Made by a program: the position numbers and the translations under genes. A stretch of DNA of 64,000 bases from NCBI GenBank assembly GCA_041690355.1, contig JAWLHK010000006.1, positions 62,001-126,000 on the forward strand. Direction: 5' to 3'. The notes below the pieces were generated by a model. The model was not told the origin of the DNA. It was given only the letters and a program-made list of their open reading frames with translations, and did not search any database. The DNA comes from a bacterium. GTDB taxonomy: Bacteria; J088; JAWLBW01. Position 1 is the stretch's first letter. Every line of letters starts with the position of its first letter. This document shows positions 1 through 64,000 of the stretch, piece after piece.

Positions 1-56
1 CCCGCGGGCGCACCCTTCCGCCGCCCTGCGCCCCCCCCGCATTTCCCGTTCCGCGT

Positions 57-83
57 AAAAAATGAGCGCCCCGCGGGGCGCTC
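57..83 (-). terminator. Intrinsic terminator of fbaB
   Basis: Hairpin GAGCGCCCC-gc-GGGGCGCTC followed by a T-run on the minus strand, about 20 nt after the fbaB stop. Confidence 0.8.
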
Positions 84-105
84 GAGAAACGGGTAACCGC
101 CTCGC

Positions 106-1158
106 TTACGCGACGGTGACATCCTTCGTCAGATAGACATCCTGAATGGCGTTCAGCAGCGCGATGCCGTCTTTCATCGGGCGCTGAAAGGCTTTGCGGC
201 CCGAGATGAGGCCGGCCCCGCCGGCCCGCTTGTTGATGACCGCCGTGCGAATGGCCTCCTGCAGGTCGGTCTGGCCCGACGAGCCGCCGCCCGAGTTGAT
301 GAGGGGGGCGCGGCCGCTGAAGGAGTTGAGCACCTGGTAACGGCACAGGTCGATCGGATGATCCGACGTCAGGTCGGTGTAGACCTTCTTGTGGGTCTTG
401 CCCACCTTGATGGCGTTGTAGCCGCCGTTGCAGTCAGGCTGCTTCTGCTTGATGATGTCGGCCTGAATCGTCGTGCCGAGGTGGTTGGCCTGGCCGGTCA
501 GGTCGGCGGCGGTGTGATAGTCGACGCCGTCTTTCTTGAAGTCGGGGTTGCGCAGGTAGCACCAGAGAATCGTCACCAGGCCGAGCTCGTGGGCGCGCTC
601 GAAGGCCTGCGAGATCTCCTGAATCTGGCGGCGGCTTTCTTCAGAGCCGAAGTAAATCGTGGCGCCGACGGCCACGGCCCCCATTTCGAACGCCTGGTCG
701 ACGCTGGCGAAGAGCACCTGGTCGTACGTCTCGGGAAGCGTCAGCAGTTCGTTGTGGTTGAGCTTCACGATGAACGGAATCTTGTGGGCGTACTTGCGCG
801 AGACCGAACCGAGCACGCCGAGGGTCGAGGCGACGGCGTTGCAGCCGCCTTCGAGGGCGAGCTTGACGATGTTCTCGGGATCGAAGTAGGCCGGCTCGGG
901 TGCGAACGAGGCCGCGGCGCTGTGCTCGATACCCTGATCGACCGGCAGGATCGACATGTAACCGGTGCCCGCGAGACGGCCCGTGTTGTAAATCGTCTGC
1001 AGATTGCGCAGCACGGCCGGCTTGCGGTCGGTCGGCATGAAGATCCGGTCGACGAAGTCGGGGCCGGGCAGATGCAGGTTTTCTTTGGGGAACTTGGCTT
1101 TGTGATTCAGCAGGCTGTCAGCTTCGTTGCCCAGCCATTCGGTAATCTTGTCGATCAT
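106..1158 (-). CDS. fbaB: Class I fructose-bisphosphate aldolase (FbaB/DhnA type)
   Basis: Motifs [23 protein letters not shown] (Schiff-base Lys) and [12 protein letters not shown]-like GAGGA before ATG 1158. Confidence 0.95.
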
Positions 1159-1364
1159 GTCCACTTCCTCATGGTACGGCGTCAGCGCATTCCCTCCGAT
1201 ATGCTACACGGCCCCTGCGAACGCGGAATGTCGGTGAACATTTGCGGTGGCGGACCAGGCGGAACATTTCGGAGGGCGTCGCAGAGGGAGATCCGCTGCG
1301 GCGACAAACAGACTATCGCTCTACATGATAGCAGGTAGGTGAAAAGAAGGGGAGGGCTTCGCCA

Positions 1365-1411
1365 AGTTACGAGTGACGATTCAATTTACAATTTACGATT
1401 GACGATTGACG
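1365..1411 (+). repeat. Heptamer tandem array (AGTGACG/ATTGACG types)
   Basis: agttacg agtgacg attca atttaca atttacg attgacg attgacg. Confidence 0.85.
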
Positions 1412-1452
1412 GTTCAGGCAAGCACCAAAAGAAAAACAGAAGGAGAGAAACG

Positions 1453-1500
1453 GACAAACGACAAACGAAGAACGAGAAACGAAGAACGAGAAACACGAAC
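1453..1500 (+). repeat. Heptamer tandem array (GAGAAAC/GAAGAAC type)
   Basis: gacaaac gacaaac gaagaac gagaaac gaagaac gagaaac acgaac. Confidence 0.8.
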
Positions 1501-1531
1501 CGTGCTCCTTTCCAACTCTTGCCGGGCGCGC

Positions 1532-1561
1532 AAAAAAAAGCGCCCCGGTCAGGGGCGCTTT
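1532..1561 (-). terminator. Intrinsic terminator of ndk (possibly bidirectional)
   Basis: A8-GCGCCCC-ggtca-GGGGCGC-TTT. Confidence 0.85.
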
Positions 1562-1585
1562 GTCGGAGCTGAGAGGGGATCGCCC

Positions 1586-2017
1586 TTACAGCTTCGAATT
1601 CACGAGTTCCATCTGGCCGAAGAACCAGCCGATTTCGAAGGCGGCCGTCTCGGGGGCGTCGGAGCCGTGCACGGTGTTGGCTTCGATGCTCTCGGCAAAG
1701 CGCTTGCGGATGGTCCCCTCGGCGGCCTTGGCCGGGTCGGTGGCGCCCATCAGTTCGCGGTTCTTCGCGATGGCGTTTTCGCCCTCGAGCACCATGACCA
1801 GGCTCGCGCCCGAGGTCATGAACTTGATGAGGTCGCCGAAGAACGGGCGCGCCTTGTGCACGGCGTAGAAACCGGCGGCCTGCTGCTCGCTCATGTGGAT
1901 CATTTTGGCGGCGGCCACGCGCAGGCCGTTCTTTTCAAAGATGGCGATGACTTCGCCGATGACGCCCTTGGCGACGCCGTCGGGCTTGATGATGGACAGG
2001 GTACGTTCTACGGGCAT
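1586..2017 (-). CDS. ndk: Nucleoside diphosphate kinase
   Basis: [12 protein letters not shown] and NTVHGSD (catalytic His) motifs. Confidence 0.97.
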
Positions 2018-2107
2018 GATCTTCTGCTTTCCGCTTGAGTGCATTTTATGCCGACCGGGCCATATTGGGAACCGGTCGACGGCAATGGTCGCTCGATTGC
2101 CGCCGAC

Positions 2108-2139
2108 AAATTGTCAGTCGTCAATCGTAAATCGTCAAT
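2108..2139 (-). repeat. Heptamer tandem array (ATTGACG type) just after the sucD stop
   Basis: Plus strand tgtcagt cgtcaat cgtaaat cgtcaat. Confidence 0.8.
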
Positions 2140-2142
2140 GGG

Positions 2143-3021
2143 TTATCGGCCGCTCAGCATGGCCGCCATCGTCTCGCCGAGCACCGAGGGGTTCTCGGCC
2201 ACGCGAATGCCGGCGGCCTGCATGGCCTTGGTCTTCTCGTCGGCCGTGCCCTTGCCGCCGCTGATGATGGCGCCGGCATGGCCCATGCGGCGCCCCGGGG
2301 GGGCCGTGCGGCCGGCGATGAAGCCGACGACGGGCTTGTTCTGGAGGTTCTTCTTGATCCACGCGGCGGCCTCTTCTTCAGCCGAGCCGCCGATCTCGCC
2401 GATCATGATGACCCCTTCGGTGTCGGGGTCGTCCTTGTAGAGCTTGAGCACGTCGATGAAGTTCGTGCCGTTGACCGGATCGCCGCCGATGCCGACGCAG
2501 GTGCTCTGGCCGATGCCCAGGGCGCTCAGCTGGTTCACCGCTTCATAGGTCAGCGTTCCCGAGCGCGACAGCACGCCGATCTTGCCCGGCTTGTGGATAT
2601 GCCCCGGCATGATACCGATCTTGCATTCCCCCGGCGTGATGACGCCCGGGCAGTTCGGGCCGACCAGGCGTGTTTCCTTGTCGCGCAGAAAGGTCTTGGC
2701 CTTGACCATGTCGAGAATCGGAATGCCTTCGGTGATGGCGATGACCAGGCGCACGCCGGCGTCGGCGGCTTCCATGATCGAATCGGCCGCGAACGGCGGC
2801 GGAACGTAGATGACCGAGGCGTCGGCCCCCGTCGCTTCGACCGCTTCCTTCACCGTGTTGAAGACGGGCACGCCTTCGACGGTCTGCCCGCGCTTGCCCG
2901 GGGTGACGCCGCCCACGATCTGCGTGCCGTACTCCAGCATCAGCTTCGTGTGAAAGGTGGCCGTCTTGCCGGTGATCCCCTGGACGAGGACCCGCGTCTC
3001 TTTGTTGACCAGAATGCTCAT
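2143..3021 (-). CDS. sucD: Succinyl-CoA synthetase alpha subunit
   Basis: [23 protein letters not shown] and RMGHAGAI motifs. Confidence 0.97.
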
Positions 3022-3051
3022 GGTTCCAGATTCCTGAATTCGGGTGTCTGA

Positions 3052-4221
<1,170 letters not shown>

Positions 4222-4290
4222 GTGGGTCCGTGCTGAAACTGTGGCGCCGGGCGGCTCCGCCTGTGCGGGGCGCCCGGTCCGGGGTTTCCG

Positions 4291-5037
4291 TTATTTACCG
4301 AAAATGTCCTTGATCCCCTGAACGGTCGTCGCGCGCCCCATGGCGGCGATGCTCTCGGTCAGCGGAATTTCCTTCGGGCACGCCTTGACGCAGTTCTGCG
4401 CGTTACCGCAGTCGGCAACGCCCCCTTCGTCCATGATGGCGTGCAGGCGGTCGGCCTTGTTCAGGGCCCCCGTCGGGTGGTCGTTCATCAGGCGCACCTG
4501 GCTGAGCGCGAAGGCGCCGACGAAATTGTTGTCCGGCGAGTACTGCGGGCAGACCTCGAGGCAGCAGCCGCAGGTCATGCACGTCGACAGGGCATAGCGC
4601 TTCAGCGCGGCGTCTCCGCTCTGGCGCGGGCCGGGGCCCAGGTCGTGCGTGCCGTCGATGGGCACCCAGGCGTTGACCTTCTTGAGGTCGTTGAACATGC
4701 GCTGGCGGTCGACCTGCAGGTCGCGCACGGTGGGGAACTTCGTCATCGGTTCGAGGCGCAGCGGCTGTTCGAGCTTGTCGACCAGGGCCGAACAGGCCTG
4801 GCGCACCTTGCCGTTGATGACCATCGTGCAGCTGCCGCAGACTTCTTCGAGGCAATTCTGATCCCAGGTCACCGCCGGCACCCGCTGCCCGGCAGAGTTC
4901 TGCGGCTTGCGCTGAATCTCCATGAGCACGCTGATGACGTTCATGTTTTTCTTGTACGGAAGCGAAAAGTGCTCCCAGTAGGGCGCCGTATCGGGTTCGA
5001 GCTGGCGCTTGATGTGGACTTCAATCGTGTTGGCCAT
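4291..5037 (-). CDS. sdhB: Succinate dehydrogenase iron-sulfur subunit
   Basis: Cys clusters CLEEVCGSC, CMTCGCCLEVCP and CGNAQNCVKACP. Confidence 0.95.
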   Translation of the reverse strand: MANTIEVHIKRQLEPDTAPYWEHFSLPYKKNMNVISVLMEIQRKPQNSAGQRVPAVTWDQNCLEEVCGSCTMVINGKVRQACSALVDKLEQPLRLEPMTKFPTVRDLQVDRQRMFNDLKKVNAWVPIDGTHDLGPGPRQSGDAALKRYALSTCMTCGCCLEVCPQYSPDNNFVGAFALSQVRLMNDHPTGALNKADRLHAIMDEGGVADCGNAQNCVKACPKEIPLTESIAAMGRATTVQGIKDIFGK

Positions 5038-5061
5038 GATTCGACTCCTGCGACCTTGGGA

Positions 5062-6972
5062 TCACTTCTTCGGACCGCTGATACCGCTGTCAGGACTGCC
5101 CGTCGTGCCGGCGCCCGGGGTCGGCGCGGTGTGCGCGCCCTGGCCGGCCGATTCGCGGGCTACGCCCGCCGTGGTGCCCTGGCTCGTCGTCGCGCCGCCG
5201 CGGTAGTCGCGCTTGCGGGGCGTGATGAAGCGGATATCGACAGGCTCGTATTCGAGCTGCGGCTGCCCGTTCACGAACTTCGCCTTCGTGGTCTTCATCC
5301 AGGTGGCGTCGTCGCGGTCGGGGAACTCCGGCTTGTAGTGCGCGCCGCGGCTTTCGTTGCGGGCGAGGGCACCCAGGGTGATGACCCGGGCGAGCTGCAG
5401 CATGTGGTAAAGGTCGCGCGTGAACACGAGCTCCTGGTTGGCCCACGAGCCCTTGTCGTTCAGGCCGATGCGCTCCCAGCGGGCGAGCATCTCCTGCAGC
5501 TTGCGATCGGTCTCTTCGAGGTTCTTGTTGTAGCGGACGATGGTGACGTTGTCGGTCATCAGCTCGCCCAGCTCCTTGTGCAGCACGTAGGCGTTCTCGG
5601 GGCCGTCCATCCGCCGGATCTTGTCCGTGAAGGCCTGGCGTTCGTGCCGGCTGCGCTCGTAGACTTCTTCCTTGAGGTCGGCCGAAGACTTCTGCAGCCC
5701 CTTGATGTACTTCACGGCCGCCGGCCCCGCCACGAAGCCGCCGAAGATGCACGAGACGAGCGAGTTCGCGCCCAGGCGGTTCGCGCCGTGGTACTGATAT
5801 TCGCATTCGCCCGCGGCATACAGGCCGGGGATGTTCGTCGCCTGGTTCCTGCTCGACGACAGGTCGAGGTTGCCGTCTGCCTTGGTTTCGTAGCCGACCC
5901 ACAGGCCGCCCATCGAATAGTGGACGCCGGGGAAGATCTGCATGGGGACCTTGCGCGGATCGTCGCCGACGAACTTCTCGTAGATTTCGAGGATGCCGCC
6001 CAGCTTCTGGTTCAGCTTCTCGACGGGGATGTGCGTCAGGTCGAGGTAGACCTTGTTCTCGCCGTCGACGCCGAGCTTCTGATGGACGCAGACGTCGAAG
6101 ATCTCGCGCGTCGCGATGTCGCGGGGGACCAGGTTACCGTACTTGGGATACTTCTCTTCGAGAAAGTACCACGGCTTGCCGTCCTTGTACGTCCACACCC
6201 GGCCGCCTTCGCCACGGGCGCTTTCAGACATCAGGCGCAGCTTGTCTTCGCCCGGGATGGCCGTCGGATGCACCTGGATGAATTCGCCGTTCGCGTAGTA
6301 GACCCCCTGCTGGTAGAGGATCGAGGCCGCGTTGCCGGTGTTGAAGGTCGAGTTCGTGCTCTTGCCGTAGATGATGCCCGGGCCGCCCGTGGCCATGATG
6401 ACCGCGTCGGCGCGGAAGGTGCGCTCTTCCATCGTGCGCATGTTCTCGGCCACGATGCCGCGGCAGACGCCGTCGTCGTCGAGCACCACGCCCAGAAAGT
6501 TCCACCCTTCGTACTTCTCGACGTTCCCCTCGACTTCGTGCCGGCGCACCTGTTCGTCGAGCGCGTAGAGCAGCTGCTGGCCCGTCGTCGCGCCCGCGAA
6601 GGCCGTGCGGTGGTGCAGGGTGCCGCCGAAGCGGCGGAAGTCGAGCAGCCCTTCGGCTGTGCGGTTGAAGGGAACCCCCATGCGGTCGAGCAGGTAGATG
6701 ATGCCCGGCGCCGCTTCGCACATGGCCTTGATCGGGGGCTGGTTGCCCAGGAAGTCGCCGCCGTAGACGGTGTCATCGAAGTGGATGAGCGGCGAGTCGC
6801 CTTCACCCTTCGTGTTCACGGCGCCGTTGATGCCCCCCTGCGCGCACACGCTGTGGCTGCGCTTGACGGGAACGAGCGAGAACAGATCGACCGGATGTCC
6901 GGCCTCGGCCACCTTGATCGTCGCGGCAAGGCCTGCGAGACCGCCGCCGACTACGATAATCCGCTGTTTCAT
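5062..6972 (-). CDS. sdhA: Succinate dehydrogenase flavoprotein subunit
   Basis: GGGLAG, RSHSVCAQGG (FAD His), QVHPT and HGANRLGANSL motifs. Confidence 0.95.
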   Translation of the reverse strand: MKQRIIVVGGGLAGLAATIKVAEAGHPVDLFSLVPVKRSHSVCAQGGINGAVNTKGEGDSPLIHFDDTVYGGDFLGNQPPIKAMCEAAPGIIYLLDRMGVPFNRTAEGLLDFRRFGGTLHHRTAFAGATTGQQLLYALDEQVRRHEVEGNVEKYEGWNFLGVVLDDDGVCRGIVAENMRTMEERTFRADAVIMATGGPGIIYGKSTNSTFNTGNAASILYQQGVYYANGEFIQVHPTAIPGEDKLRLMSESARGEGGRVWTYKDGKPWYFLEEKYPKYGNLVPRDIATREIFDVCVHQKLGVDGENKVYLDLTHIPVEKLNQKLGGILEIYEKFVGDDPRKVPMQIFPGVHYSMGGLWVGYETKADGNLDLSSSRNQATNIPGLYAAGECEYQYHGANRLGANSLVSCIFGGFVAGPAAVKYIKGLQKSSADLKEEVYERSRHERQAFTDKIRRMDGPENAYVLHKELGELMTDNVTIVRYNKNLEETDRKLQEMLARWERIGLNDKGSWANQELVFTRDLYHMLQLARVITLGALARNESRGAHYKPEFPDRDDATWMKTTKAKFVNGQPQLEYEPVDIRFITPRKRDYRGGATTSQGTTAGVARESAGQGAHTAPTPGAGTTGSPDSGISGPKK

Positions 6973-6981
6973 CTGCAAACC

Positions 6982-7611
6982 TTACTTGAAAGCGAAGAGG
7001 ATGTTCACGCCGACGGCGAAGAGCACCAGGGCCACGCCGATGCTGACCTTGATCATCGCGCGCTGGGCCTGGGGCGAAACGACCAGCCCCCACTTGAACG
7101 CGAAGTTGAAGAGGCCGTTGCCGAGGTGATAGGCGACCGAACCGACGCCGAGGATGTAAATCACCTTGATCCAGCCCGCGCCGAAGTACTCGGCCATGTA
7201 GGCGTAATCGACCTTGGCGCCGCCGAGGCCCCACTGGTACAGATAATCCTGCAGGCGCGTCTCGGAGACGTGAAAGATGATGAAGAGAAAGAGGATGATG
7301 CCGGTCACCCGCTGCGCCGTGTAGGCGAAGTTCTGATAGAACGGGTAGGCGTCGATGTTCGGCTTCGATTCGGCCGTGATGAAGAAACCGTAGATCGAGT
7401 GGAACAGGAGCGGCGCGAAGACGATGCCGATTTCGGCCGCCCACAGATAGGGCATGTCGTGCAGGCGATCGACCGCCGCGTTGAACGACGCCGCGCCGCC
7501 GAGGGCGTGGGCGTTGGTCCAGTAGTGTTCGGCGATGAAGACCGCCAGCGGGATGATCCCCGAAAGGGAATGCAGGCGGCGCAGAAGATACGTAAACGTA
7601 CCGCGCGTCAT
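6982..7611 (-). CDS. sdhC: Succinate dehydrogenase cytochrome b558 membrane anchor (single-subunit type)
   Basis: RRLHSLSG, several TM segments with His ligands, YHLGNGL; first gene of sdhCAB. Confidence 0.9.
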   Translation of the reverse strand: MTRGTFTYLLRRLHSLSGIIPLAVFIAEHYWTNAHALGGAASFNAAVDRLHDMPYLWAAEIGIVFAPLLFHSIYGFFITAESKPNIDAYPFYQNFAYTAQRVTGIILFLFIIFHVSETRLQDYLYQWGLGGAKVDYAYMAEYFGAGWIKVIYILGVGSVAYHLGNGLFNFAFKWGLVVSPQAQRAMIKVSIGVALVLFAVGVNILFAFK

Positions 7612-7769
7612 AACGATGTTCTCCTCAGGACGGACACTGTGCGCCCCTGGGGCCGCGACGCACCGCGTCTCGGAGGGCGCAAACAGTTCAAGTAGGCGAG
7701 ATAACTCATGAAACGATTCAACACCGCGGCTGCGGATTGCCGCACAATCAGCTCAAGGTGTAACCAATT

Positions 7770-7797
7770 AGCTTACCGGAATCGGGGGATACGTCAA
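7770..7797 (-). promoter_or_regulatory. Putative sigma70 promoter of sdhCAB-sucCD
   Basis: TTGACG-16 nt-TAAGCT on the minus strand. Confidence 0.45.
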
Positions 7798-7814
7798 GCT
7801 GCGTCATTTTTAGG

Positions 7815-7846
7815 ATTGACGAGTGACAATTGACGATTGACGATTT
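7815..7846 (+). repeat. Heptamer tandem array (ATTGACG type)
   Basis: attgacg agtgaca attgacg attgacg attt. Confidence 0.85.
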
Positions 7847-7896
7847 CCGGCGAGTGATGAACGCTGGGCAGGCGGGCGAGGGGAAGGGGGGGCATG

Positions 7897-7928
7897 AAAA
7901 AGGCCGGCTTGCGCAGGGCAGGCCGGCC
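7897..7928 (-). terminator. Intrinsic terminator after the biotin carrier gene
   Basis: GGCCGGCTTGC/GCAGGCCGGCC stem with a T5 run on the minus strand. Confidence 0.75.
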
Positions 7929-7952
7929 GGAACGATCGGAGCGACGCGGGGG

Positions 7953-8165
7953 TTACTCGACGACGGCGACGACGTCACCTTCCTGCACCGTATCGCCTTC
8001 TTTCACGCGGATTTCTTTGACGGTGCCGTCTACGGTCGTCATGATCGGGATCTCCATCTTCATGGACTCGAGGATGACGATGACGTCGTCCTCGGCGACT
8101 TGCTGCCCGACCTGGGCCTCAATCTTCCACACCTTGCCCACCATTTCGGAAACGACGTCAGCCAT
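7953..8165 (-). CDS. Stand-alone biotin carboxyl carrier protein (70 aa)
   Basis: ESMKME biotinylation motif; SD GAGGAG before ATG 8165. Confidence 0.9.
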   Translation of the reverse strand: MADVVSEMVGKVWKIEAQVGQQVAEDDVIVILESMKMEIPIMTTVDGTVKEIRVKEGDTVQEGDVVAVVE

Positions 8166-8243
8166 CGATAGACTCCTCAAGTACTGATAGGGGAAAAGGG
8201 CTATCGTATCAAAGCCCTTCGCCGGAGGCAATTCCGAGGACTG

Positions 8244-8299
8244 AGCGCCAAGTGCCAAGGGCCAAGCAGCAAGCACCGAGCGCTAAGCGCCAAGCGCCG
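8244..8299 (-). repeat. Heptamer tandem array (AGCGCCA / TGGCGCT type), 8 units
   Basis: Plus strand agcgcca agtgcca agggcca agcagca agcaccg agcgcta agcgcca agcgccg. Confidence 0.85.
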
Positions 8300-8331
8300 G
8301 GCCCCGAAAACTTCCGCCAGACGCGATAGAA

Positions 8332-8446
8332 CCCGTTCGTGTCGAGCCGACGGACAGGATGCAGGGCAGCCTGCGACGGCGAGACATGCTCATCCCTCGC
8401 TGTCGCGCTCCATTCCATTTCGCGCCGTCAGCTCGGGACGAACGGG
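8332..8446. repeat. Nested palindromic element (REP/MITE-like)
   Basis: 22-bp arms 8332-8353 and 8425-8446 match as inverted repeats at 19/22 positions; inner hairpin 8373-8406. Confidence 0.6.
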
Positions 8447-8478
8447 AGGGGACGTTGGGGTAGGGCGTTCTTGCCGAA

Positions 8479-8509
8479 ACTCGTCACTCGTCACTCGTCA
8501 CTCGTCACT
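8479..8509 (-). repeat. Heptamer tandem array (AGTGACG type) just after the enoyl-CoA hydratase stop
   Basis: Plus strand (ACTCGTC)x4, perfect. Confidence 0.9.
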
Positions 8510-8514
8510 TCACT

Positions 8515-9297
8515 TCACTTGCCCTTCCACACCGGCTCGCGCTTTTCGAAGAACGCGCTGATCCCTTCGTGGGCGTCTTCGGTGGCCAGCGTGGCCGCCA
8601 GCTGGTCCTTCAGAAAGTCGAGCGCGTCGGCGTAGGCGAGGTCCTGCTGATGGTAAAAGGCATTGCGGCCCATGCGCACCGCCGTCGGGCTCTTCCGGGC
8701 CAGTGTCGCCGCGACCTCCTGCGCTTTGGCCATGACCTGATCGTGGGGCACCACCCAGTTCACGACGTTCCACCGCTCGGCCGTGGCCGCGTCGATCTTG
8801 TCGCCGAGCAGCAGCAGTTGCATGCCGCGCTTGCGGTCGATGTTGCGGAAAATGACGGCCATGATCATGTGCGGCCAGAGGCCGACGTTGATCTCGGGCG
8901 TGCCGAACGTCGCCTTTTCGCTGGCGACGAGCAGATCGCAGGCGAGCGCAACGCCGAACCCGCCGGCCAGACAGTGGCCGTTGATGGCGCCGACAATCGG
9001 CTTGCCGAGGTTCGCCATGATCGTGAACAGATCGACGAAGTGCGAGTGGCGATCGGATTTGTCCTCGCCCGACTTGAGGAAGCCGCCCAGGTCGCCGCCG
9101 GCGCTGAAGGCCTTGTCGCCGCTGCCGGTCAGGATTACGACGCGCACGTTCGCATCGTCGCCGGCCCGGCGAAACGCGTTCTGCAGCTCGGTCAGCGTCT
9201 CGGGGTTGAGGGCATTGCGCGCTTCGGGCCGGTTGATGGCGATGGTCGCGACATGGCCGTCGACCGTGTAGAGTACGTTCTGTTCCATGGCGGGCAT
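8515..9297 (-). CDS. Enoyl-CoA hydratase/isomerase family protein (methylglutaconyl-CoA hydratase-like)
   Basis: INRPEARNAL, FSAGGDL, GHCLAGG and TPEINVG motifs; start 9297 or 9288. Confidence 0.9.
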   Translation of the reverse strand: MPAMEQNVLYTVDGHVATIAINRPEARNALNPETLTELQNAFRRAGDDANVRVVILTGSGDKAFSAGGDLGGFLKSGEDKSDRHSHFVDLFTIMANLGKPIVGAINGHCLAGGFGVALACDLLVASEKATFGTPEINVGLWPHMIMAVIFRNIDRKRGMQLLLLGDKIDAATAERWNVVNWVVPHDQVMAKAQEVAATLARKSPTAVRMGRNAFYHQQDLAYADALDFLKDQLAATLATEDAHEGISAFFEKREPVWKGK

Positions 9298-9302
9298 TTC
9301 CC

Positions 9303-10667
9303 TCAGAGCTTGACTTTCTGTTCCTTGAGACGCTTCTGCACTCGCTCGACGAAGTGGGTGTCGTAGTTGCCGGCGGCGAAATCCGCGTCTTCGCAGACGA
9401 GCTTCAGAAAGGGGATGTTCGTCTTGATCCCCTCGATGTGGTAATTCTCGAGCGCCTCGCGCAGCCGACGAACGGCTTCGGTGCGCGTCTCGCCCCACAC
9501 GATCAGCTTGGCGATCATCGGGTCGTAGTGCATCGTCACCTCGTTCCCCTCGCGGAAACCGGCATCGACGCGGATGTGCTCGCCCAGCGGCTCGACGTAC
9601 TTCGTCAGCCTGCCCGGCGAGGGGAAGAAGTTGTTCGGGTTCTCGGCGTAGATGCGCGCTTCGATGGCGTGCCCTTTCTGCGCGACCGAGGCCGGATCGA
9701 AGGAGATCCCTTCGCCGGCCGCGATACGCAGCTGCTGTTCGACGAGATCGAGCCCGCTCACCATTTCGGTCACGGGGTGCTCGACCTGGAGACGGGTGTT
9801 CATCTCGAGAAAGTAGTAATTGCGGTGCATGTCGACGAGGCACTCGATGGTGCCCGCATTCACGTAGTCGACCGCCTTACCCGCCGCGACGGCCATCGCC
9901 GTCATCTTCTCGCGCAGCTCGGGCGTGATGAAGGGGCTGGGGCTCTCTTCGATGATTTTCTGATGGCGGCGCTGCACTGAGCATTCCCGCTCGAACACGT
10001 GATGGACATTCCCTTTGCCGTCGCCGAGAATCTGGATCTCGATGTGGTGTGGACCTTCGACGTACTTCTCGAGATAGACCGAGTCGTCGCCGAACGCCTG
10101 CGCCGCGCGCGCCTGGGCGGCCTGCAGCGCCTTCTCCAGTTCCTCTTCGCTCTTGACCACCTGCATGCCGATGCCGCCGCCTCCGGCCGCGGCCTTGACG
10201 ATGATCGGATAGGAAATCGCGGCGGCGTGGTTGCGCGCCTCCTCGATGCCCCGCACGGGGCCCGGGGTGCCGGGGACGACCGGAATGGCGTGGGCGCGCA
10301 CCAGTTCGCGTGCCGCGGTCTTGTTCCCCATTCGCTCCGCGGCGTCGGGGCGCGGGCCGATGAAGGCGATGCCATGGTCCTTGCAGGCCTGCATGAGCAC
10401 CGGGTTTTCGCTCAGAAATCCGTAGCCCGGGTGGATGGCCTCGGCCCCCGTCGAACGCGCCGCTTCGACGATGCGTTCGACCTGCAGGTAGCTTTCGAGC
10501 GGCGAAGCGCCGCCGATGTGCACCGCCTCGTCGGCTTCGGAAACGTAGGGAAGGTCGCGGTCGGCGTCGGAGTAGACCGCGACGGTCTGCACGCCCATCC
10601 GCTTGCAGGTGCGGATGACGCGGCGGGCGATCTCGCCCCGGTTGGCAATCAGGATTTTCTTGAACAT
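9303..10667 (-). CDS. accC: Biotin carboxylase subunit of an acyl-CoA carboxylase
   Basis: KILIANRGEIA, HPGYGFLSEN, RECSVQRRHQK and EMNTRLQVEH motifs; no fused carrier domain. Confidence 0.9.
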   Translation of the reverse strand: MFKKILIANRGEIARRVIRTCKRMGVQTVAVYSDADRDLPYVSEADEAVHIGGASPLESYLQVERIVEAARSTGAEAIHPGYGFLSENPVLMQACKDHGIAFIGPRPDAAERMGNKTAARELVRAHAIPVVPGTPGPVRGIEEARNHAAAISYPIIVKAAAGGGGIGMQVVKSEEELEKALQAAQARAAQAFGDDSVYLEKYVEGPHHIEIQILGDGKGNVHHVFERECSVQRRHQKIIEESPSPFITPELREKMTAMAVAAGKAVDYVNAGTIECLVDMHRNYYFLEMNTRLQVEHPVTEMVSGLDLVEQQLRIAAGEGISFDPASVAQKGHAIEARIYAENPNNFFPSPGRLTKYVEPLGEHIRVDAGFREGNEVTMHYDPMIAKLIVWGETRTEAVRRLREALENYHIEGIKTNIPFLKLVCEDADFAAGNYDTHFVERVQKRLKEQKVKL

Positions 10668-10743
10668 CGCTACCTCACATCGTCCTCGGATGCTGATCGG
10701 GGAGCGCGGAACGGTTCAGCCGGGTCCGCAAACGAAAGCATGC

Positions 10744-10773
10744 ATGGTAAGCAACGGGGCGCCTTCGGGTCAA
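10744..10773 (-). promoter_or_regulatory. Putative sigma70 promoter of the carboxylase operon
   Basis: TTGACC-18 nt-TACCAT on the minus strand. Confidence 0.45.
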
Positions 10774-10909
10774 TGCCTGACGCCCGAAAACCGCAGGCGG
10801 GGCGGCGAAAAACCGAGTCGGGCAGAGGGAGGGAATGGTCATCAGGCGAGTCAGTTGCTACCATGGGAACAAAGCGCTCAAACTTCCACGCCGTTCCCCC
10901 GCGATACCT

Positions 10910-11494
10910 GTGAAACCTGCCAGACCGCTCGTCTACTTCTCCATCGACTGCGAATCGTCGGGCCCCGTCCCCGGCCTGTTCAACCTGATTTCCCTGGGCG
11001 TCGTCGCCGTACACCAGGAGCAGACCCCCGAGGGGCCGCGGCACCGCAAGGGGAACGAGAAGTACTGGGAGCTGCAGCTCGCCTATCCCGGATGGGAAGA
11101 CGAAGCAGAACAGATTCACCGGCTTTCGCGCGAGCGGCTTGCCGAAAAGGGGCTCCCGCCGGCCCAGGTCATGCAGGAGCTTCGCGAGTGGACGCTCGAG
11201 CAGTGCGCAAAGGGAGAAAAGCCGGTTTTCGTCGGCCACAACGCGCCGTTCGACTGGATGTACGTGAACTACTACTTTCACGCCTTCGACGTCCCCAATC
11301 CCTACGGTTATAACGGGATGGACACGAAGGCCTATGCGGGGGGCAAGCACCGGCTGCTCTGGCCCGATACGAGCAAGGAGAAGCTGCTCGAACTCTATCC
11401 GAGACTCGAAGCCCCTCCCGAGCACCTCGTGCACGACGCGCTCGTCGACGCGCGCTTTCAGGCCGACATTCTCATCGCGCTGCTCGATGACTGA
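10910..11494 (+). CDS. DEDDh 3'-5' exonuclease (stand-alone, RNase AS/DUF5051-like)
   Basis: IDCESSG, GHNAPFD and HDALVDA Exo I-III motifs; GTG start 10910 is inferred. Confidence 0.8.
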   Translation: MKPARPLVYFSIDCESSGPVPGLFNLISLGVVAVHQEQTPEGPRHRKGNEKYWELQLAYPGWEDEAEQIHRLSRERLAEKGLPPAQVMQELREWTLEQCAKGEKPVFVGHNAPFDWMYVNYYFHAFDVPNPYGYNGMDTKAYAGGKHRLLWPDTSKEKLLELYPRLEAPPEHLVHDALVDARFQADILIALLDD

Positions 11495-11508
11495 GGCCCG
11501 CGACGGCG

Positions 11509-11955
11509 TCAACGATAGCGGATGCCGCTCTCGTCGAGCGTGACGCTTCCGTCTGCGGCGTTCACCCGCACGGGCGCGGGCGGATACCCCGTGAAGGCCC
11601 CATCGAGCCGCTCGAGAACGTAGGCGGCGTCGAAGCTCGAGAGCCCTGCCGAGCGTCGCACGATGCCGTCGTACGCGTCAAGGCCGGCGCCGATGTCGAC
11701 CAGCCGGCCGACGAGATCGTAGAAGAGCAGGGCCATGGCAGTCTCACGCGCCCGCACGCCCGCCCAGCTTGCGCGCGCAATTTCGATCACCGCAGACCCT
11801 GGCGTGCCTGCAGGCACCCGCAGCCGTTCGTGGACGATGAAAAGCGACGTATCGTCTGCGGGCAGTGACGCCGCGTCGGCGTAGAGCGCGTGGCGCACGT
11901 TAGGCTGTGCGCCCGGCATCGGCGCGGGGCGCGTATAGACCGTCCGCCGGATCAT
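11509..11955 (-). CDS. Hypothetical protein
   Basis: ATG-initiated ORF 8 nt downstream of the preceding minus-strand gene; normal composition. Confidence 0.55.
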   Translation of the reverse strand: MIRRTVYTRPAPMPGAQPNVRHALYADAASLPADDTSLFIVHERLRVPAGTPGSAVIEIARASWAGVRARETAMALLFYDLVGRLVDIGAGLDAYDGIVRRSAGLSSFDAAYVLERLDGAFTGYPPAPVRVNAADGSVTLDESGIRYR

Positions 11956-11963
11956 GGGCCGAA

Positions 11964-12836
11964 TCAGTCGCAGTTCAGCGAAATCGGCGGCGCAGCCTGT
12001 TCGTAGTCGAAGCGCACGCGCTCGTCGTTGATACAGACGCGCAGAGCGGCGGCTTCACGCGCCAGCCAGTCGCTGAACTGAATTTCGGGAAACACGGCGG
12101 CATCGAGCTGGACGATCCCTTTTTCCGTTGCCCGGTGGCGCACGATGGCCGCGCCGTCATGCACGGTAAACACGGCGCGCAGCACCGCATTCTCGCCGGC
12201 CCCCTGGGCCAGAGGCGCGAGCCGTTCGAGTGCCGCCGCCTGCTCGTTTTCGTTCGCCGAGAACACGGCGGGAACGGCGCCAGCCGCCTTGCCGTCGGCC
12301 GACATCGCAAAGGCCGTAATGCGCGCCCCGCTCGATACGGCGTCGGCGAAGGCGACCTTGCCGGCGTCGATCTGCTTGAGGAACTGCTCTGCGCGGTAAC
12401 GGGCATCGTCGCGGGCGACCCCGGTGCGGTCGTAAACGCCATGCAGCTTCTGCAGGGCCATGTCGGGGAGCAGGGCGGTTTCGAGAAAGGCATCGCCGGT
12501 GGGCCCGTAGATCTGTTGTACCCGTACGTATAGGTCTTTCGTTTTCTTGTCGGCTTTGAGGCGGTCGCGTTCGGCCGACAGCTGCTCCCGGCTGATCGGT
12601 TCGCCGTACTTTTCGAGAACTGCGGCGGCCGCCCAGCCTTCGATGATGCCGCGCGCGGCATGCGCCCGCGAGAACTTCGGCCGCACGATCTGCATCTGTT
12701 CCGCCCGTTTCCCGAGCATGTCTTCACTCAGGCGGCGCTCGCCCACCTGGACGATGCTCTGGTTCTTGCGGCACGCCGTCACGCCTGAGAGGAGCAGGGC
12801 GGCCGTGAGAAGAACGAGTGGACGATATGCGCGCAT
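11964..12836 (-). CDS. Putative lipoprotein (possibly SurA/PrsA-like foldase scaffold)
   Basis: Signal peptide MRAYRPLVLLTAALLLSGVTAC with lipobox-like Cys; helical body. Confidence 0.6.
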   Translation of the reverse strand: MRAYRPLVLLTAALLLSGVTACRKNQSIVQVGERRLSEDMLGKRAEQMQIVRPKFSRAHAARGIIEGWAAAAVLEKYGEPISREQLSAERDRLKADKKTKDLYVRVQQIYGPTGDAFLETALLPDMALQKLHGVYDRTGVARDDARYRAEQFLKQIDAGKVAFADAVSSGARITAFAMSADGKAAGAVPAVFSANENEQAAALERLAPLAQGAGENAVLRAVFTVHDGAAIVRHRATEKGIVQLDAAVFPEIQFSDWLAREAAALRVCINDERVRFDYEQAAPPISLNCD

Positions 12837-12956
12837 GGCAACTCCGACGGTTAAGGGAAGGAAGCAAGATGATAGCACACCGGGCGCCGCGCCTTCACCC
12901 TGACGGCGTGCCGATGCGTTCGGCGCGCGCCGTCGCGTTCCGCTAAAATGAAGGCC

Positions 12957-14303
12957 ATGTCCCGCACGCTTGAACTCCTTGAACTCGAGCGCCGGCACGT
13001 GTGGCCCCCCTACACGCAGGCGCGCGCCTATTTCGAACATGCCCACCCCGTCATCGAGCGGGGCGAAGGGGTTTTTCTTTTCGACACCGAGGGCCGGCGG
13101 TACTACGACGCGTTTTCATCGTGGTGGGTCAACCTGCACGGGCACAGCCACCCGGCGCTGAACGCGGCGCTGGCCGAACAGGCGGCGCGCGTCGCGCACA
13201 CGGCCATGGCGGGCCAGACGAACGACCAGGCGGTGCTGCTCGCCGCCGAGCTTGCGGCCATGGCGCCGCAGGGCCTGACGCGCGTCTTCTTTTCGGATAA
13301 CGGCAGCACGGCGGTCGAAGTGGCCATGAAGATGGCCTTTCAGTACTTCCGCAACCGCGGCGAGACACGGCGGGTCAAATTCGCCGCCTTGACGGGCGCT
13401 TATCACGGCGACACCCTCGGCACGGTAGCCCTGGGCGGCATCGACATCTTTCACGCCATTTATCGGCCCATCACCATACCCGTCGTGCGCGCGCCCGCCC
13501 CCGCCTGCGGCGCCTGTCCCTACGGGCGCACGCGCTCGTCCTGCCAGGGCGAGTGCGCCGCCGACATCGAAGCGGCGCTGCTCCCGCATGCCGACGAACT
13601 CTGTGCCGTCGTGGTCGAGCCGCTCGTGCAGGGGGCCGTCGGCATGGGCATCTACAGTCCCGAAGTGCTGCGCCGCCTGCGTGCCTTCTGCGACCGGCAC
13701 GGCATCCTGCTCATCGACGACGAGGTCGCCATGGGGTTCGGCCGCACCGGTCGGGTCTGGGCGTGCGAGCACGCGGGTATCGTTCCCGACATCATCTGCG
13801 CCGCGAAGGGGCTGACCGGCGGCTATCTGCCCATGGCGGTCACGCTCGTCGCCGACTGGCTGTATGAAGGGTTCTTTGGGGAACCCGGAGATTCGCGCGC
13901 CTTCTACCACGGCCATTCGTTTACGGGGAACCCGTTGGCGGCGGCGGTCGCCCGGGTGAGCCTGCGCCTGTTGCGCGAAGAGCGCCTCCCTGAAATGGAG
14001 GAGAAGCTTGCCGCCTTCGGCGCCGTCATGCGTTTTTTTGCCGCCCGGCCCTGGTGCGGCGACGCGCGCTGGCTCGGCATGGTCGGCGCCTTCGATCTGC
14101 GCGCCCCCGACGGCACGCCGTTCCCCGCAGACTACGGCATGGGCCGCCGGGTGAATATCATGGCGCGCGAAGAAGGGGTCTATCTGCGCCCGCTCGGCGA
14201 CACGGTATACCTGATGCCCCCCTTGTCGATCACCGCGGCCGAGCTGGGCGACATGGGCGCGCGAATCGAACGGGCCATCGACAGGGCGCTGGCAACGGTA
14301 TGA
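12957..14303 (+). CDS. bioA: Adenosylmethionine-8-amino-7-oxononanoate aminotransferase
   Basis: HVWPPYTQ, SSWWVNLHGH, DNGSTAVEVAMKMA, DEVAMGFGRTG and AKGLTGG (PLP Lys) motifs. Confidence 0.93.
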   Translation: MSRTLELLELERRHVWPPYTQARAYFEHAHPVIERGEGVFLFDTEGRRYYDAFSSWWVNLHGHSHPALNAALAEQAARVAHTAMAGQTNDQAVLLAAELAAMAPQGLTRVFFSDNGSTAVEVAMKMAFQYFRNRGETRRVKFAALTGAYHGDTLGTVALGGIDIFHAIYRPITIPVVRAPAPACGACPYGRTRSSCQGECAADIEAALLPHADELCAVVVEPLVQGAVGMGIYSPEVLRRLRAFCDRHGILLIDDEVAMGFGRTGRVWACEHAGIVPDIICAAKGLTGGYLPMAVTLVADWLYEGFFGEPGDSRAFYHGHSFTGNPLAAAVARVSLRLLREERLPEMEEKLAAFGAVMRFFAARPWCGDARWLGMVGAFDLRAPDGTPFPADYGMGRRVNIMAREEGVYLRPLGDTVYLMPPLSITAAELGDMGARIERAIDRALATV

Positions 14304-14743
14304 GCGACGCCACGGGCAAGGTGAACGTTCCGCGGGCAGAACGGGTGTTCGCCCCGGTGCGGGCCGTGCTCGATCCGCGCGTGCTCCAGAGCGCCGTCTG
14401 GGGGGGGCGCTCGTCGACCCTCGTCATCGACGCGTGGCTCGAGGGGCGCGTGCATCTCTGCGTCACCGAGCAGATCATGGCCGAGTATTTTGCTGCCTTG
14501 CGACGCATGCTGCAGGTTCCGCTCGGGAGTTCCGTGGCCGACCATCTGCGTACCGGCGAGTCGGTGCGCGCCTTCATCGTGCCCCGCGCCTCGGGGGTGC
14601 CCGAAGACCGGCTGATCGCCTGCGCTCAAGCCGCGACGGCCGAGTCGGTGGTCACGCACGACGAGACGCTGCTCGACCTGGGCCAGGTGGGGTCCGTGCG
14701 TATGGAGACCCCGGGCGAGTTCGTGCGACGCCATCTCTCCTGA
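14300..14743 (+). CDS. PIN-domain protein (PIN_3-like, divergent)
   Basis: AVLDPRVL...AEY...EDRLIACA...VVTHDETLL...TPGEF pattern; ATGA overlap with bioA. Confidence 0.7.
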   Translation: MSDATGKVNVPRAERVFAPVRAVLDPRVLQSAVWGGRSSTLVIDAWLEGRVHLCVTEQIMAEYFAALRRMLQVPLGSSVADHLRTGESVRAFIVPRASGVPEDRLIACAQAATAESVVTHDETLLDLGQVGSVRMETPGEFVRRHLS

Positions 14744-14746
14744 GGT

Positions 14747-15976
14747 ATGCTGGTCGTCTTGCGTATGCCGCTTCGCCTCGCGATCGTTCTCCTGACACTT
14801 CTGCACTACGCCTGCGGGACGCTGCTCGCCGTCGAGAAGCGGACGCCCGTGGATCGCGTGTTCGAGCGGCAGGGGGGCATCGAGCGTCGTGACGGCCGCC
14901 TGTACGAGCTCAGTTCGACCGCGACCTTTGTTCCGGATGGGACGGTGGCCGTCGAGGGAAACGTCCTTCGCACGGATCTCTGCCGGCAATACGCCCGGGT
15001 GGGCTACCGGGTCGAGACCGAAACGCAGAAGATCCCGGCGGCGAGCGGGGTCGCCGTCGATGCGGGCCTGCTCGGGGCGGGGCTGCTGGCGGCGGTCTTC
15101 GCCGACGGGGCCGGCGCCAAGACCGCAATCGTCCTGGGCGCCGCCGTACCCCTGGCCGTCGACGGCTGGCGCTATTTCAGCCGGCCGGTGACGGCGAGCC
15201 CGGCGCTCACCCGGATCGAGCCCGAAGTTCCGGGCGCCGCCGGCTCGTATCCTTGCGGGCAGACCGATGCCGGCGGCGTGCGGCTCGAGTTCGCCGGCGA
15301 GACGACCCGGGTCTCGGGCGGGCGCTTTGCCGTTCGCATTCCTGAATCACGCGTGAGCAGCTCGGGCGGCCCGATCCTTACGGCCCATGCGCGCATACTT
15401 GCGGCAGAAGGCCCCTTCGAGCTGGGCCCGCAATCCCTGGCGCTCGGCGTCACGCTGGCGACCTATCGGGCTTTGCGCAGCGAAGCCGAGACCACGCGTT
15501 CGCTGACGGCTTCGGCGCGCTTCGTCATGGCCTATCCCGAATCGGCCAGCGCGGCGGTCATGCGCCAGATTCTCGTTCGGGAGCTCGCGCATGCCCCGAC
15601 CGAAGAGGAGCTGCGGGCGGTGCTCGATCTGCCGCAGTTGCCGCCGGAGCTGCGCAAGCCCGCGGCGGCCCGTTACATGGACCTGCGGGTCGATCGGCTG
15701 CGCCGGTCGATACCGGAGGTCCTTCTGGGCATTCACCGCGACGATCGCGATGCCAACACGTTCCTGCTGAACGGGTTTGCCGAAGAGGGCCTGGCGGCCA
15801 CGCAGCGCCGCAAGGACGGCCTCGCGGCCCTCTGTGCAGCCGTGTCGGAGCTCGACCTGCGGGAGGAAGACCGGCGTGACCGGAACCGCCGGGAGTGGCA
15901 CGCCGAGCTTGTCTCGCAAGTGGGAGAAGTCGATGCCGCGACGGCCATGCGCTACCTGGGCCAGTGCGGGAAATGA
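14747..15976 (+). CDS. Hypothetical exported/membrane protein
   Basis: N-terminal hydrophobic signal with Cys and internal hydrophobic segments; abuts the PIN gene. Confidence 0.6.
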   Translation: MLVVLRMPLRLAIVLLTLLHYACGTLLAVEKRTPVDRVFERQGGIERRDGRLYELSSTATFVPDGTVAVEGNVLRTDLCRQYARVGYRVETETQKIPAASGVAVDAGLLGAGLLAAVFADGAGAKTAIVLGAAVPLAVDGWRYFSRPVTASPALTRIEPEVPGAAGSYPCGQTDAGGVRLEFAGETTRVSGGRFAVRIPESRVSSSGGPILTAHARILAAEGPFELGPQSLALGVTLATYRALRSEAETTRSLTASARFVMAYPESASAAVMRQILVRELAHAPTEEELRAVLDLPQLPPELRKPAAARYMDLRVDRLRRSIPEVLLGIHRDDRDANTFLLNGFAEEGLAATQRRKDGLAALCAAVSELDLREEDRRDRNRREWHAELVSQVGEVDAATAMRYLGQCGK

Positions 15977-16029
15977 CGATTGACGATTGACGATTTACCC
16001 GAGTGACGAGTTACGAGTGACGAGTGAAC
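15972..16029 (+). repeat. Compound heptamer array (ATTGACG x4 then AGTGACG x4) overlapping a stop codon
   Basis: aatgacg attgacg attgacg atttacc cg agtgacg agttacg agtgacg agtgaac. Confidence 0.9.
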
Positions 16030-16059
16030 GGCAAGAACAGAACGTGGTCCTTGCTTCGT

Positions 16060-16087
16060 TGGCGCTTGATGCTCGGCGCTCGGCGCT
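16060..16087 (+). repeat. Heptamer array (TGGCGCT type)
   Basis: tggcgct tgatgct cggcgct cggcgct. Confidence 0.7.
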
Positions 16088-16150
16088 TCTCCGCGAAGCG
16101 GGGGCCGTTTGTGCTATCCTGTACAGCGCACGTTTTCCTCAGGGGCTGCC

Positions 16151-16837
16151 ATGACACTGCTTCGCCGTTTTCTTGCTTCCGCAATCCTCGGTCTGCTCCT
16201 CGTGCCGGCTGTCTCGGCCGCCAATGAACCGCCCAAGAGCCCCGTCTTTCCGGCCTGGGACATGAAGAACCCGCTGGCCGAAGAGAAGCTGACCGCCGAG
16301 CAGCTGAAAGAGCTCGAAGAGGGGGAGATCATCACCTTCGCCCGCCCGAAGCCCAAGGGGTGGGACGGCGCGCATGTCGTCGCCGTCGGCCTCGTGAAGG
16401 CACCGGTCGAGAAAATCTACGAGGTGGTCATGGACTGTACCGGCCAGCCCAGGTACACGCCGCACCTCGAAGAGTGCAAGAACACGTATTCTCCGGGCAC
16501 CGATCCGGCAACGGCGACGACGTACAAGCAGTATCAGAAGCTCAAGTTCGGGTTCGGCTTCATTTCGAAGGAAGTCACCTACACGAATTCGATGTTCGCC
16601 ATTCGTCCGTGGGTGAGCGGCTGGGTGCTCGACAAGGGTGACATCGCGCAGAGCATCGGCTACTGGCGCGTGATTCCGTACAAGGACGGCGCGAATCTGC
16701 TGCTCTACGACGTCTACAGCGACCCGGGCATGGCCGTACCCGATTTCATTCAGGAAGCGCTGACGAAGAGCGATCTGCCGAACACGGTGGCGGCGTTCCG
16801 CGAAGAGATCCTGCGGCGCCAGGAGAACGGGAAGTAA
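16151..16837 (+). CDS. Exported SRPBCC/START-domain protein
   Basis: Signal peptide; VKAPVEKIYEVV, GYWRV and SDPGMAVPDFI pattern of START-like folds. Confidence 0.65.
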   Translation: MTLLRRFLASAILGLLLVPAVSAANEPPKSPVFPAWDMKNPLAEEKLTAEQLKELEEGEIITFARPKPKGWDGAHVVAVGLVKAPVEKIYEVVMDCTGQPRYTPHLEECKNTYSPGTDPATATTYKQYQKLKFGFGFISKEVTYTNSMFAIRPWVSGWVLDKGDIAQSIGYWRVIPYKDGANLLLYDVYSDPGMAVPDFIQEALTKSDLPNTVAAFREEILRRQENGK

Positions 16838-16891
16838 GCGTTTGCTCCGCCTGGAGTGAAGTGGTAAGGTTTCAGAGATCGTTCCGTAGAC

Positions 16892-17671
16892 ATGGCCATC
16901 AACGAAGAAAAAATCGGCGAAGTCCTCATCAAGGTCGGGGCCATCAATGCCCTGGATCTGGCGAAGGCGGCGCAGCACCAGAAGAAAGCGGGCGGCACGC
17001 TGACCGACGCGCTCATCGCCGTGAAGGCGGTCAGCGCCGAAGAGATGGGGCGTATCGCCGCGACCATGCTCAAGCTGCCGTTCGTCTCGCTGCGGGCCGT
17101 CTCGATTCCGCCCGAGATCGTCAAGCTGCTCCCCGAAGGGATCGCACAGAAGTACCGCTCCATCCCGCTCAAGGCCGAAGGCCGAAAGTTCTGGGTGGCC
17201 ATGAGCCAGCCGATGAACATGGACCACATCGACGCCCTGCGCTTCCGCCTCAACGGCGACGTCTACCCGGTGGTGACGCCGGAGACCGAGATGGAGCAGG
17301 GGCTCGAGTTCTATTACGGAAAACTCAAGCACCCGCCGCTCAGTCTGCCCCCCAGCTCCGGCCTTGCCTACGCGCCGGAGCAGTTCGACATCCGGCGGCA
17401 CCGTGCCGCGCAGAAGGCTCAGCAGGCGCCGGCTCCCGCGCCCCGTCCGGCTCCGGCGGCCCCCGCGGCGGCCGCTCCCGTCCCGGCCCCGGTGGCCCAG
17501 GCCGCTCCGCAGCCGCCTCCGGAAGCAGCGCCCCAGCCGGCTCCGGTCGTTGAGGAACCGCTCGAGGTACTCGAACTGATCCCCGAGCCCGAAGCTCCCG
17601 CCGCCGAGAACGCGCAGCCGAGCGACGAAGAGCTCATCGCGCAGCTGGCCAATTTCCTGCTCGGAAAATAA
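16892..17671 (+). CDS. Stand-alone MshEN/GspE N-terminal domain protein with Pro/Ala-rich tail
   Basis: KIGEVLIKVGAI...QKKAGG and VAMSQPMN (T2SSE_N); no ATPase domain. Confidence 0.75.
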   Translation: MAINEEKIGEVLIKVGAINALDLAKAAQHQKKAGGTLTDALIAVKAVSAEEMGRIAATMLKLPFVSLRAVSIPPEIVKLLPEGIAQKYRSIPLKAEGRKFWVAMSQPMNMDHIDALRFRLNGDVYPVVTPETEMEQGLEFYYGKLKHPPLSLPPSSGLAYAPEQFDIRRHRAAQKAQQAPAPAPRPAPAAPAAAAPVPAPVAQAAPQPPPEAAPQPAPVVEEPLEVLELIPEPEAPAAENAQPSDEELIAQLANFLLGK

Positions 17672-17672
17672 C

Positions 17673-18560
17673 ATGCCTGCCGCGACGGCAGACGAGATTC
17701 GGTTGTCGGCGCCCGACGGCTGGGTGCTCGGCATGCGTGTTTTCCGTCCCGCGGGGGCGCCGCGCGGGGCGCTGCTGTGCGGTCACGCCATGATGACCGA
17801 CGGCGCGTATTTCGACCGGCCCCGCGGAGGCGGTTTCGCCTCCTGGATGGCGGCGCGGGGCTGGTCGGTCTACGTGCCCGACTTTCGCGGGCACGGCCGC
17901 AGCGGCCCGCGGGCCGACGAGGGGGCGCGCTGGACATTCGATGACCTTGTGCTTCACGACTGGCCGGCCCTGCGCCGCGCCGCTGCGGAAGATGCCGGCG
18001 TTCCGGACGCAGATCTGTGCGTACTCGGCCACAGCCTGGGCGGTCTCGTCACCGCCGCCGACGCCGCCCGCCACGGCTTCCGTGGCCGGCGCACGATTTT
18101 TTTGACGACTAATGTGTGGAACGTGAGCGCTCTCGGCCTGGACCGTGAAGGGCTGCGCGCGCGCGCCGTGCGCTCACTCATGCGCTTGTTGACCACCGGG
18201 GGCCGCCCGTTGCCCGTGCGCCGGCTTCGCTTCGGCAATCATGACGAGGCCGCGCCGTATGTCCGCCAGATTACGACCTGGTGGCAGAACGGCTCTTTCC
18301 GTTCCCTCGACGGCCTCGACTATGCCTCGGCGCTCGAGGGGTGGAACCGTGACGCCGTAGCCGTGGCCGGTACGGGCGACTGGATGTGCCCGCCCGGGGC
18401 CGCCGGCGCGTTCACGGGCGGCCGGATTCCGCTTCATGTCGAAGGCCGTCGCTCGGGGCTTTCCTTCGACCCCGATCACTTCCAGCTTCTCACCCGCGAA
18501 GCCGGAAACCCCTTCCAGCAGCGGGTGCTTCGGTTTCTCGAAACCGGTACCTGGGCCTGA
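17673..18560 (+). CDS. Alpha/beta hydrolase
   Basis: DFRGHGRS, GHSLGG nucleophile elbow, Asp and His of the catalytic triad. Confidence 0.85.
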   Translation: MPAATADEIRLSAPDGWVLGMRVFRPAGAPRGALLCGHAMMTDGAYFDRPRGGGFASWMAARGWSVYVPDFRGHGRSGPRADEGARWTFDDLVLHDWPALRRAAAEDAGVPDADLCVLGHSLGGLVTAADAARHGFRGRRTIFLTTNVWNVSALGLDREGLRARAVRSLMRLLTTGGRPLPVRRLRFGNHDEAAPYVRQITTWWQNGSFRSLDGLDYASALEGWNRDAVAVAGTGDWMCPPGAAGAFTGGRIPLHVEGRRSGLSFDPDHFQLLTREAGNPFQQRVLRFLETGTWA

Positions 18561-18586
18561 CCGGCCTGCGCCCTGCTTTCGAGCGC

Positions 18587-18621
18587 AAAAAAAAACAGGC
18601 CTCTCCGCAGAGAGGCCTGTT
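18587..18621. terminator. Terminator between convergent genes
   Basis: A-run AACAGGCCTCTC-cgca-GAGAGGCCTGTT. Confidence 0.8.
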
Positions 18622-18633
18622 CGTGAAGAACAA

Positions 18634-20139
18634 TCAGTCTTCCTGTTCTTCCGCGTGGCTCGCGTGCGCGTCGTCGACCGGGTTCCCCGCTTCGTCGAGC
18701 ACCTGCACCCGCCGGTTCTCGATGATCAGGTTGCGGCGGATCGGCTTGGCGCCGGGGCGCAACACGACGAGGCGCCCGAAGCCGTCTCCGTTCGGGTGAA
18801 GAACGATCTGGAGGCCCGCCTGCGGATTGCCGTCGTTGCCGAAGCGCAGCGTCCTCAGATTGAGCACGCCCTGGCTGTACACCGCGCGTACGAGCGCCTT
18901 GCCGCCATCGGCAAGCGTGCGCTCGCCGTTCACGGATGCAGCGCCGCTCGAGCGCACTTCCTGCAGATCGATTGTGTGTCCCCGATACGTAGTGCCGGAC
19001 AGGTGGAAGACCCGGGCCTCGACGCGCGGCATCGCATCGCACGCGAGCGGGCTCTCCTGGGTACGCGTCAGGCTGCGCGTGAGCACCGTTCCGTCACGCA
19101 GCGTGAGCGTACCGTCGAGCGACGTCGTGAGGCCATCCTTGACGATCTCGACCGCTTCGGAGACCGGCGCGGTCGCGAGCGTCAGCGAGTCGGGAAAGTC
19201 GCGGTCGATCGACACGGTTCCCGTGTCGTCGAGGCGGCAGAGCGGAGTGCCCTGGAGATCGAAGGCGAAGGCCCCCACGCCGTGAAAGCCGAGACGGCCG
19301 GCATGGTCCCATCCGCCCGACAGGGTATCGGCGGTCACGTCGTAGGCGAGCGTGCGCACGATGCTGTCTGTGGTGCCGTCAGAGAAGGTCACGACGCGGG
19401 ACGCATGTCCGCTGGTGTCGGTCGTGTCCGGGGCGGCAAAAAGGCGTCCGGCGTCGACGGCTGTCACGTTCACGCGTCCGTCGGGACGGGCCGGAAAGCC
19501 GGTCGTCGAAGAGCCCGCATCGACCACGTACCATTCGCCCCGGTGCGTGCTCCAGACCCGGTAGCCCGTGGTCACGACCGCCGTATCGTCGAGGGGAAGA
19601 TCCGAGTCTTCGCTGGCCCGAGCGAACGTGTGCGTAATCGTGTAGTCGGCCCGAACGTAGGCAGGTCCGGCGCTCGTCAGGTCGAGATCGCCCTCGCCGC
19701 CGGCCATCGCGTCGGTGATGGCGCTGTGGTAGTGAAAGGTCGTCTTCCAGGCGTGCGTGCCCAAGGGATTGTCGCGGTGATCGTTCAGTGTGCGCGATGC
19801 CGAGGCCGTCTTTACCCGGCAGGGGGCCGTGTCGCAGCCGTAGTACTCCTTTTCGACGTTCAGGCCGCCATCGCCGGGCGCGGCCGCCAGAGCGCCGTCT
19901 AGAGAACCGGGCGGTGCCAGGGCGGCCGGATCGTTTTCGCCCTCGCCGTTGGATTCGGTCTCTTCATCGAGCCCGATCAGGTCGAAGGTTTCGAGCGCAA
20001 GATCGGCCTGCTCGACGGCCAGGGATGCCGCGAACGCGTCCGCCTCTTCGTTTGCCTCATCGAGGACGTTTTGAAGCGGACCGCAGGCAGGCGTCAGCAG
20101 CACGAGCGCGGCGGCGATGGAAAGAAGGGATGGTTTCAT
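18634..20139 (-). CDS. Hypothetical beta-rich lipoprotein
   Basis: MKPSLLSIAAALVLLTPAC lipobox; SD AAGGAG; Thr/Asp-rich. Confidence 0.7.
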   Translation of the reverse strand: MKPSLLSIAAALVLLTPACGPLQNVLDEANEEADAFAASLAVEQADLALETFDLIGLDEETESNGEGENDPAALAPPGSLDGALAAAPGDGGLNVEKEYYGCDTAPCRVKTASASRTLNDHRDNPLGTHAWKTTFHYHSAITDAMAGGEGDLDLTSAGPAYVRADYTITHTFARASEDSDLPLDDTAVVTTGYRVWSTHRGEWYVVDAGSSTTGFPARPDGRVNVTAVDAGRLFAAPDTTDTSGHASRVVTFSDGTTDSIVRTLAYDVTADTLSGGWDHAGRLGFHGVGAFAFDLQGTPLCRLDDTGTVSIDRDFPDSLTLATAPVSEAVEIVKDGLTTSLDGTLTLRDGTVLTRSLTRTQESPLACDAMPRVEARVFHLSGTTYRGHTIDLQEVRSSGAASVNGERTLADGGKALVRAVYSQGVLNLRTLRFGNDGNPQAGLQIVLHPNGDGFGRLVVLRPGAKPIRRNLIIENRRVQVLDEAGNPVDDAHASHAEEQED

Positions 20140-20179
20140 GGAAAGGACTCCTTGGAAAGATTCAGTCGGTGACCAGGAA

Positions 20180-20196
20180 AGCAACAGGCGTGCCAG
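20180..20196 (-). promoter_or_regulatory. Sigma54 (-24/-12) promoter
   Basis: Minus strand CTGGCACGCCTGTTGCT = TGGCAC-N5-TTGC, about 40 nt upstream of the lipoprotein ATG. Confidence 0.75.
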
Positions 20197-20461
20197 ACCG
20201 TCGCCGGTCGTCCCGTCCCGGGCCGTGGTGCGGTTGCGTGATCCGGCGCACAGCGCAGGGTGCGGCCGCAGTACAGGCGGTATGACGGGCGTGTCAGTGC
20301 CGGATAGGTCACCCGCATGTCTCCGATAAATAACACTAAAATGATCGGGGATTGCTGCTTAAATACTTGCGGCAAAGTCGGAATTCCGATATTCTGGGTC
20401 TGAATACAGGGACCAATACACGATGTGTATGGTCGGAATACGAGCGGAAACGGACACAGCC

Positions 20462-22123
20462 ATGGCCATTCTCGAAATCGAAGAACGCAATCGACTCCTC
20501 GCCGAGCAGACCAATGAACTTGAAGGGCTCATTGCCCAGTACCGTCGCGGCGAGATCACGGGCGAAGAGCTGCGCTACAAGCGCCTGAGCACCGGTCTTT
20601 ACGCGCAGCTGCCGCATGTAAAGCACATGCAGCGCACCAAGACGACCGGCGGATTTCTAACGGCGGGCCAGCTCGAAATCATGGCCGAGATTGCCGAGAC
20701 GTGGGGGCGCGGCATCGGCCACGTTACGACGCGCCAGAACTTCCAGTTCCACTTTCTAGAGCTCGAAGATACGATTCCGCTGCAGCGCCTGCTTCAGGCC
20801 GAAGACATGAACACGCGTGCCGCCTGCGGACACAGCGTGCGCACGATGACGGCGAGCCACCTGGCAGGGATCGATCCGGACGAGGTCTTCGATATCAGCC
20901 CCTATCCGCTGGCGGCGACCGAGTATTTTCTCTTTCACCCGCAGAACCTCAAACTGGCCCGCAAGTTCAAGATTGCCTTCGAGGGGGGGCCGCGCGATCT
21001 GGCGAAGCTGCGCCTGCACGAGATCGGCATCTACGCGACCCTGAAGGACGGTCAGGAAGGCTGGCGCCTCTACTGCGCCGGGGGCACGGGCTCGTTTCCG
21101 CACGCGGCGCGGCTCGCCTACGAGTTCGTGCCCAAGGACGATCTGCTCATCGCCATGGACGCACTCGTCTGGCTGTTCTATGACACGGGCAACCGGAAGA
21201 ATCTCAAGAAGGCCCGTTTCAAGTTCGTCGTGCAGACCCTCGGCGCCGAGGAGTTCGACCGCCGCACGCGGGAATATTTCGAGAAGGTCGAAGCCGAACG
21301 CGGCGACGATCTGCGCCGCCAGCTGACCAAGTGGATCTCCGAACGGTGGCGCCCCGAATCGGGTCCCGAGCGGTCGGGGGGAACGCCGAAGAGCCGGCAC
21401 TCCGGCTTCGAGCGCTGGCTGAAGACGAACACGGGCGAACAGAAGCAGAAGGGGTACCACTGGGTCACCGTGAAGCTGCCGCTCGGCGACATCACCGCCC
21501 CCCAGATGCGGGCGCTTGCCGGTATCGCCCGCGAGTACGGCAATGGTAACGTGCGCACGGCCATCGCCCAGAACATGATCGTACCCTTCGTGCCGTACGA
21601 GAACCTGGGCAGGGTCTACGATGCGCTGCTCGCCATCAACCTGGCCGAGGCCGGCGCCTTCGGCATCAGCGACGTGACGAGCTGCCCCGGGGCAGACTAC
21701 TGCGACCTGGCGGTGACCAAGAGCATGGGGGTGGCCGGCCGCATCCGCGCGCATCTGCTCCCGCTGGGCGATCGGTACGACCACCTGGGGCATTTCGAAA
21801 TCAAGGTTTCGGGCTGCCCGAACGGTTGCGGCCAGCATCACGTCGGCGACATCGGCATGACGGGCATGATGGTCAAGACCGAAGAAGGAGAGAAGCCGCA
21901 CTTCGCGCTCATGCTCGGCGGCGGGGGCGTCGAAGCCGATTACCAGGTCGGTCAGCGGGTGACCGGCAAATATCCCGAAGAAGCGGCTCCGCATCTCGTC
22001 GCCGCGCTGGTAGAATATTATCTTGCCCGGCGCGACGGCGAAGGTGAATCGTTCAAGCAGTTCGTGCGCCGTGTCGGCCCCAAACAGATTCACGAAGAAG
22101 CGCTCACCGGCCTGGCGGTCTGA
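20462..22123 (+). CDS. Siroheme-[4Fe-4S] sulfite/nitrite reductase (ferredoxin type)
   Basis: TTRQNFQFH, RKFKIAF and the four Cys ligands in SCPGADYC and SGCPNGCG. Confidence 0.9.
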   Translation: MAILEIEERNRLLAEQTNELEGLIAQYRRGEITGEELRYKRLSTGLYAQLPHVKHMQRTKTTGGFLTAGQLEIMAEIAETWGRGIGHVTTRQNFQFHFLELEDTIPLQRLLQAEDMNTRAACGHSVRTMTASHLAGIDPDEVFDISPYPLAATEYFLFHPQNLKLARKFKIAFEGGPRDLAKLRLHEIGIYATLKDGQEGWRLYCAGGTGSFPHAARLAYEFVPKDDLLIAMDALVWLFYDTGNRKNLKKARFKFVVQTLGAEEFDRRTREYFEKVEAERGDDLRRQLTKWISERWRPESGPERSGGTPKSRHSGFERWLKTNTGEQKQKGYHWVTVKLPLGDITAPQMRALAGIAREYGNGNVRTAIAQNMIVPFVPYENLGRVYDALLAINLAEAGAFGISDVTSCPGADYCDLAVTKSMGVAGRIRAHLLPLGDRYDHLGHFEIKVSGCPNGCGQHHVGDIGMTGMMVKTEEGEKPHFALMLGGGGVEADYQVGQRVTGKYPEEAAPHLVAALVEYYLARRDGEGESFKQFVRRVGPKQIHEEALTGLAV

Positions 22124-22143
22124 GCGCGGGTTAAGGAATGTTT

Positions 22144-23304
22144 ATGAATTCATCGCAGTTGCTCCAGCAGATCAAAAACCAGATTCGGGAGATTTCGCCC
22201 GAAGACACGCACGCGCGCATCGAGCGCCGCGACGACGTGGCTATCATCGACGTCCGCGAGAAAGATGAAGTGTCCGGCGGGCTGATTCCCGGCGCCGTGC
22301 ACATCCCGCGCGGGTTTCTCGAGCTGCGCATCGAAGACGTCGTGTCCGATCGCGGCAAGGACATCATCCTCTACTGTGCGGGCGGCGTGCGCTCGGCCTA
22401 TGCCGCGAAGACGCTCGCCGACCTCGGCTACACGAAGGTCGAGAGCATGGAAGGCGGCTTTGCGCGCTGGAAGCAGAAGGGATACCGCTTCGACATGCCG
22501 CGTTCGCTGACGCCCGATCAGCGCAGCCGCTACAGCCGGCACACGCTGCTCCCCGAAGTGGGTGAGAAGGGGCAGCTGCGCCTGCTCGACAGCAAGGTGC
22601 TCATGCTCGGGGCCGGCGGCCTCGGGTCGCCCGCGGCGCTCTACCTGGCGGCAGCCGGGGTGGGCACCATCGGCATCATCGACGACGATCTGGTCGACGC
22701 TTCGAACCTGCAGCGGCAGATTCTGCACAACACCGATCGGGTCGGCATGCCCAAGGTCGAGAGCGCCCGCGAGACGCTCACCAAGCTCAATCCCGACATC
22801 AAGATCGTCGCGTATCAGGAGCGGCTCTCGTCGGAGAACATCAACCGCATTCTCGATGACGGGTGGGAGGTCATTCTCGACGGTCTCGACAATTTCGCGA
22901 CCCGCTACCTGGTCAACGACGCTTCGGTCTGGCGGGGAATTCCGGTCGTGCACGGCTCCATTTTCCGCTTCGAGGGGCAGGTGACGACGCTGATTCCACA
23001 CCAGGGCCCCTGCTATCGCTGCCTCTATCCCGAGCCGCCCCCGCCGGGAATGGCGCCGTCGTGCTCCGAGGCGGGCGTGCTGGGCGTTCTGCCGGGCATC
23101 GTGGGCACGCTCGAAGCCATCGAGGTCATCAAGCTTCTGCTCGGGCGCGGCGAGCCGCTTGCCGGCCGCCTGCTGCTCTATGACGCCTTGAAGACGAAGT
23201 TCCGTGAAGTCAAGGTCCGTCGCGACGAGAACTGCGCCGTCTGCGGCAACAATCCGACCATCACGGAGCTCATCGACTACGAAGCCTTCTGCGCGCTGGC
23301 CTGA
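22144..23304 (+). CDS. moeB: Rhodanese-ThiF/MoeB fusion (MoeZ/MoeBR-like sulfur-carrier adenylyltransferase)
   Basis: N-terminal rhodanese (YCAGGVRS), then RYSRH, GAGGLG, SNLQRQILH and CxxC motifs. Confidence 0.9.
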   Translation: MNSSQLLQQIKNQIREISPEDTHARIERRDDVAIIDVREKDEVSGGLIPGAVHIPRGFLELRIEDVVSDRGKDIILYCAGGVRSAYAAKTLADLGYTKVESMEGGFARWKQKGYRFDMPRSLTPDQRSRYSRHTLLPEVGEKGQLRLLDSKVLMLGAGGLGSPAALYLAAAGVGTIGIIDDDLVDASNLQRQILHNTDRVGMPKVESARETLTKLNPDIKIVAYQERLSSENINRILDDGWEVILDGLDNFATRYLVNDASVWRGIPVVHGSIFRFEGQVTTLIPHQGPCYRCLYPEPPPPGMAPSCSEAGVLGVLPGIVGTLEAIEVIKLLLGRGEPLAGRLLLYDALKTKFREVKVRRDENCAVCGNNPTITELIDYEAFCALA

Positions 23305-23326
23305 GCGGCGCGGACTGCTCGTTCAG

Positions 23327-23358
23327 AAAGGCGTCTCCCGGTGGGAGACGCCTTTTTT
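23327..23358 (+). terminator. Intrinsic terminator
   Basis: AAAGGCGTCTCCC-ggt-GGGAGACGCCTTTTTT. Confidence 0.9.
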
Positions 23359-23517
23359 CGTGAGGGCTCGCCCGAACCGGCCGCAAACGCGCCTGTTCGC
23401 AGCCAGCGATCCCGCGTGCCGGTGCGACCGGGCCGGGCGGCTGTCGCGGGGCGGCTCGCGCTCGCCGGCGCGGCAGAATCCGTGGCACAGTAAGGGCGTG
23501 AAGGGGGGTGTAGCAGG

Positions 23518-23718
23518 ATGGGCCGCACGTATCGCATGAAGGTCTGCGTCGATCACGACCGCATGGCGCAGATCAGGCTCCCGGACGACATTCAGCCCGG
23601 CGAGCATGAGATGGAGATCTCCATGGATCAGCTCCGCGACCGTGAATATCCGCCGCCGAACATGAGCGACTGGTATTCAGAGCTTATCTACGATCGCGAC
23701 GATCTGTGGGGGCGTTGA
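23518..23718 (+). CDS. Small hypothetical protein (66 aa)
   Basis: Fills an intergenic gap, GC3-type codons, followed by a hairpin at 23725-23755. Confidence 0.55.
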   Translation: MGRTYRMKVCVDHDRMAQIRLPDDIQPGEHEMEISMDQLRDREYPPPNMSDWYSELIYDRDDLWGR

Positions 23719-23768
23719 CCGCACACGGGCGGCCGGCATGACCGGTCGCCCGTTTCGCTCGTCGGCCT

Positions 23769-25571
23769 TCAGCGCACCGGCTGAATGGGGATGCGCTTTC
23801 CGGAGAACGACAGCTTCGGCTTCTTGAGCAACGCGCCGGCCGCCTGGGCGCGCACGTCGACGAAGGTGTAGTTCGTCTGGATGTCGATGCGCCCGAAGTC
23901 TGAACCCTGCAGCCCCAGCTCGCGGCAGAGCACCTGGATGATGACCCCCGGGGTCACCCGCTGGCGCGTGCCGACCGGCAGGCGGAATTTTTCCATCCCG
24001 GCTTCCTTGCGCGGTTCGCGATGCGCGCCCGGTTTGCGAGCCGGGACCTCGTCGCGCCCGCGCGGACCTCGTTCGAAGCGTCCTTCGCGGCTTTCGCGGC
24101 GCCCGGCTTCGGGGCGCGCCTCAGCCTTCATGGCCCTGACGTCGTAAACCTTGGGCTGACCCGCCAGTACGCGCTGCAGCAGGCGCGCCATGATCTCGAC
24201 GCCGTCGGTGCCCGCGTGCAGTTCCGCCGCAAGCTCTCGAAGTGCCTCCGGAGCCTCTGCCTGTCCGTCACTGCGGAGTTCTTCGGTCAGGCGCGCAATC
24301 CGGGCCCGTTGGATCTGCTCGACGAGCGGAACGACCTTCCACTCGACCTGGAGGTTGCCCGCGTGGGCCAGTCGGTTCGCCTTGTAGCGGTCGGCGTCGG
24401 AGACGAACAGCAGCGAGACCCCCGAAGCGCCGGCGCGGCCGGTACGCCCGCTGCGGTGAATGTAGGTGGCCATGCTCCCCGGCAGGCTGAAGTGGACGAC
24501 GTGCGAGATTCCCTGCACGTCGATGCCGCGTGCGGCCACGTCGGTGGCGACGAGAATCGGCGTGCGCCCGCTGCGGAACGCTTCCATGGCGTGCGTGCGC
24601 TGATCCTGGCTCAGGTCGCCGTTCAGGAACGTGGCCGGAAAGCCGTCTTCGGTCAGTCGCAGGGCAAGCTCCTGTGACTCCTGCCGCGTCCGCGTGAAGA
24701 TGAGCACCCGCTCGACGGTCTCGAAGGCGAGCACGTTGGCGAGCGCGCCGTAGCGGTCTGCGTTGCGCACGGGATAGAAGACATGGCGGATGTCGACGTG
24801 GGCCGCCGAGGCGCGCTCGGTCTCGACGGTCACCGGCTCGCGCAGGTAGGTGTCGATGACCCGGCGCATCGCGGGGGGAATGGTGGCCGAAAAGAGCAGC
24901 CGCTGGCCTTCGTCGGGAAACTGCTCGAGAATGCGCTGGATGTCTTCGAGAAAGCCCATGTCGAGCATCTCGTCGCCTTCGTCGAGGACGATGGCGCGCG
25001 CGTCGGCCAGCGAAAGCGTGCCGCGCTCGAGGTGATCGAGCAGGCGCCCGGGGGTGCCGACCACGATGTGGGAGCGCTTGAGGGCGCGAATCTGGTCGCG
25101 CATCGAGGCCCCGCCGATGACGGGCGTGATGCCGAGGCGGTACCAGGCGGCGACGTCGTCGAGTTCGCGGGCCACCTGCACGGCGAGCTCGCGCGTCGGC
25201 GTGAGTACGAGCAGCTGCGGAGCCATGACGGCCCCGTCGAGGCGTTGCAGCAGGGGCAGGCCGAAGGCGAGCGTTTTTCCCGACCCGGTGCGCGACCGGG
25301 CCAGGATGTCGGCGCCGTCGGCGGCCGGCGCGAACACACGCGCCTGAATGGGGGTCGGCGCGTTCACCCCCCGCTTGGCGAGCAGGGCGATGACCGGCTC
25401 GGGGAGACCGAGATCGGCAAAAGAAGTTTCGGCCGCGGGGGGGGCTTCCGGCGCAAGGGGCGACTCCGCATCCGGGTCGGCGGCGGACTTCAGGGTCCGG
25501 GGGCCAGGGGCGGTTCGCGCTTTCGGATTCGATTTCGCGAGTGATTTCTTGGTTGTCTTCGTGGGTGACAT
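23769..25571 (-). CDS. deaD: DEAD-box RNA helicase with DbpA-type C-terminal RNA-binding domain
   Basis: PTPIQ, TGSGKT, PTRELA, DEGD, SAT and HRSGRTGRAG motifs. Confidence 0.9.
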   Translation of the reverse strand: MSPTKTTKKSLAKSNPKARTAPGPRTLKSAADPDAESPLAPEAPPAAETSFADLGLPEPVIALLAKRGVNAPTPIQARVFAPAADGADILARSRTGSGKTLAFGLPLLQRLDGAVMAPQLLVLTPTRELAVQVARELDDVAAWYRLGITPVIGGASMRDQIRALKRSHIVVGTPGRLLDHLERGTLSLADARAIVLDEGDEMLDMGFLEDIQRILEQFPDEGQRLLFSATIPPAMRRVIDTYLREPVTVETERASAAHVDIRHVFYPVRNADRYGALANVLAFETVERVLIFTRTRQESQELALRLTEDGFPATFLNGDLSQDQRTHAMEAFRSGRTPILVATDVAARGIDVQGISHVVHFSLPGSMATYIHRSGRTGRAGASGVSLLFVSDADRYKANRLAHAGNLQVEWKVVPLVEQIQRARIARLTEELRSDGQAEAPEALRELAAELHAGTDGVEIMARLLQRVLAGQPKVYDVRAMKAEARPEAGRRESREGRFERGPRGRDEVPARKPGAHREPRKEAGMEKFRLPVGTRQRVTPGVIIQVLCRELGLQGSDFGRIDIQTNYTFVDVRAQAAGALLKKPKLSFSGKRIPIQPVR

Positions 25572-25838
25572 GGGGTGATCCTCTGGTTTGCATCCGCCTG
25601 CGGGCGTTGCCGGTCCGTCCGGAAGTGGACGGCACGATCGGGATCACGCGACGAAGGAACAGTGCCGGGCGGTGGCCGTCAGCCACAGCCGAAAACGATC
25701 ATTATACCGCGCCGCGCGCGCAGACGCTTGGACCGGAGAAGTCGCCGCGGCGCCCCTCCCGGTAGAGCGGGGGAGGGGGGCGGCCTCCAGCCTTCTCCCG
25801 GCGGGCGTCGGACGGGGAAGGCGAGCCCCGGCAACAGC

Positions 25839-25874
25839 AAAAAAAAGGCCGGCGCGCAGAAGCACGCCGGCCTT
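25839..25874 (-). terminator. Intrinsic terminator of the RRM gene
   Basis: AAGGCCGGCG...CGCCGGCCTT stem with a T8 run on the minus strand. Confidence 0.85.
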
Positions 25875-25898
25875 GAAGCTTCGAGTGTGGGCGCTCGC

Positions 25899-26210
25899 TT
25901 AGTAACGCTCGCGACGGCCGCCGCCGTTGCGGTCGCCGCGGCCGCGTCCGCCGCCGAAACCGCCCCCGTTGTCAGACTTGGGTCGAGCTTCATTGACGGT
26001 CAGCGCGCGACCGCCGATGGTTTTCTGCGACATGGCTTCAATGGCTTCATCCCCCTGCGGGGTTTCGACAAAGCCGAAGCCGCGGCTGCGCTGGGTCATG
26101 CGGTCTTCGACGACCGAGGCGCTGTCAACCTGAAAACCGGCGTCTTCGAAAAGACGACGAAGACCTTCGCTGTCCATCGTGAAGGGAAGGTTACCGACGA
26201 AAAGTTTCAT
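25899..26210 (-). CDS. RRM (RNP-1) RNA-binding protein with Gly-rich tail
   Basis: RNP2 LFVGNL, RNP1 RGFGFVE, GRALTVNEARP. Confidence 0.93.
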   Translation of the reverse strand: MKLFVGNLPFTMDSEGLRRLFEDAGFQVDSASVVEDRMTQRSRGFGFVETPQGDEAIEAMSQKTIGGRALTVNEARPKSDNGGGFGGGRGRGDRNGGGRRERY

Positions 26211-26462
26211 GCACTTTCTCCGATCCAAGGATCCAAAACCCGGACGCATCCGCGCCGGGTATCATAGTTTGCCGGAACCCAATGTTCCGACCGTTGGCTT
26301 TTATTGCGGACCGGGAGAACGTCGCGAGACGTCCACGCATAAGCCGCGCAAAGGGAGCTACAAGAGCGAACCAACCGACCCGAATCCGTTACGAACCTCT
26401 CTTGCAGACTACCCGGACCTGATGGCGTAGACGCGAACTGGGTAGGAACGAACCTGTTTATC

Positions 26463-26491
26463 AGCCTAGCATGAGGGGTGTCGACTTGCAA
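26463..26491 (-). promoter_or_regulatory. Putative sigma70 promoter of the RRM gene (implies about 245-nt 5'UTR)
   Basis: TTGCAA-17 nt-TAGGCT with TG extension. Confidence 0.55.
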
Positions 26492-26601
26492 CGCTTTTCG
26501 CCAGGCCGTATTTCGGGCGCAAACCGGCTTGACGACAGGGTGAAATCCGTCGCAAAGTGAACGCCGGGGTGCCTTTCCTGCACGCCGTGACCGCCGGTGC
26601 C

Positions 26602-28155
26602 ATGCCCGGGAAATTCTCTGCTGCCATTCTCGATCTGGACGGCGTCATCACCCGTACCGCCCGGGTGCATGCCAAGGCCTGGAAACGTCTTTTCGACGGA
26701 TTCCTGGCCGGCCGGGGGCCGCGCCCCGGCGAAGACCACCGCCCCTTCGACGCGGAGGCCGATTACCGGGCCCAGGTCGACGGCAAACCGCGTTATGATG
26801 GCGTACGGAGTTTTCTGGCCTCGCGCGGCATCTCACTTCCCGAGGGGTCCCCGGGAGACCCCCCCGACGCGGAGACGGTGTTCGGGCTTGGAAACCGCAA
26901 GAATGAGTACTTTCAGTCGCTGCTGCGCACGGGGGTCGAGGTCTTCTCCGACGCGGTCGAACGCATCGATGCGTGGAGGCGGCAGGGGCTCAGGCTCGCC
27001 GTGATTTCGTCGAGCCGCAACTGCGAGGCCGTGCTGCGGGCCGCCGGTCTTCTCGATCGGTTCGACGTGCGCATCGACGGCAACGACCTCGATCGTCTGC
27101 GCGGGAAACCGGCGCCCGACATGTTTCTCGAGGCCGTACGGCGTCTCGCGATCGACCCGTCGCGTGCCCTGGTGATTGAAGACGCCGTCGCCGGCGTGCA
27201 GGCGGCGCGCGCAGGGGGCTTCGGCCTGGTCGTCGGCGTCGCTCGCGACGGCGGCGAAGATGCGCTGCGCGAGGCGGGGGCCGACCGCGTCGTACGCGAC
27301 CTCGGAGAGCTGCGTGATCTCGACGAGCGTTCGTCCTCAGCAGATTCGCCCCCGTCGGCCCTCGGGCAGGTCGGCGCCATGCTCGAAGGGGCGCGTGAGG
27401 GAGCGTTCGCCCTTTTTCTGGATTATGACGGAACCCTCACCCCCATCGTGCGTCGTCCCGAAGACGCGGTTCTTTCCGAAGACATGCGCAGGCTGCTGCT
27501 CCGTTTGTCGACGCTGTGCCTGGTGGCCATCGTGAGCGGCCGCGACCGGCGCAGCGCCGAGGCCATGGTCGGCCTCGAAGGGCTCGTGTACGCGGGCAGC
27601 CACGGTTTCGACATCCGCGGACCCGGGGGGCTCCAGCTCGAGCACGCAGACGCGGCCCGCGCCCTGCCGGCGCTCGACGCGGCCGAGCAGGCGCTGCACG
27701 AACGGCTGGGTGACGTGCCCGGTGCCCGGGTCGAACGTAAACGGTACGCCATTGCCGTACATTACCGCGAAGTCACCCATCCGGCCGATGAGCGCCGGGT
27801 CGAAGATATGGTGCGCGCCATTGCCGTGAAGAGCCGGGGGCTGCGCATGAAAGGGGGAAAAAAGATCTTCGAGCTCCTCCCCGACGTCCCCTGGGACAAG
27901 GGCCGGGCGGTCCTGTGGCTTCTTCGCACGCTGGATCTCCGCCTGGCGCCCGAGCACGTACTCTACCTGGGAGACGACGTCACCGACGAAGACGCCTTTC
28001 GGGCGCTGCGGGACGCGCAGGCGGGCATCGGCATCCGCGTCGCCGACGTGCCCGGGCCGACGGCCGCGCATTTCACACTGCGTGATCAGGGTGAGGTGAA
28101 ACGTTTTCTGGAGGCGCTGCTCGCGGGGCTCGAGCGCGGGCGCGAGGGGGCATGA
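26602..28155 (+). CDS. otsB: HAD hydrolase (beta-PGM-like) fused to trehalose-6-phosphate phosphatase
   Basis: N-terminal DLDGV...GKPAPD...IEDA; C-terminal LDYDGTL, SGR, GSHG and GDDVTDEDAF. Confidence 0.85.
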   Translation: MPGKFSAAILDLDGVITRTARVHAKAWKRLFDGFLAGRGPRPGEDHRPFDAEADYRAQVDGKPRYDGVRSFLASRGISLPEGSPGDPPDAETVFGLGNRKNEYFQSLLRTGVEVFSDAVERIDAWRRQGLRLAVISSSRNCEAVLRAAGLLDRFDVRIDGNDLDRLRGKPAPDMFLEAVRRLAIDPSRALVIEDAVAGVQAARAGGFGLVVGVARDGGEDALREAGADRVVRDLGELRDLDERSSSADSPPSALGQVGAMLEGAREGAFALFLDYDGTLTPIVRRPEDAVLSEDMRRLLLRLSTLCLVAIVSGRDRRSAEAMVGLEGLVYAGSHGFDIRGPGGLQLEHADAARALPALDAAEQALHERLGDVPGARVERKRYAIAVHYREVTHPADERRVEDMVRAIAVKSRGLRMKGGKKIFELLPDVPWDKGRAVLWLLRTLDLRLAPEHVLYLGDDVTDEDAFRALRDAQAGIGIRVADVPGPTAAHFTLRDQGEVKRFLEALLAGLERGREGA

Positions 28156-30569
28156 GTACGGGGCCGGTCATCTCGCCTGACGCGTGGGTGCTCAGCTGGG
28201 ATCACTGGGACCCCGCACGCGAGCCGCTGCGCGAGGCGATCTGCACGCTCGGCAACGGCTACTTCGCGACCCGCGGGGCCTTCGAGGAAACGAAGGCCGG
28301 CGGTCCGCACTATCCCGGAACCTATCTTGCGGGGGGCTACAACCGGCTCGAAAGCGAGCTGGCCGGGCGCATCGTCGAGAACGAAGACCTGGTCAACTGG
28401 CCGAACTGGCTGTCGCTGTCTTTTCGGCCCGAAGGGGGCGAATGGGTTACGCCCGGGTCGGTTGAGCTGCTCGCCTTCGAACAGTCCCTCGATCTGCACC
28501 GCGGGATTCTCGAGCGCCGCCTGCGCATCCGCCATGCCGACAGCCGGGAGACGAGCCTCATCAGCCGCCGTCTCGTGCACATGGCGCATCCGCATCTGGC
28601 CGCCATCGAGTGGACGCTCACCGCAGAGAACTGGGCGGGGCGGTTCGAAATCTGCTCCGGTCTCGACGGTACGGTGACCAACCAGGGAGTCGAGCGCTAC
28701 CGGGAACTGAATTCGCGCCATCTCGAGGTGCTCGAGACCGGCCGCCTGGGCGAAGACGGCATCTTTCTCGCGGTACAGACCAACCAGTCGCACCTGCGCA
28801 TGAGCCAGGCGGCGCGCACCCAGGTCTACCTCGATGGGGAAAAAGCGCCCCTGGAGCGCCGGACCCGGGCCGAAGGGGGCGTGGTGGAGCAGCGGCTGTT
28901 GGTCGAGTGCGTTCGCGAGAAGCCGTTGCGCGTCGAGAAGGTCGTGGCCCTGCACTCGTCGCGCGACTTCGCGATCAGCGAGCCGACCCTCGCCGCGCGC
29001 ATCGCCATTTCGCGTGCCGAAGGATTCAGCGCCCTGAGCGAAAGCCACGTGAGGGCCTGGGAGCGCCTCTGGCGCCGGGCCGACCTCGAGATCGGTACCG
29101 GCGATCGCTGGGCGCAACTCGTGCTCCGGCTGCACGTCTTTCACCTTCTGCAGACCACGTCCTTCAACACGATCGACCGCGACGTGGGGGTTCCGGCGCG
29201 CGGGCTGCACGGCGAGGCCTACCGCGGGCACGTCTTCTGGGACGAGCTTTTCATCTTCCCCTTTCTGAACCTGCGGCTCCCCGAGCTCACCCGGTCGCTG
29301 CTCATGTATCGCTACCGGCGGCTCGACACGGCGCGCTGCCTCGCGCGCGAAGCCGGCTTCGCGGGGGCCATGTATCCGTGGCAGAGCGGCAGCAGCGGTC
29401 GCGAAGAGAACCAGGTGCTGCACCTGAACCCCCGCTCGGGCCGCTGGATTCCCGACCCGACGTACCGCCAGCGCCACATCAACGCGGCCATCGCCTACAA
29501 CGTCTGGCAATACTTTCAGGTTACCTTCGATAAGGAGTTTCTCTCCTTTCACGGGGCCGAGATGCTGCTCGAAATCGCAAGGTTCTGGGCCAGCATCGCG
29601 CGCTTCAACGCCGACCGCCAGCGGTACGAGATTCACGGCATCGTCGGACCCGACGAGTTTCACACCGGCTACCCCGACAGCGACGAGCCGGGGCTGAACA
29701 ACAACGCCTATACGAACCTGATGGCCGCCTGGTGCCTGCGCACGGCGCGCCGCGCCCTCGATCTGCTCGAGGGAGAGCGCCGCCTCGAGCTGCGGGAGGA
29801 ACTTCAGATTGCCGATGAGGAACTGCAGCGCTGGGAGGATGTGAGCCGGCGCATGTTTCTGCCGCTGCAGCCCGACGGCGTCATCAGCCAGTTCGAGGGC
29901 TACGAGCTGCTCGCCGAATTCGATTGGGAAGGCTACCGCGGCCGGTACGGCGACATTCACCGCCTCGATCGGATTCTCGAGGCCGAGGGAGACAGCGCGA
30001 ACCGCTACAAGGTGAGCAAGCAGGCCGACGTGGTCATGCTGTTCTACCTGTTTTCGAGCGAGGAACTGGCCGACATGTTTCAGTGGCTCGGCTATCCGTT
30101 CGATCCGGACATGATTCCACGCAACATCCAGTACTACCTTGCCCGCATGTCGCACGGGTCTACGCTGAGCCGGGTCGTGCAGTCGTGGGTGCTGGCCCGA
30201 TCCGATCGCGAAGGGGCGTGGCAGCTGTTTCGCCAGGCGCTCGAGGCCGACATCGGCGACATTCAGCGGGGCACGACCGCCGAGGGGATTCATCTGGGCG
30301 CCATGGCCGGCACGGTCGACCTGCTGCAGCGCGGCCATCTCGGCATCGAGGTGCGCGATGACGTCCTGTGGTTCAATCCCTGTCTGCCGCACGGGCTGGA
30401 TGAGCTCTGCTCGCGCGTGCGTTACCGGGGCCACTGGCTCAGGCTGCGCGTGACGCAGAAGACGCTCGAGGTCACCTTCGACCGCGGCTGGCCGGGCTAC
30501 GTGCGGATCGGCTTTCAGGGCGAAGTCTTTCTCTTCTTCGCAGGGGATACGAAGACCTTTACCCTCTGA
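28152..30569 (+). CDS. Glycoside hydrolase family 65 (disaccharide phosphorylase)
   Basis: LGNGYFATRG, GEAYRGHVFWDE, GPDEFH, KQADV and HGSTLS motifs. Confidence 0.92.
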   Translation: MSTGPVISPDAWVLSWDHWDPAREPLREAICTLGNGYFATRGAFEETKAGGPHYPGTYLAGGYNRLESELAGRIVENEDLVNWPNWLSLSFRPEGGEWVTPGSVELLAFEQSLDLHRGILERRLRIRHADSRETSLISRRLVHMAHPHLAAIEWTLTAENWAGRFEICSGLDGTVTNQGVERYRELNSRHLEVLETGRLGEDGIFLAVQTNQSHLRMSQAARTQVYLDGEKAPLERRTRAEGGVVEQRLLVECVREKPLRVEKVVALHSSRDFAISEPTLAARIAISRAEGFSALSESHVRAWERLWRRADLEIGTGDRWAQLVLRLHVFHLLQTTSFNTIDRDVGVPARGLHGEAYRGHVFWDELFIFPFLNLRLPELTRSLLMYRYRRLDTARCLAREAGFAGAMYPWQSGSSGREENQVLHLNPRSGRWIPDPTYRQRHINAAIAYNVWQYFQVTFDKEFLSFHGAEMLLEIARFWASIARFNADRQRYEIHGIVGPDEFHTGYPDSDEPGLNNNAYTNLMAAWCLRTARRALDLLEGERRLELREELQIADEELQRWEDVSRRMFLPLQPDGVISQFEGYELLAEFDWEGYRGRYGDIHRLDRILEAEGDSANRYKVSKQADVVMLFYLFSSEELADMFQWLGYPFDPDMIPRNIQYYLARMSHGSTLSRVVQSWVLARSDREGAWQLFRQALEADIGDIQRGTTAEGIHLGAMAGTVDLLQRGHLGIEVRDDVLWFNPCLPHGLDELCSRVRYRGHWLRLRVTQKTLEVTFDRGWPGYVRIGFQGEVFLFFAGDTKTFTL

Positions 30570-30626
30570 CCCGACGGCAGCCCGGGGGCCCGGCGCGACC
30601 CCGCGTCCTATGGTAGCGTTTGTAGC

Positions 30627-31253
30627 ATGACGTTTACCGCGGTTACCCGGCGTTATCTGGCATTTGGCGAGACCCGTTTTGCGCTGATCGTATTTCTCGT
30701 GGCGGTCGCCTTCACGGGGGCGCAGACCCCGCTCGACGCCTGGACGGCGCTTGCAGCGGCGGCGGGCGCGCTCTTCTGGCTGCTCATCGAATACCCGATC
30801 CATCGCGGATTTCTGCACATGCCGCGTCCCGAAAGCCCTGCATTCCGGCGCCTGCATGCGCGTCTGCACTCCGGCCACCACCGGGATCCCGACAAACCCG
30901 AGCTCCTCTTCATCCCCTGGTGGGTCACGGCGCCGTCGGCCCTGCTCGTCGGCGGTGTCGCCGTGGCCGCCGCCGGAGACCGGGGCTGGCAGTTCTTCTG
31001 CGGCTTCTGGGGTACCCTGCTGGTCTATGAATGGCTGCACCTGGCCATTCACCTGCGCTATTCGGGGCGCAACCGCGTGTACCGGTTCATCCGCAAGGGG
31101 CACATGCTGCACCACTACAAGAATGAGCGCTACTGGTTCGGGATCACGAACCCGCTTGCCGATTACGTGATGCGAACGCATCCGCAGGCGGGCGAGGTCG
31201 CGACGAGCGAAACGGTGCGCACCCTGGGCTTCGAGCCGCACGCCGGCGACTAA
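30627..31253 (+). CDS. Fatty-acid hydroxylase/sterol desaturase family membrane protein
   Basis: His boxes EYPIHRGFLH, HSGHH, YEWLHLAIH and HMLHH. Confidence 0.85.
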   Translation: MTFTAVTRRYLAFGETRFALIVFLVAVAFTGAQTPLDAWTALAAAAGALFWLLIEYPIHRGFLHMPRPESPAFRRLHARLHSGHHRDPDKPELLFIPWWVTAPSALLVGGVAVAAAGDRGWQFFCGFWGTLLVYEWLHLAIHLRYSGRNRVYRFIRKGHMLHHYKNERYWFGITNPLADYVMRTHPQAGEVATSETVRTLGFEPHAGD

Positions 31254-31274
31254 CGCGTCAGACGTTCCGGCCGA

Positions 31275-33035
31275 TCATCCGGCGAGGGCCGCGAAGAGCA
31301 GGGCGATGAGCACCAGGACGCCCAACGCCCCCGCCGGCCAGCGCTCGACGTTCCGTTCGAAGCGCCGTGCCCCCTTTTCGCCTTTGAGGATCGCCCGCCG
31401 TGCGAGCTTGAACAGTCCGGCGGCCCATTCGCGGGCGCGGTCGGTGGCCGCGACGTCCCACGCGCGGTAGCGCGCCGCCGCGCGGGCGCCGACGCGTGCG
31501 ACGGGGACCAGAATGTCGCCGGGGGGGATCCGGTTCTCCCAACGGCGCAGCGTTTCCGGCGCGGTTCGCAACAGGGCCGCCGTGAGCACAAGGCCGGCGA
31601 GCAGCGGCCACAGGCTGGCCCACTGCGCCGCGGGGGCAAAGGCCTTCAGAGCCGCTTCGCGAATGCCCCGGCCGGGGGCGAACGCGAACGCGGCGGTGGC
31701 CAGCACCGTCACGATCCCCCACGCTGCCGTCATCGATCGGGGCAGGGGGCCGTGCGCGGGCTCGGCCAGGAGGCGGCGTGCAAGAAACAGAAAGCGCAGC
31801 ATGAGGACGGTGGTGCCCACGGCGGTGAGCGGCAGCAGGGGACTTACCCAGGCCGGGGCGGCGTCGCCCGCCGCCTCGACGACCCCCTTGAGGGCGGCCT
31901 TGGCGGCCGCACCTCCGCTCAGCGGGGCGCCGGCCAGCGCGGCGGCGGGCAGGGCGAGGGCGACGAGGATGGTCGCATGACGACGTCGGGACCCGCCGCC
32001 GAAGCCCCGCGCGACGCCGACGCCGAGAAAAAGAGCCGACTTGGCCAGGGCGTGGTGAAAGGCATAGACCGCCGCCGCCGTCACCGCATAGGGCCAGGCC
32101 GCCGGCGCGATCATGCCGATGCCGAGGGGCACGGTCATCAGCCCCATCTGGCTGATGCTCGAGTAGGCGAGCACGGTCTTCGGGTTCGATTGCATGGTCC
32201 CGGCCGCGACGCCGAGCACGGCCGCCGCGAGGCCGAGGGTGAGAAATGTCTGGCCCCAGGCCTCGAGGGGCACGATTCCGCCAGGGAGCACGCGCAGCCA
32301 GCCGAGGAGCCCGGCCTTGATCATTACGCCGCTCAGCACGGCGCTGGCCGGAGTCGGCGCCGCGGGGTGGGCGAGCGGCAGCCAGACGTGAAGCGGGATG
32401 GCGCCGGCTTTGATGCCGAATCCGGCGAACGTGAACAGTACGATCCAGTCGCGGTGCGGCGCGTCGGCGAGCGGCGCGGCCAGGCGCCCGAAAGGAACAT
32501 TGCCGCATTCGTACACGGCGAGCGCCACGCCCGGAAAAAGCAGCAGCTCGCCCAGGACGACGAGCATGATGTAGACGCGCCCCGCCTGAAAGGCTGTCGG
32601 GGTCTGCTCGTGCACGATGATGCCGTAGCCCGAGACGCTCAAGACCGCGAAGAACAGGTAGTAACCGAGCAGATCGGCGGCGACGATGAGCCCGATGTTT
32701 CCCGCGGCGGCCAGCAGGAAGTACGCGAAGAAGCGGTGGCGCTTCCGATCCTCGCGCAGGTAGCCGGCCGCGTAGGCCGCCGCGAGTCCCCAGAGCGGGG
32801 CGGAGAAGAGGAGAAAGGTGCGCCCGAGGTCGTCGAGATTCAGACGGAGGCCGAGAAAGACCCAGGGGAACTCAACCGGGCCGCCCGCCGGAAGCAACGC
32901 GGCGGCAAATCCCGGCAGCAGCGTCCATGGGGCCAGGCGCATGGCTATCGGGCGCAGGCTGCCGAAGATCAGGAGGCCGGCGACCAGCAGCGGCACGAGC
33001 ACCGACAATGCCGGCAACAGCGAGACCACGGTCAT
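31275..33035 (-). CDS. Mrp-type antiporter subunit, MrpD/NuoL-like (third copy)
   Basis: KAGAIPLHVWLPLAHPAAPTPASAVLSG and LAYSSISQMG. Confidence 0.85.
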   Translation of the reverse strand: MTVVSLLPALSVLVPLLVAGLLIFGSLRPIAMRLAPWTLLPGFAAALLPAGGPVEFPWVFLGLRLNLDDLGRTFLLFSAPLWGLAAAYAAGYLREDRKRHRFFAYFLLAAAGNIGLIVAADLLGYYLFFAVLSVSGYGIIVHEQTPTAFQAGRVYIMLVVLGELLLFPGVALAVYECGNVPFGRLAAPLADAPHRDWIVLFTFAGFGIKAGAIPLHVWLPLAHPAAPTPASAVLSGVMIKAGLLGWLRVLPGGIVPLEAWGQTFLTLGLAAAVLGVAAGTMQSNPKTVLAYSSISQMGLMTVPLGIGMIAPAAWPYAVTAAAVYAFHHALAKSALFLGVGVARGFGGGSRRRHATILVALALPAAALAGAPLSGGAAAKAALKGVVEAAGDAAPAWVSPLLPLTAVGTTVLMLRFLFLARRLLAEPAHGPLPRSMTAAWGIVTVLATAAFAFAPGRGIREAALKAFAPAAQWASLWPLLAGLVLTAALLRTAPETLRRWENRIPPGDILVPVARVGARAAARYRAWDVAATDRAREWAAGLFKLARRAILKGEKGARRFERNVERWPAGALGVLVLIALLFAALAG

Positions 33036-34528
33036 CGGCCGTACTCCAGACCGGTGATGAGCCGGCTCCACTCGAGCGGGCTCATCGGAACCTCGGCCAG
33101 AATTCCGGCGGCGGCCACAAGAACGGCCATCACCACGGGCGGCGCCAGCAACAGCCACCTTGTCTCGAGACGGCCCCGCGGGAGCCGCTCATCCCAGGGT
33201 TCCGGCCGCGAACGGAACCACATGTCGTTTACGATCGGCAGAAAATAGGCGGCGTTGAGTAGCGTGCTCACGAGAAGGATGACGATGGCCCAGGGTGAGC
33301 CCCCCTCGAGAGCGCCCAGTCCGAGGTACCATTTCGAGATGAACCCGGCGAGCGGGGGGATGCCGATCATGCCCAGCGCTGCGACGGTGAAGGCGGCGGC
33401 GGTGAGGGGCATGCGCCGCCCCAGGCCGTGCATGCGGCGTACGTCGGTGATGCCGACCGTTTCGGCGAAGTTCCCCGCGCAGAAAAAGAGGGTAATCTTC
33501 ATGATCCCCTGGTGCACGATGTGCACGAGCCCGCCCGTGGTGGCGAAGGCGCCGACGATGGAGGTGCCCAGCACGATGTAGGAGACCTGGCTGATGGTCG
33601 AGAACGCGAGACGGCGCTTGAGGTCGGTCTGGCGCAGGGCCATGATCGAGCCGTAGAGAATCGTCAGTGACGCGAGGACGGCGAGAGGCCCGAGCAGGCC
33701 GAGCTCGGCGCTCAGGCGCACGCCGAAGACGTCATAGACGACGCGGACGATGCCGAACGCGCCCGCCTTGACGACGGCGACGGCGTGCAGCAGCGCGCTG
33801 ACGGGTGCCGGCGCGATCATGGCGATGGGCAGCCAGCTGTGCAGCGGCACGAGCGAAGCCTTGACGCCGAGCCCGGCGATGAGCAGCACGAAGATGACCG
33901 GCAGCACGCCCCGGGCCGAAGGGGGAACGTTGGCGAGCGAACCGGCCTCGGCGAAGTTCACGGGGCCGGCCAGCGCGGTGAGCCAGATGGCCCCGAGCAG
34001 CAGCAGGGCGCCGCCGGCCAGGGTATAGCCGAGATAGACGCGCCCGGCCCGCAGTGCTTCGGGCGTGCCCCGGTGCACGACGAGCGGATAGGTCGCCAGC
34101 GTGAGCATCTCGTAGAAGAGCACGAAGGACAGCAGGTTCGCGGCCATGGCGATGCCGGTGGTCGCGCTGACGCAGAGACTGAAGAAGCCGAAGAAGCGGC
34201 TGCGGTGCGGTGACGATTCCAGATACCCGATGGCATACAGGGTTGTCACCAGCCAGAGCACCGATGAGAGCACGACGAACAGGAGCGAGAGCGGCGCGGC
34301 ATGGAGCGCCAGGTCCTGGCCGGCGAACAGCGGGAAGCGCGCCTCGTACGTCTGCCCCTGGAAGACGCCGACGGCCATGACGGCCACGAGCGCGAGCTTG
34401 AGCACGGCCCCGGTCAGGTTCAGGAGGGTGCGTGCCCAGTAGGCTTCTTCGCGCAACAGGAAGATGACGATGCCCGGCAGCAGGGAACTGAGCACGACGA
34501 ACACGGGAAGCCACTGCGCCGCCGTCAT
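33032..34528 (-). CDS. mrpD: Mrp-type antiporter subunit D family (second copy)
   Basis: FYEMLT, KASLVPLHSWLP, LAFSTISQ and GIPPLAGFISK. Confidence 0.85.
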   Translation of the reverse strand: MTAAQWLPVFVVLSSLLPGIVIFLLREEAYWARTLLNLTGAVLKLALVAVMAVGVFQGQTYEARFPLFAGQDLALHAAPLSLLFVVLSSVLWLVTTLYAIGYLESSPHRSRFFGFFSLCVSATTGIAMAANLLSFVLFYEMLTLATYPLVVHRGTPEALRAGRVYLGYTLAGGALLLLGAIWLTALAGPVNFAEAGSLANVPPSARGVLPVIFVLLIAGLGVKASLVPLHSWLPIAMIAPAPVSALLHAVAVVKAGAFGIVRVVYDVFGVRLSAELGLLGPLAVLASLTILYGSIMALRQTDLKRRLAFSTISQVSYIVLGTSIVGAFATTGGLVHIVHQGIMKITLFFCAGNFAETVGITDVRRMHGLGRRMPLTAAAFTVAALGMIGIPPLAGFISKWYLGLGALEGGSPWAIVILLVSTLLNAAYFLPIVNDMWFRSRPEPWDERLPRGRLETRWLLLAPPVVMAVLVAAAGILAEVPMSPLEWSRLITGLEYGR

Positions 34529-36030
34529 GGCAGGCCTCCGGTCACGGCCGCGAACGGCCGTCCGATGGCCAGAAAGGCGAAGATCGGGTCGGCGAGAAAG
34601 TCGAGCAGCACGGCCGCGATCGCCAGCGTGAGCGCGGCGGCCTCCATCGGCCAGGGTACCTTGCGCAGCCCGGCCGGCGACTTCTGAAACAGCAGGCTGG
34701 GGGCCAGCACCCGAAATACGTATCCGGCGGCCAGCAGACCGCCCCCGTAGATGATCACGGCGTAGGCCCAGTGGCCCCCCCGCACGGCGGCGCTCACCAG
34801 ATTCCACTTTCCCACGAACCCGCCGCTCGGCGGGATGCCGAGAAGCGTCACGCCGGCGAGGGCGAAGGCGAACATGGTGACGGGGAGCGGGCGGGCGATC
34901 CCCTTCAGATCGGCCAGCCGGTCGTGCCCCGCCGCCCACACGACGCATCCGGCGCAGAGAAACAGGGCCGATTTCGCGAGCGCGTGCGAGACAGCATAAT
35001 AGAGGCCGCCGGTCCAGGCCTCGAGATTCCCGTGTGGCGCTCCGAGGGGGAAGAGGAGAAAGAGATAGCCGAGCTGGGCCACGGTCGAGTACGCGATGAG
35101 CATCTTGAGCCGGCGCTGCCGCAGCGCCTGTACCGAACCCCAGACGATGGCCGCCGCCCCCAGTGTGCCCAGAACGGCCGCCGCGTCTGCGGTGGGTAGC
35201 GGGGCGAAGGGGCCGGCCCAGAGGCGCACGAGCAGATAGAAGGAAGCCTTGACCACCAGGCCCGAAAGCGCCGCGCTCACCGGCGCCGGGGCATTGGCGT
35301 GCGCCGCCGGGAGCCAGAAGTGAAGCGGAAACAGGGCCGTCTTGAAGAGCAGGCCGGTGGTCATGAGGGCGAGCGCGGCGAGATCCGAGGACGACGCAAC
35401 CGCGCGCAGCGCCTGCAGGTCGAGCGTCCCGTGAGCCCCGAACAGCAGCGCGACCCCGAGCAGATACAGGAGCGATCCGAGAAGACTCACGAACAGGTAC
35501 CGGATGGCCGCGGTCAGCGCCTCCCGCCCGGCCTGCGCCATGAGCGCCGCCGACGAGAACCCCAGCAGCTCGAGACAGACGTAGAGGTTGAAGGCGTCGT
35601 TCGAGAGAAACAGGGCGTTCAACGAACCCCAGAGAAAGAAGTAAAGGGGCCAGAAGTAGGCGATTGTCGGCTGCGCATCGGTTCCCGACTTCTGCTCCCC
35701 GCCGGACGGCGCACGAATGGAGCGAACCGCGTGGATGCCGGCCAGCAGAAGAACGAGCCCCGTCGTCCCCACAAGAAGCATGCTGAGACCGTCGGCAAGC
35801 CAGTCGATGCCGAGCGGCGCACCCCAGCCGCCGATGCGGTACCGCACGGGGCCCAGACGATGAGTGGTGTAGACGGCCGCGGCGGTACAGATCGGCGTCG
35901 CGGCGAGCCCGAAAAGCGCAGCCGCAATGCGCAGTCGGCGGCCGGCAAGAAAGGCGAGACTCCCGGCGAGAAACGGAACCACGACGCTCCAGACGAGCCA
36001 CGCCTCTGCCGCGACGTCCGGCCCGCTCAT
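34525..36030 (-). CDS. mrpD: Mrp-type antiporter subunit D family (first copy)
   Basis: DAFNLYVCLE, KTALFPLHFWLP and GIPPSGGFVGK. Confidence 0.85.
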   Translation of the reverse strand: MSGPDVAAEAWLVWSVVVPFLAGSLAFLAGRRLRIAAALFGLAATPICTAAAVYTTHRLGPVRYRIGGWGAPLGIDWLADGLSMLLVGTTGLVLLLAGIHAVRSIRAPSGGEQKSGTDAQPTIAYFWPLYFFLWGSLNALFLSNDAFNLYVCLELLGFSSAALMAQAGREALTAAIRYLFVSLLGSLLYLLGVALLFGAHGTLDLQALRAVASSSDLAALALMTTGLLFKTALFPLHFWLPAAHANAPAPVSAALSGLVVKASFYLLVRLWAGPFAPLPTADAAAVLGTLGAAAIVWGSVQALRQRRLKMLIAYSTVAQLGYLFLLFPLGAPHGNLEAWTGGLYYAVSHALAKSALFLCAGCVVWAAGHDRLADLKGIARPLPVTMFAFALAGVTLLGIPPSGGFVGKWNLVSAAVRGGHWAYAVIIYGGGLLAAGYVFRVLAPSLLFQKSPAGLRKVPWPMEAAALTLAIAAVLLDFLADPIFAFLAIGRPFAAVTGGLP

Positions 36031-36362
36031 GGCCGTGGCTCCTCGGCGTCTGCATCGGGGAGGTGGGCTGACCCGGTGGTGGCGTGCACGCGCAGGGTGA
36101 AGGCGATGGCCATGGCCGTGGCGCTCACGGCGACGACGATGCCGGTCAGCACCATGGCCTGGGCCACGGGGTCGGGGGCGCCCGGGACGCCGCGTCCGTA
36201 GCGCGTGGCGACGAGGACGAGAAACACCCCCGTGCCCATGACGTTGACGGCGAGAATCTTGCGGATCAGATGGCGGTGTCGCAGTGTGCCGTACAGGCCG
36301 AGGCTGAAGAGGATCGCCCCCGTCACGCCATAGAGCTGGCCGGTGTCCAGAACGGGCATCAC
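36027..36362 (-). CDS. mrpC: Mrp antiporter subunit C
   Basis: LIRKILA and DPVAQAMVLTGIVV. Confidence 0.9.
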   Translation of the reverse strand: MMPVLDTGQLYGVTGAILFSLGLYGTLRHRHLIRKILAVNVMGTGVFLVLVATRYGRGVPGAPDPVAQAMVLTGIVVAVSATAMAIAFTLRVHATTGSAHLPDADAEEPRP

Positions 36363-37066
36363 TCTCCCCGCGTGGTGAAGAGGCCCCCACGGAAAAGGTG
36401 CACGAGCGCGAGCCCGATGGAGACGGCCGCCGCGGCTTCGATGGTCAGGATGAGCACTTTCGCGTATGCGGGGGGGTAATCGAGGAATTCCCGTCCGGCC
36501 GCGGCCGTGGCGGCCCCGATCAGGCCGAAGACGCCGAACCCGGCCAGGATGGCCGCGCGCAGCAGCGCGGCCGGAATCGCAAGCGGAAAGGGGGTGGCGG
36601 TCACGAGCAGCATGACTCCGGCGGCGGCGAGCAGGGCGCCCGCCTGAAAGGCGCCGCCCGGGGCCTCGGCGCCGCGCCAGAGCAGGTAGCCGGCGGCGAC
36701 GACAAGGGTCGGCAGAAAGATCTGCAGAAACGCCTCGAGCACGGGGCCGGTCGGCAGCGACGCCGCACCCTCGGCGACGATGCGGCCTTGGGGCGGGGCG
36801 ATGGACCAGACGGCAAAGAGCGCGAGCAGTACGACGCCGATCTCGAGCAGGGTGTCGAAGGCCCTGAAATTCAGCAGCACGGCCGTCACCGGATGGGATA
36901 CGCCCGACTCGTCGACGCGGTCGAGAACCGCGCCGTGAAGATCGTCGGCGGGCCGGGCCAGCCCGGCGACGGCCGACAGGAGCCCGACGGCGAAGAGCCC
37001 TCCGAAGGCGGCGGTCATGGCCCCGAGCACGCGGCCGCCGCCCGTCTTCTCATAGCGCTCACTCAT
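36359..37066 (-). CDS. mrpB: Mrp antiporter subunit B (extended)
   Basis: HPVTAVLLNFRAFDTLLE and APGGAFQAG. Confidence 0.85.
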   Translation of the reverse strand: MSERYEKTGGGRVLGAMTAAFGGLFAVGLLSAVAGLARPADDLHGAVLDRVDESGVSHPVTAVLLNFRAFDTLLEIGVVLLALFAVWSIAPPQGRIVAEGAASLPTGPVLEAFLQIFLPTLVVAAGYLLWRGAEAPGGAFQAGALLAAAGVMLLVTATPFPLAIPAALLRAAILAGFGVFGLIGAATAAAGREFLDYPPAYAKVLILTIEAAAAVSIGLALVHLFRGGLFTTRGE

Positions 37067-37331
37067 GGCTTTTTCCTGCGGGGCGCTCGCCGAGGGGGCT
37101 GAGGCGGCCGAGGGCATTCCAGAAAAGGGCGCCGGTCAATCCGGCGCCGATGGCGGCCTCGGCAAGGGCGACGTCGGGGGCGTTCAGGCGGCTCCAGGCG
37201 ACGGCGGCGATCAGACCGAAAGAGACCAGCAGCACGGTGGCGCGATAGAGATCGGGCGTGCGCAGCAGCCACACGGCCAGCAGCACGAGGGTCACGGCAA
37301 CGAGCAGATCGAGCAGCGCCAGGATAATCAC
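37059..37331 (-). CDS. DUF4040/MbhD-like Mrp subunit
   Basis: LNAPDVALAEAAIGAG; GTGA overlap with mrpG. Confidence 0.85.
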   Translation of the reverse strand: MIILALLDLLVAVTLVLLAVWLLRTPDLYRATVLLVSFGLIAAVAWSRLNAPDVALAEAAIGAGLTGALFWNALGRLSPLGERPAGKSHE

Positions 37332-37651
37332 GGCCTTCTCCACGGTTCGATTCCGGCGTGCAGGGCTGCGCGGGCCACGGTATGGCAGGCGGTCGTGCTG
37401 GCGGCGAGCACGAGCAGCCAGATGGCGAGCAGCTTGAGCACCGTGTAGAAAGACGCCGAGGCGAGCATCAGGCCCAGCGTGGTGAGTCCGAGCCCCGCAT
37501 TGTCGGCCTTGGTGAGCGCGTGCAGGCGCGTGAAGACGTCGGGAAAGCGCAGCAGCCCGACGGTGCCGGCCAGAAAGAATCCGAAACCGGCCGCCAGGCA
37601 GAGCGTGGCGGCAAACTCGACCAGGGCGTGCAGGAGGGAATTGTCCGTCAT
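37328..37651 (-). CDS. mrpG: Mrp antiporter subunit G
   Basis: GLLRFPDVFTRLHALTK. Confidence 0.9.
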   Translation of the reverse strand: MTDNSLLHALVEFAATLCLAAGFGFFLAGTVGLLRFPDVFTRLHALTKADNAGLGLTTLGLMLASASFYTVLKLLAIWLLVLAASTTACHTVARAALHAGIEPWRRP

Positions 37652-37932
37652 TCCGCAAGTCCTCGGGGCCGCGTGGGTGGCCGCCAGAGACGGCGCACGA
37701 AGGCCACCAGGGTCACGGCGCCGAGCAGGGCAAACACGAGGGCGACGTCGAGCAGGGCGGGGATGCGCATGGCGAAGGCGAGCACGAGCAGGATGGCGAC
37801 GCCTGTGGTGCCGAAAAGCTGTGCCGCGAGCATGCGGTCGACGAGCGTGGGCCCCCGCCAGACACGAAGGAGTCCCGCGGCGAGAGTGAACATGAGCAGC
37901 GGCGCGGCCAGCAGTATGGCCCAGGCGATCAT
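37648..37932 (-). CDS. mrpF: Mrp antiporter subunit F
   Basis: RGPTLVDRMLA and LDVALVFALLG. Confidence 0.9.
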   Translation of the reverse strand: MIAWAILLAAPLLMFTLAAGLLRVWRGPTLVDRMLAAQLFGTTGVAILLVLAFAMRIPALLDVALVFALLGAVTLVAFVRRLWRPPTRPRGLAE

Positions 37933-38486
37933 CCCGCTTCCTCCCGAGGCGGAACCCGATAGCCGAACATGCGTCCGATGAGCCGCTCGAGATGGGCGAC
38001 GTCCCGCTCGACGGGAGCATTCCGATCGACCACGTGCAGGACGAGCGCGTCCGACTCGACCTCGGCGGTCAGCGTCCCGGGGAGCAGGCTGACTGCGTCG
38101 GCCAGAAAGACGCGCGTGCGGCGATCGGCCGCAATTTTGAACCGGTACCGGGTCAGCCCTGGATCGAGCGGCCGTGACGGGCGCATGGCGCGCCCGGCGA
38201 TGTCGATGCTGCCGGCCAGGGCCCGCCACAGGAAATACCCGGCGAAGGCGGGCCAGGCGGTCAGGCGCCACGCGCCCCTGCCGGGCGGGGTGAGCCGGAC
38301 GCTCAGCCATGTGGCCAGGACCATGACGGGGAGGCCCACGCCGAGCGAGTCGGGCCGGCCGTCGGCGAGCACGAGCCAGAGCAGCCCCAGGCTTGCGAAG
38401 CGTACGAGGGGTGCGCCCGCAGGCAAGCGGGGGCCCGGACTCTCCGCAGCGGGAGACTCAATGTTTTCTGACGGATTCTCGGCCAT
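37929..38486 (-). CDS. mrpE: Mrp antiporter subunit E
   Basis: SLLPGTL and LVLHV motifs. Confidence 0.85.
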   Translation of the reverse strand: MAENPSENIESPAAESPGPRLPAGAPLVRFASLGLLWLVLADGRPDSLGVGLPVMVLATWLSVRLTPPGRGAWRLTAWPAFAGYFLWRALAGSIDIAGRAMRPSRPLDPGLTRYRFKIAADRRTRVFLADAVSLLPGTLTAEVESDALVLHVVDRNAPVERDVAHLERLIGRMFGYRVPPREEAG

Positions 38487-38631
38487 GCTCCAGCGCTCAC
38501 GGGGAACTCTCCATCCATCGTAGATCGGCTGGGCGACCGGTCGGGTTACGATGGGGGGCTTACCGGCCCGTCGGGTTGCATTCCCCCGCAGACGGGTGAT
38601 AACCGGCGCCGGGTCGGGCGAAAGGCCGGGC

Positions 38632-39306
38632 TCAGGCCAGCGCGCGTGGCGAGAGGACGCCGGTCGAGATGGAGAGCGAATCCTCGATGCACCGGGCGAC
38701 GTGCCACCATCCGCTGGGGATGTAGAGCCAGTCGCCGGCCACGAGCGTGCAGGCGTGAACGGGCGACGTTTCTTTCTCGTACTTCAAGTTCCGCGGCATG
38801 TTGCGCAGGGTGGGGACCGGATTTACGGTGTTCTGCCGCAGGAAGTATTCCTTGACCCCGGCCGTCTGGACCAGAAAGACATCTTCGGCATCGTAGTGCC
38901 AGCCGAAGCTGTGCGTGCCCGCGGGGGTCACGAAGAGCTGAATCGTCGCCGGCCCGCCGACGTCGCGGGCGAAGGCTGCGGCCCACTTCCGCAGGTCTGG
39001 GTCGTGCCGCTCACCTTTGCGGATGACGAGCGAGATCCCTTCCGTGAAATCCCGCCTGACCTCGTCGAGCGAGTGGGGAACCGGACGCTCGACCAGCGCT
39101 CCGTTGCGCACGACGAGCGCGTCCGGCGCGGGCGGCGCCTGCAGGATGCGATCGAGCGTGCTCCACAGGAACAGGGGGACGGCGTCCGCAGCCGCATGCG
39201 GTTCGGCCATGGGGCCCCGGTGGAAGTGTTCGGCAAAGAACGCTTCCGCCGTCGTCTGCGTGAGCAACCTCGAGAGCACGTTGCTCCCTGAAAACTGAAT
39301 ACTCAA
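38632..39306 (-). CDS. JmjC/cupin 2-oxoglutarate-dependent oxygenase (short RoxA/YcfD-like)
   Basis: FGWHYD...VQTAGVK...GDWLYIPSGWWH (HxD...H triad). Confidence 0.8.
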   Translation of the reverse strand: MSIQFSGSNVLSRLLTQTTAEAFFAEHFHRGPMAEPHAAADAVPLFLWSTLDRILQAPPAPDALVVRNGALVERPVPHSLDEVRRDFTEGISLVIRKGERHDPDLRKWAAAFARDVGGPATIQLFVTPAGTHSFGWHYDAEDVFLVQTAGVKEYFLRQNTVNPVPTLRNMPRNLKYEKETSPVHACTLVAGDWLYIPSGWWHVARCIEDSLSISTGVLSPRALA

Positions 39307-39315
39307 CCTGAAGAC

Positions 39316-39939
39316 TCACTTGATCGCGACCAGCACATCCAGAATGAATTGTGCCGCGACGGCCGCCAGAACAATCCCCATGACGCGCGTGAGCACGTTA
39401 CGCCCGATGTGCCCGAGGCGATCCAGCAGGCGATCTGCGTAGCGGAGCGCGAGATACATGAAGAGCATGGCCACCGCAAGAACGCCGAGCAGGACGACGT
39501 ACTGCATCGTCCCCTTGGCCTGCTCGCCGAGGACGAGTGCCGTCGTGATGGAGCCCGGGCCGGCGATGAGCGGAATCGCGACGGGGAAAATGGCCACGTC
39601 TTCGCGCTCGATACTCTCGGTCTGTTCTTCTTTGCTCGTCTTGAACCGCAGGGGATTCGCGCGCAGCATGTCGAGCGCGATGAGAAAGAGGATGACGCCG
39701 CCTGCCAGGCGGAATGCCGGCACGGTGATGCCGAAGGCCTTGAACAGAAGCGACCCGACCAGAACACACACGGCCAGCACGACCAGCGCGATGGTTGCCG
39801 CGCGGCGGGCCACGGCGTGGGTCTGCCGGGGAGAGAGATCCTGGGTGAAGGCGACGAACTGGGGGAGGATGCCGAACGGGTTGAGAATGGGAATCCAGGT
39901 GCTCGCCGCGAGAAGCGTGAAATCGGTGAGGCCATCCAT
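39316..39939 (-). CDS. marC: MarC family membrane protein
   Basis: NPFG, FRLAGG and PVAIPLIAGPGSI. Confidence 0.9.
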   Translation of the reverse strand: MDGLTDFTLLAASTWIPILNPFGILPQFVAFTQDLSPRQTHAVARRAATIALVVLAVCVLVGSLLFKAFGITVPAFRLAGGVILFLIALDMLRANPLRFKTSKEEQTESIEREDVAIFPVAIPLIAGPGSITTALVLGEQAKGTMQYVVLLGVLAVAMLFMYLALRYADRLLDRLGHIGRNVLTRVMGIVLAAVAAQFILDVLVAIK

Positions 39940-39982
39940 GCAGTGGACAGCCTAACAGATTCCGCTCATGCATTCAGTGCAA

Positions 39983-40708
39983 TCAGGCGCCGATCGCATC
40001 GGGCGCGGCGAGCGGCCGCCAGACGCCGTCTTCGCCGAGCACCTCGGCCGGCCTGAAGGCAGATTTGTACTCCATGCTGGCCGATCCGGCGACGTAGTAG
40101 CCCAGGTAGACCCAGGTGCGCCGCAGGAGCCGCGCCTGCTCGATGGCCTGCAGGATAGCGAACGTGCCGAGGCCGCGCCCGGCGGCATCAGGGTCGTGAA
40201 AGTGGTAGACGGCCGAGAGGACCTGCGGCGTCAGATCGTTGAGAATGATTGCGCGCAGCCGCTCACCCTCCCAGACCGAGATCTCGACGGCGGGCAGGGG
40301 ATTGCGCAGGAACTGGAATTCGTATTCCTGCGGCGTGATGCGCTGTTCAGGCCAGCCTTTACGCCTTTGCTGGGTCAGGTGGTAACGATGGTACAGGTCG
40401 ATACGCGCGCGGTCGAGCACCGGGGGGCCGGCGACCACGCGCAGGTCGGCATTGCGCCGGAGCGTGCGCCGCTGCCCGCGGCCGGGGCTGAATTCGGCGA
40501 CGGCGATGCGGATGGGCCGGCATCCGGTGCAGCCCGTGCAGACGGGACGAAAGAGCAGCGGCCCGAACTTGCGCCAGGTGCGGTTCATGTGCGCTTCGTA
40601 TTCGTCACCGCTCAGCTCGCTCACCAGGCGATACTCCTGGCTTGAAAGCCTTTCGGGCAGGTACGGGCACTCCCGGGGACCGAGCGTAAACTGATCGAGC
40701 ACCTTCAC
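39983..40708 (-). CDS. bpt: Bacterial ATE1-like aminoacyl-tRNA-protein transferase (Bpt)
   Basis: CPYLP, FRPVCTGCTGC, SAVYHF, YLGYYV and MEYK motifs. Confidence 0.85.
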   Translation of the reverse strand: MKVLDQFTLGPRECPYLPERLSSQEYRLVSELSGDEYEAHMNRTWRKFGPLLFRPVCTGCTGCRPIRIAVAEFSPGRGQRRTLRRNADLRVVAGPPVLDRARIDLYHRYHLTQQRRKGWPEQRITPQEYEFQFLRNPLPAVEISVWEGERLRAIILNDLTPQVLSAVYHFHDPDAAGRGLGTFAILQAIEQARLLRRTWVYLGYYVAGSASMEYKSAFRPAEVLGEDGVWRPLAAPDAIGA

Positions 40709-40784
40709 GACGTTATTCTAGCCCATGGCAGGTCGAAAGAGCCCGGGGCAGAGCGGTCCACGGCTCGTGGACCGCTCCATTCGC

Positions 40785-43346
40785 CTATCGGGCGGCGACC
40801 GGATCGGGCTCGCCGCCGGGCAGCAGGTCGAAGCCGCCGGCCATCGCGTCGGCCCCCGGCACGAGCGTGTGGAACTCGCCGGCCATCCAGGCCTCGAGCA
40901 GGTCGGCATAGTGCGGGCTCTTCGGCCAGCCGCTGGCGCCCCCGGCGAGCGTATAGCGGCTGCGATGCGGATCCCCGAGGTCGACCACCAGCCGCACCGA
41001 CGGCCCCGCCATCGGGTGCATTTCGGTGCGATCCGAACGCAGGTACTGATTCTTGAAGACCGTCTCGGGAGCGCCGGCGCCGCGAAGCGGGTCGGCGTTG
41101 AAGACGCTGCCGAGCAGGCCGCCCCCCATGCCGAAGAAGTGCTTGAGCACGAAGGGGCGCACGTCGCCCCAGGCCCAGTCGGCGCTGTCGTCGCCGCGCC
41201 GGGCCCGCAGGTCCACCAGGGCAAGCCTGAAGGCCGAGCGGTAGGCGTCGTCGCGGGTCTCGACGGCCGGCGTGCGGGTATCATCCCACACGGCCGCATC
41301 TCCGGCTTCGTACCAGAGGCGTTCGGCATTCGTCTCGATGTGCGCCACTGACTGCACGAAGTTCCACGTTTCGCCATCGGCGCCGCCGGTCAGATCGTCG
41401 GCGAGCGCGACATCGAGAATGTGGTTCGAAAAGAGCATGAAAAGGCTCGCGGCGGGAGAGTCCGCGCTAACGCGGCCGTCCCACGCGCAGAAGAGGTCGG
41501 CGGCGGCGCGTTCAGCTTCGTCCATGCCGTCGCGGCCCGAGGCGCAGAGGGCGCTCTCGAGATCGGCGCGTACCTTGGGCCAGTACGCGATGCCGACGTC
41601 CATCTGCAGGGCCGTCATGTCGTCCATCGTCACGGGTGATTCGCGGCTCGAGAGATAGCCGGCGATGCGGGCCCAGCGGTTCGGCGGTGAGGAGTCGTTG
41701 TCATAGGGGGTGGGGAAGCGGCCGCGCGGGATGGGCTGGTTGTTGGCCGTCGCGATCCACCCCTGTTCCGGATTGATGGAGCGGGGGAGTTCACTCTTCT
41801 CGTAGATCCCCTGCCATTCATAGGCCGAAAGCCAGCCGGGGACGGGAAAGGTGCCGAGCGAAGCCGGACGCTTGGGAACACGGCAGGGGCTCGTCCACCC
41901 GATGTTCCCCGCGGTGTCGGCGACCACCCAGTTGATGCAGGCGGTATCGAAGGGCTGCATGGCGTCGACGTACTCGGTGACGGTGCGGGCCATGCCGGCG
42001 CGCTGCAGGGCAACGCTGTCACCCGCCGAGTCGAGCGCAACGGTGCGCAGGGCGGTGAGCGGAATGCGGCTGGCCAGAAACGGCTCGATGTCGTTGAGGA
42101 GCACACCGTGACGGGTCGCGCGCACGGTCTGGCTGACGACCTCGCCGTCTTTCGTGCGGAACTCTTCGGTGCGGATCTCGAAGGGGACGAAAGCGCCCTC
42201 GTATTCATACCCCTCCACGCCGTCCCTGGTCATCGGCTTCTCGACGTACAGATCCTGAAGGTCGACGTTATTGATGGTAGAACCCCAGGCGACGTGAAAG
42301 TTGTGGCCGACGAATACCCGGTGGGTGCCGACGAGCACGAAGCCCACAGTCTCGCCCGACGGCAGCTTCTGGTGCACGGGCCAGACGATCGGCGGGTTCA
42401 GGTGCGGCATGTGCGGATCGTTGGCCAGGAAGGGTTTTCCGGTAGACGTGTGCTTGCCCGAAACGACCCAGTTGTTGCTCGACTGAATCCCGCCTTCCCA
42501 CAGCTGGAGCGGATTGTACAGCGCAAGTTCTCCGCGGGGATGGCCCTGCGCCTGCGTGCCTTCGGGAGATGACTTCGGGCAGAGGTCCGCGAGCTCGGTC
42601 CGCAGCTCGGGCGCGACCGCATCGGGAACGGCGTGACCGCCGGCGCCCCAGGCGTCTTCGGGAAGATAGTATTCGGGAAAATCGATGCGGGTCGGCCAGA
42701 CGCGCTCCAGAGCATCGAAGCCGGTGTCGCAGGCGATCAGGAGGCGGCGGACCTCGCGGGAATAGTTGTGCGTGAGCCCGAACATGACGATGCGGAACAC
42801 GGCCATCGTGTCGGTCGCGTGCCAGAGAGCGATTTCGGTATCGAGCAGGCGGTGCTCGAGCGAACGCTGGTCGAGGGCAATCCACGCGTTGACCCCTGCC
42901 GCGAAGGCATCGAGGTTCGCCCGTTCGGCCGGGTCGAGCTGTTCGTAGATACGGCGCGCGTCGGCCTCGAAGCCGAGAAACCGGTTCATGCGGTCGAGGT
43001 CGAGCGCGCTTTTACCGCCCATCGGCACATTGCCCACCAGCTCGGCCAGGCGGCCGCGGGCCATGTGACGCAGGAAATCGAGCTGGAAGAGGCGGTCACG
43101 TGCCTGAAGAAACCCCTCGGCAAAGAAGAGGTCGGCCTCGTGCTGCGCCTCGATACGCGGAATTCCGTCGTTCGTGTAGGAGATGCGTACGGGAGCCGTG
43201 AGACCGGACAGCGTGTAGCTGTCGGCGTCATCGACTTCGGGATAATCGGGTGCAATCTGGTACCCGATCAGGCGGCCGGCAGCACAGGCGCTCAGTGTCG
43301 AAGCGAGCAGAAGCGAAGCGAAAACGAGGGTGAGGGTCCGGGGCAT
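40785..43346 (-). CDS. Penicillin acylase family Ntn-hydrolase (likely lipoprotein)
   Basis: QARDRLFQ, SNNWVV (Ser nucleophile), ANDPH and TANN; signal ending LSAC. Confidence 0.9.
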   Translation of the reverse strand: MPRTLTLVFASLLLASTLSACAAGRLIGYQIAPDYPEVDDADSYTLSGLTAPVRISYTNDGIPRIEAQHEADLFFAEGFLQARDRLFQLDFLRHMARGRLAELVGNVPMGGKSALDLDRMNRFLGFEADARRIYEQLDPAERANLDAFAAGVNAWIALDQRSLEHRLLDTEIALWHATDTMAVFRIVMFGLTHNYSREVRRLLIACDTGFDALERVWPTRIDFPEYYLPEDAWGAGGHAVPDAVAPELRTELADLCPKSSPEGTQAQGHPRGELALYNPLQLWEGGIQSSNNWVVSGKHTSTGKPFLANDPHMPHLNPPIVWPVHQKLPSGETVGFVLVGTHRVFVGHNFHVAWGSTINNVDLQDLYVEKPMTRDGVEGYEYEGAFVPFEIRTEEFRTKDGEVVSQTVRATRHGVLLNDIEPFLASRIPLTALRTVALDSAGDSVALQRAGMARTVTEYVDAMQPFDTACINWVVADTAGNIGWTSPCRVPKRPASLGTFPVPGWLSAYEWQGIYEKSELPRSINPEQGWIATANNQPIPRGRFPTPYDNDSSPPNRWARIAGYLSSRESPVTMDDMTALQMDVGIAYWPKVRADLESALCASGRDGMDEAERAAADLFCAWDGRVSADSPAASLFMLFSNHILDVALADDLTGGADGETWNFVQSVAHIETNAERLWYEAGDAAVWDDTRTPAVETRDDAYRSAFRLALVDLRARRGDDSADWAWGDVRPFVLKHFFGMGGGLLGSVFNADPLRGAGAPETVFKNQYLRSDRTEMHPMAGPSVRLVVDLGDPHRSRYTLAGGASGWPKSPHYADLLEAWMAGEFHTLVPGADAMAGGFDLLPGGEPDPVAAR

Positions 43347-43447
43347 CGTGGCCTCTCGCGGGGAAAGAATTGCAGCTCAGTTAAACAAACAGTTGAGAGA
43401 CAGCTTACCAGAGCGGATGCTCCGTTGCAGCCCGGGATCCGCTTCCC

Positions 43448-43481
43448 TTGACTAGAATACGATTCTAGAATACAATTCTAG
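43448..43481 (+). promoter_or_regulatory. tetR promoter overlapped by tandem palindromic operators
   Basis: TTGACT-17-TACAAT; CTAGAAT-acg-ATTCTAG and CTAGAAT-aca-ATTCTAG share a CTAG. Confidence 0.8.
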
Positions 43482-43483
43482 GC

Positions 43484-44107
43484 ATGCGGACGGACAATGG
43501 CGGCGGACGTCGAGAGACCGAAATTCTGCAGGGAGCGCTGCGGTGCTTTCTTGCGAAAGGGTATGACGCCGCTTCGCTTGAAGACATCCGCTTGGCTTCG
43601 GGGGCGAGCATCGGCAGTATCTACCACCACTTTGCTGGCAAGGAGGCCATTGCCGGCGCGCTGTATGTGTACTGCCTGCGCGACTACGGCCGCTGGGTGC
43701 GGGAGGCCTGCGAAACCCCCGCTCCGCGCAGCGCGCGCGGGTTCGTGCGGCAGCTCGTGCGCGCCCATCTCGGCTACGTGCAGCGCTTTTCCGATCGCGC
43801 TGCGTACCTGGCCGAGTGGCGGTCGGCTGCAACGACGCGCGCCGTCGAAGACGAAATTGCCGCAGCCAACCGTGATCTCTTCGGCTGGTTCCTCGCGGGT
43901 CTCGAGGCCTGGACCCCCGCCTTGCGCCGTCTACCTGTCGAGCTCGCCTATGTCATTCTGCTTGGTCCCGCGCAGGAGTATGCCCGGCTGTGGCTGCGCT
44001 CCGGCCAGCGGTGGGACCTGTCGGCCGCGGCCGAAGAACTCGCATCGGCCGCCTGGAGAGCGGTCTCTGTCGGCCACCGGGAACCGGAAAAGAGGAGTCG
44101 CGCATGA
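43484..44107 (+). CDS. TetR/AcrR family regulator
   Basis: KGYDAASLEDI...GSIYHHFAGKE helix-turn-helix. Confidence 0.92.
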   Translation: MRTDNGGGRRETEILQGALRCFLAKGYDAASLEDIRLASGASIGSIYHHFAGKEAIAGALYVYCLRDYGRWVREACETPAPRSARGFVRQLVRAHLGYVQRFSDRAAYLAEWRSAATTRAVEDEIAAANRDLFGWFLAGLEAWTPALRRLPVELAYVILLGPAQEYARLWLRSGQRWDLSAAAEELASAAWRAVSVGHREPEKRSRA

Positions 44108-44628
44108 ATGTCACGAACGTTCTTCCGAATTCGGCGGCAGCGTCTCATCCGCTGCCGCCGCACCCGCGCGAGCACTGGAAGGCGCGGCTGCGGCGGTGGG
44201 CGTTCAATTGGTTTCCCGCCTTCTGGGGCACCGGCGCGCGCCTCATCTATCTGGAAGAGCGCTTCCGCGAAATTCGTCTCGCGCTGCCGCTGACCCTGCG
44301 TACGCGCAACTACGTCGGCACGATCTTCGGCGGCTCGATGTTCGCCGCGTGCGACCCGATCTTGATGGTCATGCTCATCGAGCGCCTCGGGCGCGGGTTC
44401 GTCGTCTGGGACAAGGCCGGAACCATCCGCTTCCGCAAACCGGGGCGCACGACGTTGTACGCCCGGTTCCTGCTGCCCGACGACGAGCTGGAGAAAATCC
44501 GTTCGCAAGCGGAACGGGAGGGGCGCGTCGAGCGGGTCTTCACCGTCGATCTGGTCGACGCTGCGGGGCTCGTGCACGCCTCGATTGAGAAGACGATTGT
44601 AATCAAGGTTAAGGCGAGCTGTGCATAA
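44104..44628 (+). CDS. Hotdog-fold thioesterase (DUF4442/PaaI-like)
   Basis: RNYVGTIFGGSMFAACDP and VWDKAGTIRF; ATGA overlap with tetR. Confidence 0.85.
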   Translation: MNVTNVLPNSAAASHPLPPHPREHWKARLRRWAFNWFPAFWGTGARLIYLEERFREIRLALPLTLRTRNYVGTIFGGSMFAACDPILMVMLIERLGRGFVVWDKAGTIRFRKPGRTTLYARFLLPDDELEKIRSQAEREGRVERVFTVDLVDAAGLVHASIEKTIVIKVKASCA

Positions 44629-44630
44629 CG

Positions 44631-44730
44631 GGTCGCTGGGCGCTTGGACTTGGAGGCCCTTGCCGGTAATTCGTCAATCGTAGATTGTCAATCGTCAATT
44701 CTCGTCACTCGTCGCTCGACACTCGTCACT
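44631..44730. repeat. Compound heptamer arrays between convergent genes
   Basis: ggtcgct gggcgct; cgtcaat cgtagat tgtcaat cgtcaat; ctcgtca ctcgtcg ctcgaca ctcgtca. Confidence 0.85.
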
Positions 44731-45384
44731 TCGATAATAGGTGCCGAGAATCCAGTCGAAGAGCGGTACGGTCACGTTGAAGTTCCAACCCTGCATGAGG
44801 CGCGGATCGTGATGGAGCGCGTGATGATGGCGCAGGAAGCGGATGATGCGCATCCGGCCGATGAACGAATCCTCGGCCAGATGGTAGCTGAGGTGCGTCA
44901 GTTCGTAGAGCACCATATAGGTCGAGGCGGTCACCAGGTACAGCCAGCCGGTGTTGGGTGTCAGCAGCATGCCGAGGACAACGGCAGGCGGCGCCGCGGC
45001 GACGACAATGCTCAGGACCCCGAGTGCGGGAATGAGCACCAGGCGGAACTCCCGGCGGCTGCGCATCGTCATGTCCTCGGTGACATAGATACCGTGGTGC
45101 ATCGGGGTGTGCTGCTGGTAAATGTACTCCAGCGGCCAGAAGCGCCGGTGCAGGACGTACTTGTGAACGCGCCATTCGAAGAAATTGGCGAAGAGAAACA
45201 CGGCCGGAATCGTCAGCCATTCCACCGGCCGGACCGCCTGAATGTTGAGGACGGCAATGACGAGCGTCACGATGCCGACGCCCGTGGTGCCGGCGAGGTG
45301 GAGCCAGGGGTTGTACCAGCTCGGGATCCGCTCCAGCTCCTCGGCCCGTTTCCGCTCGCGGGCGGCCTGGGGAAGAGTGCTCAT
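44695..45384 (-). CDS. Fatty-acid hydroxylase/sterol desaturase family protein
   Basis: EWRVHKYVLH, HTPMHH, YELTHLSYH and HHALHH boxes; FNVTVPLFD. Confidence 0.85.
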   Translation of the reverse strand: MSTLPQAARERKRAEELERIPSWYNPWLHLAGTTGVGIVTLVIAVLNIQAVRPVEWLTIPAVFLFANFFEWRVHKYVLHRRFWPLEYIYQQHTPMHHGIYVTEDMTMRSRREFRLVLIPALGVLSIVVAAAPPAVVLGMLLTPNTGWLYLVTASTYMVLYELTHLSYHLAEDSFIGRMRIIRFLRHHHALHHDPRLMQGWNFNVTVPLFDWILGTYYRSDECRATSDEN

Positions 45385-45533
45385 GAGGAGACATTATCAC
45401 GGGCGGGTCCTTGCGAACAACGTTCGCCATGCAGGGCGCCGCGGGAACGCCGCTCCTGCGAATGTGCGCTCCATCACAGGCCGGCATCGCTCAGGGCGGG
45501 TACAATAACGGTTTCCTGATTCCAGAGGGGGCG

Positions 45534-46238
45534 ATGGAACCCATCATTCAGATTGAGAACGTCGAAAAGGAATTTCCGCTCGGCCGCGTCGTCGTACGGG
45601 CGCTGCGCGGTGTGAGCCTGACCATCGAAAAGGGCGAATTCACGGCCATCGCCGGTCCTTCGGGCAGCGGCAAGACGACCATGCTGAACCTGATCGGCTG
45701 CATCGACGTCCCCACCCGCGGGCGCGTGCTGGTCGACGGCGCCTCGACGGCCGAGATGTCCGATCGCCAGCTGACCGACCTGCGCCTGCACAAGCTCGGC
45801 TTCATCTTCCAGAGCTTCAATCTGGTGCCCGTGCTCACCATGTTCCAGAACATCGAGCTGCCGCTGCTGTTGCAGGGCGGGTTGACCAAGGGCGAACGGG
45901 AGGCGCGCGTACACGAGCTGGTGGAGCGGGTGGGCCTGCTCTCCCATATCCATCACAAACCGCTGGAGCTCTCGGGCGGTCAGCGTCAGCGCGTGGCCAT
46001 CGCCCGGGCATTGGTCACCCGGCCACGCATCGTGCTCGCCGACGAGCCGACCGCGAACCTGGACTCGAAGACGGGCGAGAACATCATCGACCTGATGCGC
46101 GAGATGCATCGCCGCGACCAGACGACGTTCATCTTCTCGACCCACGACCCCAAGGTCATGCGTCTTGCCGAGCGCGTCGTACGCCTGGTCGACGGAGAGA
46201 TTGCCGAGGACGTTCGCGAACCGGTTACCCAAGGGTGA
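45534..46238 (+). CDS. ABC transporter ATP-binding protein (LolD/MacB-like)
   Basis: GPSGSGKT, LSGGQRQR and LADEPTANLD. Confidence 0.93.
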   Translation: MEPIIQIENVEKEFPLGRVVVRALRGVSLTIEKGEFTAIAGPSGSGKTTMLNLIGCIDVPTRGRVLVDGASTAEMSDRQLTDLRLHKLGFIFQSFNLVPVLTMFQNIELPLLLQGGLTKGEREARVHELVERVGLLSHIHHKPLELSGGQRQRVAIARALVTRPRIVLADEPTANLDSKTGENIIDLMREMHRRDQTTFIFSTHDPKVMRLAERVVRLVDGEIAEDVREPVTQG

Positions 46239-46242
46239 GGGC

Positions 46243-48315
46243 ATGAACCGCCTGAATGTCTTTCGCGTCCTCGTCCTCATTTCGGTGCGCAACCTGCGCA
46301 GCCACTGGGCCAAGACGCTGATTGTCGGCAGCATTCTTTTCTTCGGCACGGCGCTGTGGACGATCGGTTCCTCGCTCATCGGCAGCATCGAAAACGCCAT
46401 GTCGCGCACGATTGTCGAAAGCGTGACCGGTCACCTGCAGATTTATCAGGATGGCACCCGCGATACCCTGGCCCTGTTCGGCGGCGGCTCTTTCGGCGCG
46501 CCGGATATCGGCGAAATTCCCAACTTCGAGGACCTGCTCCGGGCCGTGGACGGCGTCGAGAATGTCAAGGCAATCGTGCCGATGGGCACCACCATCGGTC
46601 TTCTCTCGAACCCGAGCCAGCTCGACGCGGCCCTCGGCGATCTGCGCACCGCCGCCTACGATGCCGACGCCGAACGGCAGCGGGAGGCCGAGGCGCGCAC
46701 GCGGTACCTGATGGAGCTGCTGCTTGAGGATTCGGAGTCGCGCCTGCACGGCCAGCAGTTGACCGCCGAATTGGAACAGAATCTGGCGGATCTGCGCTAT
46801 GCGCTGTCGGCGACCTTCTGGACCGAATACGCCGCGAACCCCCTCGAACGTCTCGAGTTTCTCGACACGCGCATCGCCCCGCAGGGCACCGACGGCTCGC
46901 TCGTCTACCTGCGGCTGCTCGGCACCGATCTTGAGCAGTACCGCAAGGTTTTCGGGCAGTTTGAGATTTTCGAAGGAGAACCGGTTCCGCCGGGAGAGCG
47001 GGGGCTCATGATGCCCTACCACTTCCGCGAACAGTTCCTCAAGAACCGGGTGGCGCGCGATCTGGATGCCATGAAGAAGCGGGTCGACGACGGCTTTACG
47101 TTTGTTGAGGACGACGCGCTGCAGGAGAAGGCCCGCAGCGCCGTCCGGCAATACAAGCGGCTGCTCGTCGACCTCGATCCCGGCAAGCGCGATGCGCTGC
47201 AGAGCGCCCTCGAAAGTGAGTTGGGCCGGACGGGCCGTGTCGACGAGCTGCTGCAGGAATATCTGCGCATCGACGACGCAAACTTCTCCCGCCGGTTCGC
47301 CCATTTTTATTCCGCCATCGCGCCGCTCGTTCGCCTCTATCCCGTGGAGGTCGGCGAATCGGTTACCGTGCGCGCCTTCACGCGCAGCGGATACATGCGC
47401 AGCGCCAACCTGAAGCTGTACGGCATCTTCCACTTCAAGGGGATGGAGCAGTCCTTCGCGGGCATCTACAACCTCGTCGACATCATGACCTTTCGCGAGC
47501 TTTACGGGGCGATCACGGCGCGCCAGCGCGACGAACTCTCCACGCTGAAAGAGGAAGTGGGGATTACGGACGTGGGGGCTGAAAACGCCGAAGATGCCCT
47601 GTTCGGCGGCGACAGCCTGGTGGTCGAAGAGAGCGGCACTTCGGCTGTCTCGGTCGATCAGCTGCTTGCGGCGAGCGGCGTCGAAGCGGCGGGCGGTGAA
47701 AAATTCACCCGCGAAGACGTCGAAAGCGGACTTGCGCTTCATGCCGCCGTCGTGCTCGAGAACCCGGAACTCCTGTTCGAGACCCGCGCAGCGCTGGATG
47801 CGGCGGTTAAGGGGGCGAACCTCCCCCTGCGCGTCGTTCCCTGGCAGCAGGCCGCCGGTTTCGCGGGCCAGCTCACGATGGCGATGCGGGCCGTGCTTCT
47901 CTTCGGCATGGTTATCATCTTTCTCATGGCGCTCGTCGTCATGAACAACACGGTCATCATCTCGACCATGGAGCGGACGTCTGAGATCGGAACCTTGCGG
48001 GCCATCGGCGCGCAACGGCCTTTCATTCTGCTCATGTTCCTGCTCGAGACCATGGCCATTGCCGTGCTGGCGGGTGTGGCCGGCGCTCTGGCGGGCGCGG
48101 CGCTGGTGGGGGCGATGGCGGTGAACGGCATTCCGGCGTTCACCGACCAGCTCGTGTTTCTGTTCGGGGGTCCCCGTCTGTTTCCGGTCGTCAGCGCGGC
48201 CGACATGGTGACCGGCCTGATTATCATTCTGATCGTCAGCATGGTGGCCACATATTTCCCGGCCCGCGGGGCCACGCGCGTGCAGCCGGTCGAGGCCATG
48301 CGCGGAGCGGATTGA
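46243..48315 (+). CDS. FtsX/LolC-like ABC permease with large periplasmic insertion
   Basis: One N-terminal TM, very large periplasmic domain, ERTSEIGTLRAIG and three C-terminal TMs. Confidence 0.85.
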   Translation: MNRLNVFRVLVLISVRNLRSHWAKTLIVGSILFFGTALWTIGSSLIGSIENAMSRTIVESVTGHLQIYQDGTRDTLALFGGGSFGAPDIGEIPNFEDLLRAVDGVENVKAIVPMGTTIGLLSNPSQLDAALGDLRTAAYDADAERQREAEARTRYLMELLLEDSESRLHGQQLTAELEQNLADLRYALSATFWTEYAANPLERLEFLDTRIAPQGTDGSLVYLRLLGTDLEQYRKVFGQFEIFEGEPVPPGERGLMMPYHFREQFLKNRVARDLDAMKKRVDDGFTFVEDDALQEKARSAVRQYKRLLVDLDPGKRDALQSALESELGRTGRVDELLQEYLRIDDANFSRRFAHFYSAIAPLVRLYPVEVGESVTVRAFTRSGYMRSANLKLYGIFHFKGMEQSFAGIYNLVDIMTFRELYGAITARQRDELSTLKEEVGITDVGAENAEDALFGGDSLVVEESGTSAVSVDQLLAASGVEAAGGEKFTREDVESGLALHAAVVLENPELLFETRAALDAAVKGANLPLRVVPWQQAAGFAGQLTMAMRAVLLFGMVIIFLMALVVMNNTVIISTMERTSEIGTLRAIGAQRPFILLMFLLETMAIAVLAGVAGALAGAALVGAMAVNGIPAFTDQLVFLFGGPRLFPVVSAADMVTGLIIILIVSMVATYFPARGATRVQPVEAMRGAD

Positions 48316-48323
48316 GGTATGCG

Positions 48324-49667
48324 ATGAAGGTTTTTCTTGAGATTGCCTATCACAACCTGGTGCAGGCCCGGCGGAGAACGTTTCTGCTCGGCATCGGGTT
48401 GCTCTTCGTCACGTTTCTCCTCGTTTCGCTTCTCGGTTTCTCCGAAAGCATCTCCCGGCAGCTGCTGCGGGCGGCCACCACGCTTTCTTCGGGGCATGTG
48501 AACGTCGCCGGCTTCAACAAAGCGAAGCCTTCTGACGCGGGGGCCTACATTTCGGGCGTCAAGGATCTGCGCGCATTCGTGCTCGAGAACGTTCCCGACG
48601 TGGATTACGTGATTGATCGCTACCGGGGCTGGGTTCAGCTCTCCAGTGAGACCGATTCGCTGCAGACAGGTGTTGCCGGGGTCGACATTGCCGAAGAGCC
48701 GCAGCTCGACGAGTTACTGTCCATCGCCCCCCGCTCGGCCTATCGCGAGGGGGAGGGGGATGAGCGCGAAGGGTCGATCGGGGGACTCGCCGGAGAGGAT
48801 ACGATCGTCATTTTCGCCAGTCACGCCAAGCAGCTCAATGTGCGCGTCGGCGACAGTCTGACGATGATCTCCCAGAACCCCGACGGGGTCACGAACACGA
48901 AGGACGTCCGCCTCGTCGGTGTGGCCGAAGACATCAGCATGCTCTCGATGTTCACGGTCTTCACGCCGAAGAAGACGCTGCAGGACCTGTATACCTTGCC
49001 GGACGACACGTCGGGGGCCATTCACATTTTCCTCAAGGATCCGAGCCGGTCCGAAGAGGCGATGTCGGCCCTGCGCCAGGCCCTCGTTCAGGCGGGGCAT
49101 CCGGTGCTGGAGCCGAATCCGCAGCCGTTCTTCATGAAGTTCGAGACCATCGCCGGCGACGACTGGATCGGCCAGAAGCTCGACGTGACCTTCTGGAAGG
49201 ACGAAATCTCCTTTCTCGTGTGGATTCTCACCGTCGTCGACGCCGTCTCCTTCGTGCTCGTCAGCCTGCTTCTCGTGATTATCGCCGTCGGTATCATGAA
49301 CACCATGTGGATCGCGGTGCGCGAGCGGACCTCGGAAATCGGTACCCTGCGGGCCATCGGGATGTCGCGGCGCCGGGTTCTTCTCATGTTCCTGCTCGAG
49401 GCGGCGCTGCTGGGAATCGTGTTCACCCTGATCGGCGGGCTGCTCGGCATGGGCGGCGCCGCGCTGCTCGATGCGGCGTCCATCGAGATCCCCCACGGTC
49501 CCATCCGGGCGTTTCTCATGAGCGATCGGTGGCGGCTCGCCGTAACGCCGTTGCAGGTCGTCGTTTCCGTCGCCGGCATTACGGCGGTCACCGTGTTCGC
49601 CTCGCTGTGGCCGGCCATCCGCGCGTCGCGGCTGCAGCCGATCACCGCCATTTCGTCGGTCAATTGA
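48324..49667 (+). CDS. FtsX/LolE-like ABC permease
   Basis: IMNTM...ERTSEIGTLRAIG; 1+3 TM topology. Confidence 0.88.
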   Translation: MKVFLEIAYHNLVQARRRTFLLGIGLLFVTFLLVSLLGFSESISRQLLRAATTLSSGHVNVAGFNKAKPSDAGAYISGVKDLRAFVLENVPDVDYVIDRYRGWVQLSSETDSLQTGVAGVDIAEEPQLDELLSIAPRSAYREGEGDEREGSIGGLAGEDTIVIFASHAKQLNVRVGDSLTMISQNPDGVTNTKDVRLVGVAEDISMLSMFTVFTPKKTLQDLYTLPDDTSGAIHIFLKDPSRSEEAMSALRQALVQAGHPVLEPNPQPFFMKFETIAGDDWIGQKLDVTFWKDEISFLVWILTVVDAVSFVLVSLLLVIIAVGIMNTMWIAVRERTSEIGTLRAIGMSRRRVLLMFLLEAALLGIVFTLIGGLLGMGGAALLDAASIEIPHGPIRAFLMSDRWRLAVTPLQVVVSVAGITAVTVFASLWPAIRASRLQPITAISSVN

Positions 49668-49676
49668 GGGTCAACC

Positions 49677-50456
49677 ATGCGTCTGCTCCAACTCGTTACC
49701 ACGCTTCTTCTGACCGCCGTCCTCGCTCCGCAGGCGGCGTTCGCGCTCACGACCGAAGAGATGACGAAGCTGCTTGCCGTCGTCGACGACCGCCAGCGCA
49801 ACAGCGGCGACTACCGCTCGCTCATCTACATTCAGCAGAAAGAGAAGGGGAAAGAGGATCTGCTGTACGAAGCCGTGAGCTACCGGCGAGACGAAGACGA
49901 CAAGCTGATCATCCTCTTCACGAAGCCGAAGTCTGAACAGGGCAAGGGATATCTGCGCATCGACAAGAACCTGTTTCTCTACGATCCGACGGTCGGCAAG
50001 TGGGAGCGTCGCACGGAGCGCGACCGGATCATCGGGACCAATTCGCGCCGCAGCGACTTCGACGAGTCGCGTCTCGCCGAGGAGTTCGATCCGGCCTATG
50101 TGGGGGAAGAGAAGCTCGGCAAGTTCGCCGTTCATCACCTGGAACTGAAGGCGAAGAAGGGGGTCGACGTGGCCTACCCGATTCTCCACCTCTGGGTCGA
50201 CAAGGAGACGGGCAACGTGCTGAAGCGGCAGGAGTTTGCCCTTTCGGGGCGCCTCATCCGCACGACCTACAATCCGTCGTGGGCGAAGCTCTACAGCCCC
50301 TCCAAGAAGGCTGACATCTACTATCCGAAAGAGATCCGCATCTTCGACGAGATTGAAAAGGGGAACGCGACGACCATTCTCATCCGCGAAGTCGACCTGA
50401 ATCCCTTGCCGGCCAACATCTTCACAAAGGCCTGGCTCGAGAGCAAGAGCCGGTAA
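49677..50456 (+). CDS. Outer-membrane lipoprotein-sorting (LolA-like) periplasmic protein
   Basis: Signal peptide, beta-rich, GKGYL...NLFLYDP...GTNSRRSD pattern; operon context. Confidence 0.75.
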   Translation: MRLLQLVTTLLLTAVLAPQAAFALTTEEMTKLLAVVDDRQRNSGDYRSLIYIQQKEKGKEDLLYEAVSYRRDEDDKLIILFTKPKSEQGKGYLRIDKNLFLYDPTVGKWERRTERDRIIGTNSRRSDFDESRLAEEFDPAYVGEEKLGKFAVHHLELKAKKGVDVAYPILHLWVDKETGNVLKRQEFALSGRLIRTTYNPSWAKLYSPSKKADIYYPKEIRIFDEIEKGNATTILIREVDLNPLPANIFTKAWLESKSR

Positions 50457-50461
50457 TCCGT

Positions 50462-51943
50462 ATGCGCCGACTTATCGTCTGTCTGTCGCTCCTTGCAGCC
50501 GCAACTCCGGTCGATGCCCAGGAGTCCGATGCCGAGCGGGACGCGGCCATTTTCGGTGAAGCCGCTCCCGCTGCCTCCACCGATTCCGTCGTGGGCGCAG
50601 AAGAAGAAGCGGCGATGTTCGATGCGGCGGCCGAGACGTCGCCCCCGCCGAACCAGCCGGACGCTGAGGATGCGCTCTTCGGCGAACGATCCGGAGCGGA
50701 TCTGCAGGCGGCATCGGCGCTGCCGGATCTGGTCGATGCGAAGGACGATCGTCTTGAAATCGGCGGGCTTGCGTACCTGCGCGGGAGCTATGCGCTCTCG
50801 CAGGGTGAGGATGCCGAAACGGCGCCCCTGCGTACGCCGGCTCTTTTCGACCTGTACGCCGATGCGCGGCCCAGCGAGCGGGTCCGGATTTTCACGCGCG
50901 GACGGTTTACCTATGACTTCTCGATTCCCTCGAGCGCGACGAATGCGACCGACAGCTTCGGCCGTCCGCTCGAGCGCGAAACGGTCGCGCTCGATCAGCT
51001 CTGGCTCAAGTTCGACGTCGCGCGAACGGTCTACGTGACGGCAGGGAAACAGCCGCTGAAATGGGGATCGGGACGGTTCTGGAACCCGACCGATTTTCTC
51101 AATCCGGTCCTGCGCGATCCGCTGGCTGCCTTCGACGAGCGGCTGGGGGTCACCCTGGTCAAGCTGCACGTTCCCTTCGAATCGACGGGCATGAACGTCT
51201 ACGGCGTGGTTGATGTCGACGGCGCCGACAGCCCCGAAGAGGTGGGCGGCGCGCTGCGGGCCGAAGCGGTGGTGGGTACCGCCGAACTGGCCCTCTCGGG
51301 TGGGGCGCGCAAAGGACGTCCGCGGTATCTCGGCGCCGATCTTTCCGCCGGAATCTGGGATTTCGACGTACGCCTCGAGGCAGCTTTCCGGCGTGGCGAC
51401 ACGGCCTCGTACTACGAAGGAGAACTCGATCTGCGCCGGATGCGTCTTCCCTCAGCGGTGAGCCGCAAGGACGAATGGATCCCCCAGGCGGTCGCGGGGC
51501 TCGAGTACAGCTTCAACTACAGCGACGAAGACAGCGCTTCGCTCGGTATCGAATACTTCTACAACGAATCGGGGTACGAGGACGCGTCCCTCTACCCCTG
51601 GCTCCTGTTCCAGGGGGCCTACCGCCCGCTCTACACGGGAAAGCATTACGGCGCCGTCTACGGATTTCTCGCTGGTCCCGGCAGCTGGAACGACACGACG
51701 ATCATCGTGTCGACGCTGGGGAACCTGAACGATCGTTCGTACCTGAGCCGTCTCGACTGGCGCGTGCAGCTGATGAGCTACCTCAACCTGGATCTGTATC
51801 TGAACTACCACTACGGGCGGAACGGGGAGTTCAATTTCGGCCTCGACGTTCCCCCCGTGCCGCTGGTTCCCCAGCTTGCGAACGGGTTCTCGTCGCCGCA
51901 GCCGCGGGTCGACGCGGGCGTGGGCGTCCGCATGAACCTGTAA
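50462..51943 (+). CDS. Putative outer-membrane beta-barrel protein
   Basis: Signal peptide, acidic linker, GKQPLKWGSGRFWNPTD, amphipathic strands to the C-terminus. Confidence 0.7.
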   Translation: MRRLIVCLSLLAAATPVDAQESDAERDAAIFGEAAPAASTDSVVGAEEEAAMFDAAAETSPPPNQPDAEDALFGERSGADLQAASALPDLVDAKDDRLEIGGLAYLRGSYALSQGEDAETAPLRTPALFDLYADARPSERVRIFTRGRFTYDFSIPSSATNATDSFGRPLERETVALDQLWLKFDVARTVYVTAGKQPLKWGSGRFWNPTDFLNPVLRDPLAAFDERLGVTLVKLHVPFESTGMNVYGVVDVDGADSPEEVGGALRAEAVVGTAELALSGGARKGRPRYLGADLSAGIWDFDVRLEAAFRRGDTASYYEGELDLRRMRLPSAVSRKDEWIPQAVAGLEYSFNYSDEDSASLGIEYFYNESGYEDASLYPWLLFQGAYRPLYTGKHYGAVYGFLAGPGSWNDTTIIVSTLGNLNDRSYLSRLDWRVQLMSYLNLDLYLNYHYGRNGEFNFGLDVPPVPLVPQLANGFSSPQPRVDAGVGVRMNL

Positions 51944-51979
51944 TCGGATCCGGAAGCTTGCGGCGGATGTCCGATCGGG

Positions 51980-52579
51980 TTACTTGACGCCGAGGATCTG
52001 AACGACGGCCGCACGCCCGGCGTGGTACTTGCCCTCGTGGACGTCGCGATCCAGTTCCCGGGCGATCTCCAGCTGCATTCCTTCCAGTTCTCCGCGAAGG
52101 ACGTCGAGGGTCATGAGCAAATCCGTCACAGGGGGCCCTCCCGTCTTGAATTCGAGCTGGCGCGGCGTGTAGGCCTCGAGAATAAGCACCCCGCCCGGAC
52201 GCAAACCCGCCACGGCGTCGCGGTGGACCCTGGCTCGCAGCGGCGGCGGCAGGTGTCCGAAGATGGAAACGATGCCGTCCCACATGCCGGCGTCAATCGG
52301 ATACTCGGCCAGGTCGGCCGCGATGGTCGTAATCTTGACTCCACGCTCCTGAGCCAGTTTCTGTGCCCGCTCCATACCCACCTTCGAGGCGTCGACGGCC
52401 GTGACCTCGAATCCCTGTTCCGCAAGATAGACGGCATTGCGGCCCTGGCCTTCGGCAAGGCACAGGACCGTGCCGCCCGCAGGAATGCGGGACGCGACTT
52501 CCCGCAGAAAGTCGTTCGGCGCATCGCCGTAAGCGAGTTCGGGTTCGGCGTAGCGTTCGTCCCAGAAGGAATTTGTCAT
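51980..52579 (-). CDS. Class I SAM-dependent methyltransferase (TehB-like)
   Basis: FWDERY and LCLAEGQGRNAVYLA. Confidence 0.9.
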   Translation of the reverse strand: MTNSFWDERYAEPELAYGDAPNDFLREVASRIPAGGTVLCLAEGQGRNAVYLAEQGFEVTAVDASKVGMERAQKLAQERGVKITTIAADLAEYPIDAGMWDGIVSIFGHLPPPLRARVHRDAVAGLRPGGVLILEAYTPRQLEFKTGGPPVTDLLMTLDVLRGELEGMQLEIARELDRDVHEGKYHAGRAAVVQILGVK

Positions 52580-52616
52580 TTTGTTCTCGGTGGGTACGTG
52601 GGTCTAAGGGTAATCC

Positions 52617-52766
52617 CTCGTCACTCGGGCAAAGCGCTAAGCGCCAAGCACTGAGCGCCAACAGCAAGTACCTTCTGCATAAGAGTACTTTCCGGTAAAT
52701 CGTAAATCGTCAATCGTAAATCGTCAATTTTCCAGATTCGTCACTCGTCACTCGTCACTCGTAACT
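52617..52766 (-). repeat. Compound heptamer cassette (AGTGACG x4, ATTGACG/ATTTACG x5, TGGCGCT x4-5)
   Basis: Plus strand agcgcta agcgcca agcactg agcgcca; ggtaaat cgtaaat cgtcaat cgtaaat cgtcaat; tcgtcac x3 tcgtaac. Confidence 0.9.
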
Positions 52767-54154
52767 TCGGTGACTTGGGCGAGGTGGCGCCCGAAGCGGC
52801 GCATGACCCAGAGGTGCACCAGGGCCTGGGTGTACCGATAGATCGGCCAGGGGAGGGCGGGGCGGTACTCGTGGATGCCCGCAATGGCGGCTCTGCCTCC
52901 GAGCACGATGCGGAATTCCAGACGGCCCCGCAGGCCGCTCTCGCCCCGCCGCAGCAGCAGGCCGCCGCGGATGTGAAAAAGGGCCAGCTCCGGGGTGCTT
53001 TGCTTCGGATCGTACTGTAGATCCAGCAGCGGCGCCCTGCGCAAGCCGGTCAGGTAAAACCGGCAGTCGCCGCAGTCGTCGACGTGCACGTGAACCCAAT
53101 GGCGAAACAGACGGGGCAGCCAGCGCATGTATTCGAGGGCCAGCCAGCGGGCGTCGCGGCCCAGGGGGAGCGGCAGCCGCTGCACCGACCGCACGTCGCG
53201 CGACGTGCGTCTGCGGCGCCGCCAGGATTCGCTGCCGTGCTGCACTTCGGCAACCAGGGCCTCGCGAACAGCGTCATCGAACGATAGGTGCGCCGGAGCA
53301 AGGGCATTCTGCGGCCCCGGATCGTGGACGATCGTTTCGTGCCTAAGGCTGTTCACCAGCGGACCTACCAGGGCGCGCGGGGCGCCGGTGACCAGCGACA
53401 CCCAGAGGGTTGACAGTTTCGGCGTCACGGCCGGCACGCCGAACATCGGCCGCGGCGTGCCCACGAGCTCGCCCGTGCGCCGCAGCATGTCGGCGTACGT
53501 CAGCACGTCGGGTCCCCCCGCTTCGACCGTGGGGGGCGGCGCAGGGTGCTCGAGGCAGGCGATGAGCAGCCGGAGGAGATCATCCAGGGCAATCGGCTGG
53601 GTGCGATTGCGCGTCCAGGCCGGCGCGACGAGCGCCGGTAGGCGCCGGACGAGATTCGCGAGAATTTCGAACGACGACCCCCCGGGGCCCAGCACGAGCC
53701 CCGCGCGCACGGCCGTAACCGGAATTCCATAGGCGCGCAGGGTATCCTCGACTTCGAGACGGCTCGCCAGGTGCTTCGAGAGCCGCGAGTGCGGGGGCAC
53801 GAGTCCGCCCAGATAGACGATCCGCTTCACACCGGCCTTGGCGGCGGCGCGCGCGAAATTGTCGGCCAGAATCAGATCGAGATCCTCGAAGCGCGCCTGG
53901 GTGAGCTGCGCCGAGGGGAGCATCGAGTGGACGAGGTAACAGGCGATGTCGGCCCCCGCGAGGGCCCGCTCGGTGTCGGGGAGCGAAAAGAGATCGGCCG
54001 CGCGCCACTCCACGGCCTCACTCGGCGCCGAGGTTCGCGTGCTGCGCGTCAGGGCGAGGATGGAATGGGATGCGGTCCCCTGCCGCGATCGCAGCCGCTC
54101 GATCAGATGGCGCCCGATGAATCCGGTCGCGCCGGCGATGGCGATGCGACTCAT
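52748..54154 (-). CDS. Atypical SDR/NAD(P)H-binding protein (YbjT-like) with C-terminal domain
   Basis: AGATGFIG, YLVHSM and SKHLASRLEVE. Confidence 0.85.
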   Translation of the reverse strand: MSRIAIAGATGFIGRHLIERLRSRQGTASHSILALTRSTRTSAPSEAVEWRAADLFSLPDTERALAGADIACYLVHSMLPSAQLTQARFEDLDLILADNFARAAAKAGVKRIVYLGGLVPPHSRLSKHLASRLEVEDTLRAYGIPVTAVRAGLVLGPGGSSFEILANLVRRLPALVAPAWTRNRTQPIALDDLLRLLIACLEHPAPPPTVEAGGPDVLTYADMLRRTGELVGTPRPMFGVPAVTPKLSTLWVSLVTGAPRALVGPLVNSLRHETIVHDPGPQNALAPAHLSFDDAVREALVAEVQHGSESWRRRRRTSRDVRSVQRLPLPLGRDARWLALEYMRWLPRLFRHWVHVHVDDCGDCRFYLTGLRRAPLLDLQYDPKQSTPELALFHIRGGLLLRRGESGLRGRLEFRIVLGGRAAIAGIHEYRPALPWPIYRYTQALVHLWVMRRFGRHLAQVTEVTSDE

Positions 54155-54169
54155 GGGATCAATCTTGGG

Positions 54170-55387
54170 TCAAAAGCCGCAAGCCGACGGCGGCGACCAG
54201 TAGACGTCCGGACTGAACGTCCCGCAATCGTCCAGGGTAAGGGCGCAGCGTCCGCCGTCGTGACGCAGGACGGTGATCGATCCGGAGCAGGTGCCTTGGG
54301 TCCGGGAATCGTCGGGCGCGTCCTTGCGATATGTGTACGAGAAGTCGGCCCCCGTCTTCAGCTCCGTGCGGAACCAGGTCGTCAGACCCGAGGTGGCGGG
54401 GTCGCCCACCGCGGCAAACGCAGAGCCGCGCGGGTCACGGCCGGCCTCGAAGGACGGCTCCTCCAGCGCCTCGGGATCGGCGCCGCCGCGTCCCCAATAG
54501 GCCACGATGCGGTAGGTAGCAGGCCCCTCGAGCGAGGTCGTGCCGTCGCGGTAGGCCGCCGACTGGTCGAGCACGTCGTCACGCTGCCATCGCAGGAACC
54601 ATCCGTGCGTGCGCGCCGCAGCATTCTCGGTTGCGTCGAGGCGAAAGGTTCCGGCGGGCCGGCGATCCTCGACGTGAAGCGTCTGGGTGAAAAGCGTGTG
54701 GTTCTTCTGCTGCAGACGCACGGCGACATTGGAGAGCGATTCGCTCCACGTGGGGTCGAAACCGTCGCTCTTTTCGATCTGATACCGCCCGGCGAGCCGG
54801 GTACCGCGCAGAAAGCGCGCATAGGATAGCGGCTGCGAGGGTGGCTCGATGACATGTTCCCAGCTGCCGAGATAGCGATCGGCACTCTCGGCGTCGACCT
54901 TGAGCAGCGTGCGGTAGCCTTCATAAACGCCCGAGACGCCGACGACGGCGAGTTGGAGCACGGGAATGCGTCTCGGCCAGCGCCCGCTGAGATCCGTCGG
55001 CGGATCGGCGCGCAGGAAGAAGCGGACTTCGGTGGGGATGCGCCGGGAACCGGTCGCCGTCTGCACGTCGTGGGTCACGGTTACGGCCTGCATGTACCAG
55101 CCGGTCGCGCCGTCGGGTCCGTTCACCGGACCGGCGAAGCCGGTCTTGGCATCGTCGTCGAGGCTCGAGCCCAGCTTCGGCCGCACGGCGGCGAACATCG
55201 GATTCGGCATCCCGGGGTCCAGTTGGGCGAGAGCCTGCCCCGTGATACCCATGACGGCCCCGAGCGCATCGACGGCCGCGTGCGCCGTTCGCTCGCCGCC
55301 CGATCGAAGAACGGCGGCAGGGTCGTCGTCGCCGCAGGATCCGGAGAGGAGAGCGCTAACGAGTAGTGCCGGGAGAAACCGCTTCAT
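54170..55387 (-). CDS. Hypothetical lipoprotein
   Basis: MKRFLPALLVSALLSGSC lipobox; Cys-containing C-terminus. Confidence 0.65.
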   Translation of the reverse strand: MKRFLPALLVSALLSGSCGDDDPAAVLRSGGERTAHAAVDALGAVMGITGQALAQLDPGMPNPMFAAVRPKLGSSLDDDAKTGFAGPVNGPDGATGWYMQAVTVTHDVQTATGSRRIPTEVRFFLRADPPTDLSGRWPRRIPVLQLAVVGVSGVYEGYRTLLKVDAESADRYLGSWEHVIEPPSQPLSYARFLRGTRLAGRYQIEKSDGFDPTWSESLSNVAVRLQQKNHTLFTQTLHVEDRRPAGTFRLDATENAAARTHGWFLRWQRDDVLDQSAAYRDGTTSLEGPATYRIVAYWGRGGADPEALEEPSFEAGRDPRGSAFAAVGDPATSGLTTWFRTELKTGADFSYTYRKDAPDDSRTQGTCSGSITVLRHDGGRCALTLDDCGTFSPDVYWSPPSACGF

Positions 55388-55470
55388 GGCGAGTATTATA
55401 CCCGGAACGCCCGCCGGGTGGAGGAATCTTCGACGCGGCGCAAGAAAGCGACCGCTGATAAAATACTGCA

Positions 55471-57273
55471 ATGTATCCCCTTCGCTTCGTCACGCTGCTG
55501 GCCCTTTTGCTGTTGGTGGGCTGCGGCCGTCCGGCTCCGACCGTCATTCCCGCAGACCCCGCGCACCGGAATCCGCTTGCCTGGGGTGAAGACGGATTCT
55601 TCCCGGTACCCTCCGACGTGTATCGAACGAATGGACGGCTGCAGCTTGACGCCGCTGTCTGGGGTGAACGGGTTCTCGCCAAGGCGCCCACGTTTGCCGA
55701 TACGGCCTTGCAACGACTGGCACAGCGCGACGGATTCGCGCCGAATCTGCCGATTCTCGCGCTCGTTCCCGCGCGCGTCGATTCGGCGTCGGTGCGCATC
55801 ACGGACTTCGGGCTTTCCGATTCCGCCGTGCGGCTGCTCAGGGAAGTGGACGGGGCGCCCGTGCCGATCACCGTCGAGACCCTTCCGCTGGATGGCGGCG
55901 ATGCGGGTACCCTGCTCATCGTGAACCCGATGATGCGCCTCGCGGATGGAACCCGCTATCTCGTGCTCGTTCGCGGGGTGCGCAACGAGGCTGGCGCGCC
56001 GGTACCGCCTGCAGCTGCGGTGGCCGGCAGGTTCGCCGGGAACGATGAAAACGTGCAGGCGGTGGGCGAAGCGGTGACCCGCCTGGCTCCCGCAGCCGAC
56101 GATCTTCAGCTCGCCTTTCTCTTCACGACCGGGAGCCGCTACGGAGAGGAATTCCGCGCGCTGAAGCGCGACGTGGACACACTGGCCCGCGCCCGACCGT
56201 TCACGCTGATGACAGCGGGCCCGTCGAAGCACCGGTTCCCCTGGTGGCCGGCGGGCACCGCTTGGGATGTGATCGGCACCTTTGACGGATGGCGCTTCGT
56301 TGACGAGCACGGTCGCATCCTCGACCGCCCGACACCGTACAAGGTCTCGGTCCAGCTCTCGCTGCCGGAGGAATGTCCGGCCGGCGGATGCCCGGTCGTG
56401 ATCTTCTGCCACGGATTCCAAGCCTCGAAGGAGACCATGAATCAGGTCGCCGGTCCGCTCAACCGGGTGGGGATCGCCGTTATCGGGGTCGACGGACTCT
56501 GGCACGAGTCGTTTCTGCGCACGATGCATGTCATGCGCGAAATCCGCAAACACTATGATGTCTTCGCAGGACTGATCTACCAGCACGTTGCGCTCCAGTG
56601 GCAGTTGCGCCACCTGGTTACGGGCGACCTGGCCGATCTCGACGTCCTCCCCGTGCGGACCTTCGGCGCCGACGGCGATGGCGTTCCCGATCTCGACGTG
56701 ACGCGTATCGGCTTCGTCGGTCAGTCGCTGGGCGGAATCTCAGGCGTCACGGCCTTCGCGTACGAACCGGAATTCGACGCCGCGATCTTCAACGTTGCCG
56801 GCGGCGGATTCTACGCGATGTTCGGCGACAGCATGCTGCGCGGCGCCCTTCGGATACCGATGTTCGACGACATTGACGGTCTGAGCTCCTGGGAAGGAGC
56901 GGCGGCGACGGCGTTCGCGAGTTATGCGGTCGATTTCGTCGATCCGCTGCTGACGGCAGGGGTGCTGCGCGACGACCCGCGGCCGCGGTTTCTCCAGGTC
57001 GGTCTTGGTGACGGCCTGGTGCCCAACACGGCGTCGGATCTGTTGGCGCGCAGCCTGGGGATGACGCGGATCACCGAGGCCCCGGCCGATCGCGCGTGGA
57101 ATCTGCCGGTGCAAGCCGATGCTCCCTGGCAGAACATCTATTCCTACACGGAATTCGGAGGTCTCGGCTACCTGCCGCACCTCGCCCTCAATGGCGAAGC
57201 GCAGCAGGCCGAGGTGGTCCGCTTCTTCCGCGAGCACCTCGGCGTGTCCGAGGTTCAATCGGCCGCGAAGTAG
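55471..57273 (+). CDS. Lipoprotein alpha/beta hydrolase (extracellular lipase-like)
   Basis: LLVGC lipobox, IFCHG, GQSLGG and GDGLVPN. Confidence 0.75.
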   Translation: MYPLRFVTLLALLLLVGCGRPAPTVIPADPAHRNPLAWGEDGFFPVPSDVYRTNGRLQLDAAVWGERVLAKAPTFADTALQRLAQRDGFAPNLPILALVPARVDSASVRITDFGLSDSAVRLLREVDGAPVPITVETLPLDGGDAGTLLIVNPMMRLADGTRYLVLVRGVRNEAGAPVPPAAAVAGRFAGNDENVQAVGEAVTRLAPAADDLQLAFLFTTGSRYGEEFRALKRDVDTLARARPFTLMTAGPSKHRFPWWPAGTAWDVIGTFDGWRFVDEHGRILDRPTPYKVSVQLSLPEECPAGGCPVVIFCHGFQASKETMNQVAGPLNRVGIAVIGVDGLWHESFLRTMHVMREIRKHYDVFAGLIYQHVALQWQLRHLVTGDLADLDVLPVRTFGADGDGVPDLDVTRIGFVGQSLGGISGVTAFAYEPEFDAAIFNVAGGGFYAMFGDSMLRGALRIPMFDDIDGLSSWEGAAATAFASYAVDFVDPLLTAGVLRDDPRPRFLQVGLGDGLVPNTASDLLARSLGMTRITEAPADRAWNLPVQADAPWQNIYSYTEFGGLGYLPHLALNGEAQQAEVVRFFREHLGVSEVQSAAK

Positions 57274-57311
57274 CTTTTCCCGTTCCTGCCCTTACTTGGT
57301 TCTTGCCGTAT

Positions 57312-57339
57312 CGGGCATTGGGAATCGGGCATCGGTCAT
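57312..57339 (-). repeat. Heptamer array (ATGCCCG type) overlapping the thioesterase stop
   Basis: Plus strand cgggcat tgggaat cgggcat cggtcat. Confidence 0.65.
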
Positions 57340-57767
57340 TGCGGATTCTGCGCCGGGCGCAAAATCCGCTCCATGCAGGCCCGCAGCGGCGGCGGGATGG
57401 GCGTCGGCTTCTGCGTATCCCGATCCACGAAGACGTGCACGAAGTGCCCCTCGGCCGCCGGCTCGCCGTGCCCCTGGCGGAACAGGCCGATCTCGTAGCG
57501 CACCGACGAGTTCCCCAGCTTGCCCACGCGCAGCCCGGCGTCCACGATTTCGGGGAAGGCGAGTGACTGGTGGAACTTGCAGAAGGTTTCCACCGCAAGG
57601 CCGATGACGGTTCCCCCATGGATGTCGAGCCCCCCCTCGCGGATCAGGTACTCGTTCACGACGGTATCGAAGTACGAGTAGTAGGTCACGTTGTTGACGT
57701 GGCCGTAGATGTCGTTGTCCATCCAGCGCGTCGGGATGGCGAGAAAGTGCGGATAGTCGGAACGCAT
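57336..57767 (-). CDS. Acyl-CoA thioesterase (4HBT/YbgC family)
   Basis: [16 protein letters not shown]. Confidence 0.9.
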
Positions 57768-57792
57768 GGGAAATTCCGGATGAAAAGGGCGT

Positions 57793-58917
57793 TCAGGGGA
57801 CGAGAATCTGGCGCACGGCGTTCCCCTCGGCCAGGCGGTCGAAGGCTGCATTCAGGCCGTCGAAGCCGATGTGATCGCTCATGAGCCGGTTCACCGGCAG
57901 GCGTCCCTGCTGATAGAGCGCGATGTAGCGGGGAATGTCGCGTACGGGGACGCACGAGCCGATATAGCTCCCCTTCACGGTGCGCTCTTCGGCGACGAGA
58001 TTCACGTGCTGCACCGGCCACATCTGCTGGGGATGCGAAAGGCCCGCCGTGACGGTCATGCCGCCGCGACGGGTTGCCTTGTAGGCGAGGTCCATGGCGG
58101 GCACGACGCCGGCCATCTCGAACGCGTAGTCCACGCCGCCGCGGGTCAGGTCGCGGATCTGCTGGAGCGCATCCGAGTCGCCCGCGTTGATGGCGTTCGT
58201 GGCCCCCAGTTCGGCGGCCAGGCGCAACTTGTCGGCGTTCAGGTCGACGGCGATGATGCGCGAAGCGCCGGCGGCGATGGCGCCGAGCACGGCGTTCAGG
58301 CCCACGCCGCCGAGTCCGATGACGGCAACAGTCGACCCCATGGCGACCCGGGCGGTGTTCGCCACGGCGCCGACGCCGGTGAGCACGGCGCAGCCGAAGA
58401 GGGCGGCTTCGTCGAAGGGGAGGGAGGAATCCACTTTCACGACCGAACGCCGCGAGACGACCGCGTACTCCGCGAAGGCCGAGACGCCGAGGTGGTGGTG
58501 CACATCGGCGCCATTCCGCTGGATCCGTCGGGCGCCCGAAAGCAGCGTTCCCGCCGTGTTCGCGACCGCGCCCGGCTCGCACAGGGCGGGGCGCCCTTCC
58601 ATGCAGGGGATGCACCCGCCGCAGCTCGGCACGAAGACCAGCACAACGTGATCGCCGATGGCCAGATCGGTCACGCCGGGTCCCAGTTCCACCACTTCGC
58701 CGGCCGCTTCGTGGCCGAGGGCCATCGGGGTCGGGCGCGGACGGTCGCCGTTGATGACCGAAAGGTCCGAATGGCAGAGCCCCGCGGCGCGTACGCGGAC
58801 GATCAGTTCGCCATGGCCGGGCGCGCTCAGGTCGACTTCGTCGATGGCCAGCGGTCTGCTTTGTGCGTAAGGCGCCGGAGCGCCGATGGACTCGAGGACG
58901 GCAGCACGCGTTTTCAT
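57793..58917 (-). CDS. Zinc-dependent alcohol dehydrogenase
   Basis: GLCHSD, GHEAAG, structural-Zn Cys cluster, GLGGVG. Confidence 0.92.
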
Positions 58918-59058
58918 GGCGTACAGTTTAGCGCGGATCGCTTCGGAACCCCAAGCGGGTTGGCCGACGGACGCCGGTCGTCGAACGTCGGTGGAGGGTC
59001 CAGCGGTGCTCCCTGGGCATCATGGTTCGCCCGATGGGATAGCCGGACATCGCGGCGA

Positions 59059-59166
59059 TTACCGTGCCTTTACTCGGTTCCCTGCGCAGGCGATTATGGA
59101 CTCACTGAGGTGGCCAGCCGCGAGAGCGATATCGTAGAGGTACTTCTTGACCTCACGCGGCTTCAT
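59059..59166 (-). pseudogene. Truncated HEPN/DUF86 (HepT-like) toxin remnant
   Basis: Translates MKPREVKKYLYDIALAAGHLSE..., overlapping the MNT stop; ends after 35 aa with no RxxxxH motif. Confidence 0.7.
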
Positions 59167-59473
59167 AAAGGGCGGTCCGGGTTTCCTCGACAGCTTCTTT
59201 GAAGTACGGATTTTGTATCGGTTCAGCCTCGACCAGATCGATCTCCCTTTGGAACAGCTCCTGCAAAGCTTTCAAGAGGCCGAAGTAGGCGCCAGCGTAG
59301 TCGCGTGAGGCCGCCGGGAGGAACTCCACGAGAAAATCGAGGTCGCTTGTCTTCGGATCGAAGTTCCCGTTGACCGCCGAGCCGAACAGCCAGAGGCGCC
59401 GAACATGATGCTTGCGACACAGGTCGGCGATCAGTTCCCGGCTGTTTTCAACGCTGGAGTGAATGGAGCCCAT
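59153..59473 (-). CDS. Minimal nucleotidyltransferase (MntA-type antitoxin)
   Basis: LWLFGSA...SDLDFLVEF and REIDLV...NPYF. Confidence 0.85.
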   Translation of the reverse strand: MGSIHSSVENSRELIADLCRKHHVRRLWLFGSAVNGNFDPKTSDLDFLVEFLPAASRDYAGAYFGLLKALQELFQREIDLVEAEPIQNPYFKEAVEETRTALYEAA

Positions 59474-59600
59474 GGCTAAGATCATACCCGGATTCGGCTG
59501 TCTCATGCTATTGGACCGTCGAGCAGGCGAGGGCTTCGCCGGGTGGACGAATCGGAAGGGGCGGGGTAGGCTGATCTCTCCCCCGGATCCGGAGGTTCTC

Positions 59601-60368
59601 ATGGCGATTCGCCTGTCGGTTCTCGCGCTCACCGCGCTGTCGTTTCTGTTTCCCGCGCTCGCGGCGGCCGCGCCTGCCGCTTCTCCCGCGGGTTCCTATG
59701 CGTCGTTCGAGACCGACGCCACCTCGGGCGTCCCGACGCGCATCCGGGCGGCGATCGACGGATACGCGAAACTCGACGCGGGGAATCCCGAAGTTGCCTG
59801 GCGGCTCATCCGCGCGTACTTCGCTTATTACGACGAGCTGGCCGAGCGGAATCAGGAAAAGGAGCGCGTCTGGGCGGCCGATGCCGGTTACGAGCTCGCA
59901 AACCAGGCGATCAAGGAGCATCCGGAACATCCGGAAGTCGTTTACTATGCGGGGCTCATCGGGATGGCCTATCTGGACATGCACCAGATGAAGGCGCTGT
60001 TCATCGTGGGTGAGGTCATGGACCGGTTCCGCAAGGCGCGCGCGCTCAAGCCGGCGCTCGACGACTGGGGTCCCGACCGGAGTCTGGGGATACTCTATCA
60101 CTCGCTGCCGGGGTGGCCGCTCAGCCAGGGCGACAGGAAGAAGGCGCACGAACATCTCCAGCGCGCGGCCGACAACGCGCCCGAGCGAGGCATCAACCGG
60201 CTCATGCTGGCGCAAGTGCTGCTGGCGCTCGACGAACCCGCGGCCGCGAAGCCGCATCTCGAGTTCCTGCAGAAGGGGAACTGGCGGGCGAGCTCGCCGC
60301 ACTGGCGCGCGATCACGGAGCGGCGGATCGGGGAGACGGTGAAGCAGTGGGAGGCGGCGGACCGGTGA
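59601..60368 (+). CDS. Exported TPR-like helical protein
   Basis: Signal peptide, SD GGAGG, helical repeats (RSLGILY...PGWPLSQGD). Confidence 0.65.
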   Translation: MAIRLSVLALTALSFLFPALAAAAPAASPAGSYASFETDATSGVPTRIRAAIDGYAKLDAGNPEVAWRLIRAYFAYYDELAERNQEKERVWAADAGYELANQAIKEHPEHPEVVYYAGLIGMAYLDMHQMKALFIVGEVMDRFRKARALKPALDDWGPDRSLGILYHSLPGWPLSQGDRKKAHEHLQRAADNAPERGINRLMLAQVLLALDEPAAAKPHLEFLQKGNWRASSPHWRAITERRIGETVKQWEAADR

Positions 60369-60395
60369 GGGTCGCTTCCCGTAATGCTTTGGAGG

Positions 60396-60506
60396 GGGGG
60401 AGTGGGAGAGTGGGGGACTGGGGGGAGAAGCAAGAACCGCGAAGAACGGGCATGTGCTTCTATCGGCTCTTCACCGGCGTCCGACGTCCGGCGTCCGACG
60501 TCCGAC
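60396..60506. repeat. Octamer (GGGAGAGT-like) and heptamer (CCGACGT) arrays between convergent genes
   Basis: gggggagt gggagagt gggggact at 60396-60419; ccggcgt ccgacgt ccggcgt ccgacgt ccgac at 60474-60506. Confidence 0.7.
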
Positions 60507-61382
60507 CGGAACCCACCCGCGTTCCCTGTAAAGCTTGTGGCCCGCGGCGAGCGCCGCCTTGATCTGCTTCTCGAGCGCGGCGTCGAGCGCCTTGATGTGG
60601 AAACAGGACTTTCCCTTGAGCAGCTTCAGCAGTTCGGGGGCGAAGACCTGCTGCATCTCCGGTTTCGCATAGACCGGCATGAAGTAGAACCCGACATAGC
60701 CCTTCTGGATGATGAGCCCCAGGAAGAAGACTTCCTTGCGCTTGCGCCCCTCGATGACGAGGTCCTTCTGCGACCACAGCTCGTAGCGTCCCGGCCGATC
60801 GATGGTCACGGTGTAGGGGGGCGCATATTTCGCCGCGAGCTGGCGAATCCGTGCGAAAATCGTGTCCAGGTCCGTCACCGAATTCGATGGCGCGGGCTTG
60901 CGTGCCGCCTGGCGGGTCGAAGGCGTTTTCCCGACCGGCGTCTTTTTCGCCGCCGCCGTATCGGTCAGGAGCGCCCCCAGCCGCTTCGGCGCGATTGCGC
61001 GGTAGCTCTCGCGGAGCCAGGCGTGCAGCAGGTCGAGCGGAATCGTATCCCCTTGCTCGAACGCGGCTGATATCCAGCCGGCTTTGCCGAGTCCGTAACC
61101 GGTCGGCGAGGCAAAGGGGAGCATGCGCGCGGCGTCGTTCGACTGCGGAAGCTTCACGGAGAGACTCAGCGTACCCTCCTCCAGGGCGAGAAAGCAGAAC
61201 GCTTTGCCCTTGACCTTCAGGGCCCGATGCCCCCAGGGAAAATCTTCGGTCGCTTCGGGAAAGGACATCCCGAAGTCGCGAAGGTCTCCCTCGGCCTTGA
61301 CGAGCGGATTTGCGGCTCGCCGCGTTTTACGGGGCACAGGCTTCACGGGGCGCTTGTCCGTCGTGGACTTCGGGGAAGTCAT
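60471..61382 (-). CDS. MmcQ/YjbR-family domain fused to a DUF1801-like domain
   Basis: EDFPWG...KVKGKAF...GYGLGKAGW...ESYRAIAPK; then QKGYVGFYFMPVY...KGKSCFH. Confidence 0.7.
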   Translation of the reverse strand: MTSPKSTTDKRPVKPVPRKTRRAANPLVKAEGDLRDFGMSFPEATEDFPWGHRALKVKGKAFCFLALEEGTLSLSVKLPQSNDAARMLPFASPTGYGLGKAGWISAAFEQGDTIPLDLLHAWLRESYRAIAPKRLGALLTDTAAAKKTPVGKTPSTRQAARKPAPSNSVTDLDTIFARIRQLAAKYAPPYTVTIDRPGRYELWSQKDLVIEGRKRKEVFFLGLIIQKGYVGFYFMPVYAKPEMQQVFAPELLKLLKGKSCFHIKALDAALEKQIKAALAAGHKLYRERGWVPVGRRTPDVGRR

Positions 61383-61389
61383 GCGGCGC

Positions 61390-62040
61390 TCACCGCCCCA
61401 TCTGAATGTGAAAATTGTAGTCGGCGTGCTTGAAGCGGGCGTAGAGGCGAACCCAGATCGGCAGCAGCATCTCCGTTCCGCGCGCGGTCGAGATGTCGCC
61501 CACGTCGACGATGTTCTTCCAGCCGAAGCTCCGCAGCAGTCCGCTCACGGCCGCTTTGGCGCCATCGTCGTTGCCGCTGACAAAGACGTCGTGCTCGCCC
61601 GGAACCTTGTCAGGATGCACCATGATGGCGGCGTTCATGGTGTTCAGTGTCTTGACGACGTGCGCATCGGGAACGACGCGTTGAATCTGCTCGCCCAGGG
61701 AATCGGTGTTGCAGACCGTCAGGGAAGGGGGGAATCCCTTGCTGAAGTCGAGCGGGTTGGTGATATCGACGAGGATCTTGCCGCGCAGTACGTCGTTACC
61801 GATGGCCTCGATGATCTCGAGCGAGACGAGCCCTTTCGTGCAGTTGAAGACCATTTCGCCGTGCGCCGCGGCATCGGCGAAGGTCCCCTGCGAGGCGGAT
61901 CCGCCGACCTTGCGCACCCACGCGGCCGCCGTTTCGTTGGTCGCGCTGCGCGAACCCATCTTCACGTCGTGCCCCAGTTCCACCAGCCGGGTGGCAATGG
62001 CGTCACCGACCGATCCGGTCCCAAGAACTCCGATTCTCAT
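61390..62040 (-). CDS. NADP oxidoreductase (F420-dependent family)
   Basis: GTGSVG, GSR, DITNPL and VVKTLNTM; SD GGGAGG. Confidence 0.85.
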   Translation of the reverse strand: MRIGVLGTGSVGDAIATRLVELGHDVKMGSRSATNETAAAWVRKVGGSASQGTFADAAAHGEMVFNCTKGLVSLEIIEAIGNDVLRGKILVDITNPLDFSKGFPPSLTVCNTDSLGEQIQRVVPDAHVVKTLNTMNAAIMVHPDKVPGEHDVFVSGNDDGAKAAVSGLLRSFGWKNIVDVGDISTARGTEMLLPIWVRLYARFKHADYNFHIQMGR

Positions 62041-62174
62041 GCGCATCCTCCCGTTCTGTTGTAGCCGGAACCTGCGTCCCGGAATGACAGCGTACTGCGG
62101 GGAGAGGGGCTTCGGCAACCGGAAGGGGGCACAGTTGCACGTTCTGTTGCACGGCACGGAACCCTCTGATATAG

Positions 62175-62196
62175 TATTCTTAAAAACATAGGAATA
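62175..62196. promoter_or_regulatory. Putative ArsR operator
   Basis: AT-rich TATTC-N12-GAATA immediately upstream of the ArsR gene. Confidence 0.5.
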
Positions 62197-62204
62197 TAAG
62201 AATT

Positions 62205-62897
62205 ATGCTTGGTGCAGTTACAACACGTCAGGTGAAGGACGCCCTGTACGCGGAATTCGCGGCGGTCGGTAAGGCCATGGCGAATCCGAAACGGTTCGAA
62301 CTGCTCGACCTGTTGAGCCAGGGTCCGCGCACCGTCGAGCGTCTCGGCGAGGCGGCTTCGCTCTCCGTCGGCAATGCCTCGCATCACCTGCAGGCCCTCA
62401 AGGAGGCGCGCCTGGTGGAATCGTCCAAGAATGGCCTTTTTGTGACCTATCGCCTTGCCGAAGGGGTCGAGGGACTATTGGCGGTGATCCGCAGCCTGGC
62501 CGAGGCGCATCGGGCCGAGGTCGACCGGATCTATCGCGCACATTTCGAGCCCGGCGCGCCCCTCGAGGCGCTCGGCCGCGACGCGCTGCTCAAGCGGGTG
62601 CGACGCGGCGAGGCCGTCGTCATCGACGTGCGGCCATCTGAAGAGTACGAGGCGGGGCACCTTGCGGGCGCCGTCTCGGTTCCGCTCGAGAAGCTCGAGC
62701 GCTGGATCAAGACCGTTCCGCGTGACCGGGCGGTGGTCGCCTACTGTCGCGGGCGCTACTGCGTCATGGCCGGCAAGGCGGTCGAGGCACTGCGCGCCCG
62801 GGGGTTCGAGGCCGTGCGGCTCGAAGAAGGGGTCCACGAGTTCCGCACGCGCGGGCTTCCCGTGGTCTCGGCCATGGACGAGGAGGTGTGCGCATGA
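62205..62897 (+). CDS. ArsR/SmtB regulator fused to a rhodanese domain
   Basis: KAMANPKRFELL...ASHHLQAL HTH; DVRP...YCRGRYC rhodanese. Confidence 0.9.
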   Translation: MLGAVTTRQVKDALYAEFAAVGKAMANPKRFELLDLLSQGPRTVERLGEAASLSVGNASHHLQALKEARLVESSKNGLFVTYRLAEGVEGLLAVIRSLAEAHRAEVDRIYRAHFEPGAPLEALGRDALLKRVRRGEAVVIDVRPSEEYEAGHLAGAVSVPLEKLERWIKTVPRDRAVVAYCRGRYCVMAGKAVEALRARGFEAVRLEEGVHEFRTRGLPVVSAMDEEVCA

Positions 62898-64000
62898 GCC
62901 CGCATCGTCCCGTGCTCGGCCTGCGTGAGAATTGGCGCCAGTTTGCGCTGCTCGTGCTCGTCAACGGCTTCGTCGGCGCCATGGTCGGACTCGAGCGCAC
63001 CATTCTGCCGACGATTGCGGAGCAGGAGTTCGACATCGCGGCCAAAAGCGCGATTCTCTCGTTCATCGCCGTGTTCGGCGTCTCGAAGGCCATCACGAAC
63101 TATCTGGCGGGGCGCTTTTCCGATCGCCTGGGGCGCAAGCCGGTGCTCCTGTTCGGCTGGCTCGCCGCCATCCCCGTTCCGTTCCTGCTCATGTGGGCGC
63201 CCTCCTGGGAGTGGATTACCTTCGCCAACGTCTTTCTGGGTATCAGCCAGGGGCTCACCTGGTCGACGACGGTCATCATGAAGATCGACCTCGTCGGGCC
63301 GCAGCGGCGCGGCCTGGCCATGGGGCTCAACGAGTTCGCCGGATACTTCGCGGTCGCCGTCTCGGCGCTCGCGACGGGCTACATCGCTTCGACGTGGGGA
63401 CTGCGGCCCGAACCGTTCTATCTCGGCATCGTCTATGTCGCCTTCGGCGGTCTGCTCAGCTGGCTGGCGGTGCACGAGACCCACGGACACGCCCGGCTCG
63501 AAGCGAACACCCACGCGGCGACCGGCACGCACGTCGGACTTTCGCCGCGCGAAGTCTTTACGCGCACGTCGTTTACGGATCGCAATCTGTCTTCGGTCAG
63601 TCAGGCCGGCATGGTCAACAACCTCAATGATGGTATGGCGTGGGGGCTGTTTCCCATGCTCTACGCGGCTGCCGGACTCTCGCTCGAGCGTATCGGCCTG
63701 CTCGCGGCGCTCTATCCGGCCGTCTGGGGGCTCTCGCAGCTGTTCACCGGCGCGCTTTCGGATCGGCTGGGCCGCAAGGGGCTCATTGTGGGGGGCATGT
63801 GGCTGCAGGCGGCCGGCATCGTTCTCATCGGGGCGGGGAACGGATTCCAGCTGTTCGCAGCGGGATCGGTTCTTCTCGGTCTGGGGACCGCCATGGTCTA
63901 CCCGACGCTGCTCGCGGCTATCGGTGACGTCGCGCATCCGGCCTGGCGCGCCTCTTCGGTCGGGGTGTACCGCCTGTGGCGCGATCTGGGATACGCGTTC
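62894..64000 (+). CDS. MFS transporter (runs off the window end; not in the ORF track)
   Basis: MSPHRPVLGLRENWRQFALLVLVNGFVGAMVGLER...; GRFSDRLGRK motif A; ATGA overlap with arsR. Confidence 0.9.
   Translation, partial: MSPHRPVLGLRENWRQFALLVLVNGFVGAMVGLERTILPTIAEQEFDIAAKSAILSFIAVFGVSKAITNYLAGRFSDRLGRKPVLLFGWLAAIPVPFLLMWAPSWEWITFANVFLGISQGLTWSTTVIMKIDLVGPQRRGLAMGLNEFAGYFAVAVSALATGYIASTWGLRPEPFYLGIVYVAFGGLLSWLAVHETHGHARLEANTHAATGTHVGLSPREVFTRTSFTDRNLSSVSQAGMVNNLNDGMAWGLFPMLYAAAGLSLERIGLLAALYPAVWGLSQLFTGALSDRLGRKGLIVGGMWLQAAGIVLIGAGNGFQLFAAGSVLLGLGTAMVYPTLLAAIGDVAHPAWRASSVGVYRLWRDLGYAF

Follow-up and report, generated by a model that had tools for sequence, protein, structure and literature searches.

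Heptamer repeats dispersed between genes have been described in several bacteria. Thus, the GGGAATC and GGGGA(C/T)T repeats of Xanthomonas campestris, X. axonopodis and Nostoc PCC 7120 form intergenic period-7 arrays with a strong four-unit preference, 70-75 cases of convergent pairs and an outward polarity, for which the available part of the study reports no link to mobile elements or gene function (Rehm et al. 2015, PLoS One, PMC4692102). The same source cites the heptanucleotides of Calothrix PCC 7601, which belong to the STRR of heterocystous cyanobacteria. The TAACTGA direct repeats of marine Beggiatoaceae, cyanobacteria and Bacteroidetes are intergenic, present in 2-6 copies at about 170 loci beside genes of all functional classes, and were interpreted as a translational signal, the unit lying a few nucleotides upstream of start codons (MacGregor 2015, PMC4679880). 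Heptamers also occur in the intervening sequence (IVS) present in the 23S rRNA of Coxiella burnetii, an element considered selfish that carries an S23p ORF and a 28-bp terminal stem, with tandem GACAGAT heptamers of strain-variable number ahead of the ORF (Warrier et al. 2016, PMC4990558). PF05635 proteins are similar in sequence and structure to Avd, the accessory protein of diversity-generating retroelements (PMC10053308).

The window, i.e., the whole stretch of 64,000 nt that was analysed, comes from a genome whose arrays share with the Xanthomonas and Nostoc repeats their dispersed intergenic period-7 organisation, polarity, convergent pairs and four-unit preference. The outward polarity itself is thus already published (Rehm et al. 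2015). Unlike those repeats, which the available text presents as one unit family, at least 11 vocabularies are found in this genome, most of them without G-tracts, so that a G-quadruplex reading of the four-unit preference is inapplicable. Furthermore, the modules carry a distal box, GCAAGGAC, and the arms are tied to S23p genes, which are unmentioned in the accessible part of PMC4692102. With the Coxiella IVS, as described in the sections available, they share a PF05635-type ORF between terminal inverted repeats, and the 28-bp IVS stem corresponds to four heptads, as do the arms. However, the IVS resides in rRNA helix 45 whereas these elements lie between protein-coding genes, most copies have no ORF and many composites have unlike arms that cannot form an RNase III stem. 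As with the cyanobacterial heptanucleotides cited in PMC4692102, the non-coding DNA of a single genome contains several different tandem heptanucleotides at scattered sites, but the host belongs to another phylum and has 65% G+C. The arrays and the TAACTGA repeats are both intergenic heptamer direct repeats, although many units, both kinds of gene end and an outward polarity are found here, unlike in the TAACTGA description available. Unlike Avd systems, the S23p genes have no adjacent cognate reverse transcriptase, template repeat or variable repeat, and the single reverse transcriptase of the genome is of another type. The pneumococcal BOX and the REP/BIME are small modular non-coding elements, some of them tandem, located in spacers near gene ends; their modules are tens of bases long without 7-nt substructure, and REPs are tied to RAYT genes. 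By analogy, the arrays could be likened to them in size, modularity and location, whereas their heptads would set them apart. Unlike REP-RAYT systems, no such link was found when tested, the flanks of the Y1 gene being devoid of heptamer arrays.

Both Tandem Repeats Finder (TRF, minimum score 30) and direct reading detect short period-7 arrays in the window. Most positions given by the sequence-only reading are recovered by TRF; the C run at 44631 and the array at 57310-57344 are visible by eye without being listed by TRF. The gap noticed between 16.1 and 44.6 kb does hold no array of these families according to TRF. Families are designated A (ATTGACG/ATTTACG), B (AGTGACG), C (TGGCGCT/AGCGCCA) and E (CGGACGT). 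The features are as follows.

1369-1411, 2109-2139, 7814-7845, 15972-15999, 44671-44699, 52695-52728: family A arrays (TRF, direct reading)
1365-1378, 8479-8520, 16002-16027, 44701-44730, 52738-52766: family B arrays (TRF, direct reading)
8244-8298, 16059-16087, 52632-52661: family C arrays (TRF, direct reading)
1426-1494 (period 7/14, A-rich) and 60474-60506 (CGGACGT family): singleton arrays (TRF, direct reading)
1365..1424, plus strand: B and A module, rightward, then box CAGGCAAGCAC (TRF, reading); about 200 nt upstream of, and antisense to, an aldolase gene (106-1164, minus strand)
1426..1494, plus strand: A-rich array GAGAAACGAAGAAC, period 7/14 (TRF, reading), with the A module on one side and the ndk terminator hairpin (about 1525-1560) on the other
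2109..2139, minus strand: A module 3 nt past the sucD stop (2143-2145), directed away from sucD
7814..7845, plus strand: A module, rightward (TRF, reading, Pfam), the sdhC start being 202 nt and the biotin-carrier gene stop 107 nt away; this module breaks the nearest-boundary orientation rule
8244..8298, plus strand: C module (AGCGCCA on the plus strand; TRF, reading), directed away from the biotin-carrier gene and upstream of its start by 78 nt
8333..8445, no strand: a palindromic element of about 113-125 nt, one copy of a second dispersed type, between C and B modules
8479..8520, minus strand: B module holding the enoyl-CoA hydratase stop (8515-8517), directed away from that gene
15972..16027, plus strand: A then B modules, both rightward (TRF, reading); the TGA stop of gene 14747-15976 falls within the first unit
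16030..16054, no strand: central box hairpin GGCAAGAAC-N7-GGTCCTTGC, amid converging modules
16059..16087, minus strand: C module (AGCGCCR on the minus strand; TRF, reading), directed away from gene 16151-16837 and 63 nt upstream of where it starts
44631..44650, plus strand: degenerate C-like run TGGGCGCTTGGACTTGG directly past the stop of gene 44104-44628 (by eye, absent from the TRF list); its orientation reverses the usual C rule
44671..44730, minus strand: B then A modules, then box CCGGCAAGGGC (TRF, reading, Pfam), at and overlapping the 3' end of a fatty-acid hydroxylase gene (minus strand) and directed away from it
52632..52661, plus strand: C module (TRF, reading), 52 nt upstream of the start of a methyltransferase gene (51980-52579, minus strand), directed away
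52664..52694, no strand: central box hairpin GCAAGTAC...GTACTTTCC
52695..52766, minus strand: B then A modules directed away from an epimerase-family gene (TRF, reading, Pfam), whose last codons and stop (52748-52750) are encoded by the B units
57300..57344, minus strand: CTTGCC box, then degenerate ATCGGGC-type array (below the TRF threshold), the array overlapping a minus-strand thioesterase gene (57336-57767) at its 3' end
60391..60437, plus strand: G-rich array GGAGTGGG, period 8, rightward, then box GAAGCAAGAAC
60474..60506, minus strand: E module (CGGACGT on the minus strand; TRF, reading), starting 1 nt inside the stop (60471-60473) and therefore covering the last codons of gene 60471-61382 (minus strand); directed away from the gene body, toward the box at 60427-60437

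The arrays extend far beyond the window. In the whole 4.64-Mb genome, TRF reports 792 period-7 rows in 574 kb of intergenic DNA, vs 18, 16 and 15 in three dinucleotide shuffles of this DNA, and 141 in 4.04 Mb of coding DNA. Arrays account for 4.0% of intergenic bases and are present in 457 of the 2247 spacers of at least 30 nt, the remaining 80% having none. The recurring vocabulary is small (ATTGACG, AGTGACG, CCTGATT, AGCGCCA, CGGACGT), the most frequent types in TRF rows being AATCGTC (135), ACGAGTG (111), AATCAGG (88) and AAGCGCC (69). The excess over shuffled sequence and the sharing of unit types across the genome, both anticipated from the window, are thus borne out, the same few units being found at hundreds of unrelated loci.

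Array orientation follows the nearest gene boundary, not the strand of the gene. Genome-wide, with boundaries set by a crude in-house gene caller (checked with Pfam in the window only, where 31 of 39 called genes have a family), outward arrays outnumber inward ones by 194:10 within 30 nt of 3' ends and by 182:13 within 100 nt of 5' ends. Orientation tracks the spacer half in 11 of the 12 families tested (Fisher p 7e-11 to 5e-3; p 0.09 with n=11 for the AAGCGCT family), the polarity sign of each family being learned from the same data and calibrated independently by the S23p arms only. All four spacer classes (convergent, divergent and tandem) carry arrays, and the pattern is identical across ++, --, +- and -+ spacers. 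Where a spacer holds several arrays they converge ('><' in 60 spacers, '<>' in 1). In the 137 single-array spacers, the median gap is 13 nt behind the array and 122 nt ahead, the shorter one being behind in 115. The median distance from arm to stop codon is 4 nt, the arm often providing the stop codon itself, and that to the start codon is 46 nt. Orientation being set by the nearest boundary, the sense transcript bears one unit strand downstream of genes and its complement upstream.

The sequence-only reading, which placed the arrays mostly just after stop codons and in transcript sense, does not hold. Arrays are as common beside 5' ends, in every spacer class, and there is no overall strand bias, (ATTGACG)x3 matching 58 times forward and 59 times reverse. 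The supposed A+B+C cassette in transcript sense is better described as A/B modules directed away from one gene and a C module directed away from the other, which meet at a short CAAGGAC/GTCCTTG hairpin. Two ORFs on which that reading relied, 358-1338(+) and 4441-7695(+), are shadow ORFs with Pfam families on the opposite strand, the former lacking any Pfam family; consequently, each of the arrays at 1365 and 7815 is upstream of a minus-strand gene and antisense to it.

The module plan, about 4 heptads followed by the distal box, is common to all families. Although unit numbers range from 2 to 15, arrays of 4-5 units make up the bulk of A (99 of 128), D (66 of 86) and E (29 of 35). The box, (C/A)GGCAAG(G/A)AC, lies about 5 nt past the array in 273 arrays, and CAAG boxes are distal rather than proximal (A, 58 vs 10; D, 58 vs 3). 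The order of unit variants also recurs ('oovo' in 21 of 56 D arrays; 'oovo' or 'ovoo' in 44 of 119 A arrays). In the most frequent composite, where A/B faces C across about 40 nt (72 pairs), the arms are unlike and cannot form a long IVS stem. The cassettes C5:69058 and C5:71706 share one identical stretch, which runs from the left arm's outer edge to slightly beyond the S23p start codon, while their flanks are unrelated. No target-site duplication or empty site could be defined, and a duplication of the host gene 3' end beyond the element was seen in only 2 of 476 array-bearing cases. Spread by module copying rather than by independent slippage is supported by the shared plan, the box, the recurring variant orders and the bracketing of S23p genes by the same arms, as had been proposed from the window; the 3'-UTR RNA- or protein-binding signal proposed with it is not.

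The genes recurrently flanked by arrays, the search for which had been suggested, are S23p genes. PF05635 has 11 matches in this genome (10 above cut-off), 6 in the related genome G001 and none in G002-G004. Of the 11, 8 lie between inverted arrays of these families, the inverted arms (14-34 nt, E <= 1e-3) being found likewise at 2 of 5 G001 loci, or at 4 of 5 by eye; the link is therefore present in two genera. The arm families concerned (A, D, E, F and AGCGCCC) are all found gene-less too; none of the S23p cassettes detected in the genome carries B or C arms, although these are the commonest in window composites. Around the S23p matches (up to 260 nt), arrays whose polarity is known are directed toward the match in 10 cases and away from it in 0, the reverse of the polarity at ordinary genes. 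Among unrelated genomes, period-7 inverted flanks occur at 5 of 20 S23p loci (9 genomes), and arms at 0 of 5 loci examined in G008, which has 9 matches. S23p alone does not predict arrays in unrelated genomes (Mann-Whitney p = 0.19): arrays per 100 kb are 0, 7.7, 13.3, 15, 0, 0 and 2.5 in seven genomes with PF05635 and 1.7, 1.7, 1.7, 3.3, 0, 0 and 0 in seven without. No published link between polar heptamer arrays and S23p was found in the literature.

Considered together, the heptamer arrays probably represent terminal arms, which belong to small selfish cassettes of one family. Speaking against this are the lack of S23p cassettes with B or C arms, the unlike arms and the folds of composites, the want of a defined target-site duplication or empty site, and the failure of S23p alone to predict arrays in unrelated genomes. 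One arm consists of about four heptads (28-31 nt) with the short conserved box on its inner side, and a full-length cassette has a roughly 120-aa four-helix-bundle gene between two arms directed at it. This gene belongs to S23p (PF05635, TIGR02436), the family of the 23S rRNA IVS ORF, which resembles Avd. The closest solved relative of the cassette protein, PDB 2rld, is an entry with five chains. The genome contains about ten full cassettes, each with its own arm vocabulary, and, in this reading, hundreds of gene-less derivatives, either single arms or arm pairs joined at the CAAGGAC/GTCCTTG hairpin. Since S23p genes are bracketed by inverted arrays of the same families, the window arrays appear as gene-less derivatives of IVS-like cassettes, and the window therefore holds such derivatives only. 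Modules may be copied as units to new sites, local slippage merely trimming or lengthening the copies, and S23p proteins could work in trans on the arms that share their vocabulary, perhaps at one heptad for each subunit of a pentamer. Every arm would be directed away from the neighbouring host gene, on either strand, because its outer end is flush with the host DNA at the gene edge.

The arrays could be selected rather than selfish, if a nucleoid- or ribbon-helix-helix-type factor bound them in a 7-bp register to mark or insulate gene boundaries, as heptad operators are bound by the omega repressor of plasmid pSM19035. The conservation of the period and of about 4 units across families and genera of unrelated sequence is consistent with this, as are the symmetric placement at both kinds of gene end, the four-unit preference in Xanthomonas (PMC4692102) and the sharing of arrays by orthologous spacers above chance (3/11 vs 0/94). 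It nevertheless seems unlikely, since at least 11 vocabularies would require as many specific binders, 80% of spacers have no array, as is also true of 8 of 11 orthologous spacers in the sister genus, units are replaced entirely from one genus to the other and S23p is the only candidate binder identified. Ordinary slippage in place, with a polymerase favouring period 7 (an idea of Mrazek 2007 cited in Rehm et al. 2015) and repeats kept where harmless, would account for the variable unit numbers, also seen among Coxiella strains (PMC4990558), for vocabularies differing between genera and for the heptamer over-representation known from many bacteria (PMC4692102). It is quite improbable: it explains neither a few identical units at hundreds of unrelated loci nor the common box, the preferred 4-5 units and the recurring variant orders, and it can orient units neither outward from the nearest gene (194:10, 182:13) nor toward S23p genes (10:0).

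The RNA-level signal of the sequence-only reading, a 3'-UTR element or terminator in the sense transcript, fits the 147 outward arrays that overlap a stop codon or begin no more than 10 nt from it, the enrichment of family D in convergent spacers (35/85), the transcription of most Xanthomonas repeats (PMC4692102) and the resemblance of the hairpin plus T-rich sequence to a terminator in some copies. However, sense and antisense are about equal in tandem spacers (A 36:34, D 17:18, C 17:19) and B even leans antisense (17:40), divergent spacers, which have no 3' end, hold arrays (A 28, B 22), and sense RNA bears the complementary strand beside 5' ends, where arrays are equally common, all of which makes this signal improbable. 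Converging arrays would also be expected as scars of double-strand-break repair, if a templated polymerase or reverse transcriptase extended both 3' ends before joining; the genome has Ku and one reverse transcriptase, and S23p resembles Avd, a reverse-transcriptase partner (PMC10053308). Such scars are highly improbable, since this sole reverse transcriptase is of the UG14 defence type, next to a nuclease-like gene and without arrays noticed in its vicinity, arrays are flush with gene ends rather than placed around a central joint, inner boxes are identical instead of complementary, single arms are common (137 spacers) and full cassettes with an ORF between arms do not fit. REPs are also found in spacers beside stop codons and as inverted pairs, and a single-copy Y1 transposase gene is present at G000:C3:284649-284990. 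That the arrays are REP/REPIN-like elements mobilised by a RAYT (Y1) transposase is very doubtful, as the hairpins that flank this gene are GC-rich and of a different kind, without heptamer arrays or CAAG boxes, and Y1 genes also occur in G002-G004, nearly devoid of period-7 arrays.

Period-7 density per Mb reaches 214 in this genome (G000) and 100 in G001, vs 5, 10 and 0 in G002, G003 and G004. The comparison of genomes with and without S23p inside the phylum amounts to a single evolutionary contrast. The vocabulary of G001 differs from that of G000, and (ATTGACG)x3 is present in 0 of 40 other genomes. In 105 syntenic spacers of these two genomes, arrays occur in both at 3, in G000 only at 8 and in G001 only at 0. 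When four window composites were folded on both strands, the z-scores ranged from -1.7 to +1.5.

Seven nucleotides is the commonest tandem period of the genome under study (an assembly of 4.64 Mb in 42 contigs, about 65% G+C), with 992 of the 4393 rows found genome-wide by TRF. Most period-7 rows derive from a small vocabulary, in which the canonical units AATCGTC (135 rows), ACGAGTG (111), AATCAGG (88) and AAGCGCC (69) are accompanied by others such as AAATCGT (46), ACGTCCG (39) and ACGACTG (38). The 574 kb of intergenic DNA hold 792 period-7 rows, against 18, 16 and 15 in three dinucleotide-preserving shuffles, and the 4.04 Mb of coding DNA hold 141. The sequence-only reading had made its repeat family depend on being more frequent than in shuffled intergenic DNA and on unit types common to the whole genome. 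Both expectations are borne out, by the 792 rows against 15-18 and by the recurrence of the top seven units at unlinked loci (46-135 rows apiece); the arrays thus exist and exceed chance expectation by far. Head-to-tail repetition with period 7 and recurrence of the units at unlinked, mainly non-coding loci, which characterize dispersed heptanucleotide arrays, are both seen. The array midpoint is intergenic in 831 of 978 cases. Arrays account for 4.0% of intergenic bases, and 457 of the 2247 spacers (the DNA between neighbouring genes) of at least 30 nt have one or more.

Within the window (contig C6, 62001-126000), nearly all the array positions proposed earlier coincide with period-7 TRF arrays, and the three unit types, here families A (ATTGACG/ATTTACG), B (AGTGACG) and C (TGGCGCT/AGCGCCA), were seen again on reading the sequence. 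Rfam 15 gave no match at gathering score in the 64-kb window. To our knowledge, heptamer arrays, reported since 1990 as over-represented in many bacteria, are still without explanation.

Genes were called with our own codon-usage caller (3734 genes, covering 87% of the genome), which was checked in the window with Pfam, a family being assigned to 31 of the 39 called genes submitted. The loci that bear on the placement of the arrays are the following.

358-1338, plus strand: open reading frame of the sequence-only reading; no Pfam family, a DeoC-family aldolase being encoded on the opposite strand
1365-1411: array
4441-7695, plus strand: long open reading frame of the sequence-only reading; sdh and suc genes lie there on the minus strand
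7814-7845: array
8515, 15976 and 52748: places where an array supplies the last codons and stop of a gene
44631: C-like run, visible by eye and absent from the TRF list
57310-57344: array, likewise visible by eye and absent from the TRF list

Since the minus strand is the coding one at both of the open reading frames listed, each of the two arrays beside them (1365-1411 and 7814-7845) precedes a minus-strand gene, in antisense, and does not follow a stop as had been proposed. More generally, arrays occur in all four spacer classes, including divergent spacers, which lack any 3' end (28 arrays of family A, 22 of B). In about 70 genes of the genome, the stop and the codons before it are provided by an array, so that the spread of arrays reshapes gene ends. 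Their neighbours in the window are housekeeping genes (sucD, ndk, sdh, enoyl-CoA hydratase). Simple-sequence repeats of phase variation, which sit in open reading frames or promoters of contingency genes and switch expression through unit number, are a poor match, as the neighbours are housekeeping genes and the arrays lie outside open reading frames or at their extreme end. Among housekeeping genes of the window, a PIN-domain gene and a small nucleotidyltransferase-domain gene (14300-14743 and 59153-59485) look like parts of toxin-antitoxin systems. Furthermore, a perfect-looking 13-nt direct repeat, CTAGAATACAATT in 2.3 copies at 43452-43481, directly precedes a TetR-family gene (43484-44107), of which it is possibly the operator.

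The arrays had also been described as lying in transcript sense. This does not hold in tandem spacers, where the ratio of sense to antisense is 36:34 for A, 17:18 for family D and 17:19 for C, and where B shows an antisense bias (17 sense, 40 antisense). Orientation is predicted by the spacer half: in 11 of 12 families, the left half holds one unit strand and the right half the other (Fisher p from 7e-11 for A up to 5e-3; p = 0.09 for the twelfth family, AAGCGCT, n = 11), and the pattern is identical in ++, --, +- and -+ spacers. Read 5' to 3', the units ATTGACG, ATTTACG, AGTGACG, CCTGATT, CGGACGT and CAGTCGT, and more weakly AGCGCCA, point outward, away from the nearest gene boundary. Outward arrays outnumber inward ones by 194 to 10 within 30 nt of gene 3' ends, a result independent of start-codon choice, and by 182 to 13 within 100 nt of gene 5' ends, gene starts being uncertain. 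For both counts, the polarity sign of each family was learned from the data themselves. At more than 60 nt from a 3' end, the ratio flips to 19:50. In two-array spacers, 60 pairs converge and one diverges; for adjacent pairs, the figures are 125 and 17. The 137 single-array spacers follow the rule as well: the median gap is 13 nt behind the array (4 nt where a 3' end adjoins, 46 nt where a 5' end does), 122 nt ahead of it, and the gap behind is the smaller in 115.

Several rules that might underlie this polarity were tried and rejected. A promoter reading, with TTGACG as a -35 element, was rejected because orientation is symmetric about the spacers. Stop-codon logic is not general either: the outward units of A, B and D have a TGA in each frame, none exists in ATTTACG or CGGACGT, and the TGA of family F is on the inward strand. 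The G/C or purine skew of the outward strand is inconsistent between families.

The arrays are parts of modules, or arms, of about four heptads with a distal box. Arrays of four to five units prevail in A (99 of 128), B (61 of 102), D (66 of 86), E (CGGACGT; 29 of 35) and C (51 of 68), four being the mode in all five families measured. A box (C/A)GGCAAG(G/A)AC, hereafter the CAAG box, is common to 273 arrays, about 5 nt past the distal end; distal boxes outnumber proximal ones by 58 to 10 in A, 58 to 3 in D and 20 to 1 in E. In converging modules, the boxes make a short hairpin, for example GGCAAGAAC-N7-GGTCCTTGC at 16030-16054 of the window. Among composites, A and/or B opposite C at a distance of about 40 nt is the most frequent (72 convergent pairs), like-arm pairs being rarer (10 A-A, 6 D-D). 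The order of unit variants recurs as well, with 'oovo' in 21 of 56 D arrays and 'oovo' or 'ovoo' in 44 of 119 A arrays. Pure slippage was considered as a rival. The four-to-five-unit length, the common box, the recurring composites and the variant order point to whole-module copying, with slippage as noise.

As RNA, the window composites with unlike arms are not unusually structured (eight folds, z from -1.7 to +1.5). RNAfold pairs B with C on one strand, which would suit a quasi-complementarity of the two through G-U pairs; this reading was dropped, as the z is no lower than -0.85 and most B arrays of tandem spacers are antisense. The units ATTGACG, AGTGACG, CCTGATT, CGGACGT and AGCGCCA have no GGG tract and do not qualify as G-quadruplex sequences; such tracts are found only in a minor G-rich family, at 60391-60424 of the window and in the arms of a cassette on contig C23. 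Outside the window, at 39560-39980 of contig C10, a unit of about 148 nt is locally triplicated in tandem; it takes in the 3' end of a gene, a D module plus CAAG box and another GC-rich hairpin element, GGGTCCCCCTGACGGGGGACGACAGGGGGG, which is also present elsewhere.

Arms of this kind also enclose genes of S23p, an Avd-like four-helix-bundle protein (PF05635). The genome has 11 PF05635 matches (10 above cut-off), G001, the only other genome of the same family, has 6, and G002-G004, from the same phylum, have none. Of the 11 matches, 8 lie between inverted repeats of 14-34 nt (E <= 1e-3), as do 2 of 5 loci in G001; converging arrays are visible by eye at 4 of these 5. The arms are 22-34 nt long at seven of the eight flanked loci and 14 nt long at the eighth (contig C7, 58156). 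They belong to families A (contig C20, 48600-49174), D, E (three loci) and F, or consist of AGCGCCC, AATGGTC or G-rich units, and CAAG boxes lie on their inner sides. The make-up of a 23S rRNA intervening sequence (IVS) cassette, that is a PF05635/TIGR02436 open reading frame between inverted repeats with heptamer arms of about 28 bp, is thus present in this genome, all copies studied being located between protein-coding genes. None of the PF05635 genes is in the window, whose copies are gene-less. The cassette protein matches TIGR02436 'four helix bundle protein' and PDB 2rld, a five-chain entry. Where polarity is known, every array at most 260 nt from an S23p match is directed towards it (10 of 10). 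Ordinary genes show the opposite, and for five families the polarity sign is thereby calibrated independently. On contig C5, two cassettes with unrelated flanks have the same sequence between the left arm's outer edge and a point just beyond the start codon of S23p; the right arm is missing from one of them.

Another S23p cassette, with CAATGGT arms (contig C26, 16200-16920, outside the window), directly follows a DksA/TraR-type zinc-finger gene. Past it lies a second copy of the last ~52 nt of that gene, stop included, 98% identical, which could be a long target duplication or result from an integration restoring the gene end. Duplication of the host-gene 3' end beyond the element was rejected as a general feature: genome-wide, it was seen in 2 of 476 cases with arrays and in 3 of 1238 without. 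In two long array-free spacers outside the window, near 7193 of contig C1 (595 nt) and 7452 of contig C9 (1535 nt), a second copy of the final 65-69 nt of the preceding gene follows 487 and 818 nt further on (95% and 87% identity), which would suit an insertion at the gene end.

Taken with the shared arms, the polarity makes it fairly probable that the window arrays were copied, without the gene, from arms of IVS-like S23p cassettes. The outer end of an arm would abut host DNA at a gene edge and the arm would point to the cassette interior, so that arms would point away from host genes. Against this, B and C, the commonest families in the window composites, have no S23p cassette in this genome, the arms of the A/B-C composite differ from each other, neither a target duplication nor an empty site was defined, and the association across phyla is weak. 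In a comparison with MITEs (miniature inverted-repeat transposable elements, marked by terminal inverted repeats, a target-site duplication and kinship with an autonomous element), like-arm pairs exist and are outnumbered by unlike ones, no such duplication was defined, and the link to S23p cassettes lies in the common arms only. It is doubtful, but conceivable, that S23p acts on its own arms, with the 7-nt register and the four-to-five-unit length reflecting binding by an oligomer. Under a broader proposal, to which we give a low probability, the heptamer repeats of bacteria at large would serve Avd-like S23p pentamers as a reading frame. One 7-nt unit would be gripped by each subunit, an arm of 4-5 heptads being the footprint of one ring, and each S23p paralogue would recognise its own arm vocabulary and copy or protect arms in trans. 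Hundreds of gene-less modules could thereby be seeded flush against gene ends. If true, this would provide a protein for the 35-year-old STRR/heptamer puzzle and a function outside retroelements for the widespread PF05635 family. The presence of S23p genes within the same arms suggests a concrete protein partner for heptamer arrays that can be tested.

Other explanations were considered besides the copying of cassette arms. A sense-RNA signal of the 3' UTR would suit the short gap at 3' ends; the balanced strands in tandem spacers and the arrays of divergent spacers stand against it. Protein-binding boundary elements would agree with the placement at both gene ends; the different units of G001 weigh against them. 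The arrays might also be repair scars left by a templated polymerase, and Ku is present in the genome; cassettes with an S23p gene between two arms speak against this. Unit addition by a reverse transcriptase, in a telomerase-like manner, was rejected, the sole reverse transcriptase of the genome being of the UG14 defence type. Its gene (contig C18, 59929-63423; PADLOC E 9e-197) has a 283-aa gene without known family upstream and a PLD/nuclease-like gene downstream, and the locus is probably a defence locus. REP/RAYT elements, which also lie in spacers and form inverted pairs, were rejected too: the Y1 gene (contig C3, 284649-284990) is flanked by other GC-rich hairpins and not by arrays or CAAG boxes. 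This IS200/RAYT-like transposase (150 aa, single-copy) is followed by several such hairpins, including GGCCGGCCCTTCAGGCCGG and CCCGGCCCTGCAGGCCGGG (region 284500-285000), which could represent a REP family belonging to this transposase and separate from the heptamer modules.

Comparable arrays have been described elsewhere. In Rehm et al. 2015 (PMC4692102), GGGAATC arrays of Xanthomonas and GGGGA(C/T)T arrays of Nostoc are reported with 70-75 convergent pairs and a four-unit preference, which is tied to G-quadruplex formation, the function being left to be elucidated. Their polarity, with units on the coding strand after stops and on the non-coding strand upstream of open reading frames, is also found here (194:10 and 182:13), and so are the four-unit preference (mode of four in five families) and the convergent pairs (125 against 17 divergent). 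In contrast, the main unit families lack G-tracts able to form a G-quadruplex. As Xanthomonas-type polarity and four-unit length occur here with many non-G-rich units, the G-quadruplex explanation is not sufficient. Other reports describe TAACTGA repeats upstream of start codons in Beggiatoaceae (MacGregor 2015, PMC4679880), a Coxiella IVS with a 28-bp terminal stem and tandem GACAGAT heptamers, in strain-variable number, before the S23p open reading frame (PMC4990558), and a resemblance of PF05635 to Avd of diversity-generating retroelements (PMC10053308). A term search for heptamers in an STR survey (PMC12699852) gave nothing, and a literature search of limited extent returned no paper linking heptamer arrays and S23p cassettes genome-wide. 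Arrays, polarity and four-unit length are thus already published for other bacteria, as are heptamers beside S23p for Coxiella. What is new is the vocabulary of many families without G-tracts, the common CAAG box, the unlike-arm composite, the opposite polarity at S23p and host genes and the occurrence in a sparsely sampled phylum.

With up to one mismatch, (ATTGACG)x3 occurs 117 times in this genome and never in 40 others. G001 has 40 period-7 rows in 400 kb, with the units TTGAGGA, TGCGATC, TTCCGCG and CGGACGA. Period-7 rows per Mb amount to 214 in the genome under study, 100 in G001, 5 in G002 (200 kb), 10 in G003 (100 kb) and 0 in G004 (25 kb), a comparison that represents one evolutionary contrast and not five. 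Of 105 adjacent gene pairs in synteny, 3 have arrays in the two genomes alike, 8 in the studied genome alone, none in G001 alone and 94 in neither; at one shared spacer, G001 has inverted GATCGCA arms in place of an A-B ... C composite. A homology search with sucD, a protein too conserved for the purpose, yielded Bacillus, Myxococcus and the like, with no near relative among the best 80 loci.

PF05635 is present in 15 of 36 unrelated genomes. In 40-60 kb from each of seven genomes with it and seven without (period 7, score >= 36), arrays per 100 kb were 0, 7.7, 13.3, 15, 0, 0 and 2.5 with PF05635 and 1.7, 1.7, 1.7, 3.3, 0, 0 and 0 without, a difference that is not significant in this sample of 14 genomes, which is too small (Mann-Whitney p = 0.19). 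High densities are confined to S23p-bearing genomes among the 14, and S23p alone is not sufficient. Among 20 S23p loci of nine further genomes, 6 have inverted flanks, 5 of them with period 7 (G014, G015, G026 and, twice, G039); such flanks are absent from G008 (0 of 5) and G021 (0 of 3), which are both poor in arrays.

A second dispersed element, of about 125 nt and without match in Rfam, has 51 paired copies in the genome, one of them at 8333-8445 of the window. Its terminal stem (about 20 bp, CCGTTCGTGTCGAGCCGACGG ... CCGTCAGCTCGGGACGAACGG) is conserved, and a second stem, of 9 bp, lies further in. All copies but one are intergenic (50 of 51), 40 have a heptamer array no more than 60 nt away, 20 of these being flanked by arrays left and right, and the element often occupies the place expected for the S23p gene. 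Because of two G-U pairs, both conserved, one strand is favoured as RNA (alifold, -44.6 against -41.4 kcal/mol).
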